From NCBI GenBank assembly GCA_963514005.1, contig OY740791.1, forward strand, positions 52,018,001-52,082,000: a stretch of 64,000 nucleotides of DNA, in the 5' to 3' direction. The notes below the pieces were generated by a model. That model had not been told where the DNA came from, did no database searches, and saw nothing but the letters and a program-made list of their open reading frames with translations. Numbering within the stretch: the first letter of the stretch is position 1; each line of letters starts with the position of its first letter. Source of the DNA: Raja brachyura. Taxonomy: Eukaryota. This document shows, one piece after another, positions 1 through 64,000 of this stretch. A program made the position numbers and the translations under genes.

Positions 1-1892
1 CCCCAGGGCTGGCAAATGACAGTCAATGGTGTATTGTGTAAAGATAGGTGCAAACACTACTGAGTGTGACACTATTGAATGTACAGACATCAAGAGCGTT
101 TGTGTTAGTTTTGTATACAAATATGCAACTGCAGATACTGGTTTACAAAGGAAAGAGATAAAATACTGGAGTAACTCAGTGTGTCAGGCAGCACTCCTGG
201 AGAACAAGGATAGTTTCGAGTTGGGACCCTAAAGACTGGTTTCGTATATATTTTTTATTCTGAAATAAAGTTTATTTTTTAATATTAAAAAATGTGAGGT
301 TTGAAGTGTGCAAGGATTCTGCCTTTCCCCATATCACATTCAGGACCTGATGCAAAATTCTGAGAAATGGTCAAGGCTGCAAGAAGAGCTGTTTTGCAAT
401 AACCACAATGATTCGTCTCTTCTGAGCTCTGGGCTGTTTCTCTTCCTGATTTTTTTATCTCAACTAAATTTCACAATGTGTAAGTAAATATCAGAAGTGT
501 AAAGGACAAAGAAAACATCAAACCATCCCAAAACCTATTGAAAAATGCAAAAGAGAATCAGGGGTGAATTATTTGTCACTTTGAGCCTGTTTGATCATTC
601 AAAACAATCTCATATTCCAATTCTCTCCCGATAAATGTTGACACATTTTATGTCAAATAAATCTATCCCCTACTTAACAAGATTCAGTGACCTGTCATCC
701 ACCATTTTCTGTGGGGTGAATTTAAATGGCTCACCATATTCACAATGAAGAAGTTTCTCAGCCCTAAATGTCTCACCCCTTATCTTGAGTCCAAACCCCC
801 TTGTTCCAGATCCTATAGTCACTGGAAATATCCTTGTGTATCGAGTCTGTCTAGCTCTGCTTTGAATTTTGTTTAATTTAGAGCGGTCCTGATTAATTCT
901 TCCAAACTCCAGTGACTACTGGCTCAGTTAGCTCCTCCTCTCCTTACACATTATTCCTGCCATTCCAGGAATCGGTCTGGTCAGCCTTGGCTGCATTACC
1001 TCTGTAGCTGAAAAACCCTTTCTCCGGTAAGGAGAGCACAAAGACATGTCTGTTGAGACATGGGCCAGGCGCAGCCAATTGTGATGGAGTCAGATGGACA
1101 TCTTGGTCAGCATGTGTATGTTGGGTCGATGTGTCTATTTCCATGCTCAACAGCTCTATGACTCTCTGCTGCATCTGTGTATATTTGACAAGTAACTCAA
1201 CTGACTGAAATCGCCTGGAAACCTCTGCATCCTCTTTGCTTCTCCTATTTACTCTCAGTTGCATATCATCAAACTTAGAAACATTAAAATTGTTTCCTTG
1301 TCAATACCATTGATGAACATTGAAAATAATGGACTCAAGAACTGGCTTGATTCCGGATCATTCATCACCACCTGCCTCCCTAAAGAAGTCTCCTCGCTGT
1401 TTCCTGTCTGGCAAATAATTTTCAATTCATACCTGTTTAATATTGCCTAATCCACATATTTTAACATTCAAAGACCTTCTGAAAATCCGACACATCTACT
1501 TGTTCTCCCTGAAACAAACAAAAACAATCTGCTGGGGGGACTCAGTGGGTCAGGCAGCGCCCATCGAGGAAAATGTGCAGGTGACCCTGTGTATCTTCAG
1601 TTGCGAATGGCCATCTGTCCATTTACTTCCACAGACGATTCCTGATCAGCAAATTCCCTCCAGCAGTTTGCTCTTTGCTCGTGTTTCCAGCATCTGCAAA
1701 CTCTTGGGTCTCCACATCTTCTACCTTATCTATTCTACATGGTACATCCCAGTAATCTCTAATAGATTTGTTTGCCATGACTTCACTTACATAAATTCAA
1801 AAATACATTGTCTTATCACATAAATTATTGTTAAATATCCAAACACTGTTTTAGAACCCGGAAACACCAAACCAGGTTGGAGATTGAAATAT

Positions 1893-2868
1893 ATTCATCA
1901 ATGATTTGGGAGAAGGGATTCAAAGTAACATTAGCAAATTTGCAGATGACACAAAGCTGGGTGGCAGTGTGAACTGTGAGGAGGATGCTATGAGAATGCA
2001 TGGTGACTTGGACACGTTGGGGGAGTGGGCAGATGCATGACAGATGAAGTTTCATGTGGATAAATGTGAGGTTATCCACTTTGGTAGCAAAAACAGGAAG
2101 ACAGATTACTATCCAAATGGCATCAAGTTGGGAAAAGGGGCAGTACAACGGGATCTGGGGTCCTTGTACATCAGTATATGAAAGTTTGCATGCATGTACA
2201 GCAGGCAGTGAAGAAAGTGAATGGCATGTTGGCCTTTATTACAAGAGGAATCGAATATAGGAGCAAAGAGGTCCTTCTGCAGTTGTACAGAGCCCTAGTG
2301 AGACCACACCTGGAGTATTGTATGCAGTTTTGGTCCCCTAATTTGAGGAAGGAAATTCTTGCTATTGAGGGAGTGCAGCATAGGTTTACAAGGTTAACTC
2401 TCAGGATGGCAGGACTGTCATATGCTGAGAGAATGGAGCAGCTGGGCTTGTACACTGTGGAGTTTAGAAGGATGAGAGGAAATCGCATTGAAACATATAA
2501 GATTGTTGAAGGCTTGGACACACTAGGTGCAGGAAACATGTTCCCGATGTTGGGGGAGTCCAGAACCTGGGGCCACAGTTTAACAATAAGCAGTAAGCCA
2601 TTTAGAACAGAGATAAGGAAACACTTTTTCTCACAGAGAGTGGTGAGTCTGTGGAATTCTCTGCCTCAGAGGGCGGTGGAGGCAGGTTCTCTGGATGCTT
2701 TCAAGAGAGAGCTCGATAGGGCTCTTAAAAACAGCATAGTCAGGGGATATGGGGAGAAGGCAGGAACGGGGTACTGATTGGGGATGATCAGCCATGATCA
2801 CATTGAATGGCGGTGCTGGCTCGAAGGGCCAAATGGCCTACTCCTGCACCTATTGTCTATTGTCTATT
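1893..2868 (+). mobile_element. CR1 LINE, 5'-truncated
   Basis: [36 protein letters not shown]; (tattgtc)n tail; absent from the paralogous site at about 25188. Confidence 0.95.
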
Positions 2869-5512
2869 TTCATCCAGAAGGTAGAAAACAGGAAATGTAA
2901 TATGTCGAAAAGAATAAAGAGCAGTCATTTAGTTGAAACACGGCTACTTTAATTTTTAATCAGTACGTAGTAGCAAAAATATGAAAAAAACACAATTTTT
3001 GGTCGACACCAATAATGCTATAGGAGAAGACATTTAAAAATAAAATTTGATGAAGTACATCAATTTAGCAAACTACATTTTCAATCATTTAATCCCGCCA
3101 AATTAATCCACTTTAACGCAATGAAGAATAATGTCTGAGATTTACTGACCTTCTGCAGAGGGACTTGTGTGGAATTCCAGAGAAGCAGCAACGTGGCTTT
3201 GAGCCCAGCACACGACAAGCTGAGGTTCCCACACTCTGCACAGTAACTGACGCTGCCTCTTGTCAAACCAAAGGACACTTCCCCTCCAGCTCAGGTTTCC
3301 TGCACCACTGGGGTTGATCCAAATGGGTTAAAATATAGAATTATACAACAAATAAAGATACGGATGTTCAAAATGGGAATGTATTGAGATAAAAGACATT
3401 TCACCTGGACTTGAACTTACACCTATGCGGTTTTGATCATATCTGATGGATTTCTAATGGAAGAGATCCATGTGCTTTGCTGCGTTCGACTAAGTGTGTG
3501 AAGTAATGAGCAGCTGAGAAAGAGTACAAGCAGTCCAGGGAGGTCCTGCCATGGTGATGAAAAACTCACACTGCCACATCCATAAGGGGTTATGGTCATT
3601 AACATGCTGGCAATTCCATCGCACCCATTGGGACAAACTGAACCATTTCCAGAGAGGATTGGGGACACTGTGTGTGAGCACCTTCAACAAAAGGATTGTA
3701 GAACATCAAGAAGGCAGCTCACCGTCGCATTCTCCAAGGCAGTTAGTGAGGGATGATAAAATATTAATTATCTCCCACAATTTATTCCAATCACCGACAA
3801 TGACACTTGAGCTGCTCTGTCTGTTAGTTACTATCCTTATAATAAATGCATCCTCAGCACACATGCCCCGTGATCTGTTCTAAAAGTATTTTTTTTAATG
3901 GCATAAATAAAATTATATGGAATTACTTTTACTGTAAATGTAAAGCGTAAAAAGAGAGGTTGTTTCTGATAATAACATCAGTGTAAAAGAGGATGGATCT
4001 GTGTTAGGCCCTGTTTACACTTCGGCTGCAAAACTCAGCAAGTGCCCCACGGAGACATTTGCACCAGATAAGACAGGGGGTGATCCCAGTGTTTAAAATG
4101 TGAATGTGGCGGACAGTGTGGGTTGGAGGGGAAGATGAGATAAATTACGAAGAGAAAGATTCAGGAGCTGGGGAAAAATATCAAAACAGAGGGTGAACAG
4201 CAATAAAAATGAATTGTATTTCTCTGCAGAATTCACACAATATGGGGGAAATGAGTTGTTAACCCGGATTAAGGAAGGAGCCTGATTAGATTTATTGTCA
4301 CGATGAGGATGACACTAACTCCTGAGCTGATGATGAGCTGCACTTTGTGATTCCCTTCAAAATATTTGCTTATAAATGAATATTTTTGGATGTGGGCCTC
4401 AGTGCTCAGGCTTCGATTTTTAATCCATGGGGATGGGCACTTCCTTATTTCACCACTGAGGTGTTTAGTAAATGATATAAATGATAGGAGTAGGCCCCAC
4501 AAATAACGAAGGACCAGCAATGTATTTCCAAGTTATGATGGTGACTAACTGGGTCAATTTGTGCCACTCCGCTAACTAGACCAAGCAATTCTGGGTATGG
4601 ATTGTGCTTGCATATTGTGGATATATTTTCTAGCACCGATGCAGGCAGCAATGTAATGGGGATAGAGTTCGTGGATAGGGCCAGTGTACACCTGGAACCC
4701 AATGTATCTCTCGTGTCTATATCTCTCGGCTGTGAAGATCTTAGTGCAACTCTGTGAGGTTAGGCTTGGAGAACACCAAATGACATAGGGAAAAACTTGT
4801 GATTGTGAAAATGTTTGCTGAAGGTTCTACCTTGAGTGAAATTGAGAGCTCAGGAGAAAATTGCTCTCAATATTGGACTTACCTTGAAAAAATGTAGTAG
4901 CTTGATTATCACATGCAGATCATTTGTGACCTCCTAAGTCCAACCTCCACCATGATCTGATGCAATTGAATATTGGTTTGAGCTATCAGACCAGCTACAG
5001 CATGAACAGGCAAGAATATTCACTGTTCCCTTTATTACAAAACAAATGATTCTGTTTGTGCCATTATCATAGACATGTCAAGCATCACACAATCATTCGC
5101 TTGAACATGTGTTACAAGAAACAATTCTAGCTTCAGTTGTGAATAGCATTAATTATACTTGTCTTTCCCCAGGCTGGTTAGCACTCAGCAAAAGCTTTTC
5201 TCTTTACCTCAGAAACGTGACACTGAACAAAACTGAATTGAACTGGAAGGGACAGGATTTATTCCCAGAGGTTGTGAAGGTCTTGGTGCAAACTGTACGG
5301 TTTGATTTGGAGAACACTGAAAGTTGCAGAAGAAATTGGACGATCATGAGGATGGTGGCTGGTGGTTTATCTTGTGTGAAACTCAGGAGATAATTACACT
5401 CAATATTGGAATAACTGAGTAGGTACAGCATTTTTATTATCACATCTGCTCGTTTGTGTTCTCCTCAATCCAAAACTCACATTGTTTTAAACTGCCAAAC
5501 CACCCAAATCAC

Positions 5513-5810
5513 AGTGACACAGATGTTAAAGCTGCTGCCTCAGAGTGCCAGACCTCGGGTGCTCTCTGGGTGGAGATAGCACGCTCCCTGTGTCCACGTG
5601 GATTTCCTTCGGGTGCTCTGGTTTCCTACCACATCCCACGAATGAGCGGGGTTGTAGGTTTCTTGACCTCCATAAATTGCCTGGAGTGTGTAGGGAGTGG
5701 ACGGGACAGTGAGATAACAGAACTAGTGTGAACGGGAGATCAGTGGTCGGCGTGGACGGAGGTTTGAAGGGCCTATTTCCATGCTGTATCTCACAACAAA
5801 AGTAAATCAG
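5513..5810 (+). mobile_element. tRNA-derived SINE, paralog of 26092-26395
   Basis: Same element within the duplicated block, with the B-box region deleted. Confidence 0.65.
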
Positions 5811-6143
5811 AACCTCAAGATGCAAAAAAAAAGACATATAATCATCATTATAAAACAATAGATTCTTTCATTTCCCATTGCCGTTGACATTTGTTATCCT
5901 CCAATGACCTTTAGAAAAATGAGGTTCCATGTCTCAATGCATCCAATGCATGTTTAAGCTCAGTAAATTCCCATTTTGCTTTGCTGAAATTAGGTTTTAC
6001 AAGATGGTTTTTACGCTGACGCAAACGCTTTCAACAGAAGTGATGTCTGAACCCTGAGCAGGAGAGGGAGAGGAAGTTCCTGTACTTTACAAGTTAGTTA
6101 TTGCATTCGTCCTTTTGTTATTGTGCAGAATGGTAGCCCTGTC

Positions 6144-6806
6144 TAGCAATGTTACAAAATTTTGAGATTAAAAAATTCAAGTCTGCAATTTATCCCATCA
6201 GATAAAGCATAAAAAGAAGTTTAATTTGACACCTAATTCACTTTCATATCTTAAGTATTAAAACGGTTATGGCCATTTTCATACTCAGAAATTAGCATCT
6301 TGTTCCCTATTGCTTTTCCAATGACTTAACACAAAAGCTGTAATCAAGGACAGTCAAAAGAAATAACAGTCAGTTATTATAGATTGAAGCATTCTGAAAC
6401 AAATATGAAACAATCTTAATTGGATGACCTGAAATTAAAGCATATAATTAGTTAGTTACCTAATTGTAGCTAATTACACAATTCAATTACTAGATCTAAA
6501 CATCTATCCATTTCTTAAGAAAAGGTTAACATTTAAAAAAACACCCAAGTGTCCAAATAACATTCACACAATAATTCACAATATAACATGATTTTTAAAT
6601 CTCATTGTCATGAATTTATAGGCCAAATTGAAGAAATTTACTGTTTAATTCACGTAAATTAATGGCCATTTAAATCAACTTGCGAGTGGGTTTTTGTGGA
6701 ACGCGATGGATTGGAACATTGCGGTTTACGGTGAATTTAACCCCCATAATAGCAGAAAAAATACTGCCGGTTCGTATATTTTTTTAGTCACCTTTTTGCA
6801 ACATGA
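6144..6806. mobile_element. Truncated copy of the 62842-63875 DNA transposon
   Basis: Colinear similarity from TAGCAATGTTACAAAA; absent at the paralogous site near 26680. Confidence 0.85.
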
Positions 6807-8641
6807 AATTCCAAAAGTTCTCCCGAGTTTGCCCTGATTCGAACTCTGAGATTTACGGTAATGGCCACTGGTCGGTACTCGGGGCTCTCGTGGACATTTT
6901 CCTTCATGTTGAAAAATCTTCATGAGTCTTCCCGTGCTTAACTGCAATTAGCGAGTCTTCCCGAGTACGTGCCGTTAGCGCGAAGAGACTTCCCTGAGCT
7001 CCGGCGTACCCGCTACGTTCATTTTCCTTGCTTACCACGAGTTTGATTTTTTTAAACTCGGGAGAGCTCTTGGAATGAACTCGTACCGTGGGACAGAGGT
7101 TTGAGATTGGGGAACTCAGTGTGTCGCCGTGCTTAGAGTTTTGCTGCCCAGTCTCTGGACTCGTTCACCAGTCTCTTCCCACAAGGTAGGCGACCTCACT
7201 TCACTCTCACTACAGGTAACAGATTGGTTTAAATGGGATCTAGAAAGGGAACTCAGTGTTAAATAATTTCTAACGTGTGATATTTCACTCCTACAACCAT
7301 TTATTAGACTGTTACAGTCTGTTCTGCTTTCAAAATGCTGGAGTGACTCAGCGGGACAGACAGCATCTCTGGAGAGAAAGAATGGGTGACGTTTCGGGTC
7401 GAGACCCTTCTTCAGACCCAGACTTCTTCGACTCAAAACGTCACTAATTCCTTCTTCCCAGAGATGCTGCCTGTCCCGCCGAGTTACTTTTGTGTCTATA
7501 TTCGGTATGAAGCAGCATCTGCAGTTCCTTCCAACACAAAACTTTATCAATGTATTTTTGTCTCCATTGTTTCCACGAGAAACGTAATGAAGCTAAATAA
7601 CCAGCATCTGCCATTCTACCCATGTGGGCATTCCTATTTGTTGCCTGGTCAATCTAATGTATCCATGCCAATGTGGATTTTATTTTTCCCATTTCTCCAG
7701 CAATCCTCTGGGACTGTTTGAGGATGTTCAACGTCCTCACCATTCTGTTGCCTGCTCAATTAATTGACTGACTAATGAGGTACAAATGAATAAACACTAC
7801 TATACAGAGAAGCAGGAAGGAAGTGGGTCAAGAATTAAAATGTCGGCATACTGATGAGTCGTTTCAGTCAAGGCAAACTGACTGAATGTGGTTGTGAGAT
7901 CCCAGATTACAGCCGTGACAATATTCCAGCGGCAGATTCCACAGAGGAATGGTCCTTCCCCGTGTAATTGTGTGCGGTTAATTCTCAAATGGTCCGGGCC
8001 CAGAATTTTCTAAGTAGCTGTGCTCAATACAACACTTGCCAACTAGAAATTTACTGCAGCTTTTCCTTTGCAAATTATTTAGTGCCCTGTTCCGTTCAAG
8101 ATCACACGACGAACAAACATTCTGAAGCATGATTTGGTTTACTTGGGAGTAATCTGACGATAAGCAACTGAAAATGACTTTACAAATCATCATCACTTCA
8201 ATTGGTGACATTTGTTTTGGAGAAATGGAAGGTGGTTATGCGGGTTATTCTCAGAAGTTGTGAAGGTCTTGGTGCACTCTGTGAAGTTGGACTTCGAGAA
8301 CACTGCAAGATGCAGGAACAATTTGGATGCTAATGAAAATATTGACTAAATCCACTGTGGTCTGATACATTTGGAGATAGATTTCAACTGGCGGACCAGC
8401 TAAAGCTTTAACAAAGCTGAAGGCATGAATATTGACCGTGTTCCATTCGTTACAAAACAGCAGACACCCACGTTTTCCATTACCTTAGACATTTGCTACC
8501 CACTATTAGCATTTAATATAGGGAGGTTCCAAGTCTAAACTTATCCAATGTATTTGTGATCTCAGGAAATTCCCGATTTGGTTTGCCCAAATCAGCTTTT
8601 ACGAGATGACTTTTAATCTGATGCTAACATTATCAACACAA

Positions 8642-10065
8642 ATTCTGAGCTCTGGGCTGTTTCCTTCCTGTTTTTTATCTCAACTAAATTTCACAATGTG
8701 TAAATAAACATCAGAAGTGTGAAGGACAAAGAAAACATTAAACCATCCCAAAACCTATTGAAACATGCAAAAGAGAATTGGTGGTGGATTATTTGTCACT
8801 TTGAGCCTGTTCAATCATTCAAAACAATCTCATATTCCAATTCTCTCCCGATAAATCTTGATGCATATCATGTCAAATAAATTTATCCCGTACGTAACAA
8901 AATTCAGTGACCTGCCATCCACCATTTTCTGTAGGGTGAATTTCAATGGGTCACCATATTTACAATGAAGAAATTTCTCAGCGCTAAACGTTTCACCCCT
9001 TATCTTGAGTCCATAACCCCTTGTTCCAGATCCTGCAGTCACTGGAAATATCCTTATGTATAGAGTCTGTCTAGCTCTGCTTTGAATTTTGTTTAATTTC
9101 GAGAGGTCCTGTTTAAGTCTTCCAAACTCCAGTGACGACTGGCTCAGTTAGCTCCTCCTCTCCTTGCCAGTGATGGAAATGGGTGGGTACACAGGGGGAC
9201 GGCGATCCCTTACTTTTCAGTTTCCAGTTTCCATCCTGTGCGTGAATTCGCAGCTTTATCCTGCGCTACTTAATCCAAGGGCGAGCGAACGAGCCGAGAC
9301 GGAGGATCATAGAGGGGAATAGATGACATTTCGGGTCGAGACCCTTCTTCAGACTGAGTCAGGGGAAGGGGGAACAAGAGATGTAGATGGTGCTAAGGAC
9401 AAATGAATGGAAGATATGCCTATATATCCTGTTTCCATTCCCCTTGACTGTAAGTCTGAAGAAGGGTTTTGACCCGAAATAGCATCTATTCCGCAAGGGA
9501 GGATGACACAAGGGAGGAATATCAAAATGATCACCTGCAGCTGAGGGAAAAAAAGATGACTTGTGCGTGAAGAAGCCATGACCAAAGCAAAGATACTAGA
9601 GCGGAGACGGAAGCTGGTTATGGAAATGGTGCTGAAGATTACCCATGACCCTACTACAGCTTTTTCATTGAATGCACTATCTTGCTCCGCTATTGGATCT
9701 TTGGTTTCCAGTCTCCATGAGATGGAGAGTGTGGAGGAAAGTGGCGCTGGAAGGGCAGTCCCTGTCTTTCACCAGCTCATTGGAACTTTTCCCAATTCCA
9801 TAATGACTGTCTAAGAACTTGGCCCTCATCAGACCTGGCGTCTCTCCGCCGTAAACGGAGTTCACCTCCTGGACGCTCAACTCGTAGCCCACCCGCTCCT
9901 TCCTGAAGCGGATATCAAACAGCTGGTGGGACTGTGGAGGATCGTGAATCCCAATCAAAGTAGCGAACGTAGTTGTTTACAATCGTATCTTGGTCCACGT
10001 GGCTCGAACTGGAGGTGGCCGTATGTTTGAAACATCTGGCGAGGTCTCAGTGAGGCGTAGTTGGA
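8642..10065 (+). repeat. Segmental duplication block, paralogous to 21061-22785 (first part also at 421-945)
   Basis: Three copies of ctgggctgttt...ctcagttagctc; two extend through the AOC fragment. Confidence 0.9.
9690..10062 (-). pseudogene. Copper amine oxidase (AOC1/AOC3 family) exon fragment, copy 1
   Basis: NYASLRPR...LQFEPRGPRY, then frameshifted LFDIRFRKERVGYELSVQEVNSVYGGETPGLMRAKFLDSHYGIG...DCPSSATFL. This matches AOC ERIAYEVSVQEA..YGG...KYLD...DCP..ATFL. No NYDY topaquinone motif seen. Confidence 0.9.
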
Positions 10066-10489
10066 ATCTGAATCCGTCCTTTGGATTTCTCTCGCTCTCT
10101 CACTCCCTCTCTCTCACCCTCTCGCCTCGGCATTCCTGGAATCATTTGCCGTTTTGCAGGGACGGCTGCATCTGCGGTCCTTCCTGTTGGGGGTAGGGGG
10201 GGTGGGGGGGGGGGGACCCTATATGCTCGGGACTATTTTTTACTCGTGGACATTTTTCATCAGGCTAGAAAAAACGTTCCGACTTACCTGATGCCCCGAG
10301 TACCTACGGCTGGCATAACGAGCCTCCACGATATATCCACGGACTCCTACGGACTCATTAAGAACATTCTGCGAGTTTGAAAACTCGGGAGAATTCGTGA
10401 ATAACTCGGGAACGTGGGACAGGCCACTAAGTGCTTTCTCTTCGCCGGTCACAATCACCTTGCATTACGTTATCATTGTCCGTGTAAAC

Positions 10490-10755
10490 CCGCACCCATT
10501 GTCAATCTCGGTTTCCTCTCCACGTACTTGAATGCACTGCTGCCTCACAAATCCACGCCATCCTTGCTGGAGCTCAATTTCTGAGCCCATCCCATCAGCT
10601 CCCCCTCCTTCTCCTGCACCGACACGGTCCTTATCAAAGTCAGAAATGGCCTCCTGTGAGCTTGTTGCAGAGTTAAACTCTCCTTCCCCATCCCGCTCAG
10701 CCTCTGCAGCCTTTGACACGGTTGTTCACACCAACCTCCACCAACTCCTCCAGGC
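10490..10755 (+). mobile_element. Old L2-like LINE RT remnant (paralogous copy)
   Basis: SAAFDTVVH and TDTVLIKV motifs. Confidence 0.65.
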
Positions 10756-11446
10756 CGGGTTAGTCCAGACAGACATCTCTTCACAAACTGAGTCTTCCTC
10801 GCCAGGTTTTCCAAAGATGATCAAAACTGTCTGGAATTAATTTAAGTTAAAAATGGGGTGCAGAAAATGTGGTTTAAATGTTAATTCTTCAATGTTCGTA
10901 TTTGCAACAGGAAATAGAAGTCGAACGTATTTCTTGGATAATGGAGACGACATTGTGTTAAACGGACCGGACAATCCTGAGAAAGACACTGTTGTTGTCT
11001 GGGAATGGAAACCACACTCGGGGAAGGAAATCGAAAAATTGACGACATTTGGAAGAACGAGGGACAAAGGATAAAAGAGAAGGCCTCTGGCGAGAGTAAC
11101 GTGGACTTATATCTGGAGGTGAATGTGAATCCCTTTACCCTTCATGTGACAATTTATAAACCCACATTTAAATGGGCGGGATTTTTCACTTTGGCACAAA
11201 CAGAACCGCGAAAGCAAATCCTGAAACAATATGAAATATTTGGGATCAAAGGTGAGTGGGTGCAATAAGGATCAATAATATTTAATTTATCTTTGTAAAT
11301 ATTGTCACCCATAATGATGAGAGATGGCGGGAATTGTAAGACTTCGTCCACCCGGTGAAAAGAGAATCTCTCAGTAAAACAACTGGGGAAGTGTTATTTT
11401 CATTGATTCTGTAATGATCCGCAGGAGTGAAAATAGTTTGATGACC

Positions 11447-12465
11447 ACCCCAAAGTGCAAATGCTCAGCATAGGAGCACCGCAAGGCTGCGTACTCTCTC
11501 CTCTCCTCCACTCTCTCTCTACACCAGCGACTGCACCTCCACAGACACCTCTGTCAATCTTCTCAAGTTTGGGGACGACACAACCCTGATTGGACTGATC
11601 CAGACTGGGGAGGAGTCTGCCTACAGACAGGAAGTGTCACAGCTGGCATCCTGGTGCCCTCGCAACAACCTAGAGCTCAATGCTCTTAAGACAGTGGAAT
11701 TGATTGTAGACTTTAGGAGAGCTCCCCCTCCCCTCACCCCACTCACCATCAACAACACCACCATCACATCTGTAGAGTCTTTTAAGTTCCTGGGAACCAT
11801 CATCTCCAAGGACCTTAAGTGGGGGGCTACCATCGACTCCACAGTCAAAAAGGCACAACAGAGGATGTACTTCCTACGGCAGCTGAGGAAGCACAATCTG
11901 CCAAAGGCAATGATGGTCCAATTCTACACGGCCATCATAGAGTCTGTTCTCACCTCCTCCATCATGGTCTGGTTTGGCTCTGCCACCAAGCACGACCCCT
12001 GGAGGCTGCAGCGAATCGTCCAATCAGCAGAGAAGGTTATTGGCTGCAATCATCCCTCCATTGATGAACTGCACACTGCAAGGGCAAGGAAGTGAGCGGG
12101 CAAGATCACCTATGACCCCTCTCACCCTGGCCACAAACTCTTTGAACCACTTCCCTCTGGAAGGCGACTCCGGACTGTCAAAGCTGCCACAGCCAGACAT
12201 AAAAACAGTTTTTATCCACGAGTAGTTGCTCTACTCAACAACCAAAAATCTGTAGCCTCCATTTGTTCTGGTATCTTGTTAGTTCACATGCTTGATCAAT
12301 GGTGTTTTATCATTAATGTTTTATTATTATTAATGTTTAGTGTTTTCTGAGTCATTCATAACTGTCACTCTATGTCATGTTGTTACTTGTAGGGAGAGCA
12401 CCAAGGCAAATTCCTTGTATGTGAATACTTGGTCAATAAACGTACTTGCTTACATACTTACTTGT
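11447..12465 (+). mobile_element. Rex1/Babar-like LINE 3' fragment
   Basis: [44 protein letters not shown]; (tact)n-like tail; absent from intact gene intron 2. Confidence 0.9.
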
Positions 12466-12725
12466 ACCATGGTCTTCTCGCCAACACATGGTAAGGTGAT
12501 TGCGGCTCGGTGGTATGAAACCAATGTCTACGTGCAGTGGCTCCTGGGTGAGCATGTTTAAATACAACAACAACAATGCCGGTTCCAACAGCTGTCCCAC
12601 GGTGAACGGCCGGCATTTCCTTGCGTCAATGTGACCAACCACGTGTGTCAGGAGTCTGAGAGCACTGGGGGAGAGTTTGTACTGATATTCAGCCAGGCTG
12701 TCAGCTTTAAGCCCGGTTATTGGAA

Positions 12726-14608
12726 GAACCATGAGATCCGCAGTGTTCTGAAGTCCAGATCCTCGGCATTGAGGTCTGGAGATGCAGAGGTCTACAAGTA
12801 GTCCAGATACAACCTTGGTATGGCCATCAAAAAGGACAAAAGGGACTTCTGCTCTCATCTGGAGGATGAGACAGATGTTCGTCAACTGTGACAGGGCTTG
12901 AATGCAATTACCTCTTACAAGGCAAAATCAGGAAGCAACTCAAATGTCAGCGAAACATCACTCCCTGACGAGCTCAATGCGTTTTACGCACGCATTGATA
13001 TTGAGAGCACTGATGTGCCTTCCCGAGCCCCCATTCGCCATGCTGGTATTTCGGTCACAGTCACAGAAGCTGACGTCAGAATATCCTTCAGAGGGGTGAA
13101 CCCTCGGAAAGCACCTGGAACTGATGGCATACCCGGGCGTGTTTTATAAACCTGTGCAGACCAACTGGCTGGAGATTTTATGGCCATTTTCAACCTTTCA
13201 ATTCTGTGATCTGAGGTTCCCACCTGCTTTAAAAGGGCATCAATAATACCAGTGCCCAAGAAGAGCAAGGTGATGTGCCTCAATGATTATCGGCCAGTGG
13301 CTGTAACGTCTGTGGTGATGAAGTGCTTTGAGAGGCTGATCATGGCGCAAATCAACTCATACCTCGACAAAAACCTGGACCCATTACAGTTCGCTTACCG
13401 CCACAACAGATCAACGGTGGATATGATCTCACTGGCTCTACACTCTGCTCTGGACCACTTGGACAACAAAAACTTACATGTCAGGCTGTTATTCATTGAC
13501 AACAGCTCGCATTTAATACCATCATCCCCTCCAAGCTGGTTACCAAGCTCTTAGATCTGGGTCTCTGTGCATCCCTCTGTAATTGGATCCTCGACTTCCT
13601 CATCCACAGACCACAGTCTGTCCGTATTGGTGGAAATGTGTCATCCTCGATAAGAATCAACACAGGAGCACCTCAAGGCTGCGTGTTCAGCCCCCTGTTG
13701 TACTCACTCTATACTCATGACAGCTTAGCTGGACATAGTGCAAACTCCATCATCACGTTCGCCGACGACACCACTGTTGTGGGACGTATCACAGATGGGG
13801 ACAACTCAGAGTATAGAAGTGAGATCGACCGATTGACCAAATGGTGTCAGCACAATAACCTGGCTCTCAACACCAGCAAAACCAAGGAACTGATTGTGGA
13901 CTTTGGAAGGGGTAGGATGGGGACCCACAGTCCCGTTTAAATGGTGGAAAGGGTCAAGAACTTCAAATTCCTGGGCGTGCATATTTCTGAAGATCTCTCC
14001 TGGTCCCAGGACACATGATGCAATTATAAAGAAAGCACATCATCTCCTCGATTTCCCGAGAAGATTATGAAGAGTCGGTATGTCAAGGAGGACTCTCTCG
14101 AACTTCTACAGGTGCACAGTAGAGAGCATGCTGACTGGTTGCATTGTGGCTTGGTTCGGCAACTTGAGCTTCCAGGAGCAGAAAAGGCTGCAAAAAGTTA
14201 TAAACACTGCCCAGTCCATCATCGCATCTGACCTCCCTACCATCGAGGGGATCTATCGTAGTCGCTGCCTCAAAAAGGCTGCCAACATCATCAAGGACCC
14301 ACACCATCCTGGCCACATACTCATCTCTCCGCTGCAACATCCAGGTTCTGCAACATCCAGGTTCAGGAACAACTTCTTGCCCACAGCCATCAGACTATTA
14401 AACACAACTTCAAACAAACTCTGAACTATAATAGCCTATTGCACTTTATCTGTTTATTTTTGTGTGTATATATATATATTCTCTGGTATATGGACACATT
14501 GATGTGTTCTGTATTTACGCCTACAATAATCTGCTTGTACTGCAGCAAGCAAGAATTTCATTGTCCTATCTGGGGCACACGACAATAAACTCTCTTGACT
14601 TGACTTGA
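12726..14608 (+). mobile_element. Rex1/Babar-like LINE, 5'-truncated
   Basis: [31 protein letters not shown]; (cttga)n tail; absent from intact gene intron 2. Confidence 0.92.
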
Positions 14609-14797
14609 CTCACCCTGAATCTCATTGATCTGTTTTTCACAGTTGAGGCAAGTCCACAGCGCCCTCTGCTGGGCAGTGACGTCACACTCAGCTGCACCAT
14701 CTCCAGACTCTCAGATACAGTCAGTCTTTATTCGAGACCAATGGAATCATCCCAGCAGAACAGGAGCAACACTGATCAGATCAACCTGAATTACAAG

Positions 14798-14925
14798 GTC
14801 TGAAGAAGGGTTTCGGCCCGAAACGTTGCCTATTTCCTTCACTCCATAGATGCTGCTGCACCCGCTGAGTTTCTCCAGCACTTTTGTCTACCTTCGATTT
14901 TCCAGCATGTGCAGTTCCTTCTTAA
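14798..14925 (+). mobile_element. Short Penelope-type repeat with hammerhead core inserted in pseudogene D2 exon
   Basis: gtCTGAAGAagggtttcggcccGAAAcgttg; flanked by acaaggtct/acacggtct; absent in the intact exon. Confidence 0.7.
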
Positions 14926-16413
14926 ACACGGTCTATCTGATGGTTCGACATGTTACAGTGGGGGATAGGAAGCTGTATGTGTGTGAATTGCAGGAAAACG
15001 GAAACACTGGTCACACATATAATGCAGGTTTTACTGCAGACGAGTGTAAGTGTAAACACCTCCCATTACATATTAAGTAGACACTTGTATCACGGTGCTT
15101 CTTGCAATGTTATTTGTGCGCCATGTGAAGAGCTGTGGTCAGTGACCAACTGCTCTCGTGTATAAAATGCTGCAATGATCAGGGAGAAGTTTCCAGAAAG
15201 TCTCTCCGTGCAGCAGCTGCCTGCTCGTCTCTGTGTGACAGACACACAGCACAGGAGTGAGGATGTATTTCTGTAACTATTGTTCAGTGAAGTATTTTGT
15301 CAGTTTAACTTGCCATCAATGCTCCAGTATCTGAGACTGAGATATTGATACAGAACTCACGTCAAAGTGTCAGATAGAAAGTGTCGTCACCATGACAACC
15401 ACCAACACTTGCTGCTCACACTCACACTGGGGGTCCCGGTGCACAAATCAGCACTGAACAACAATCCGTCCCCTCTCCCCTCACTGACCCTTCTCTCCGA
15501 GTCCTGCTGCTGTTTGAAGTGATTCCAGCTGCTGCAGACTCGGGCTTCAGATCAGCATTCAGCTGGGAACAGGACCCGGGGAAGAGGGAAGGCCAGGGAA
15601 TCAATGGGTGTGAATGGGAGAGGGATCGTGGGAATAATGGGAATGAAGAGACGGGTAGACCCGACCCACTTGAACTGCCAAGCTGTCCGGATCAGGCCCC
15701 GCGCAGGCATCCTCTGGGCTGCTTCTGTCCACAGCCTGAACCTGCACCACCTCTTGCAGACTGACAGAGAGATTCACCTCCCGGGCCGCTCTCGGGAGTC
15801 TCCGGGAGGTTTCATTCCATCCCGGGAGATTCCCGGGCAGTCCAGGTGTGGGGGCGAACCTAATGTTGAAATGTAGAGTGGAATATCCAAACTTCTCTGC
15901 AATTTACTCCTGTACAAGACATTTTATTTTATAAAGATCTGATGAATTTTGTTGCGGCATTCATGAAATGTTACATTTCAAACTTGATCAGCTGAACAAA
16001 ACGCCACGAATGTTTATAAGAATGCGGATGAGAATCTCTCTATGGCACGGTAACTGTAACACTGAAAGGAGTATTCTTCTGCCTCTCTGATGTAGATTTA
16101 TATAACAGGGGATACACGCTTTGCCGCTCCAGTACAGATCACAGTGAATTTCACCTGGTTTGTTCTCGTAATTATATATCCACTGCTGAGTGGACCTGGA
16201 CATCTCGTCGCCTTCAACAACAACAGAAAGTAATAGCATCAGCAAAACACTCTCAGCCCATCAATGTCAACGGGACCTACTTCCGGAATCGACTGATGAC
16301 CTCAGTGAAACACTTCAACAGCAAGGATTTCAGTGTGAGGATTGCACCAATTTTCTTTCAAGATGCCGGACTGGTTCTGCCTGTCCTGCCCTCCACCTCC
16401 AGCTCCCCTCCCC

Positions 16414-16740
16414 TCAGTCCGACAATGGGATCCTGCTGAAGATGGGCAGCCGCCGGCGGGGTGAAGTGGCAGCGGGTACCGTAGGGGCAGAGCTCAACTC
16501 GGCCAGGCCGTGGGTGAACTGGCACTTGTCACCGCAGCGGCCCATCAGGGACCGGGTTCCTCTGGAGCTGGAGCGGGGTTGGGCTGGAGTTGGCGCAGGC
16601 TGTGATTCTGTGGGTATGTGCTGATGGTGGGCCTGGGGCCCGGAGTCCAGTCGGGGACACTCGAGTGGCGGGGGGAGAACAGAACACGGTCCAGTAGCGG
16701 TTCAATAGCGCTTGCAGCTGCGGGGACACGGGTTCTATCC
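16414..16740 (-). pseudogene. Internally deleted ZFP36/tristetraprolin-family exon 2
   Basis: Minus strand: GRCGDKCQFTHGLAEL (finger 1 end), ELCPYGTRCHF (finger 2 end, other frame) and RRLPIFSRIPLSD-stop (C-terminal CNOT1-binding motif). LLDR..RHS lies upstream, with an acceptor-like ctcatttgcagccag near 16740-16755. Confidence 0.88.
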
Positions 16741-17980
16741 TGGCTGCAAATGAGACGAGGTTCTGCGGATGAGAGCCGGTTCAGTCTTATCCCCCCCCCC
16801 CCCCCTTCCGCCTTGTCTCCCCCCACCCACCTCCCCCCCCCCCCCCCCCCCCCCGCTCCCCACCGGTCTATTGAGCGGCGCTGAGCTGCTTTGTATAAAC
16901 AGGGCTTTATTTCCTTCGTGTTTTCAATCTTTCATTATTCTAGATGAGGAAATACTGTTTTAAAATTCGTTGCATTTATTTTGCTTTATACAAAGCTGCG
17001 ATGTTTTTCTCGTTTTTATTGGTTCACGCATCCGTGAGTGAGCGAGATCGCGAAGATAAATGACATTTTTTTTTCTTGATGGTGGGGGAAATGAAATTAA
17101 ATGTATGATTTCTATAACTTTCAATAGACTTTAAGTTCGTTGCACTGATTTAAATTGCTGCAGCTGCAGCTACAGCAAGAGCTGCAAGTTCAGCTTTTCT
17201 CCCCCTTTTTTTAACCCCCTCTAAGGAAAGGGGGTAAGAAAATCTTCAAAGCATCGACTTTCCATGACATCCACATTAATGTGCCCAGTGGTCATGTACA
17301 TCACAGACTGTATAAGGATAGCAGGTTGTCTCTCCTTGAGGATGCCGGTGGTAGAGACAGGATTCTGTTTACTTGTTTCTAAAGACAAATCTTCAAATGC
17401 ATTATTTTTGTTTTTGTGCTGCCCACTGTGGGTCAAAGGCAGGATTATGAGGACAGGAACATTGCCCCATTTCCCATACACTGTTACTGTGCTGAGGAAT
17501 AAAACAATATGACAAAGAGAGGTCCATCTAGGATTCTGGCCGACTGACCAACTCCAGACATTGAGGACTGAGTCTGGTGGGTCACCCCTCATACAATGGA
17601 AAGGATATCACCCCGGGGGGGGGGGGGGGGGGGGGATGACAGTCAAGGGTGTATTGTGTAAAGATAAGTGCAAACCTACTGAGTGTGACACTATTGAATG
17701 TATAGACACAAAGAGTGTTTGTGTTAGTTTTGTATAGAAATATGGAACTGCAGATGCTGTTTTACCAAGGAAAGACATAAAATACTGGAGTAACTCAGTG
17801 TGTTAGGCCAACAAGTTAGTACCTGGAGAACAAGGATAGTGTCTAGTTGGGACCCTTCAGACTAGTTTAATATATATTTCTTATTCAGAATTAAAACATT
17901 TTTTTGAATATAAAAAATGTGAGGTTTGAAGAGAGCAAGGACTCTGCCTTTCCCCATATCACATTCAGGACTCACATTCA

Positions 17981-20900
17981 CATTCCTTGAGGAGCTTAAC
18001 CACTTTTATGGCCACTTTGACAGGGACAATCAAGAGATGACCATCAAGGCTGTGCTCCCTACTGACCATCAGCCCCTCACAATCACCCCCTACGACGTGT
18101 ATGTAGCACTGAGCAGGATTAATGCACGTAAGGCTGCTGGCCCTGACGGCATCCCCGGGCGCGTCCTCAGGACCTGTGCTGCACAGCTGACAGACATCTG
18201 GACCGACATCTTCAACCTGTCACTTGCCCAAGCAGTTGTCCCCACGTGCCTTAAAACCACCTCCATTGTGCCGGTGCCAAAACACTCCACTGCGGTGAGC
18301 CTCAACAACTTCCGCCCAGATGCACTTACACCCATCATCACCAAGTGCTTCGAGAGGCTGGTCCTGGCACACCTCTAAGGCTGCCTACCTCCCATTCTGG
18401 ACCCCTATCAGTTCGCCTACCGCAAGAACAGGAGTACGGAGGATGCCATCTCAACGGCACTCCACTCCGCTCTTTCCCACCTCGACAACAGAGACACCTA
18501 CGTGAGAACACCTACGCTGTTCATCGAATATAGCTCAGCATTTAACACCATTATCCCCTCAAAACTGATCACCAAACTCAGCGACCTGGGCATCAACCCC
18601 TCCCTCAGCAACTGGTTACTGGACTTTCTAACTAACAGGCCCCAGTCTGTTAGGTTGGACAACCACACCTCTACAACCCTGACCCTGAACACCGGCGTTC
18701 CACAGGGCTGTGTACTGAGCCCCCTCCTCTACTCCTTCTTCACCTACGACTGCACACCTGTACATGGTTCTAACACCATCATCAAGTATGCAGATGATAC
18801 AACGGTGATACTAAGGAAGACATAAATAATCTGTCGGAAATAGCAGGGGACCGGGGGTCAAATGAGATGGAGGAACTGAGTGAAATCCAGGTTAGCCGGG
18901 AAGTGGTGTTAGGTAAATTCAATGGATTAAAGGCCGATAAATCCCCAGTGCCAGATAGGCGGCATCCCCAGGGCCAGATAGGCTGCATCCCAGAGTACTT
19001 AAGGAATAGTGGATGCATTAGTGATAATTTTTCAAAACTCTTCACATTCTGGAGTAGTTCCTGAGGATTGGAGGGTAGCTAATGTAACCCCACTTTTTAA
19101 AAAGGGAGGGAGAGAGAAAAAGGGGACAGACCAGTTAGTCTAACATCGGTAGTGGGGAAAATGCTAGAGTCAGTTATTAAACATGGGATAGCAGCACATT
19201 TAGAAAGTGGTGAAATCACTGGACAAATTCAGCATGGATTTATGAAAGGTAAATCATGTCTGACGAATCATAGAATATTTCGAGGATGTTACTAGTAGAA
19301 TGGATAGGGGAGAACCTGGGGATATCTGGACTTTCAGAAGGCTTTCGACAAGGTCCCACATAAGAGATTAGCATACAAACTTAAAGCACACGGTATTGGG
19401 GGTTCAGTATTGATGTGGATAGAGAACTAGCTGGCAGACAGGAAGCAAAGAGTAGGAGTAAACAGGTCATTTTCAGAATGGCAGGCAGTGACTAGTGGGG
19501 TACCGCAAGGCTCAGTGCTGGGATCCCAGCTATTTACTATATATATTAATTACCTCGATGAGGGAATTGAATGCAACATCTCCAAGTTTGCGAATGACAC
19601 GAAGCTGGGGGGCAGTGTTAGCTGTGAGGAGGATGCTAGGAGGCTGCAAGGTGACTTGGATAGGTTGGGTGAGTGGGCAAATGCATGGCAGATGCACTAT
19701 AATGTGGATAAATGTGAGGTTATCCACTTTGGCGGCAAAAACAGGATGGTAGACTATTATCTGAATGGTGGCCGATTAGGAAAAGGGGAGATGCAACGAG
19801 ACCTGGGTGTCATGGTACACCAGTCATTGAAAGTAGGCATGCAGGTGCAGCAGGCTGTGAAGAAAGCGAATGGTATGTTGGCATTCATAGCAAAAGGATT
19901 TGAGCAGGGAGGTTCTACTGAAGTTGTACAGGGTTTTGGTGAGGCCACATCTGGAGTATTGCGTACAGCTTTGGTCTCCTAATCTGAGGAAAGACATTCT
20001 AGCCATAGAGGGAGTACAGAGAAGGTTCACCAGACAGATTCCTGGGATGGCAGGACTTCCATGTGAAGAAAGACTAGATAGACTCGGCTTGTACTCACTT
20101 GAATTTAGGAGATTGAGGGGGGATCTTATAGAGGCTTACAAATGCAGGAAGATTGTCCCCGATGCTGGGGAACTCCAGAACAAGGGGTCACAGTTTAAGG
20201 ATAAGGGGGAAGTATTTTAGGACCGAGATGAGAAGATCATTTTTCACACAGAGAGTGGTGAGTCCGTGGAATTCTCTGCTACAGAAGGTAGTTGAGGCCA
20301 GTTCATTGGCTATATATAAGAGGGAGTTAGATGTGGCCCTTGTGGCTAAAGGGATCAGGGGGTATGGAGAGAAGGCAGGTACAGGATCCTGAGTGGGATG
20401 ATCAGCCACGATCATATTGAATGGCGGTGCAGGCTCGAAGGGCCGAATAGTCTACTCCTGCACCTATTTTCTATGATTCTATGATTGGCCTCATCAGCGA
20501 CAACATTTAGTCGACCTATAGGGAGGAGGGACTGCGCGCACACCCCCAACCATATTAACGGGAAGGGGTGGAATGTGTTTCCAGCTTCAGGTTTCTGGGG
20601 GTCAACATCTCTGATGACCTCTCATGGACCCACAATACCTCTACACTGGTCAAGAAGGCTCATCAGTGTCTCTTCTTCCTATGGAGACTAAAGAAGGTCC
20701 ATCTGTCTACTCAGATTCTGGTGAACTTCTTCCGCTGCACCATCAAGATCATCCTTACCAACTGTATCACAGTACGGTATGGCAACTGCTCTGTCTCCGA
20801 CCAGAAAGCACTGTAGAGGGTGGTGAAAACTACCCAACGCATCACCGGTTCCTCACTCCCCTCCATTGAGTCTGTCCAAAGCAAGCGATGTCTGCGAAGG

Positions 20901-21058
20901 GTGCGCAGCATCGTCAAGGACTGGTCTCACCCCAGCCTCAGACTGTTTACCCTCCTCCCATCCAGGAGGCGCTACAGGTCCCTCCATTGCCGGGCCATCA
21001 GGTTCAGGAACAGCTTCTTCCCTGCGGCAGATACACTACTTAAATCTGCGCCTCGGTG
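17981..21058 (+). mobile_element. Rex1/Babar-like LINE RT region (17981-18809 and 20485-21058)
   Basis: [42 protein letters not shown]; resumes after the nested CR1. Confidence 0.9.
18810..20484 (+). mobile_element. CR1 LINE nested inside a Rex1-like LINE
   Basis: [28 protein letters not shown]; splits the host RT between YADDTTV and IGLIS. Confidence 0.95.
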
Positions 21059-21797
21059 ATTGATCTGGGCTGTTTCGCTTCCTGTTTTTTATCTCAACTA
21101 AATTTCACAATGTGTAAATAAACATCAGAAGTGTGAAGGACAAAGAAAACATTAAACCATCCCAAAACCTATTGAAACATGCAAAAGAGAATCGGCAGTG
21201 GATTATTTGTCACTTTGAGCCTGTTCAATCATTCAAATCTCATGTTCCAATTCTCTCCATATACATCTTGATGCATTTTATGTCAAATAAATTTATCCCG
21301 TAGGTAACAAAATTCAGTGACCTGCCATCCACCATTATCTGTAGGGTGAATTTCAATGGCTCACCATATTTACAATGAAGACGTTTCTCAGCCTTAAATG
21401 TTTCACCCTTATCTTGAGACCAAAACCCCTTGTTCCAGATCCTACAGTCACTGGAAATATCCTTATGTATTGAGTCGGTCTAGCTCTGCTTTAAATTTTG
21501 TTTAATTTAGAGAGGTCCCGTTTAAGTCTTCCAAACTCCAGTGACGACTGGCTCAGTTAGCTCATCCTCTCCTTGCCAGTGATGGAAATGGGTGGGTACG
21601 CAGTGGGACGGCGATACCCTACTTTTCAGTTTCCAGTTTCCATCCTGTGCGTGAATTCACAGCTTTATCCTGCGCCACTGAATCCAAGGGCGAGCGAACG
21701 AGCGGACAGACGGACGATCATAGAGGGGAATAGATGACATTTCGGGTCGAGACCCTTCTTCAGACTGAGTCAGGGGAAGGGGGAACAAGAGATATAG

Positions 21798-22109
<312 letters not shown>

Positions 22110-22409
22110 TAAGGGGGAAATTAAAAAAATACACCCGAAGGAAATAGATGTTTAACAAAAAAAAGGGGGCCGGTGTTCGCTCTGTGTCCATGTCGGAGGG
22201 AAGGGTGTGTGGGGGGGGGGGGGGGGGGGGACACTAGGGAGGAATATCAAAATGATCACCTGAGGGAAAAAAAGATGACTTGTGCGTGAAGAAGCCATGA
22301 CCAAAGCAAAGATACTAGAGCGGAGACGGAAGCTGGTTACGGAAATGGTGCTGAAGTTTACCCATGACCCTACTACGGCTTTTTCGTTGAATGCACTATC
22401 TTGCTCCGC

Positions 22410-22783
22410 TATTGGATCTTTGGTTTCCAGTCTCCATGAGAGGGAGAGTGTGGAGGAAAGTGGCGCTGGAAGGGCAGTCCATGTCTTTCACCAGCTCATT
22501 GGAACTTTTCCCAATACCATAATGACTGTCTAAGAACTTGGCCCTCATCAGACCTGGCGTCTCTCCGCCGTAAACGGAGTTCACCTCCTGGACGCTCAAC
22601 TAGTAGCCCACCCGCTCCTTCCTGAAGCGGATATCAAACAGCTGGTGGGACTGTGGAGGATCGCAAATCCCAATCAAAGTCGCGAATGTAGTTGTTTACA
22701 ACATGGTATCTTGGTCCACGTGGCTCGAACTGGAGGTGGCCGTAGGTTTCAAACATCTGGCGAGGTCTCAGCGAGGCGTAGTT
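22410..22783 (-). pseudogene. Copper amine oxidase exon fragment, copy 2
   Basis: Near-identical to 9690-10062, with an additional TAG stop replacing the E of YELSVQE. Confidence 0.9.
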
Positions 22784-23351
22784 GGAGTGAGGGGTGGGGT
22801 GGGACCCTGACCCGGACCCGTGGCGGCTCCTGCTCCATTCCCTCCCTGGCCCGCTGAGTTCCTCCAGCAATCTGTGTTTTTTGTTTGGCTGTGGAGTTGA
22901 AGGTGGACACGGGGGTGCTGGGGTGGCTCAGCGGGCAGGGCGGCGGCTCTGGGGAGTGGGTGGCGTTTCGGGTCGAGACCCTTCTGCAGACAATCACAAG
23001 TACTCTCACCGACAATAGTTCAGTTCAGTCTGAAGAAGGGTCTTCCCTCCAGAGTCGCTGCCTGTCCTGCTGAGTTACTCCAGCTTTATGTCTAACTTCA
23101 ATTGGAAGAGTTAAATTAAATACACAGAGTGCTGGAGGAACTCAGCGGGTTAGGCGGCATCTGTGGAGGGAGTGGATTAGGAGGTTTTTCGGGACAGGCT
23201 TCTTCTTCAGTAGGAAGGAACTGCAGATCAAATATACTAGAGCGGATACTAGTATCTTTGCTGCAGATCAGGAATGATATTCTTCAGATTTAAATCGGAA
23301 TTCCGATTTTATTGTTTTCCTATTGTCAATTTTTTGTGCCCGATTATTTGG

Positions 23352-23517
23352 CGGCCAATTACCTGCTGTCTCTAAGGGGGTTGCGTCCAATCACCGACCA
23401 GCTTCCTTAAAATTCCCGTCCAATCACCAAATCGGTCTCATCCCGTCCAATCAGCCGCCGTCTCCAAAGACATAGTGTCCAATCAACTAATGCGCTGGTC
23501 AGTCGGCGGCCAATCAG
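23352..23517. promoter_or_regulatory. Array of six CCAAT boxes (NF-Y-type promoter fragment)
   Basis: CCAAT at 23355, 23387, 23420, 23447, 23479 and 23510, all in one orientation, in CpG-containing sequence. Confidence 0.7.
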
Positions 23518-23693
23518 ACACAGTCTCCGAGGGGCCTTTTTTTTTAATCAATGACCGACCTGCTTGATGACTGCAGCCAACAGAGAGAGAGACACACACA
23601 CAGACAGATGCAAGAAAACAGGTATGACGAATAATACACAATAAACTATATTATAAATATATAATAAACAAATTATGCATTCTTGGACTCTCA

Positions 23694-24028
23694 AGGGCCT
23701 GTCCCACTTTCCCCAGTTATTCACGAATTCTTCCGTGTTTTCAAACTCGCAGAATGTTCGTAACAAATCCGTAGGGGGCCGTAGGAGCGTGGATGTATCG
23801 TAGTGGCTCGTTATGCCAGCCGTAGGTACTCGGGGCTATTTTTTACTCGTGGACATTTTTCACCAGGCTAGAAAAAACGTCCCGACACCTGATGCCCCGA
23901 GTACCGACGGCTGGCATAACGAGCCTCTACGATATATTCACGGACTCCTACGGACTCGTTACGAACATTCTGCGAGTTTGAAAACTTGGGAGAATTCGTG
24001 AATAACTCTGGAAAGTGGGACATGCCAT
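23694..24028. mobile_element. PIF/Harbinger-like palindromic MITE
   Basis: agggcctgtcccacttt...aaagtgggacatgccat with long internal inverted arms; half copy at 10225-10428 and related end at 6810-7100. Confidence 0.75.
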
Positions 24029-26091
24029 TTACATGAGTATGACCGCACATAAAAAAATCCCCCCCCCCTCCTTCCCTCAGCCTCATGGACCTTAGAGTAC
24101 CCCAAGTTCCTAAAGCCCACTTTCATCACTGCTCCTTGTGTATCGAGTCTGTCTAGCTCTGCTTTGAATTTTGTTTAATTTAGAGCGGTCCTAATTAAGT
24201 CTTTCAAACTCCAGTGACTACTGGCTCAGTTAGCTCCTCCTCTCCTTACACATTAGTCCTGCGTCAGCCTTGGCTGCATTACCTCTGTGGCTGAAAAACC
24301 CTTTCTCCGGTATGGAGAGCACATAGACATGTTTGGAGAGACATGGGCCAGGCGCAGCCAATTGTGATGGGGTCAGTTGGACATCTTGGTCAGCATGTGT
24401 GTGTTGTGTCGATGTGTCTATTTCCATGCTGTACAGCTCTATGACTCTCTGCTGCATCTGTGTATATTTGACAGGTATATCAACTGACTGAGATCGCCTG
24501 GAAACCTCTTTGCTTCCTCTTTGCTTCTCCTATTTACTTTCAGTTTCAAGTCATCAAACTTAGAAACATTAAAATTGTTTCCTTGTCAATACCATTGATG
24601 AGCATTGAAAATAATGGACTCAAGAACTGGCTTGATTCTGGATCATTCATCACCACCTGCCACCCTGAAGAAGTCTCCTCTCCGTTTCCTGTCTGCCAAA
24701 TAATTTTCAATTCATACCTGTTTAATATTGCCTAATCCACATATTTTAACATTCAAAGACCTTTTGAAAATTCGACACATCCACTTGTTCTCCCTGAAAC
24801 AAACAAAAACAATCTGCTGGGGGGACTCAGTGGGCCAGGCAGCATCTGTCGAGGAAAATGTGCAGATGACCCTGTGTATCGTGACCCTCCTTCAGTTGCG
24901 AATGGTCATTTGTCTAGTTACTTCCGCAGATGATTCCTGATCAGCAAATTCCCCTCAGCAGTTTGCTCTTTGCTCGTGTTTCCAGAATCTGCAAACTCTT
25001 GGGTCTCCACATCTTCTCCCTTATCTATTCTACATGGTACATCACAATAATCTCTAATAGATTTGTTTTACGATGATGTTACTTACATAAATTCAAAAAG
25101 ACATTGTCTTATCGCATAAATTATTTTAAAATATCCAAACACTGTTTTGGAACTCGGAAACACCAAACCAGGTTGGAGATTGAAATATTTTCATCCAGCA
25201 TGTATCAAACAGGAAACGTAATATGTAGAAAAGAATAGTCATTTAGTAGAGAGAAACACCACTATTTTATTTTTTAATCAGTGGGAGGTAGCAAAAATAA
25301 TTTTTAAAATTACGCTTTTTGGTCAAGACACCAACAATGCAATAGTTAGTTACTATCCTTATAATAAATGCATCCCCAGCACACATGCCCCATGTTCTGT
25401 TTTCAAAGTATTTAAAAAAATTACATAAATAGAGTTGTATGGAATTACTTTTACTGTAAATGTAAAGGGTAAATAGAGAAGTTGTTTCTGAAGATAACAT
25501 CAGCGTAAAAGAGGAAAGATCTATGTTAGGCCCCGTGCTCAGGCTTCCATTTTTAACCCATGAGGATATGACCATCCTTATTTCACTACTGAGGTGTTTA
25601 GTAAATGACGTAAATGATAGGAGTAGGCCCCACAAATAACGAAGGACCAGCAATGCATTTCCAAGTTACGATGGTGACTAACTGGGTCAACTTGTGCCAC
25701 TCCGCTAACTAGACCAAGCAATTCTGGGTATGGATTGTGCTTGCATATTGTGGATATATTTTCTAGCACTGATGCAGTCATCAATGTAATGGGGATAGAG
25801 TCTGGGGATAGGGCCAGTGTTCACCAGGGACGCAATTTATTCCCAGTGGTTGTGAAGGTCTTGGTGCAAACTGCACGGTTTGATTTGGAGAACACTGAAA
25901 GTTGCAGAAGAAATTGGATGATCATGAGGATGGTGGCTGGTGGTTTATCTTGTGTGAAACTCAGGAAATAATTACACTCATTATTGGAATAACTGAGTAA
26001 GTACAGCATTTTTATCATCTAATCTGCTCGTTTGTGTTCTCCTCAATCCAAAACTCACATCGTTTTAAACTGCCAAACCACCCAAATCACA

Positions 26092-26395
26092 GTGGCACAG
26101 ATGTTAGAGCTGCTGCCTCACAGTGCCGGAGACCAGGGTTCAATCCTGACATCGGGTGCTCTCTGGGTGGAGATAGTACGCTCCTTGTGGCAACGTGGAT
26201 TTCCTTCAGGTGCTCAGGTTTCCTACCACATCTCATGAATGAACGGGGTTGTAGGTTACTTGACCTCCATAAATTGCCTGGAGTGTGCAGGGAGTGGACG
26301 GGAAAGTGAGATAACAGAACTAGCGTGAGCAATTGTCGGCGTGGGCGGAGGGTTGAAGGGCCTGTTTCCATGATGTGTCTCAAAACCAAACTAAA
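26092..26395 (+). mobile_element. tRNA-derived SINE (HE1/V-SINE-like)
   Basis: A/B-box-like head (tggcacagatgttag...gggttcaatcc), central body, CR1-like tail gaagggcctgtttcc. Confidence 0.7.
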
Positions 26396-28439
26396 TCAGA
26401 ACATCACTACAGATGCAAGAAAATTGACATATTCTCGTCATTACAAAACGATAGATTCTCTCGCTTCCTTTTGCCGTTTTGACATTTTGCCGTTGACAAA
26501 CGCATCCAATGCATGTTTGATCTCAGTAAATTCCCATTTTGCTTTGCTGAAATAAGGTTTTACAAGATGTTTTTTTACACTGACGCAAACTTTCAACAGA
26601 TGTGATGTCTAAAGCCTGAGCAGGAGAGGAAGAGGAAGATCCTGTAGTTTCATAAGACACAGCATTAGTTATTGTGCAGAGTGAGACTGGGGAACTCAGT
26701 GTGTCGCCGTGCTTAGAGCTTTGCTGCCCAGTCTCTGGACTCGTTCACCAGTCTCTTCCCACAAGGTTGGCGACCTCACCGCAGTCTCGCTACAGGCACA
26801 GGTGTATTTTAAATGGGATCTAGAAATGTAACACCGTACGAAATAATTTCGCACGTGTGATATTTCACTCCTACAACCATTTATTAGACTGTTACAGTCT
26901 GTTCTGCTTCAGATTTTACAAGGACATAGAAGCTTAATTAATAATGAAGAGAGACAAAACATGCTGGAGTAACTCAGCGGGACAGGCAGCATCTCTGGAG
27001 AGAAAGAATGGGTGACGTTTCGGGTCGAGACCCTTCATCAGACCCAGACTTCGTCGACCCGAAACGTCACCCATTTCTTCTTTCCAGAGATGCTGCCTGT
27101 CCCGCCGAGGTACTTTTGTGTCTATATTCGGTATAAAGCAGCATCTGTAGTTCCTTCCAACATGAAACGTTATCAATGTATTTTTGTCTCCATTGATTCC
27201 GCTAGAAACTTAATGAAGCTAAATAACCAGCATCTGCCATTTTATCCATTTGGGCATTCCTATTTGTTGCCTGGTCAATCTAATGTATCCATGCCAATGT
27301 GGATTTGATTTTTCCCATTTCTCCAGCAATCCTCTGGGACTGTTTGAGGATGTTCAATGTCCTCGCCGTTCTGTTGCCCGCTGAATTAATTGACTGCCTA
27401 GAGAGGTACAAATGAGTTAAAATCACTCTACAGAGAAGCAGGAAGTAAATGGGTCAAGAATTAAAATGTCAGCGTATAGATGAGTCGTTTCAGTCAACCG
27501 ACTGAATGTGGTTGTGAGATCCCAGATTACAGCAGTGACAATATTCCAGTGGTAGATTCCACAGAGGAATGGTCCTTCCCCGTGTAATTGTGTGCGGTTA
27601 ATTCTCAAATGGTCCGGGCCCAGAGTTTTCAAAGTGGCTGTGCTCAATACAACACTTGCCAACTAGAAATTTACTGAAACTTTTCCTTTGCAAATTATTT
27701 AGTGCCCCTGTTCCGTTCAAGATCACACGGCGAACAAACATTCTTAAGCATGATTTGGTTTACTTGGGAGTAACGTGACGATAAATAGCTGAAAATGACT
27801 TTACAAATCATCATCACTTCAAATGGTGACATTTGTTTTGGTTATGCGGGTTATTCTCAGAAGTTGTGAAGGTCTTGGTGCACTCTGTGAGGTTGGACTT
27901 GGAGAACACTGTAAGATGCAGGAACAATTTGGATGCTTATGAACATATTGGCTGGAGGTTTCTCCTTGAGTGAAATTAAAAGCTTGGGAGAAAATTTGCA
28001 TTCAATATTGTACTTAGTTTGAAAATAATGTATGATCCTGATTATTAAATGCACCTCATTTGTAACCCCCTAAACCCACCATGATCTGACACATTTGGAT
28101 ATAGATTTAAACTGCCGGACCAGCTAAAGCTTTAACATAGCTGCAAGGCATGAATATTGACCATGTTCCATTCGTTACAAAACAGCAGATTCCCACGTTT
28201 TCCATTATCTTAGACATTTGCTACCCACTAGTAGCATTTCATATAAGGAGGTTCCAAGTCTAAACTTATCCAATATATTTGTGATCTCAGGAAATTCCCG
28301 ATTTGGTTTGCCCAAATCAGCGTTTACAAGAGGATTTTTAATCTGACGCAAACATTATCAACACAAATGGTGTCTGAATCCTGAGCTGGAAAGAAAGAAG
28401 AAGGGTGTTTGCCCTTCCAAAGAAACTGTGTAAATCATC

Positions 28440-29220
28440 GAGTGCGACTGTGAATCTCAGTGTGTCGCCGTGCTTGGAGCTTTGCCGCGCAGTCTCTGTA
28501 CTCGTTCACCATCAGTCACTTCTCACAAGGCAGGCGACCTCACTGCAGTCTCACTCCATGTAAAAGAGTGGTTTAAAAGGTATCCAGAAACTGAACAATG
28601 TCCTGTAAACTGTGATTTATCACTCGTTCAATCAGTTTGTTCCACTTTAGATTTTACAAGGGCATACAAACTTTATTAACTTCGTTTTGTCTCCTTTATT
28701 TCCCCAGTAACTGAATGGAGGGTGTTTCTCACAGCTAAATGACCAGCATATGCCATTTTTCTACTAGTTTCCAACGAGACAATCTAAATTGAATATTTTT
28801 TTCCCGTTTCGCCGCCAACGTCCGGGTACCGTCTGAGACTATTTAATGTCCCTCGCCATTCTGTTGCCTTCTCTGTTCATTGACTCAATAGCGAGATTTA
28901 GTTGAAACCATTTTACCGAGCAGTAGCAGGTAATTAAGTTAACAATTAAAAAGGCGGAACCAGATGAGTCATTTCGGACAAGGCAAATCGATAGCGGTTG
29001 AATATGGTCCTGAAATCCCAGATTACAGAAGTGACAATATTCCAGCAGCAGAGTCCACCAAGCGAATGTATTTTCCCCGTGTAATTGTGTGCGGCCAATT
29101 CTTAAGTGCTCCTGGGTCAGTAGTTTCAAACTGGCTGCACTCTATACAACATTTGCCAACTACCAATTTACTGATCAAAGTCTAAAACTGCACGTTATTT
29201 CCAAACAGAGAATGCACAAA
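28440..29220 (+). promoter_or_regulatory. Putative proximal promoter/5' region of the Ig receptor gene
   Basis: Lies immediately upstream of the leader exon; AP-1 consensus TGAGTCA near 28965; diverged copies at about 26690-27670 and 7110-8050. Function inferred from position only. Confidence 0.45.
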
Positions 29221-29308
29221 ATGAAGCCGAGGTTTCTCTGCCGCAGTTTGCCAATCGGTTTGATGTTCGGTTTCTTTGTTTTCCTGCTTCGAGCTGTTTC
29301 CACACAGA
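29221..29308 (+). CDS. Exon 1: signal peptide [29 protein letters not shown]
   Basis: Basic N-region plus hydrophobic core; donor CAG A|gtaagt in phase 1; alternative in-frame ATG at 29212. Confidence 0.85.
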
Positions 29309-32300
29309 GTAAGTACTTTCTCTTCGCCGGTCACAATCACCATGTGTTACGTTATCATTGTCCGTGTAAAGCCGCACCCATTGTCAATCTCGCTTTCCTT
29401 TCCACGTCCCTGAATGTGCTGCTGCCTCATAAATCCACGCCATCCTTGCTGGAGCTCAATTTCTGAGCCTTTCCCATCAACTCCCTCTCCCTCTCCCGCA
29501 CCGACACGGTCTTTGTCAAAGTCAGAAATTGCCTCCTGTTAAACTCTCCCTCCCCATCCCGCTCGGTCTCTGCAGCCTTTGACACGGTTGTCCACATCAT
29601 CCTCCCCCAAAGTGGAACTGCTCTCGACTTATCGATCCAGTCGCAGCCCGAGAACCACAAGCAATGTCTTCACTTCACGCTCCCGCAAAGTTCCTTCAAA
29701 ACCGGGTGGAGTTCCTCCACTACTCCAACACAAACCCATATCCCCACCTTGTCTCCCACTCACTCACTCACTCCTCTCTTGTGATGAAATATCACTGGAT
29801 CAGGCCGGGTTATTCCAGACAAACATCTCTTCACAAACTGTGTCTTATTCGCTGGGGTTTCTAAGGAAGATCACCAGTCTGGAATTAAATTAAGATCAAA
29901 ATTAATGATTACAGAAATTGCGTGGAGAAAATGTGTTAATTCTTCATTGTTCATATTTGCAACAGGAAATATAAGTCGAACGTATTTCTTGGATAACGGG
30001 GGCAACATTGTGTTAAACGGACCGGACAATCCTGAGAAATACACTGTTGTTTTCTGGGAATGGAAGCCACACTCTGGGAAGGAAATCGGAAATTTGAATT
30101 TTAGAAGAACGAGGGACTATTGGAGCAAAGAGAAGGCTGCTGGCGGGCGTAAAGTAGACTTGTACCCGGAGATGTATGTGAATCCCTATACCCTTGATCT
30201 GACAATTTATAATAAACCCACATTTAAATGGGCGGGATTGTTCACTTTGGCTCAAACAGAACCGAGAAAGCAAATCCTGAAACAATATGAAATATTTGGG
30301 ATCAAAGGTGAGTGGGTGCAATAAGGATCAATAATGTTTAATTTATCTCTGTAAACATTCTCACCTATAATGAATAGAGATGGCGGGAATTGTGAGACTT
30401 CTTTCACCCGGTGAAAAGAGAATCTCCCAGTAAAACAACTGGGGAAGTGTTTATGTTCATTGATTGTGAAATGATCAGCAGGAGTGAAAATAGTTTGATG
30501 ACTTCACTGGGAACAGCAAATCAATGAATCTACCACGGTAACGTGACCGCGGCAAGGTGGTATGAAACAAATGTCTCCGTGTCATGGCTCTGCCATAGAG
30601 TTCACCTCTTGAGAGCACTCAGATAAACATAGGAGTGGAAATAGATGCAAATAGAACAAAGCATGTGTAAATACAGCAAAGCCTGAATGTTGCCGGTTCC
30701 ACCAGCAGTCCCACGGTGAACAGCCGGTATTTCGCTGCGTCAATGTGACCAGCCACGTGTGTCAGGGGGCTGAAATCACTGGGGGAGAAGTTGTTCTGAC
30801 TTTCATCCAGGCTGATAGCTTTGAGCCCAGGCATTGGACTGTACACACCACTACTCACCCTGAATCTCATTGATCTGTTTTTCACAGTTGAGGCAAGTTC
30901 ACAGCGCCCTCTGCTGGGCAGTGACGTCACACTCAGCTGCACCATCTCCAGACTCTCAGATACAGTCAGTCTTCACTGGAGACCCATGGACTCATCCCAG
31001 CAGAACAGGAGCAACACTGATCAGATCCGCCTGAATAACACGGTCTATCTGATGATCCGACATGTCACAGTGGAGGATGGGAAGTATGTGTGTGAAGTGC
31101 AGGAAAACGGAAAAATCGTTCATACAAGTAACGTCAATTTTAATGTTATTGCGGGTAAGTGTCAATACCTCATATTAGATATTGAACATACACTTGTACC
31201 ATTGGTGCTTATTATAACATCATGTGTGCACCCCGTGAAGAATTGTAGTTCGTGGCCAAAAGCTCTCTTGTACAAAATGCTTCAGTGTTCATGGAGAAGC
31301 TTCCAGAAAGACACAAGTTGCTGGAGTAACACAGCGAGGCAGGCAGCATCTCCGGAGAACATGAACATGTGACATTATGGGTCAGAACTCTTCCTCAGAT
31401 TGGCCATCCTCTCCTCTTCCCTCGCTGACTCTTCTCACTGAGTCCTGCTGCTGTTTGAAGTGATTCCAGCTGCTCCAGACTCGTGCTTCAGATCAGCATT
31501 CTGCTGGGAGCAGGACCTGCGGAAGAGGGAAGGGTGGGGAATCAATGGGTGTGAATGGGAGAGGGGTGGTGGGAATAATGGGAACGAAGGTTGGGATTGG
31601 AGCCAAAGAGTGGAGGGAGGCAGTTGGTGGACAGAGGAATGTGACAGAAAGTCGGGTAGGGCTGATGTTTGCAGCATGCTGGTTCTCTATGAGGGTGAGT
31701 GAGATGGTCAGGAGACGTTCACCATTTCCACAGGAGAGTCACTGGGATGCCAGACCTGCTCATTATTGTGTAAAAAGTGCAGGAAAATGAAAACATGGTT
31801 CAATCAAGTAAAAGAGATTTTACTGTAAACGAAGTAGACACTTGTATCACGGTACTTCTTGTAATGTTATGCATGTGCCCTGTGAAGAACTGTGGACAGT
31901 GAATAACTACTCTCCAGTTCAAAGTAACATTAGCAAATTTGCAATCAACACAAAGATGGATGGCAGTGTGAACTGTGAGGAGGATGCTATGAGAATGCAG
32001 GGTGACCTGGACAGGTTGGGTGAGTGGGCGGATGCATGGCAGATGCAGTTTAATGTGGATAAATTTGAGGTTATCCACTTTTGGTAGCAAAAACAGGAAG
32101 GCAGATTACTATCTAAATGTTGTCACGTAGAGAGAAGGGGAAGTACAATGGTATCTGGGGGTCCTTGTTCATCAGTCAATGAAAGTAAGCATGCAGGTAC
32201 AGCAGGCAGTGAAGAAAGCGAATGACATGTTGGCCTTTATAACAAGAGGAGCCGGGTTTGGGGCAAAGAGGTCCTCCTGCAGTTGTATAGGGCCCTAGTG

Positions 32301-35300
32301 AGACCACACCTGGAGTATTGTGTGCAGTTTTAGTTCCCTAATTTCAGGAAGGACATTCTTGCTATTGAGGGAGTGCACCGTAGGTTTACAAGGTTAATTT
32401 GCGGGATGGCCGGACTGTCATATGCTGAGAGAATGGAGCGGCTGGGCTTGTACACTCCGGAGTTTAGAAGGATGAGAAGGGATTTTATTGAAACATATAA
32501 GATTATTAAGGGTTTGGACATGCTAGAGGCAGGAAATATGTTCCCGATGTAGGGGGAGTCTAGAACCAGGGGCCACAGTTTAAGAATAAGGAGTAAGCCA
32601 TTTAGAACGGAGACGAGGAAACACTTTTTCTCACAGAGAGTTGTGAGTCTGTGGAATTCTCTGCCTCAGAGGGCGGTGAAGGCCAGTTCTCTGGATACTT
32701 TCAAGAGAGAGATAGATAAGGCTCTTAAAGATAGTGGAGTGAGGGGATATTGGGAGAAGGCAGGAACGGGATACTGATTGGGAATGATCAGCCATGATCC
32801 CATTGAATGGCGGTGCTGGCTCGAAGGGACAAATGGCCTACTCCTGCACCTCTTGTCTATTGTATATTATTTAATGTCTAAAATGTTGCAATGATCCGGG
32901 AGAAGTTTCCAGAAAGTCTCTCTGTGGAGCAGCTGCCTCCTTGTCACTGTGTGACAGACACACAACACAGGAGTGATGATGTATTTCTGTAACTATTGTT
33001 CAGTAAAGTATTTTGTCAGTTTAACTTGCCCTAACTATCCTGAGACTGAGATACTGATACAGGGCTCAAGTCAAAATGTCAGATAGAAAGTGTCATCACC
33101 ATGACAACCAATAGCACTTGTTGCTCACACTCACACTGGGGGTCCCGGTGCACACATCAGCACTGAACAATAATCCGTCCCCCTCCCCTCACTGAACCTT
33201 CACTCCAAGAGTGGTGTTGCTTGAAGTGATTCCAGCTGCTGCAGACTCAGGCTTCAGGTCAGCATTCATCTGGGAGCATGACCTGGGGAAGAGAGAAGGC
33301 CAGGGAATCAATGGGTGTGAATGGGAGAGGGATGGTGAGAATGATGGGAATGAAGAGAGGGGAAGAAGCGATCCACTTGAAGTCCCCACACATGCGTCCT
33401 CTGGGTGGCTTCTGTCCACAGCCTGAACCTGCACCACCTCTTGCAGACTGACAGAGAGATTCACCACCCGGGCCGCTCTAGGGAGTCTCCGGGAGGTTTC
33501 ATTCCATCCCGGGAGATTCCCGGACAGTCCAGATGTGGGGGTGAACTTAATGTTGAAATGTAGAGTGGAATATCCAAACTTCACTGCAATTTTCTGCCAT
33601 ACAGGACATTTTATTTTATAAAGATGTGATGAGTTTTGTGTGGCATTCATGAAAGATGGTACATTTGAAATGTGATCAGCTGAACCAAACAGCACTGATG
33701 TTTATGAATATGGTTGAGAATCTATCTTTGGCACGGTAACTGTAATACTGAAAGGAGTATTTCTTTCTGTCTTTCTGATACAGATCTATATAACAGGGGA
33801 TACACACTTTACCGCTCTAGCACAGATCTCAGTGAACTTCACCTGGTTTGTTCTGATATTCATGTATATTCCTCTGCTGAATGGACCTGGAAATCTCGTC
33901 GCCTTCAACAACAGCAGAAAGTAATAGCATCTGTTGTAGGCTCTCAGCCCATCAATGTCAACAGGACCTACTTCCGGAATCGACTGATGAACTCAGTGAA
34001 ACGCTTCAATGGCAAGGATTTCATTGTGAGGATTGTACCGATTTTGTTTCAAGATGCCGGAGTTTACAAATGTTCAATCGGAACATATCTATTTCCCACC
34101 ATTGATCTAATAACAGTGAAAGGTAGGAGACAGAATGCGGCCACTGTTTTCACTGATGAATTAATTATTAAAAATGTAAACAACCTGCTTGTTTCCACAG
34201 TCACAGCTGAGCCGTCTGATGCAGTGACTGAGGGAAACACCGTGACCCTGGCCTGCTCTGTGTCTCACGTCACTGAGTCAATGAGACTGGTTTGGATCAA
34301 TGGTGATGGCAAAAGTGTTGGAGAAAAGACACTGACCGTGGAAGAGAAATCATATAGTCTGGTTATTCAGAAAGCTGAGAGGGACAGAGGGAACTGGAGA
34401 TGTGGTTTGTTTCATCAAGACCTGCCCCGGCTTTTAGTCCCGTATTATCAGGAGCCCAGTGGTAAGCGACTTAGGGTTTGCTCTCCATACTTAGTCATGA
34501 TTGAGTTTTGATGTCCTGAAATTTTAAAGTGGAATTTATTCTTCTGGTTTGTGAGTGGTCTAACTCTGTTATGAACAATTACTTCTCACGTTTCAAATAA
34601 AACATCCCGCACCCCCCCCCCCCCCCCCCACTTCATTGTGCACGCATTTATCCCACCACCCAGCTACCCTATTCCCTTCCCTTCCTCTTTCCACTCATCT
34701 CCCACCCTTTCCAATTACACAATTTCCTTTTTATGTCCTTGCCCCACTACCACCCAAATCCCTCCCTCTTTTACGGATCTGACAACCTTCGGTCTCCATT
34801 TCACTCCTCGCTTTTGTCATTATCTCCATCCATCTACCAATCACCATTCCCCACCTGTATCCACCCATCACTCACCATGCTTTGACTTATGCCTACTTCC
34901 CTTTCCCAGCATTCACTCTCCAATTCCATCAGTCTGAAAAAGGGACGCGACACAATACGTCATCATTCCATTCCCTCCACAGATGCTGCTTGACTCACTG
35001 ATTTTCTCCAGCACTTTGCATTTGATCAGTATTCCATAACCTGCATTTTCTTGTGTCTGCGTGGAAGGATACCCACTGGTCAGCATTGGTGGATTGCTGC
35101 AGAGGGCCTGTTTCCATGCAGTTCCAGGATGATGAATTATAATGTACAACTTAGTAAAGATTCTTCTCTTTCCAACAGGATGTGGAGACTCAATTTACTT
35201 TTTCCATCAGGAAGGCAACTTTGTATTGAAAGGACCAGACAGTCCTGGAAATGGCCCCATTGTCTTGGAATGGAGGCCACACTCAGGGCGACAAACCACA

Positions 35301-38300
35301 AAGCGATTGGCCACTTTTAACAAAGAAGATCAGCAGTTGGCCGTACAATGGAGTGATGAGTACAATCTCCCAGACATTTCCCAGAGGATGCATGCAGACT
35401 GGCGTACCCTTAATCTGAGGATCAAGAAGCCCACCTTTGAAGTTGCGGGACTGTTCACCTGGACTCAAACAGAGCCCAGTGGGAAAATACTGAGACAGTG
35501 GGAACTATTTGGGATCAAAGGTGATAGTCATAGTGTCACATAGCACTGAAACGGGCCCTTTGGCCCAATCCAACCATATTGACCAACTGACCATGTAAAT
35601 GTCCAATTTGCCTTCATTTGGCCCTTAAACCCTAAACCTTTTTTTCTATGTACGTGTTTAAATGTCTTTTAAGTGTTGTTGTACCTGCATCAACAACTTT
35701 CTCTGCTCGATCTTTCCATAAAGTATGTTCATGTACCACTCTCTTTATCAAAACTTGCCCCTTATATTAAGGGGTGTATCAAACCTGTCCCCTCTCACCT
35801 TAAACATGTACTATCTAGTTTTTTTGATTCCCATACCCTAGGAAAAAGGCCCTGTGCATTTAGTATAGATACGCCTCTCATGATTCACCCTAATATGATC
35901 ACCCCTCAGTAAAAGACATCCAAGAAAAATAATCTGTCTGAAGAAGGGTCTCGACCTGAAATGTCGCCTATCTATGTTCTCTAGAGTTGCTTCTTGATCC
36001 GCTGAATTACTCCTGCATTTTATGTCTTTTTATGTATTAACCAGCATCTGCCGTTCTGTGTTTCTCCTGAACTAAAAAATTCCTACCTGGAAGTGTTGAT
36101 GTGGGAGACGAGGGGGATGAGAGGGACACGTGGTCACTACAAGGAAGTGTTGATGACATCACTGAGCACGCAGCGCAACATTCGGCTGACTGTCTGTTTG
36201 CAGGAAAACGTCAATTCTGCCCACAGTAGTTCAGAAATCTGGTGGGGAACTGAACCACACGTCATGTGTCTGTTTCCACAGTTGAGGCAGACTCACCGAG
36301 GCCAGTAATGGGCAGTGACATCACCCTCAGCTGTACCATCTCCAGACTCCCAGATACCATCAGTCTTCACTGGAAACCAAGAGGCTCATCTCAGCAGAAC
36401 AGGAGGAACAACACTGATCAGATCCGTCTGAATAACAACGTCTATCTGATGGTGCAACACGTTGGAGCAGGAAATCCCAATCTGTACACATGGGAAGCGC
36501 AGGAAAATGGCTCCATTGTTCTCACTGGAGACATCAATGTTGAAGTGGATCAGGGTGAGTCCAAAGCTGCCTTGCAGCAGGTATTAAACAGTTCTTGATA
36601 TCAAACTGTTCCACATATTGTATGGTGAGCACTGTCTCCACCCGTGGGCTTTCACTGCAGGATGTGGACATTGCCTTTTCCCTGGGATATGGTGTAAATA
36701 TAAAATGGTGGCACTAAAGTTGATGAAGCCACACAGGAGAATCAAGGGATTAATTTCAATTCATCTGCATGAATCAAAGTGAATAATATCCAGTGGTGGA
36801 AATAACATCTAGTTTTCAGTGTATAACAGAACAGAAAAATATGAACTAATTTTACTTCGGAGTCACGTGAGTGACTACGTGAAGAAGCCCTGCCTGGCGC
36901 TGGACCGGCATTACGTCGACGCTATCGGTAGAGGAAGAGCTGCAGAGCGCAGCTCCAACACAGCGGTAGGGAAACGGCCCGCAGGTAAGTAAAATAATTT
37001 TACTTCCAGGGCGTTTTCTAAAACTCCGCAGGCTGGTGGGTAAACCAGGAGGAGTTAAATTAAAATATATATATTTTTTAAATCGCGGGTAAAACGTGCG
37101 TCCCGGGGTGTAGAAGAGTCGGGACAGCAGATTATTGCGGAGCCGGTTCCGATACCAGTGGTATTAAACAGTTCTTGATATCAAACTTGCAGCAGGTATT
37201 AAACAGTTCTTGATATCAAACTGTTCCACATATTGTATGGTGAGCACTGTCTCCACCCGTGGGCTTTCACTGCAGGATGTGGACATTGCCTTTTCCCTGG
37301 GATATGGTGTAAATATGAAATGGTGGCACTAAAGTTGATAAAGCCACACAGGAGAATCAAGGGATTAATTTCAATTCACCTGCATGAATCAAAGTGAATA
37401 ATATCCAGTGGTGGAAATACCAGTTAATGAGCCTTTGGTTGCTCCACAAACAAAAACTTTGAAAACCCAGTACCTAAAATGTAAAAGAAAAGCTTGAAAG
37501 GCCTAAGGTTTCTGAAAGATCCTGAAAGGAAAGCCTTTTGGCTCAGAATGGATCAAATGGAGAAAATAATCCAAACAATAATCAACCAAAGGTCTAAGAA
37601 CCCAGAATATTCCCAGGCAGCCCCTGAGGGGGTTCCATATCATGAATATGGTGCCAGCTTGAATTGGGAATTGAAACTCCAGTGCCCGGGATTGGGCTGG
37701 AGGAAGTCTCCTTGAACAAGTTTCAGGAGTACCAGGGCTGTATGAGACTGACCCTGAAAGTGGTGTTTGCGGTCAGAAGTACCCACCACAATACAAATAT
37801 GTTGATCCAGGTGTGTCTGATGTGGCATAAAGTTTGTTATACCTGGAGAAGGCGGTGAGGCCATGGAAGGAAACCTGGCGGCCAATATTAATTATATGTC
37901 TCTCACCTGCCTCAAGAAGCTGTTATGGTTGAGACAGCAGATTTGGATTAAAACACCTATTAATTGTACCTCACTGAAGGTACCTATGGTGAATCCGGCT
38001 ATTTGGGCGCCAATGTCATCAAGGATGCGGGCGCAGGAATTACGATTCAAAGAATCCGCAAGCTAATTCGGCTGGCATCACTGTCTTTTGGAAGACAAGC
38101 TGGAAGGTTGTGGAATGACCAAAGTTCAGAACCATATGTTGGTTTTATTCTGCAACTCATTTTTTGAGATAAATTATATGAGAAAGATTGCCATTCGGCA
38201 TCTTTTACATCCAAGATTTGCAAAGGGTTGTGCAGGGCAAGCAATGTTCAAGCACTTAGTTATTTGTTCGGAGAAAATCTGTCTAAACAAATTAAAGAAA

Positions 38301-41300
38301 TTTACACCCATTATTGGGAGAAGGAGATCACTTCGTCCTGTTGGAGAGGTACAAAAACTTTATCCTATTAAAGAAGAATGTTGGATGAACCTCAGATTGG
38401 TGGTAGACTCCGAATGTTTTATAATGAATGGGACAGTATAACATCTGATCGTGTTATATTAAATACTGTTTTAGGATCTACCATTGATTTTGTAGAAGGT
38501 ATGGATCCATTGGGACAGAATTAGCCTAATCATTCTTTGATGTTTTCTGTTTTTGGGAAAAAATTCAAATTGAAAAAGAGGTTATGAATTTGTGTGAGAA
38601 AGGAGTTATTGAGAAAATAAGAGAGGATCCACAACAATTTGTGTCAAATATTTTCCCCAGACTAAAGAGATGGAGGTTGTAGAATCATTTAGATCTCACA
38701 CAATTGAATATATTTGTCCAGTATAAACATTTTAAAATGGACACATTCAACACTGCAATGCAGCTGATATCAACAGGTTGTTATATGGCTGCAATAGATT
38801 TGAAGATGCATATTATTCAGTTACAATTCATCAGCGCTTTCGCAGGTATTTAAAGTTAAATGGATGGGACAGCTGTGGCAATACAAAGCATTACATAATG
38901 GATTAAGCTCAGCACCTAGATTTTACTTCGGAGTCATGTGAGTGACTACGTGAAGAAGCCCCGCCTGACGCTGGATCGGCATTACGTCGTCGCTGTCGGC
39001 AGAGGAAAGAGCTACAGAGCGCAGCTCCACACAGCGGTAAGGAAACGGCCCGCAGGTAAGAGAGATTTTCGTTTCTAGGGCGGTTTTCAGAACTCCGTAG
39101 CCTGGTGGGTAAACCAGGAGGAGTTAGAAAGAAAATGGAGAAAGCCAAAAAACAGCGGGTAAAACGTGCGTCCCGGGGAGGAGAGTCGGGACAGGAGATT
39201 ATTGTGGAGCCGGTTCCGATACCGGTGGCCGTTGAAATTCCCGTTAGTGAGGCTTTGATTGCTCCACAAACAGAAACTTTGGAGGAAAACCCAGTGCCTA
39301 AAAAATGTAAAAGAAAAGCTGAAAGGCCTGAGGTTTCTGAGGACTCTGATTCAAAAGCTCCAGAAAGAAAAGCCTTATGGCTCAGAATGGATCAAATGGA
39401 GAAAATGCTCCAAACTATAATCAACCAAGGGTCTAAGTACCCTGAATATTCCCAGGCAGCCCCTGAGGGGGTTCCATATCATGAATATGGTGCCCGTTTG
39501 AATTGGGAATTTGAAACTCCAGTGCCTGGGATTGGACTAGAGGAAGTCTCCTTTGAACAAGTTTCAGGAGTACCAGGGCTGTATGAGACAGACCCTGAAA
39601 GTGGTGATTGAGGTCCGGAGTACACACCACAATACAAATATATTGATCCAGGTGTGCCTGATGTGGCACAAAGTTTTGCTATACCTGGAGGAGGCAGTGA
39701 GGCCATAGAAGAAAACCTGGCGCCAATATTAATTATATGGTCTCTCACCCGCTTCAAAAAGCTGTTAAGGTTGAAACAGCAGAATTGTATAAAACACCTA
39801 TTAATTGTGCTTCATTAAAGGTACCTAAGGTGAATCCGGGTGTTTGGGCGCCAATGTCATCGATGATGCGGGTGCAGGAGATTTGATTTCAAAGAGTCCT
39901 CAAGCTGATTTCAGCTGGCATTACTGCCTTTGGAAGACAAGTGGAAGGTTGTGGAATGACCAAAGTTTAGAAGCATATGTTGGCTTTATTTTGCAACTCA
40001 TTTTTGAGATAAATTGTATGAGGAAGATTGCCATCGGCCTCTGTTACATCCAAGATTTGCAGGGTTGTGCAAGCCAAGCAATGTTCAAACTCCTGGTTTA
40101 TTTCGGAGAGAATTTGTCTAAACAAATTAAAGAAATGGATGAAGAGGCAAAAACTATTGGGCTTATGAAACCCTTCAGTTTTGGCCAGAGAAGGGCTGGC
40201 CATATGAAAAGGGGATTTGATCTTGGAGCTGGAACAAGCCGAGGCAGGAGTATGATAAGAAAGAATTTCCAGCCAGCACAGCCGAATGTACACCCATTTA
40301 TTGGGAAAAGGAGATCATTTCAGTTGGAGAGGTACATAAAGTTATCCTATTAAAGAAGAATGTTTGGATGAACCTCAGATTGGTGGTAGACTCAGAATGT
40401 TTTATAATGAATGGGACAGTATAACAGCTGATCGTGTTGTATTAGATACTGTGTTAGGATCTACCATTGATTTTGTAGAAGGTATGGATCCATTGGGACA
40501 GAATAAGCTTAATCATTCTTTGATGTTTTCAGCTCTTGAAAAAATTCAAATTGACAAAGAGGTTAAGAATTTGTGTGAAAAAGGAGTTATTGCGAAAACA
40601 GGAGAGGATCCACAACAATTTGTATCAAATATTTTCCCCAGACCAAAGAAAGATGGGGGTTGTAGAATCATTTTAGATCTCACACAATTGAATACATTGT
40701 CCAGTATAAACATTTTTAATGGACACATTCAACACTGCAATGCAGCTGGTATCAACAGGTTGTTATATGGCTACAATAGATTTGAAGGATGCACATTATT
40801 CGGTCCCAATTCATCATAGTTTTCGCGGGTATTTAAAGTTAAAATGGTTGGGACAGCTGTGGCAATACAAAGCATTACCTAATGGATTAAGTTCAGCACC
40901 TAGATTGTTCACTAAATTGTTCTAACCAGCACTTGCACTGCTAAGGGCACAAAAACACATCATTATGGCTTATCTAGATGACACTTTAATTATCAATGCT
41001 AATCAGGAGTCGGCTGAAAAATCAGTCTCAGCAACTACAAGCTTGTTAGAAAAGTTGGGATTCCTGATTCATCCAACAAAATCTAAGTTACAGCCATCCC
41101 AAACCATTGACTATCTGGGGTTTGTGATTGATCCAAAATCTTCAAAGGGCAAAAACTCAAGCGCTTATTCAGCGAGCAGACCATTTTGATAGGCCAATGC
41201 AATTGCCAAAGGAAGCTTTATCAGAATTACATTGGTGGGTTGAGAATGTTCCACAAGCTGCTAAGAACATTTTAGTTCATCAGCCAGTAGTGTTTTTGCA

Positions 41301-44300
41301 AACTGACGCAAGTTCTCTCGGATGGGGGGCTACAGATAATGAGACCAGCTGTGGGGGCAGATGGGCTGTCCAAGAGGTTTTATTGCTCCAAACATATGGT
41401 ATTAATTATTTGGTGCTACTGGGAGCATTTTATGGATTAAAAGCTTATTGTTCTACATTAAAAGATTTGCACGTCCAAATACAAATAGACAATACCACAG
41501 CTGTGGCATATTTCAATCACATGGGTGGCGTCAGATCAATATCATGTGATCATCTGGTAAACCAGATGTGGCAATGGTGTATTGGTAAAAATATTTGGCT
41601 TTCAGCTATTTATCTTCCAGGGAGAGACAATGTTGTAGCAGTCAAAAGATCACGAATATTTAAAGATAATACAGAATGGATGTTAAATCCACAAATTTTC
41701 AAAAATATTGTCAGTCGGTATGGAGTACCGGACATTGATCTGTTTGCATCTAGATTGAATCACCAATTGCCCAAATACGTGTCTTGGGAACACGATCCAG
41801 GGGCAGTAGCGATGGATGCTTTCTAGCTACACTGGGGAAATACGTTCTTTTATGCTTTTCCCCCATTCTGTCTGATTGGGCAATGCCTCAAGAAAATAGC
41901 GCAAGACGCTGCTAAAGGCATTTTGGTGGTGCCAAATTGGCCTACGCAGTCATGGTTCCCATTGACGCTAAAAATGATTGTTGAACCATGTATGACAATT
42001 CCCAGTTGCGACAATCTGTTGACACAACCAGTAACACAAGAAATTCATCCATTGCATGATCATATGAATTTGTTAATCTGCAGGTTCTGACCAGACCATT
42101 GCAAGAGTTTGAACTGTTGGACAGGACCATGGATGTTATAGATGCAGCTTGGAGGAATAGCACTAAAAAACAATATATGTCACATATAAGGAAAATGTGA
42201 AGCTTTTTGTACACAGTCAAAGATATCTTATCATACTGCAAACATTTCAAATGTATTGGAATTCCTTGCTGGGTTACATTTTGATGAGCATTTGAGTTAT
42301 AGTGCCATTAATTGTGCTCGTAGTGCATTGTCGTCCTACTTAGGACAAATTTCTGATCGGGATTCAGTTGGGTCTCACCCATTAGTATCCCGATTCATGA
42401 AAGGAATTTTTAATAAAAATCCTCCCAAGCCCAGATATACAGAAATTTGGGATGTTAGCATTGTTCTCACTTGGCTTAAGCAATGGACTCCAATTACTTC
42501 AATGTCTTTGCAGAAATTAACATTCAAGGTGGTTATGTTAATGGCGTTGGTATCAGCTCAAAGAGTACAAACTTTGCAATTGTTACGGTTGGATTGCATG
42601 CATGTGACTGCAGATAACATTGTGTTTTATGTTTATGACCTGATCAAACAAAGCAGACCAGGGAGAACTGGAGTTAAGGTAATGTTGAAAGCATATCCTG
42701 TTGATGAAACATTGTGTGTAGTTAAGCATTTAACTCAATACATTGAGGTAACCAAAAATCTCAGAGGTTCTGAGAAAGCGTTATTGATAACGCACAAAAA
42801 GCCACATACAAAAGTTTCAGTTCAAACCATTTCTAGATCGTTAAAACAGGTTTTGGGTCTAGCAGGAATAGACACTGATGTGTTTTAATCTCACTCCACT
42901 AGTGCGGCAGCTACGTCCGCGGCGAAGGTACAGGACGTACCACTCGATCAAATTTTTAGAGGCCGCAGGGTGGTGTAGAGAAGACACGTTTTCAAAGTTC
43001 TACAATAAACCTGTTGTCACGGTGCCAGGATTTGGACACGCAGTGCTGGGTTCTCTTTAAATGCTTGCTTTGTTTTATATTATCGATTTATATTATCGAT
43101 TTATGTTACCATTGACATCATTTGTCATTTTTCTTTTGTAATTTTCCCCTACGATAGAGGGGTTATTATTTAAAAATTGTTCTTTTTTAAAGGACTTATT
43201 ACATAAATTGTAACAATGTCTTAAAATACTATTTACTCACTACTGTTTTGACTAAACAGAGAGTCGTATGGAATGAATCTACGACATAAAAAACACAGAG
43301 CTTTAAAATCTTCACGTAGTCACTCACGTGACTCCGAAGTAAAATAGTAAGATTAAACGAGAACTTACTTGTTCAAAGTTTGATCTTTATTTTATGAGGA
43401 TTTACGATGAGGGATTACGTGCCCTCCGCTCCCAACCCTCATAATATAAATGATCATCTGGTAGTTCTAGTCTATGTTGGGCCTTACTATCTTAATCCGG
43501 CTATTGGTTCTGTGTTTTTCATGCCGCTGCTTTGAAGTATGCCGGTCCAGCACCAGGCAGGGCTTCTTCACGTAATCCCTCATCGTAACTCCTCATAAAA
43601 TAAAGATCAAACTTCGAACAGGTAAGTTCTCGTTTAATCTTACTATTAAAGTATAAATGCAGAGGAAATATCAGAATCAGAATAACATATTATTGGCCAA
43701 GGAATGTGACAGCTTTGCTCGCATATGGTGAAAACACGATATTCAGCAGACAATAGTAAGATTAAACGAGAGCTTACCAGTTTGAAGTTTGATCTTTATT
43801 TTATGAGGAGTTACGATGAGGGATTACGTGAAGACCCCGCCAGCACGCATGTGCGACATTCTTCAAAGCAGTGGTGTGAAATCACAGAACAAACAGTCAC
43901 AATGACTAATATAGTAAGATAAAAAAGAGAACTTTCATACCAGGTGATCTTTATAATAGAGGGTTGGGAGCGGAGGGCACGTAATCCCTCATCGTAACTC
44001 CTCATAAAATAAAGATCAAACTTCAAACTGGTAAGCTCTCGTTTAATCTTACTATTTTACTTCGGAGTCACGTGAGTGACTACGTGAAGATTTCAAAGCT
44101 CTGTGATTTCATGCCCTGGAAGCTCCATGCTCACACACCGCTAAAGTTGGGATAAGAGGATGAACATAATTCAGACAAGACACTGGCTGAAAAACAAAGA
44201 AGGTATTTAGTCATACCTAAAATGATATGCCCCACATTGGGTAAATCATGTAACAGAAACCCAACATATTCCCCGCAACGTCTCAGGAGCGGCCACGGGT

Positions 44301-47300
44301 TATAAAAGAAGTGCTGAAAATCCGTTCACTCTCCAACCCGCTGTAGCAAAGGATGTGGTCCATAGGAACTCCCATCATCCTAGCCGCTGACGTGGATGCA
44401 GCCTTAGCTATAAGACTGGACCCGTTGTGCTGTTACAAGTGCCATAAGCATAACCATATAATATGTAGTTATCCAGAGAGTGCCCCAATATTGGTGTCCA
44501 TCCTCGAAGCATAGTAAATTTTATGCCTAGGTCCCATGTATGAGTGGATCTGGTCTAGGGGAAAATATTAATACCCCTCATCAGATTGATACCAGAGGGT
44601 GTGATCCTATACGCAGGTGATCACCCTCTCGGTCCAGGTTGGTAGGTAGGGCACTCCTGCAAATTTAATGGCATTATAGCTCAAACCTTCATGGAAAGAA
44701 GGGTGGCCAGAACTCCTGCAATCCAGTGATGGTGGCCGAGTCATATGAAGTGTTTGTTCTGAAGAAGAAACACTCCCATCTGCTGACATATGTCAGTGCT
44801 GTCCCTGGTGGACTCCCTCACGACGAGTGATGACATAGATCGTCCTGTCGGAGTATCCGAAGTCCAGAATGGCCTGTTCAGAAACAGCATCAATAGGTTA
44901 ATGCGATCATGGCACGGATAACTTACCCGTCACAGGGGTGCCAACAGGCCCGGCCGTTTGAGGATCCGGAAGCAGTGTTCTGCGGCCATCTTTGTACTGC
45001 TGGGGACCATGGTTGGGTAGGCCAATCGGGAACCCGAAATACCAGTTGCGGAGTCTATTAAATTTTTGTAAGACCCGACTGATGAGGCAGAAGGGGGGAA
45101 ATGCTTAGCAAACAATCCCCCCAATGCAGCGAGAAACATCCATCGCTGCTGGCCCCGGTCCTGATCCAACATCCATTCATTGTTGTCGTTGAATTGCGTG
45201 ACCTGGTGTTCGCCACCGTATTTAGTTTACCTGAAAGGTAAGTGGCTGAGATCCAAATCTCTCTATCCAGACACCAGTGCTAGTTGTTAAAAAGGCAATT
45301 CATCACATGATATCGATTTTATTCCACACAAAAGATTAATATAGGCCACCACTGTGGTATTATAATTTGTAACCATACATGCAACTGGTGCATATCTAAG
45401 CAGTAGGCCCCCGGGTTCCACGAATGCTTCCAGTATTTCTAGATAATTAATCCCTAGTGCTCCCAACAGGGTTAAATCTTGTGCATTCCATCTGCCACCA
45501 CAACAGTGGTGGTATTAGCTGCTCCCCACCTTTCACACTGGCATCAGTCTGTAATGTAACCGAGGGATTTATGATAGTGATGGATTTGGAACAGAATTGA
45601 GCATTTCCCATCCACCAATTTAATTCAACTCTTGCCTTTTCTAATAACTTCATAGGCCTGTTGAAATGGTATGACTTTTGAGAGCTATAATTTTAGCTCT
45701 TTGTAGGTTTTGATAATGTAGTGGTCCGAATTGCACTGCGGGAAAGCAGCCACTATCTTCCCAATACCATGGCCACCTACCGTATGGATGGATCCCTGAT
45801 GCCAGTAAGGCTTCTGCAAGCTTCTACCAAGTCCACCACCTTGTTCGGTGGTAAGGTGGTAGACATTTGCACCGAGTCAATGGTGAACCCCAAGTAATCC
45901 ATGGTAGTAGAGAGTTCCAACTTTGATTTATCTGGATGTATGATGAACCCCAGCTTTTGAAAGAGATGTTTTATGGCTAGAAACTGCCAATGTAGCCGTT
46001 TCCAATTATCCCCGACAATGAGGATATCATCAAGATAGGCCATAACAGTATGATTTTGTTTCCTTAAATAGGCCAAAGCTGGTAATTTGTTGAACAGCCT
46101 GGGTGCTGATGATAACCCATTGGGTAAGGCTATATATTGCCATAATTGTCCCATCCAGATAAATTTAAGGTATTCCCTATGATCCTTGTGTATTAGTACT
46201 GAATAGTATGCATCTTGAGGTTAATGCATGCCATGTAGTACCCATAGCTATAAGCTGGCTACTGTGTCCATTTTGAAATGAACATACTGAACAGAAGTAT
46301 TCAGTTCGGTCAGGTCTATGATTATGCGGCATCCGCCATCTTTTATTTTTGGTAAATATATTAGATACGAACTCCTGTGATTCTCTCAATAACCCCTCTT
46401 AATAGTTCAGCATGGCCCGCCGTTCTTTCTTTGTGAAAATATAACTTTCGGCTATGCGAATGCTGGACCGGGGCAGGGAGTTCGTAAATGAATTAATTTT
46501 ATAGCCCTGAATACTTCCGAATATGTAAGGATCAGAGGTAAAAGTGCAACCGGTCTCCCCCATAAGATGAATTTTAGACATATGATGTTCCTGGGGGAGG
46601 CAGATCCACCTACCTCCAAGGTATTGCCGGCGTAGTGTCCAATACCACCGTTATTTCTTCTGTTTGAGTTGATGCGTTGTAGGGGTGGCGCATTTTCCAA
46701 GAAGGCCGGGCTGGGCCATGGCCTAAAAAGGCTGTTGTGCAGGTGGGCCGGCCTTCGAGCTTTGGGTGTGTAGGGGTGCTGTAGCTGTTGGCAGTGCGCT
46801 TGGAGGTACTGGGTACCTTATCAGCCCTATGGCCTCTTTGTCCAGGTCTTTCACCTGTTTGGGGAGCTCCGCACAGCAGATATGGTGGTTGAGCGTACCT
46901 GGTTTGCATAACCCCGCAATTTGGGGTGAATTGCTCTTCCTGCAGTTATTTTCAACTGTGTTCACAGTAAGGCCAGAGCATCCTTTTCCTACCGGTAGCT
47001 CTATACCCACCGCAGTACTGGCACTGCCGAAATACCGGCGGTCAAAAGCTTCAGGATCCTCTGAAGTTTGACTCCTTGCCCTCTAATCGTAGGGCTCATT
47101 ATCCCCCAAATAGGGTATTTACCGCGGGAACAATAGCGAGTACAATTATCAGGAGCAAAGTACTTATCAGCTATAGCATAGATGGCTGCTCCTGAAGCTG
47201 GTTTGTAGTCATATAATTAAACTAGCTGCCAGCTTAGGGTGGATAGGTAACCTTTTTAGAAGGAACTGCATGTTACTTACCATATCCAGAACTCTTCACT

Positions 47301-50300
47301 GCACCCCTGACACTGTTGGTTTGTTCAGCCAACTCCCCCTCTTCGGGTCAGCCCAGTTCTGACCCCCAATGCTCCCCTCCGAAGAGGGTGAGACATTTAG
47401 GCAGTCCATAATAGGATCCTGCCGTGGGCCTGCGAAGAGGCCCACTGTGACCCTGCCCCTGCTAAAGCAGGTCACGCTGGAGCAATTGCTCCACCATCCG
47501 CTCCATGCGGGTAAGACGACCTCCGTTGCTGCAGCGAACGGGGTGTCCTCGGGACTGGACCCAGCTGAGTCGACAGTCCCGATCGGCTTCCAGGTGGATT
47601 TACCGCCTGTCCGTGGCGAACCAGTCCCGGTGGATTTACCGCCTGTCCGTGGCGAACCAACCGCCCTCCCGGGCGCAAGTCGGGAGCTGCAGGTAGCACC
47701 TGCAGCTCGAGAAACGAACGGGTGGTTTTACCGCCTGTCCGTGGCGAACCAGCAGTCCTCCCGGGCTGAATTCGGGAGCTGCAGGTAGCACCTGCAGCTC
47801 GGAGAAAAAACGGCACGCTGCTGGCTGCGGTCTATAGCAGCAGCTCTTGCCGTTACTCTCGCCGCGCTCACCACTCTGGTGAGTCTTACCGTTCCATCGC
47901 TGGAGGAGCCCCGCTCCTCCCGACTGTCGCTTCCGCATGCGAACGACGATATGTCGCGCATGCGTGCTGGCGGGGTCTTCACGTAGTCACTCACGTGACT
48001 CCGAAGTAAAATTAAAAATAAAACATTATAATTTAAACATGTGAAATAAAGTACCAGAGTAAAAAGAGGCTACCAACTTTTGGTTGTTGAGTAGAGCTAC
48101 AGCTCGTGGGAAGAAATTCTTTATATGTCCGGCTGCGGCAGCTTTGATAGTCCGGACTCACCTGCCGGTGGGAAGTACTTCAAACAGTTTGTGGCCAGGG
48201 TGAGAGTGGTCAGAGATGATCTTACCCACTAGCTTCCAAGTCCATGCAGTGTGCAGTTCATCAATGGGGGGAAGGTTGCAGCCAACAACATTTTTGGCTG
48301 ATTGAATGATGCACGGCAATTCAGGATGTCTTGCTTGGCAGCTGAGCCAAACCAGACCACGATGGAGAAGGTGAGGACACACTCTATGATGGTAGTGTAA
48401 AACTGGGCCATCATTGCCTGCGGCAGGTTGTGTTTCCTCAGCTGCTGCAGGAAGTACATCCTCTGTTGGGACATTTTGACTGTGGAGTCGACGGTGGCCT
48501 CCCAATTAAGGTCGCTGGAGATGATGATGATGATGAAGAAATTAAATGATTCCACAGTTGTGACTGTAGTGTTGTTGGAGATGAGTGGTGGAAGGGGAGG
48601 GGGAGCTCTCCTAAAGTCTACAATCAATTGCACTGTTTTAAGAGCACTGAGCTTCAGGTTGTTGCGATGTCACCAGGACACCAGCTGTTATGATTAGGGT
48701 GACTTGGACATTGTGCTGAAGTAAGCATTCAGGTACAGCAGGCAATGAAGAAAGCAAACGGCGTGCTGGCCTTCATAGCGAGATGATTTGAGTATAGTAC
48801 CAAGGAGATCCTACAGCAGTTGTATGGGGCCCTGATGAGACCGCACCTGGAGTATTGTGTGCAGTTTTGGTCTCCTAGTTTGAGAAAGGATATTTGTGCT
48901 ATAGAGGGAGTGCAGCGTAGTTAACCAGGATAATTACTGGAATGGTGGGACTGACATATGATGAAAGAATGGATTGACTGGGTTTATATTCACTGTAATT
49001 TAGAAGGATGAGAGGGAATATTATAGAAACATATAAAATGATAAAGGGATTGGGCAGGATAGATGCAGGAAAAATGTCCCCCATGTTGGGGAGTCCAGAA
49101 CCAGGGGTCCCAGCTGACATCCCAGAGCTGAGGGTTTGTCCCTGTGGAAACTCACAACATTGTATCTCGGCTTATGTGGAAATTTAATTATTTGTTCCCT
49201 GACCCTCTTTTGTAGGTTTACACAGTAAGACGTACACAGTTTATCGCTCAGTCACAGATCACAGTGAACTTGACCTAATTTGTGAACCTTCTCTTGAGCT
49301 CAGTGAAACCAAATGGACTTGGAGATCACAACATTTCCCGAATCAAGAGAAGGAAATAGCTTCTTCTCACAGGTCTGAGCCGATCTATGTCAACAGGAGC
49401 TACTTTGGGAATCGACTGGAAACCACAGAGGGAAATATCAATGGCAAGAATTTCCTTGTGAGGATTGTCCCGGTGCAGTTTAAAGATGCTGGAGTTTACA
49501 CATGTTCCAGGGGATCAAATATATATGTGAACATTGAACTAATCACAGTTACAGGTAGGAGACTGGATGTTACTACTTTCAAGAATTAAGTTACTGGTGT
49601 CGAGTTTCTACGCTGAGTACAGACTGCTATGTCAGCAGAAATTCCCTAGTTTGAAGAATTATTTTACCTCCAGAGCTTCCTCTTCAACGTGTTTGTATTT
49701 TGCTGAAACTAAAATCTGCCCTAAACCAACATTATTGGGAAGCACATCAAAATGTTATTTTCATTAATTTTGCATAAGAGAGGGAACATGAGAAAATGTG
49801 ATTCACATAGGTGCAAATGGATCAGGTGCAAATGAGCTTCTATCGAAAATATGTTAAAAATCATTCAACTTCTTTTAACACTTTCCCCAAGTTTCTTTGA
49901 CCCCAAATGACACATCCTAATTTTTGAAGGCTCACTGGAGGCTTAAAGCTGAGTTTATTTTGTGGAATTTATCGATTAATATTCACCTGGATGAGTGTTG
50001 TGGCCAGCACCTTGACCAGAGGCAATGGTGTGGGCAGTGGTTGCTCTTTGTACAATGAGTTCAAAACTGTTGTGAATGATAATGAAAAAGACACTTGGAG
50101 AGGTACATGGATGGGAAAGGTGCAGAGGGATATGGGCCAAATGTGGGAAAATATTTTTGATGGAGCATCTTGGTTGGCATGGATGAGTTGGACTGAATGG
50201 ACCGAATTGTATTGTGTTGTAGGACTATGCCTCAAACTCTTTTTGTGCAATACAATTTTACACACTTAGAACACCAGATACTGGTGTCAAAGTACTGAGA

Positions 50301-53300
50301 AAAACACAACACAATCCAGACAAAATTCATTGTTTTACGATTTTCTTCTTTCCACAGTCACAACTGAACCATCTGGCGCAGTGACTGAGGGAAGAAAGAT
50401 GGCACTGACCTGCTCTGTGTCTCATGTCACTGAGTCAATGAGACTGGTTTGGATCAATGATGAAGGCAAAGTTGTAGAGGAGAAAAATCTCATGCAAACA
50501 AAGCAGGAGGACAATTCTTTGCAGCTGATTATTGCAAAAGTAGATGGAATAAGAAGGAACTGGACATGTTGTTTGTTTCATCAAAGCACAGCCAAGGTTT
50601 TCATTCCATATTGTCTGCAGGTGAACAGTAAGTTTCTTAGCTTCTGCTCTTCGTGATCTCCGACACCGATTTCTTGTCACTTGTTGCTATTCTTTTTGGA
50701 TAACTTTTGAACATTCCATGACTTACTGCAAGTAGAGCTCAATCACAGACATTTCGTTCAAACCTCTTGTCCATGCCTATAAGGTCACTTCAATTGTAAG
50801 TAGTTCAGGTCTCTGAAGCACATGGGAGCACATGGATCACTACTTCGGCAGACCACCGACTAAGACCTGTGTTGGCGATCACATTGAAGATGATCGTGAA
50901 TTTCATCATCAATGTCGGTCCTTGTTGACAAATGTCTCCAGAGGTATGAAAACTGGTCCAGTAGTATGAAAACCAGTGTGTGACTGTGAACTTTTTTGTC
51001 AGAGGTCTGTATAGTAAGGTGGGCAGCTTTGTGGAAGATCTTTCCCGTTACACCCAAACTGTGCCTCTTAAAGATCACAAAAGTTGTGAAAATCATCTTA
51101 AAAATAGTTGTGCAAATTGTTTCCACTGTCCTGATGCCATAAAACATTACAGCGGTTGTAGCATCCACAGTAACTTCACCAAAGGCTGCCTTGCCAGAAC
51201 AGTAGACGTGAGGGAGTGAATACTGATGTCTTCAACTTGTCTGACCATGATGGCGCAGTGGTTAGGGTCACACACACAAGCCTCTCCATCCTTTGGTCTA
51301 CTTGCAGACTGCTGCTTTTGGGCGTTGAGCTGTCCTTAAAGGGCAGGAGATATCAGTCAGTGAGTGAATAGATTAGTTGGTGAGTGGAATTAATGCACGG
51401 ATCACCATCTCCAATTTTGCACTAAAAACATATGAAGATGTGTTCATTAGGATTGTAATAATAGTGCATTCAACCTCATTGACATCAGTAGGCAATGGTT
51501 ACATGCACAGTACAGTTTTAGTACTTGAAGACCAAAATAGTTTTAGGAGTTGAAAATCGGAATTATAATAATAATCAGCAGGACGGATAGGAACTATGGA
51601 AAGAGGAGCAAGCCAAAGATCCTTTCTTCGAATCTGACAACTATTTTTCATTATAAAACATGAACTCACTTCTTTCTCTTTCCACGGATACTGCTCAAAC
51701 GGCTGAGTATTTCTACCATTTACAGTTTTTGGGCTCCTGGTTAGAGAGGATTGAAGTTCACGGTCAATATCCTCTCTGTTTTCAGCAGTGCTCATTCAAC
51801 TATTGTTCCTGGCTCAGACCATGATGGACATTTGTCCACTGTACAGCTGAATCAGCAACTTTATCAGTCAACCATCAGCTCCCATCTCCTGCATGAGGAA
51901 GTCAGCTGATTGTAACCAAGAAATAGAAACTTGTGTGAATGTTTATAGTCTCTAACTGATGAATACTGAGGGAAGTTGTGGCTCTCTAATCTTTCTGAGT
52001 CAGGTCAATTAATCTGGAAAAAAAAAGACGCAATGTGCTGAAGTGACTCAACGGGTCAGGCGGAATCTCTGGAGAACATGGATAGGTGAGGTTTTGGTCC
52101 CCACCCTACTTCAGACTAAAGGGCTACGACCCGAAATGTCACCTGCGTAACCCGCTGAGTTTCTCCAACACTTTTATTGATAAACTATCATCTTCAGTTC
52201 CATGTGTCTCAGTTAATCTGGATCACAAGTTTAACTCAAGACTTCTGATCTAAATTAGTCAGTGTGGTTAATGCCTGATCATTGGTGGAGCTATTGAATG
52301 ATGTCCATTTATTTTACAAATGGGAACTCTGTGTTTATTATTTTGACAGAGAATTACACTATTATATTCACCATTGTTATAATTATCGGGAGTCTGGCTC
52401 TTCTCCTCGTCAGTATACTGGCAGTGGTGTTGTGTCAAAGAAAGCGCAAGCCTACAGGTAAAGTACATGAAGACATCCTTAATGCAGCACAGATCCTCCA
52501 AATTATCAATGATAATGTTATCTTTGTTACAAGGAGAAAAGAACAGTATCTGGTTGTGCTTATGCTATTGGGAAATTTATTTCAGTCCTTTTGTGGTCAA
52601 TTAAAGCATTATTTATGCAATGCGGATTGTCCTGTCTACCTGCGTTGCCATGGGGAGACTGCTGTATGACTTCAGATGCTGTTCTGCAATGATCTGACCA
52701 CGTGGTGATTGTGTCACCATCCCCTGTGTAAACCATTATCTAATAAACATGCCAGAAGTGCTTTTTGGAGTATAGCTTATGTAGTCATGTAGAAAATAAG
52801 GTCTCCCATTTGCCCTCAATGTGGTCCTATTTACTGAGGGATAAATATTGGCCAGGAGACCAAGGTATCTCCACTGCACTTTGGAGGTTCACGCTCCAAA
52901 ATTGATTGTGTCCCGATAGGACAGAAGGATCTCAGTTGAACAAATAATCTTAATCTGGTGAGGCCGATGCTGCAGCAATCCCACGTGGCAACAGAATTTT
53001 AGGCTCAACTGTATGTTGAAATATTCAAATTTAGGGTTGTGCCTGAGGATTTATTCTGTGTTGTTGAACACACTGATCAGACGGGTATCGGGCTATAAAC
53101 AGACTATCCTTTATTGAAAGCAGTAACTATTAAGTAAACATAAGTGTCTGGTACAACAGTTCATCAAAGTCACTGACACGTGGAATACTCAGTTCTTAGA
53201 GCTTCCCTTAATTTCTATAAATTACAAGATTTTTTCCATATAAAAAAAACATTCCAATAACTGATCATTAGAAATATAAAATTACATATTGAACGTATTA

Positions 53301-55190
53301 ACTGTATGTGCAATTATAAATTAAATTGCTCCTTTGCTTGTCATTTTGACTTGTGAAAACTCTGCAGTGCAAAGATGCATTTGTCCACTCTTCAGATATT
53401 TTCAACTCTGCTAGGTACCTCCACCTGTTGGTCCTACCTCATTCATGGTCTCCTGTGCCCTCCCACCCATGTTCTGTCCAGAAATGGCTCTATCGTGGAA
53501 TCCATACCGTAACTCAAATCCATGCTCATCCTGTGCCTCATATTGTCAATCATCATCTTCTTGGGCATCCTGTCCATGTAACACATGATCTATCGATGTA
53601 ATTTGAATTCTGTCACTCATTCCCATCATTGCACCACCATTTTATTCACAATATTTTTCCTGAACTGAATCCAAATTCTCGGATTATCAAATAGAATTTA
53701 AACCTGTGCCTCTGGACTATTAATCTCAAAGAGTCTTGGATTAATATCCAGTTAGCCTATGACAATCCAAACGTACGTCAAAAGCAAATAAATAATGTAC
53801 CCATTAACAGGAGTCAGCACAACACATTTGAAAATAAATTGGAGAGTAACTCATCACCAAGTCCCAATCTGGTAATGTTGGGAAAAATTAATGACATATT
53901 GTGTATCATATTTCATATAAAGTATCATATTTGTGGAAAACAGAGTTAATGGAATCTCTATTGTGTTTTGTTAAATATGTGAAATTAAATTGTATGTAAA
54001 ATCATGAGGGGAATAGATAGGGTGAGGTGCGCAGAGTCATTGACCCAACATAAAGTAATCAAATACTAGAAGACATAGGTTTAAGTTGAGAGGGGGGAGA
54101 TTTCATTGAAACCTGAGTGGCAGCTTTTTCACTCAGATGATGGTGGTTATATGGAACAAGCTGAAAGAGAAGGTGGTTGAGGAAGGAACTATAACTGCAT
54201 GTAAAAGACACTTAGGCAGGTACATGAACCACCGGGTGGCACCGCAATGGCTGCCTCGCCAACAGTCTGTCTCGTCCTTTTTCTTCTTTGTTGTATTTCA
54301 GTATGTGTTAAATGGATGTTTTAGTGTTCTTTAGCTTTGTTTTATGAGGGGGGGGCAGGGTGGGGGAAACTTTTTTAAATCTCTTACCTCGACAAAGATG
54401 CATTTTTTTCCATATCGTATCTCCATCCGCACTGTGGCCAAACAGCGAGGTGCTGGCGGCCTCTTGCTGGGGATTGACTTTGGGAGCTCCAACCGCGGGA
54501 GCCTGCAGGATTTAACATTATGGAGCTGGTGGTCCCATTGTCGGGGATCGACCTTGAAGCCCCAACCGTGGGAGACTGCGGATTTAACATTGTGGAGCTC
54601 ATGGTCCCTTGGTTAGGGAGGCTTCGGGAGGCTCAAGCCGCAGGAGCTTCGACCACCCTGACCTGGGGGCTTCAATTATTGGCTGTGGGAGCTTCTATCA
54701 TCCCGACTGTGGTTGGTTTGACTGACCCGACCACGGGAGAATAAAGAGTGAAGAAGATTAGACTTCATTGCCTTCCATCACAGTGAGGAATGTGGAGAAT
54801 CCGCTGTGGTGGATGTTTTTATTAACTTTTATGTAGTTGTGTGTCTTGTTGCTTTTTTAGTGTGACTATAATAAATTGTACCTTAATTGGTGCACATGAC
54901 AATAAAATACATTTGAACCTTTGGTTAAGGTATTCGGTCAATTGCAGGCAAATGGGACTAGCTTGGATGGGGCATCTTGGATGGTATAGACTGGTTGAGC
55001 CAAAGGACCCCGTTCTGTGCTGTATGACTCTACGAATCTTTCACTTTATAAAAGGTGTAAACATTTTAAATGGTGTCCTCTCTCTGAACAGGTTTAGGCA
55101 ATCAAAGACAGAAAGCTCCACGATCAAAAAGTGACACAGAAGGTGAATCTCACCTTTATGGCAACCCTGATGAAATTCAGCAGATGGAAG
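29221..55190 (+). CDS. Spliced gene (11 coding exons in window, 3' incomplete): type I membrane receptor with 8 Ig domains, CD4/LAG-3/G6F-related IgSF member
   Basis: Exons 29221-29308, 29966-30307, 30888-31154, 33784-34122, 34201-34461, 35179-35520, 36282-36554, 49216-49554, 50358-50627, 52350-52457, 55092-55190. All are flanked by AG/GT and all introns are phase 1. Internal exon lengths are multiples of 3, and the 2728 nt joined by hand have no stop. The family assignment (V-C2 alternation, WxC, YxN tail) is less certain than the gene structure. Confidence 0.88.
29370..29760 (+). mobile_element. Old L2-like LINE RT remnant in intron 1
   Basis: Decayed SAAFDTVVH motif (LSAAFDTVDH type); paralogous copy at 10490-10755. 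Confidence 0.65.
29966..30307 (+). CDS. Exon 2: Ig D1, V-like domain with no cysteines
   Basis: tttgcaacag| ... ATCAAAG|gtgagt, 342 nt; IVLNGP (B strand), FWEWK (C strand), LDLTI (E strand), AGLFTL (F strand). Confidence 0.88.
30888..31154 (+). CDS. Exon 3: Ig D2, C2-type
   Basis: ttttcacag| ... GCGG|gtaagt, 267 nt; [18 protein letters not shown]. Confidence 0.9.
31765..31832 (+). pseudogene. Remnant of an extra D2-type exon 3' end inside intron 3
   Basis: aagtgcaggaaaatgaaaacatggttcaatcaagtaa ([11 protein letters not shown]) matches the D2 end [11 protein letters not shown]; followed by a second copy of the intron-3 start sequence. Confidence 0.6.
31917..32870 (+). mobile_element. CR1 LINE, 5'-truncated, in intron 3
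   Basis: Highly similar to 1917-2868; absent from the paralogous pseudogene intron near 15155. Confidence 0.95.
33784..34122 (+). CDS. Exon 4: Ig D3, V-type
   Basis: gatacag| ... AAAG|gtagga, 339 nt; LHLVC, WTW, DFIVRI, DAGVYKC. Confidence 0.9.
34201..34461 (+). CDS. Exon 5: Ig D4, C2-type with WxC motif
   Basis: tttccacag| ... AGTG|gtaagc, 261 nt; [19 protein letters not shown]. Confidence 0.9.
35179..35520 (+). CDS. Exon 6: Ig D5, paralog of D1 lacking canonical cysteines
   Basis: ttccaacag| ... ATCAAAG|gtgata, 342 nt; shares VLxGPD, EWxPHSG, KPTF, AGLFT, QTEP and FGIK with D1. Confidence 0.88.
36282..36554 (+). CDS. Exon 7: Ig D6, paralog of D2 (F-strand Cys replaced by Trp)
   Basis: tttccacag| ... 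CAGG|gtgagt, 273 nt; [21 protein letters not shown]. Confidence 0.88.
36849..38919 (+). mobile_element. DIRS1-type retroelement, 5' part only (left terminus, decayed gag, start of RT)
   Basis: Begins ATTTTACTTCGGAGTCACGTGAGTGACTACGTGAAG; similar to 38920-40905; ends in RT at LSSAPR. Confidence 0.88.
38920..43647 (+). mobile_element. Full-length but inactivated DIRS1-type tyrosine-recombinase retrotransposon
   Basis: Inverted termini; internal complementary region at about 43310-43420; gag-like 39134+; RT (IDLKDA, YLDD) 40364-41130; RNase H ([12 protein letters not shown]); methyltransferase-like ([10 protein letters not shown]); YR 42256-43060; many stops and frameshifts. Confidence 0.95.
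43752..48012 (-). mobile_element. DIRS1-type retrotransposon, degenerate, different subfamily
   Basis: Same terminal motifs in reverse; ICR at about 43978-44090; RT ORF 45777-46154 ([14 protein letters not shown]); LQTDAS near 45545. Confidence 0.92.
47592..47800. repeat. Short tandem repeats in the gag region of a DIRS element
   Basis: ttaccgcctgtccgtggcgaacca x3 and cgggagctgcaggtagcacctgcagctc x2. Confidence 0.85.
48040..48690 (-). mobile_element. Rex1/Babar-like LINE fragment
   Basis: [27 protein letters not shown]; same family as 11447-12465. Confidence 0.88.
48697..49110 (+). mobile_element. CR1 LINE fragment
   Basis: Similar to 2200-2570 ([13 protein letters not shown]). Confidence 0.88.
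49216..49554 (+). CDS. Exon 8: Ig D7, V-type paralog of D3 (absent from ORF track)
   Basis: ttttgtag| ... ACAG|gtagga, 339 nt. Hand translation is open: [36 protein letters not shown]...[18 protein letters not shown]...IELITVT. Confidence 0.9.
50358..50627 (+). CDS. Exon 9: Ig D8, C2-type with WxC, paralog of D4
   Basis: tttccacag| ... AACA|gtaagt, 270 nt; [27 protein letters not shown]. Confidence 0.9.
50760..51250 (-). mobile_element. Decayed RTE-type LINE fragment
   Basis: [24 protein letters not shown] resembles the RTE RT C-terminal F.YLGS.LS...IDDEI..R. Confidence 0.6.
52350..52457 (+). CDS. Exon 10: transmembrane helix and basic stop-transfer
   Basis: ttttgacag| ... ACAG|gtaaag, 108 nt; [25 protein letters not shown] followed by QRKRK. 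Confidence 0.88.
53995..55035 (+). mobile_element. Old CR1 3' end interrupted by a non-autonomous LINE-tailed repeat (about 54230-54920)
   Basis: [13 protein letters not shown] motif; the inner element ends in gtgcacatgacaataaa, like the Rex1 tails elsewhere in the window. Confidence 0.55.
55092..55190 (+). CDS. Exon 11: first cytoplasmic exon [33 protein letters not shown]
   Basis: ctctctgaacag| ... GAAG|gtaatg, 99 nt, phase 1-1, open in the frame set by the TM exon; contains YGN. Confidence 0.75.
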
Positions 55191-55522
55191 GTAATGTGAA
55201 AACAAGAAGCATAAAAGAAAATTCATAATTGTTGTGTCCATTTTCTCATGCCAATTCTGTCTGCCATTAGTAATTTAAAAGTACACTTAAAACATAGAAT
55301 TGTGCTTTTATTTTGTTATAAACAAATTGTTGGTCTCATAAATAAGGAACATTCCTAAACTGAGAGCATGGGATGGTCCGATCACACACGACCCAAAGAT
55401 CACAATTGTGCCATCAAACGCTTACCCACCATAGGACAGAGTTCAGGGTAAAGTGCCTGTCCCAGAGGTTGCTGTCCGACATCCAGATGACATTATGTGT
55501 CAAGTGAAGCTGGCTGAGGTTT

Positions 55523-58500
55523 AATAGTAAGATTAAACGAGAACTTACCAGTTTGAAGTTTGATCCTTATTTTATGAGGAGTTACGTTGAGCGATTACGT
55601 GAAGAAGTCCCGCCAGGCGCATGCGCGTCATACTTCAAAGCAGCGGCGTGAAAACACAGAAACATATATAGCCGAAGTAAGGCTTTAAGAAGACTAGAAC
55701 AACCAGTTGATCTCTTAGATTATGAGGGTGGGTGCGGAGGACACGTAATCCCTCAACATAACTCCTCATAAAATAAGGATCAAACTTCGAACTGGTAAAT
55801 CTTACTATTTTACTTCGGAGTCACGTGAATGACTACGTGAAGATTTCAAAGCTCTGTGTTTACATGCCGTAGATGCACTCCATATGACAAACTGCTTCGG
55901 TTGACACAGTAGTAAATAAATAATATATTGAACATTGCTTCAAATTATTCAATAACTATTTTTAATAACAATAATAACAAAAAATCAGTAATAACCGCTC
56001 TATCCCAGGTGGAAATTACAAACAATGATACAAACAAAGCAAATTAATTAAACGGAACCCAAAACAGCATGCCCAAACCGTGGCACTGTCTGTACAGGTT
56101 TATCATAAAACTATGAGAAAGCGGATTCTCTAGACCATCCTGCGGTCGCGAGGATTTGGTCTAGCGGCACGTCCTGAGCCTTCGCCGCGGATGTGGAAGC
56201 CGCCCTGGTGGAGTGAGATTTAAACACATGAGTGTCGACTCCAGCACAATTGAGAACCCGTTTCAACCATCTAGAAATAGTTTGTACTGACTCTCTTTTA
56301 TATGGCTTTTTGTGACTAATGAGCAGTCCTGTCTCAGAACCCCTGAGACTCCTTGTTAACTCAAGATATTGCCTTAAGTGTTTAACTACACATAACATTT
56401 GGTCATCAGCATATGCTTTAAACGTCACCTTGGTTCCTGCCATACCTAGCCTGCTTTGTTTGATTAAATCATAGACATAAAATGTAATGTCATCTACAGA
56501 CAAATGCATACAATCTATTCGTAACAATTGTAATGTTTGTACACGTTGTGCTGAAACCAGCGCCATAAGCATAACCACTTTCAGAGTTAATCTCTGCATA
56601 GACAACGGCGTAATTGGAGCCCACTGCCGAAGCAGTGTGAGAACTATACTGATATCCCATATATCTGTATATCTAGGTTTAGGAGGGTTTTTGTTAAAAA
56701 TTCCTCTCATAAATCGGGATACTAATTGATGAGGCCCGATAGGCTGTTGTCCTGAGGACTGTCCTAAATAAGAGGACAAAGCATTTTGAGCACTGTTAAT
56801 AGCAACTATAACTCAAGTGCTCATCAAAATGCAACTTAGCAAGGAACTCCAACACATCACTTATGCTTGCAGTATGATAAGATAAATTTGACTGTACACA
56901 AAACATCTCCCATTTCTTAATATGAACCACATATTGTTTTTTAGTACTATTCCTCCAGGCTGCAGTGATAATCTCCATGGTCCTGTTCGACAATCCAAGG
57001 CCTTGGAATGGTCTGTTCAGAACCTGCAGACCAACAAATTGATACGGTTATGTAATGGGTGACTTTCTCCTGTAACCGGATGCACCAACAAATTACTGCA
57101 GCTGGGAACCATCATGAATGGCTGAACCATCATTCTGAGTACCAATGGGAACCATGGTTGTGTTGGCCAATCTGAGACCACCAAAACGCCTGTGGCGGAG
57201 TCACGCTCTATTTTGGTTAGACATTTCGTAATCAGACAAAATGGAGGGAAAGCATAAAAGAATGATTGCCCCCAATGTAACTAAAAATGCATCCACAGCT
57301 ACTGCTCCTGGATCTGGTTCCTGTGAAACATATTTAGGCAACTGGTGATTCAGTCTGGATGCAAACAGATCAATATCTGGCAATCCAAGTCGAGTGACAA
57401 TTGTTTGAAAAACTTTAGAATTCAACATCCATTCTATATTACCATTGAATATTTGTGACCTTTGGTCTGCCACCACATTGTCTACCCCTGGCAGCTAGAT
57501 GGCTGAAACCCAAATGTTTCTTGAAATACACCAATGCCATATGAGATTAGCCATGCTATCACATGAAACTGATCTCGCTCCTCCCATATGATTAATATAT
57601 GCCACTGCCGTAGTGTTATCAATCTGGAGTTGAACGTGTAAATTATTTGTTGTGGAGCAATATGCCTTTAACCCATAAAAGGCCCCCCAATAATTCCAAA
57701 TAATTTATCCCTTGTGTGTGAAGAATCAAACCTTCTTGTTCATTCCATCTACCTCCACAGCTGGACTCAATGTCCGCAGCCCCCCATCTGAGAGCACTCA
57801 CATCATTCTGTAAAATAATTGAAGGTTCCTGCACCAAAATGTTATTGGTAGCTTGACTGACATTAACAATCCACCACTGCAATTCTGCTAGAGCTGTGGC
57901 TGGTAACTGCATAACCCAATTAAAATGGCCTGCATGCTCTTTTAGTGCTTGTTCTCTTGCTCTTTGCAAATGTTGATAATGCAAAGGACCGAACTTTACT
58001 GCAGGGAAAGCTGCTACCAATTTCCCAATGACCTTAGCAACTTCTCGGATGGAGGGATAAAGTTTTTGTGTGAGACAAGTACAGACCTCAGCAATATCCA
58101 CAATCTTGACTGCTGGTAATGTTACTGTCATATCAACTGAATCAATAAGAAATCCCAAATACTGAATATTTTGGGTTGGCTGTAATTTGGACTTAGTTGG
58201 ATGGACCAAAAACCCTAATGATTCAAACACATTTTTGGTTACTACAACCGACTCCTCAGCTGACTCTTTAGTGTTGCTGATAATTAAGACATCATCTAGG
58301 TCTGCCATGACAATGTGATTACGAGCCCTTAACAGCCCCAGCACAGGTTTTAACAATTTAGTAAATAGCCTAGGTGCTGAGCTTAATCCATTAGACAATG
58401 CTTTGTATCCATTGTATAATAGCTGGCCCATCCAATTAAATTTCAAGTACCTGCAATAATGAGCATGAATTGGCACTGAATAATATGCATCTTGCAAATC

Positions 58501-60294
58501 AATAGTTGTCATATAACAACCTTGTGAGACCAGCTGTTTTGCAGTAATGGAGATGTCCATTTTAAAATGTCTATAGAGCACTGAAGAATTTAAGTGAGTG
58601 AGGTCCAGAATTACTCTTCAACCCCCATCTTTCTTAGGTCTGGGGAATATATTAGACACAAATTGTTGAGAATGTGTAATGGCTTTTTCAATCACTCCTT
58701 TTTTACACAAATTGTTAATCTCTTCGTTAACCTGTTCTCTCTGGAGCAGAAAACACCAACATTTTATTTGGCTTGTGCTGCTGAGGTGGATCTATTCGTG
58801 AGCTAAACTCAATGGTAGAACCTGACACAGTATTTAGTATAAACATATCACATGTAATGCAGCACCATTCATTGTAAAACAATTGTAATCTACCTCCAAT
58901 AGGAGGTTGTGCATCAGAACCTTTAACAAAAGTTCCCTGTACCTCTGCAGTTGGCCTGAAAGCCTGCTGTCTGCTCATATTGGGGTTGAAGCCCCTTTGT
59001 CTTGGTGGGTAACCTCGTTGCCCCACTGGCCTCCCCTGCTCGGCCCAGCACCTGGATCCGATCTTCGATACACAAACCCAGGTTTGCGAAAAGGTGGCCG
59101 TGATGTGTTTGGCTTCATCAAACCAATTGTTTTTGCCTCATCATCAATATCTCGTATCTGTTTGACAAGGTCTGTTCCAATGCAGCAAATTTTTGATTAA
59201 GAGTTGGTCTGATGGCGATTTTTCTAATGCAATTTACTTCAAAAATGCATTGCATAACAGAACCAACATATCTTTTTGTGTCTGATTTATCATGGTCCCT
59301 TTGACCATAGTGCCAAATGCAGTATTTGCTGCAGCCACCAGTTGGAGGACGTGTTGATGTCGAACCTCCTGTCCTCTCATAGAAGGACTCATGGGTGCCC
59401 AAATAGCTGGGTTCACCATAGGCACTTTCAATGCTGCACAATTGACAAGTGTTTTGTACTTGTTGGTAGTCTCTTGCATTATAGCTTGCTGGAGCTGGTG
59501 AGACACTAAATAACTAACGTTGTTTGCAAAATACTCGTCCATTGCCTCACCAGTCCCCTCCGGAATAGCAAAACTCATTGCAATATCCGGGACACCCGGA
59601 GCGTGGCTCTTGTGCTCTGGTGTTTGCAATAAGCAGGGACACCAGACATGGGGTCAGCTGCATCCTGCCCCGCTTCTCCCAAGTCATAAATTAGGGAGGC
59701 ATCCTCCAGTCCTAAACAAGGCGCTGGAAGGAAACCCTCTTGCTGGCATTCCACATATTCCGCTTGATATGGGCCTTGTTGAACAGCTGCCTGGGGAATC
59801 ACTGGGCCCTTAGACCCTTGTTTTATCAGAGTTTGGAGCATCTTCTCCATATTCTGCATCCTCCCCCACATTCTTTTATTATCTGGAGGAGAGCCACATT
59901 CTTCTTCAGAATCGTCTGATAACACAGGTCTATTAGATTTTCTTTTAGCCTTTCGATGGCTGTCGGCGGCCTCAGCCTCCTGAGTAACTGGAACTGGTGT
60001 GGAAAGTTCACTTTCTAATGAAACTGTTGTCGGTAAAATGGCACCCGTTATCGGAACCGGCGTTGCCGCGCTAATCTCCCGACCCAATCGATTTAGTGAA
60101 TCCATGGACCCACGCTTAGAACAAACTCTCCTACCTGACCGCTCCATACCACCAACACCGACTGACTTCTCGAGCCAGCTTTACGGAGTTAAATGCTCTC
60201 AGGCAAAGTTCTTAAAACCACTTACCTGCGAGTTTTCTACTTACCGCTGGTGGAGCTGTGCCCTCCAGCTCGTTCAGTGACTCCGAAGTAAAAT
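55523..60294 (-). mobile_element. DIRS1-type retrotransposon, near full length, inactivated
   Basis: Termini plus ICR (about 55745-55845); YR 56111-56779 with HSTRAASTS; MT-like [10 protein letters not shown]; RT/RNase H 57643-58581; gag-like 59118-60147. Confidence 0.95.
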
Positions 60295-62841
60295 TGGATC
60301 ATTGATTTGAGACTTCACTGAGAGGTGGCTCCTGAGAACAGTGCAGCAAAATGCAGGGAGAAGCATTAGCCAATGTGTGTGGCTTTTCTCACAATTGATT
60401 CGGCCAAATGAAGGTGATTGTAGAGAAGCCATCACAGATTCAGCAGCTTTACAAAATTTGTCTCCATTTTCCATCTGCAGCATAATAGCAGACAAGTCAT
60501 AAATCCAAGCAATGGGTCCACTACAGACTCTATCAGAGTGGAGATTGAGATCAAGCAATGTTGTGTCATCAATCTAACCCTATTCTCATTATTTCTCACT
60601 GCAACATTACACCTCACCTCCAACAGGTTTGCCTGTTCGTCTACAAGAGCAATGCTCCTCGTTAACCGTCGCCACCTCTCCAGAGGAGCTGCGTTCAATG
60701 CAACCTCAGTTGTATAGCTGTGGTGCATGGAAGCAACTTTTACTTGTGCCCTGAGGTCACTGTGGACTCTTTCGCTGAGACACCAGAATCACAGAATGTT
60801 TACAGTAAGGATTGAAGCCATCTGGCTCATTGAGTCATAACCAGCTCTGTTTAAGAGCAATTGAACTGTCACTTCCCCATCCTCGCCCAAGAGCCCTAAA
60901 ATGATCTAATTTCAGATGCAAATTCAAGAATGAGCCTTCCCCTGAAGAATGGACGTCCAAGGTCCTCGTACAACACAGCCTTCTGACAATAACATTTATG
61001 ATGAGGACTTGGAAGCTTTAGGGGATGGGCACATTGGCTGATGTTTAGGTCCCAACACAGATACTTTACTCTGAGCTCTACCCACTCTGGAGATTTTCAA
61101 GACAACAGAGAGACGTGGGATATAGAACAGTACAGCACAGTAACGGGCCACTTTGGTCCACAATATCTGTATATTGGCCTGGCCATGCTCAATGCTGATG
61201 CTACAACAACCCATCTGCTCCCTTGGTCCTACCCCTACACTCAACCAGCCTTCCTGTCAGTACTGCCCCTCAGGCCCTCCCTGTGAAATGCCATGTAATA
61301 GTACCTACAGGATCACAAACATTTTATTGAAGATCCTCAATGAACAATAGCCAGGACTAAGCCTTCTGTGATTAGGACGTGCCACATTTACCCAGGTAAA
61401 ACCTGTTGAAGTTCATTCATTCTGAGCTTTTGGAATTCTAGACTGGGAAATGACCCGGCACTTTCACATTGAAGTTGACATTCATTGGTTTATTATTGTC
61501 ACATGCACTAAGATAAAGTGAAAACTTTGCCTTGTGTGCCATCCTAATATGGTCGCAATTTAGGGAATTAATTAATTTAGGGAACACTGTGTTTCCATGA
61601 ACTTTGATATTATATATACATGGTCTTATCCCACCATTAAATGTCTCTGACATACATCTGAAACCATGTTCCTGGTCATTCTGGTGGATCTGATTATTAA
61701 TGGGGTACTGTTTCAACACTGGACTGCTGCTTCTTTAAAATCAAGCCGGATTAAAGAAATCAAGCTGGATTAATCAGAAAATAATACTTATTTTCCAGAA
61801 ATTAATGAGACCCCAGTGCCTGAGATGAGCCGTGTTGTTAAATATATGTCTGTGAGTATGAAGAAAAAGCAAGAAGGTAAATAGATGACAGTCAATGAAT
61901 CTCTAGTTGTAGAGGTGTTGTATTTGATGAAGCAACCTATTTCACATTTCACAGTTTTGTAACAAGAATGTGAGGAAGGGAATCTCAAGCACACAAACTA
62001 AATGATCAATGCAACAGTCTCTCTTGTGTCAATTCACCCCTCAGCCCCAATCTTCCTCATCCAACTGCAGGTCTTACTGTGCATTGGTCAATTGACTAAT
62101 TTTCACTGGACTATCATGGTCAACCCATGAATGTTCAGACATCACCATGAACAACATATTCACACTCATAATTTATTGTTGATCCTGATTGACAAATTGG
62201 TTAGTGGCTCTCTAAAGAATGAACAACACTTGCCCTTTCAAAAGTTACCATCCCTTTCAAAAAATATAATCTAGCATTAAATGCCTCCAATTCAATTTAC
62301 CAGTAGTTCAGATTTTATTTTAAAGTGAAAATAACAACAACATTTCAGAATGGTTTGAGCATCATTAATAGATGGTGGACAGATGATGTTTCGGATCGAG
62401 ACCCTTCTTTTGAGTCTGAAGAAGGGTCACGACCCAAAACATCACCTATACATGTCCTCCAGAGATGCTGAATGACATACTCCAGCACTTTGTGTCCCTT
62501 TGTGTATTAACCAACATCTGCAGTTCTTTGTTTCTACCTTAGACAGTATTGTTTTTGCCAGAATTTAGACCACATTTCTGATGAATCAGATGAACAACAG
62601 AGTAATCGTTCTTGAAAAATCTGAAGGAATCTTTTAATAAATCAGACATTGCTCATGTTTTAATGAGAACAATATAAATGCATTACCTTGTTCCACAGTA
62701 TGGACCAATTGTATTCCACTGTGTTCCACTGTCAAGGGATCGATAGTATTCATATATTGTCTTTCTGCTGATGCAACAAAAGATTTTCACTGAACCTCGG
62801 CACACATGACAATAAACTAAACTGAACGTCAGCTGATCATG

Positions 62842-63875
62842 TAGCAATGTTACAAAATTTTGAGATTTTAAAAATCAAGTCTGCAATTTATCCCATCAGA
62901 TAAAGCATAACAAGAAGTTTAATTTGACACCTAATTTACTTTCATATCTTCAGTATTAAGAAAGTTATGGCCATTTTCATGCTCGGAAATGAGTATCTTG
63001 CTTCCCATTGCCTTTCAATTGACTTAACTCAAAAGCTGTGATCTGGAAAAATTAAAAGCCCATAACTTTATTAAAAATTAAGAGAACTCAATGAAATTTT
63101 CAGTCATTATAGATTGAAGCATTCTGAAACAAATATTAAACAATCTTACTTGGATTACCTGAAATTAAAGTATATAATTAGTTAGTTATCTAATTGTAGC
63201 TAATTACAAAATTCAATGAGTAGATCTAAACATCTATCAATTTCTTAAGAAAAGATAAACTTTTTTTTAATTGCCTAAGTGTCCAAATAACATTCACACA
63301 ATAATCCACAATATAACATAATTTTTAAATCTCATTTTCATGAATTTCTGGGCCAAATGGAAGGAATTTAGTGTTTTATGCTGTAAATAAATGGCCATTT
63401 AAATCAACTAGCGAGTGGGTTTTAGTGGAATGCGGTGGATTGGAACGTTGCGGTTAGCGGTGAAGTCGGGGGGGAAAATACTGGGGGTTCATACATTTTT
63501 TGGGGACCCCATTTCGCAACATGAAAATAGTATTTATGCCTCCCAAAAAACCAACTTTTAATAAAAAAATAAAGTATTTACCTTTATTTCTCCCCTACGC
63601 AAAATGCTTCCGGTGGTCTGCGGTCACGGCTTTTGAAGGTGATTTTTAAATTACTCTAATTAACAAATAACTTAGAGTAATTTAAAAATACCTTAATGGA
63701 TGAAATGTCGGAGCGATTTTTCTTCCGCAATTAAATCGCCCGACATTCATCGATTATCCTGGTCTGGTGAAAATCGGCACTTTAAGCCCGCCCCCCTCTG
63801 ACAGGCGTTAAAGTCGCGCACACGGGGAGCGGCAGAAGTGCAGCGCCGCTAAAGGTAAGTTTTGTAACATACCTA
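62842..63875. mobile_element. Non-autonomous DNA transposon with imperfect TIRs and 7-bp TSD
   Basis: TAGCAATGTTACAAAA ... TTTTGTAACATACCTA, flanked on both sides by GATCATG. Confidence 0.85.
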
Positions 63876-64000
63876 GATCATGTCTCCCCATATTCCTTGA
63901 TCTTAGTCCACATATGACTGGTTTCTACGTTTTCAAGAAGGAAGTGCAGATGCTGGAAAATCAAAGGTAGACAAGTGCTGGAGAAACTCAGCACGTGCGG

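Follow-up and report, generated by a model that had tools for sequence, protein, structure and literature searches.

A skate type-I receptor gene with eight Ig domains arranged as a doubled CD4/LAG-3-like unit

CD4 and LAG-3 are usually treated as a family of two members with one gene each. Teleost G6F-like, which marks thrombocytes and in zebrafish serves as a collagen receptor, is related to both and is regarded as a loose relative of the pair; G6F/G6F-like is also characterized by an MHC-linked location. The ectodomain of CD4 is built from rod-like V+C2 pairs, each held together by a continuous G/A strand, and the coding sequence of D1 in shark LAG-3 contains no internal intron (PMC10768021). 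G6F-like has four Ig-like domains and a transmembrane (TM) segment, and its short tail contains a conserved YxN motif of the Grb2 type (PMC3528668). Among the receptors described from skates themselves, the MDIR proteins carry CD300-like V domains (PMC3031540).

Here we analyze a window of 64,000 nucleotides from the skate Raja brachyura (GenBank assembly GCA_963514005.1, contig OY740791.1, positions 52,018,001 to 52,082,000), all positions below being counted from its first letter. The window contains an intact gene for a type-I membrane receptor in which the domain order V-C2-V-C2 occurs twice. An earlier note, made from the letters alone, had read this locus as a doubled four-domain receptor of the CD4/LAG-3 lineage. 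Taking all the evidence together, we consider it probable that the gene encodes a skate type-I receptor with a doubled CD4/LAG-3-like unit, that it belongs to an ancient and separate family, and that it would act by an inhibitory mechanism.

Gene structure and transcription

The gene lies on the + strand (Table 1). Its first 11 exons, encoding the leader, D1-D8, the TM segment and the beginning of the tail, are each bounded by GT-AG sites with phase 1 on both sides, and add up to 2728 nt, that is, 909 open codons and one base, with zero stops in the exons or in the split codons. The splice borders and the frame check thereby bear out the eleven phase-1 exons, 909 open codons and exon lengths of the earlier note, and the coordinates reproduce the equal lengths that it gave for D1/D5 (342 nt) and D3/D7 (339 nt). 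The reading frame can be opened at an in-frame ATG at 29212 (MHKM...), three codons 5′ of the ATG at 29221, in agreement with the start of the skate relatives, of which P0203 and P0216 begin with MHKMRPRFLC. Position 55190 is a splice donor and not the end of the gene; if this donor were unused, a stop would be reached at 55226-55228. The twelfth exon (61799-61876) matches the tail of Leucoraja P0229 at 85% identity (E 4e-10, tblastn) and brings the model to 12 phase-1 GT-AG exons, all of them open. From the relatives, the tail is expected to run beyond the end of the window, with at least two further tail exons past base 64000; between exon 12 and 64000, a search of the window downstream of the TM segment found no ITIM or ITAM exon.

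Table 1. Exons of the eight-Ig gene (positions in the window)
Exon	Encoded feature	Position	Strand	Length and remarks
1	Start codon and signal peptide	29212..29308	+	Phase-1 donor CACAGA/gtaagt
2	D1, V-like, zero cysteines	29966..30307	+	342 nt
3	D2, C2-type Ig, Cys pair; F strand YVC, not WxC	30888..31154	+	267 nt
4	D3, V-set, canonical Cys pair 74 residues apart	33784..34122	+	339 nt
5	D4, C2-type, F-strand WxC (NWRC)	34201..34461	+	261 nt
6	D5, D1 paralog; no intradomain Cys pair, one Cys at D4-D5 linker	35179..35520	+	342 nt
7	D6, D2 paralog; F-strand Cys replaced by Trp (YTW)	36282..36554	+	273 nt
8	D7, V-set paralog of D3 (Pfam V-set E 6.5e-7)	49216..49554	+	339 nt
9	D8, C2-type paralog of D4, WxC (NWTC)	50358..50627	+	270 nt
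10	Uncharged TM helix, juxtamembrane Cys, basic stop-transfer (CQRKRK)	52350..52457	+	108 nt
11	First tail exon, YxN motif (HLYGNP)	55092..55190	+	99 nt; phase-1 donor TGGAAG/gtaatg
12	Second tail exon, KYMSV	61799..61876	+	78 nt, phase 1/1; placed by splice sites and tblastn

The intron between D6 and D7 measures 12.6 kb and is filled with retroelement remains; D6 and D7 are contiguous in the proteins of the relatives P0203 and P0163. Repeats and a pseudogene fragment make up the rest of the window. Located 18 kb upstream of the gene is a decayed copy of D1-D3.

Two of the predicted junctions were recovered in RNA. A spliced contig from one run has a GT..AG joint exactly at 34461>35179 (D4-D5), and contigs from three runs have one exactly at 35520>36282 (D5-D6), neither of which occurs in the DNA run; in run X20, coverage falls on the exons and not on unique intron sequence. 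The spliced contigs are only 90-93% alike to the window gene and therefore stem from a relative or a paralog, and no RNA of Raja brachyura or of the exact window gene was seen in the runs examined. The mapping of RNA-seq reads to the junctions, which the earlier note had proposed, thus yields D4-D5 and D5-D6 splicing in relatives' RNA but none from this gene. The joints D6>D7, D8>TM, TM>tail and tail>exon 12 were set from splice consensus and the relatives' predicted proteins only. A joint at 34075>34197 in run X20, considered for D3>D4, does not match the predicted junction and is uninformative, since one of its sides has only 24 letters and the letters in between are unknown.

Domain types and relation to CD4 and LAG-3

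The two halves of the ectodomain correspond domain by domain, with tblastn identities of 42% for D1/D5, 64% for D2/D6, 51% for D3/D7 and 56% for D4/D8 (E 1e-20 to 1e-35), in line with the pairwise paralogy proposed earlier. Pfam gives Ig, V-set or I-set matches for D2, D3, D4, D6, D7 and D8, with V-set on D3/D7 and Ig/I-set on D2, D4, D6 and D8, and no match for D1 or D5. The D1-equivalent domain of the Rhinoraja relative P0216 (75% identical) is predicted by AF2 to be a V-type sandwich with high pLDDT, and compares with TCR and antibody V domains at a Z of about 12 and an rmsd of 2.3 Å in VIA. With the D1 type taken as V-like from this model, the order V-C2-V-C2 is found twice. D1 is also the fastest-evolving domain of the family, with a mean pairwise identity of 50.5% vs 72% for D5. 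The WxC motif is confined to D4 (NWRC) and D8 (NWTC), and hence to one C2 domain per four-domain unit; the expectation of V-C2-V-C2 with WxC in the C2 domains was therefore right for the order and for D4/D8, but not for D2 (YVC) and D6 (YTW).

Relationships to solved structures were searched with single exons, with the naturally open D3-intron-D4 stretch and with the relatives' database proteins. Small queries gave little discrimination: a two-sequence D4+D8 profile matched generic Ig proteins in the PDB (titin, DIP, PD-1) with no preference for CD4/LAG-3, a D1+D5 profile returned zero PDB matches at E up to 10, and a single-sequence phmmer search of the PDB with D3-D4 gave generic matches. 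A ten-member family profile was therefore needed. With this profile, the best single PDB stretches are from human LAG-3 (26-28 bits), with both V-end+C2 pairs in register, and in the PDB profile search the WxC of D4 falls on that of D2 and of D4 in human LAG-3. Profile-profile alignment of the family against CD4+LAG-3 with hhalign gives a probability of 99.9 and an E of 1.6e-32 over 375 collinear columns and four domains, compared with an E of 1.3e-9 over 196 columns for a CD22-like control whose alignment is shallow. The 150 best matches of an exhaustive HMMER search include CD4-2, coelacanth CD4 and LAG-3. The per-domain HMM analysis that had been suggested earlier is accordingly favorable to CD4/LAG-3 at the level of the family profile, but not for D1+D5, which has no match, or D4+D8, which is generic.

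The fold was predicted on a relative, Rhinoraja P0216, in place of the spliced product of the window gene. This AF2 model reaches a pLDDT of 85 and a pTM of 0.80, and its strands 135-150 and 340-354 cross both V/C2 junctions. Structure prediction had been proposed in the earlier note, and in Foldseek this model indeed retrieves LAG-3 and CD4 first (ranks 1-4: LAG-3, CD4, LAG-3, CD4). In VIA it matches CD4 over all four domains (Z 17.4-14.8, 315-329 residues), the plateau of unrelated Ig proteins lying at about 12-13, and LAG-3 with a Z of 14.0 for the whole ectodomain and 13.3 for D3-D4 (rmsd 3.3 Å, 24% identity). CD4 D1D2 superposes on D3D4 of the P0216 model with an rmsd of 3.3 Å over 166 residues, whereas Fabs and TCRs deviate by >11 Å; taken together, CD4 D1D2 and LAG-3 D3D4 fit the same predicted pair of this relative at 3.1-3.8 Å.

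Because all Ig domains resemble each other, some of the signal from profiles and folds is generic. Nevertheless, hhalign, the PDB profile, Foldseek and VIA all place the unit nearer to CD4/LAG-3 than to other IgSF proteins, in a comparison that G6F-like stands outside of, and support the prediction that, of all solved structures, CD4 and LAG-3 are the ones closest to the four-domain unit. The unit would accordingly share the architecture and fold of the CD4/LAG-3 ectodomain by homology, including the WxC in the second C2 domain, while forming a branch of its own. Membership in the CD4/LAG-3 lineage, as claimed earlier, hence stands as regards architecture, profiles and fold, but not in the sense of a CD4 or LAG-3 ortholog. 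The Cx(C/H) motif of CD4 is absent from the TM exon, exon 11, exon 12 and the complete tails of the nearest relatives, and the LAG-3 motif (F/Y)xxL(D/E) is absent from exons 11 and 12, where YGNP and YMSV do not fit it. The tail has at least two exons in the window and about four expected from the relatives, compared with one exon for the rest of the LAG-3 tail. Because these tail motifs are absent and there are many tandem paralogs, whereas CD4 is represented by one gene downstream of LAG-3, we regard the gene as part of a separate family; orthology to CD4 or LAG-3 is also contradicted by the lack of WxC in D2/D6.

A multigene family in cartilaginous fishes

Sharks, rays and a chimaera possess a multigene family to which the gene belongs. 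With D3-D4 as the query, exhaustive HMMER searching returned 27 matches below 1e-30, headed by 'uncharacterized' proteins of skates, rays and sharks, and the profile search gave 85 chondrichthyan matches. Among the fetched relatives, the domain order is abcdabcd in about 30, from sharks and rays, and abcd in 47. The nearest are Leucoraja P0203 (77-90% per domain), P0229 (about 86-90% for D8, TM and tail) and Amblyraja P0163; the TM of exon 10 is 82-86% identical to those of P0210 and P0229, and exon 11 is 90% identical to P0229. Four-domain relatives also occur in ray-finned fishes, where a separate ray-finned-fish profile search returned relatives from sturgeon, paddlefish and bichir only, together with CD22-like proteins. 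The family is tandemly clustered and present throughout cartilaginous fishes. RefSeq labels almost all of its members, from >20 species, as 'uncharacterized protein', our literature searches found no description of this receptor family, and no source checked offers a proper name, just as the earlier note recognized none. A name and a description of the family would therefore be of use for annotation in their own right.

At the level of sequence comparison, the ectodomain is shown to have been doubled once, before sharks and rays diverged, because in all four domain trees D1-D4 group with the unit-1 copies and D5-D8 with the unit-2 copies of sharks and rays, and because the D6-type (unit-2) domain has YTW in place of YxC in 28 of the 29 aligned shark and ray relatives. 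Since the doubling predates the shark/ray split, it is a family trait: the earlier description of a cartilaginous-fish receptor with a doubled ectodomain was correct, but not its 'twice the usual' size, since about 30 relatives share the eight domains.

The tails of the relatives carry LYSNV, I(H/Q)Y(A/G)(S/T)(L/I)xF and V(I/V)YxxV, that is, a YxN and two ITIMs, and other family members have a Lys in the TM segment, which suggests that the family may comprise paired inhibitory and activating receptors. For the window gene, the disulfide-free, fast-evolving and membrane-distal D1 would be the ligand-binding tip and D5-D8 a conserved stalk, followed by the uncharged TM segment and a tail with a Grb2-type YxN. 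By homology with the nearest skate proteins, two ITIMs would be encoded in exons past the window. Because these ITIMs are expected, ligand engagement may lead to tyrosine phosphorylation and recruitment of SHP-1/SHP-2, together with Grb2, and we infer inhibitory signaling by analogy. Sister genes with a TM lysine and a short tail would be the activating counterparts.

In this picture, a four-domain rod was doubled before the shark/ray split and subsequently expanded into clusters that include both ITIM-tailed and lysine-TM members. If the kinship with CD4/LAG-3 is real, the family offers a new outgroup for dating the origin of MHC class II co-receptors and, for the oldest jawed vertebrates, a candidate system of innate paired receptors. 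A bolder reading, to which we give only a slim chance, is that the family constitutes a third, previously undescribed ancient branch of CD4/LAG-3, with doubled, paired receptors in cartilaginous fishes whose membrane-distal V domain reads MHC class II or MHC-like ligands; it would amount to a KIR/LILR-like system made from CD4-type rods, and would open a view on the origin of MHC co-receptors.

Alternative readings and comparison with known systems

The family could instead be the cartilaginous-fish counterpart of G6F or teleost G6F-like, and would then serve as a receptor of thrombocytes or blood cells and not as an immunoreceptor of lymphocytes, a possibility that we regard as doubtful but serious. 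It agrees with our preferred explanation on the fold, and differs from it in the nearest named family and in the cell type. In the ESM Atlas, the conserved four-Ig shark member P0039 has two 'g6f-like' clusters as its look-alikes, with a score of 0.96 and 193-194 shared features, and these are the nearest named clusters; the structural look-alikes are g6f-like and CD4. This result carries no alignment or E-value. The four Ig domains, single TM and Grb2-type YxN of G6F-like (PMC3528668) have their parallel in the YxN just after the TM segment in the window tail and in nearly all relatives, and four-Ig members exist in the family, the skate gene having the unit twice. However, searches of the word index with P0039 at E up to 10 returned only the chondrichthyan family, no protein recognizable as G6F by a YxN+ITAM tail is among the 150 best exhaustive HMMER matches, where CD4-2, CD4 and LAG-3 are present, and neither the ray-finned-fish profile nor the P0039 searches produced an alignment of G6F or G6F-like with the family. 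Moreover, G6fL signals via an ITAM (split over two exons in teleosts), whereas the skate family has ITIMs or a TM lysine, and no ITAM was found in the window downstream of the TM or in the relatives' tails. The kinship with G6F-like noted earlier is consequently favored by the language-model look-alikes and the shared YxN but finds no support in alignments.

It is improbable, in our view, that the gene is of the CEACAM, Siglec or another leukocyte-receptor type, with a CD4/LAG-3 likeness that is generic or convergent. The N-terminal V-like domain lacks a disulfide, as in CEACAM N domains, the twin ITIM tails of the relatives resemble the CEACAM1/Siglec type, NCBI names one isoform 'CEACAM5-like', and in the ESM Atlas the eight-domain relative P0203 has CEACAM5/PSG-like clusters as look-alikes (0.93), not CD4. 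In CEACAMs, a single V-like domain at the N terminus precedes C2 (A/B) domains only, and the skate gene departs from this scheme, as its D3 and D7 are V-set domains whose cysteines are 74 residues apart and the order is V-C2-V-C2. CEA has the highest summed PDB profile score, but this adds up six weak stretches, the best at 21.5 bits, which do not cover the C2 F strand, whereas LAG-3 has the best single stretches with the WxC aligned. In Foldseek, the CEA model is at rank 42 and no CEACAM1 ectodomain is among the top 50 listed, and CD4 and LAG-3 match the geometry of the domain pair at about 3.3 Å; the predicted folds thus lean towards a grouping with CD4/LAG-3 apart from CEACAM and Siglec.

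We likewise see little chance that the eight domains are not one product, being either a secreted four-Ig D1-D4 protein and a separate D5-D8-TM transcript or an unexpressed, decaying recent duplicate: read-through of the D4 donor meets a stop 16 codons on, the resulting peptide recurs at the end of the RefSeq Leucoraja model P0225, Rhinoraja P0216 stops right after D4, a decayed D1-D3 copy lies upstream and RNA of the exact gene was not seen in the runs examined, but in the spliced contig D4 and D5 meet precisely at the predicted GT..AG sites, about 30 relatives have both units in one chain, all 12 exons combine an open frame with strong splice sites, D5 is not preceded by a separate leader and the D6 signature has been kept since before the shark/ray split. 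Identity with skate MDIR was set aside by description, the Ig domains of these receptors being of the CD300/TREM/pIgR type and so probably unlike those of the skate gene, and no protein named MDIR is among the HMMER, profile or word-index matches.

The doubled CD4/LAG-3-like receptor can finally be set beside the known systems. With LAG-3 it shares the four-domain V-C2-V-C2 unit, the WxC in the F strand of the membrane-proximal C2 domain, a D1 uninterrupted by an intron and the inhibitory function proposed for the skate gene; it differs in having a D1 without disulfide, D2/D6 without WxC, a doubled ectodomain, a tail split over several exons after the TM exon, and a multigene family in place of one LAG-3 gene per genome. 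With CD4 it shares the V-C2-V-C2 unit, rod-like V+C2 pairs with a continuous G/A strand (predicted on P0216) and a tail encoded by several exons, whereas the WxC in one C2 domain per unit, a D1 without cysteines, the eight domains and a family of many paralogs with ITIM or TM-lysine variants set it apart. The family resembles KIR, LILR, CEACAM and teleost LITR/NITR in its tandem clusters, rapid membrane-distal divergence, pseudogene debris and ITIM-tailed members beside members with a charged TM segment. However, those receptors are of another domain lineage and order, being strings of C2/I-set domains or single V domains, whereas the skate family is made of CD4/LAG-3-like V-C2 rods.

Gene model and splicing

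The gene lies on the forward strand, where eleven exons at 29.2-55.2 kb, phase 1 on both sides and with strong polypyrimidine tracts, add up to 2728 nt, or 909 codons plus one base. When phases and split codons were verified one exon at a time, all exons and split codons were open, confirming the 11 phase-1 exons and 909 open codons of the earlier note. Position 55190, however, is a phase-1 donor and not the gene end, and the tail sequences of the closest relatives allowed us to locate a twelfth exon. The next two tail exons of these relatives (I-H-Y-G-S-I and V-I-Y-A-Q-I) were not found up to base 64000, and the gene therefore runs past the window end. An in-frame ATG (MHKM...) agrees with the N-terminal residues of the nearest skate proteins.

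Features of the window gene and its surroundings (window positions)
Feature	Position	Strand	Remarks
Decayed copy, D1-like exon	10913-11250	+	frameshifted
Decayed copy, D2-like exon	14645-15032	+	split by ~90 nt; stop present; C-strand Trp gone
Decayed copy, D3-like exon	16098-16373	+	cut off ahead of F-strand Cys
ATG	29212	+	in frame
Exon 1, leader	29221-29308	+	canonical GT-AG, phase 1
Exon 2, D1	29966-30307	+	342 nt; canonical GT-AG, phase 1
Exon 3, D2	30888-31154	+	canonical GT-AG, phase 1
High-copy repeat	31800-32960		intronic
Exon 4, D3	33784-34122	+	339 nt; canonical GT-AG, phase 1
D3-D4 intron	34123-34200	+	78 nt, in frame, 26 open codons
Exon 5, D4	34201-34461	+	canonical GT-AG, phase 1
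D4 read-through	34462-34511	+	16 more codons (start GKRLRVCS), then stop
Exon 6, D5	35179-35520	+	342 nt; canonical GT-AG, phase 1
High-copy repeat	35840-36030		intronic
Exon 7, D6	36282-36554	+	canonical GT-AG, phase 1
DIRS-like ORFs	39060-42885	+	decayed
DIRS-like ORFs	45780-46154	-	decayed
ALKBH8_N ORF	48232-48633	-	in D6-D7 intron
Exon 8, D7	49216-49554	+	339 nt; canonical GT-AG, phase 1
Exon 9, D8	50358-50627	+	canonical GT-AG, phase 1
Exon 10, TM	52350-52457	+	canonical GT-AG, phase 1
Exon 11, tail	55092-55190	+	canonical GT-AG, phase 1
DIRS-like ORFs	56114-56779	-	decayed
Exon 12, tail, newly added	61799-61876	+	78 nt, phase 1/1; 85% identical to tail of Leucoraja relative P0229

The product comprises a signal peptide, eight Ig-like domains (D1-D8), and an uncharged transmembrane (TM) segment followed by CQRKRK. 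Pfam recognizes Ig, V-set or I-set in six domain exons; those of D1 and D5 have no match. The proposed pairing of paralogous domains holds, both in the equal exon lengths of D1 and D5 and of D3 and D7 and in tblastn comparisons of each exon with the window (D1/D5 42%, D2/D6 64%, D3/D7 51%, and D4/D8 56% identity).

No run recorded as RNA contains the window stretch. Contigs of four sequencing runs were placed on 30850-36600, and exact GT..AG joints were found for D4 to D5 (34461>35179) in X20, with a shorter side of 57 letters, and for D5 to D6 (35520>36282) in X18, X19 and X20, with shorter sides of 231, 128 and 28 letters; the DNA-like run X1 has neither joint in this interval. X20 covers exons D2-D6 but not unique intron sequence. 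The spliced contigs are only 90-93% alike to the window and so stem from a paralog or from another, related species. Their joints show that genes of this type are spliced as predicted, with both four-domain halves on one RNA, but not that the window copy is expressed; of the RNA check that had been proposed, two junctions were thus obtained, from relatives or paralogs, and none from this copy.

Two possible departures from this splicing pattern were noted. In the RNA-like run X20, a contig of 133 nt is colinear across the D3-D4 intron (34106-34235), which suggests that a relative retains this intron or has an alternative, longer linker. Without use of the D4 donor, the reading frame continues to a nearby stop; the Leucoraja RefSeq model P0225 has the matching read-through peptide as its C-terminus, and the Rhinoraja model P0216 stops just past D4. 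Because of these model ends, a secreted four-Ig isoform is possible.

About 18 kb upstream lies a decayed partial copy of the first three Ig exons, 69-80% identical to D1-D3. Decayed retroelement remains with reverse-transcriptase and tyrosine-recombinase sequences occupy two introns, D6-D7 (12.6 kb) and the one preceding exon 12; their DIRS-like ORFs match RVT_1 (E 2.7e-10) and tyrosine-recombinase/phage-integrase types (E 3.5e-6). An ORF matching Pfam ALKBH8_N (E 8.8e-11) is probably a piece of a repeat-borne ORF and not a host gene. Two intronic stretches reach summed contig depths between 1e4 and 4e6 in each of the four runs, which come from three organisms; they are high-copy interspersed repeats common to these species.

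Relatives and the age of the doubling

An exhaustive HMMER search with the naturally open D3-intron-D4 stretch against 1.84 billion representatives gave 216 matches, 27 of them at E < 1e-30. The sources include Amblyraja, Rhinoraja, Leucoraja, Mobula, Pristis, Scyliorhinus, Heterodontus and Heptranchias; four-Ig relatives from sturgeon, bichir, eels, tarpon and cyprinids match less strongly. With a profile built on ten four-Ig members, 85 chondrichthyan proteins were retrieved, including Callorhinchus, and the top per-domain identities (77-92%) are to Leucoraja, Amblyraja and Rhinoraja proteins. The window is accordingly skate DNA, and its gene either belongs to a species absent from the database or is paralogous to these genes. 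In line with the earlier note, which recognized no named gene, almost all matches are called "uncharacterized protein" in their sources, and the sole descriptive names are automatic ("obscurin-like" for nurse shark V9NJF3, "VCAM1-like", "CD276 homolog", "CEACAM5-like"). The predicted proteins are already public, and our literature search found neither the family nor its CD4/LAG-3-type fold and ancient doubling described.

The fetched proteins, onto which the eight window domains were mapped, show four domain types in fixed order (a, D1/D5; b, D2/D6; c, D3/D7; d, D4/D8), arranged as abcd in 47 proteins and abcdabcd in 30; a S. canicula member reaches 1710 aa and ~15 domains, and an eel member ~20 domains. 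LOC numbers run consecutively in several species, which points to tandem clusters. Two "uncharacterized" lamprey proteins (P0063 and P0068, Lethenteron reissneri) match the D3-D4 query at E about 1e-12 and have two or three WxC motifs, with an ITAM-like YxxL...YDNL pair in the tail; they may bear on the "CD4-like" molecule proposed for lamprey.

In maximum-likelihood trees, one per domain type, D1-D4 fall among the unit-1 copies and D5-D8 among the unit-2 copies of eight-domain proteins from both sharks and rays, and each group roughly tracks the species tree, although quick searches on alignments of ~100 columns do not settle deep forks. The doubling of the four-domain unit is old. The unit-2 b domain has Y-T-W where unit 1 has Y-x-C in 28 of 29 aligned relatives, and its E-F loop is also distinct; the lack of the F-strand cysteine in D6 is therefore ancient and conserved and no sign of decay. 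D1 has the lowest mean pairwise identity (50.5%, against 72% in D5), and identity is also lower in D3 than in D7 (57% versus 63%) and in D2 than in D6 (70% versus 78%). The proximal unit is thus conserved, and the membrane-distal tip diversifies. In the relative P0164, D1 is unit-1-like and D4 unit-2-like, which suggests that four domains were lost by internal deletion.

Tail motifs and a possible function

In the tail, HLYGNP forms a YxN motif, and KYMSV supplies a second tyrosine. Complete tails of relatives contain an LYSNV-type YxN, an I-x-Y-x-x-(L/I) ITIM, and a V-x-Y-x-x-(V/I) ITIM at the terminus. Sister genes have a lysine within the TM segment and short, tyrosine-free tails. Four-Ig proteins of this kind from sawshark, sawfish and bamboo shark (P0009, P0164, P0008, P0010; GYLLVKLxxAxGL) are, because of these two features, putative activating-type partners. 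We envisage that D1 would bind a variable ligand, with D5-D8 forming a conserved stalk or a second platform for binding. ITIM-tailed forms, the window gene included, would recruit SHP-1/2 and damp activation, YxN could recruit Grb2, and lysine-TM forms might pair with ITAM adaptors.

Comparison with CD4, LAG-3 and other Ig receptors

CD4 and LAG-3 are marked by a V-C2-V-C2 order, F strands with an unusual WxC in D2 and D4, and rod-like V+C2 pairs with one strand in common; their tails carry Cx(C/H) in CD4 and a single-exon (F/Y)xxL(D/E) in LAG-3 (Takizawa et al. 2023, PMC10768021). Genuine CD4 from coelacanth and Betta (CD4-2) and LAG-3 from birds and sturgeon occur among the HMMER matches, with E values between 3e-10 and 1e-5. 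With hhalign, the ten-member profile aligns to CD4+LAG-3 with a probability of 99.9 (E 1.6e-32) over 375 columns, the four domains collinear and D4 WxC on D4 WxC, compared with E 1.3e-9 over 196 columns for a CD22-like control. Among all PDB sequences, human LAG-3 gives the best single stretches, with the end of D3 plus D4 aligning to LAG-3 D1-end+D2 (26-28 bits) and D3-end+D4 (22.5 bits), WxC aligned; CEA outscores it only by summing six weak stretches.

An AlphaFold2 model of P0216, whose identity to window D1-D4 is 68-90%, was built from a 40-sequence alignment (mean pLDDT 85.1, pTM 0.80); it is a prediction on a relative. Long strands span both V/C2 junctions. Foldseek against 350,542 PDB chains ranks LAG-3 (8dgg, 8.9e-19), CD4 (1wio), LAG-3 (7tzg) and CD4 (7t0r) first, and the Z scores from VIA-align lie above a plateau of about 12-13, both for CD4 (17.4, 17.4, 16.0 and 14.8, each over 315-329 residues) and for LAG-3 (14.0); the structure prediction suggested earlier thus points to a CD4/LAG-3-type fold. 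CD4 D1D2 and LAG-3 D3D4 superpose on D3D4 of the model at 3.1-3.8 Å, whereas Fab/TCR pairs do so only at >11 Å. The D1 type, for which Pfam and a D1+D5 profile detected no relative by sequence, fits V domains with Z about 12 and rmsd 2.3 Å.

Kinship with G6F-like proteins is a lead that comes from a look-alike search and not from alignment: the Atlas look-alikes of the four-Ig shark member P0039 are headed by two g6f-like clusters, and by structure by g6f-like and CD4. Zebrafish G6fL likewise has four Ig-like domains, but its tail combines YxN with an ITAM (PMC3528668), where the present family has ITIMs instead. The automatic CEACAM-like name clashes with the V-set nature of D3 and D7 as well as with the fold ranking, and skate MDIRs are CD300/pIgR-like by description (PMC3031540) and do not occur among the family search matches.

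Of the lineage first claimed, the CD4/LAG-3-type architecture stands; four points speak against membership of CD4/LAG-3 proper. The WxC ascribed to the C2 domains is present in D4, aligned to that of LAG-3, but absent from D2 and D6, unlike the D2 and D4 pair of CD4/LAG-3; D1 and D5 have no disulfide; the two tail exons in the window lack both the motif of CD4 and that of LAG-3; and the gene is one among many paralogs. We therefore place it in a branch of its own, which has CD4/LAG-3-type architecture but is neither CD4 nor LAG-3.
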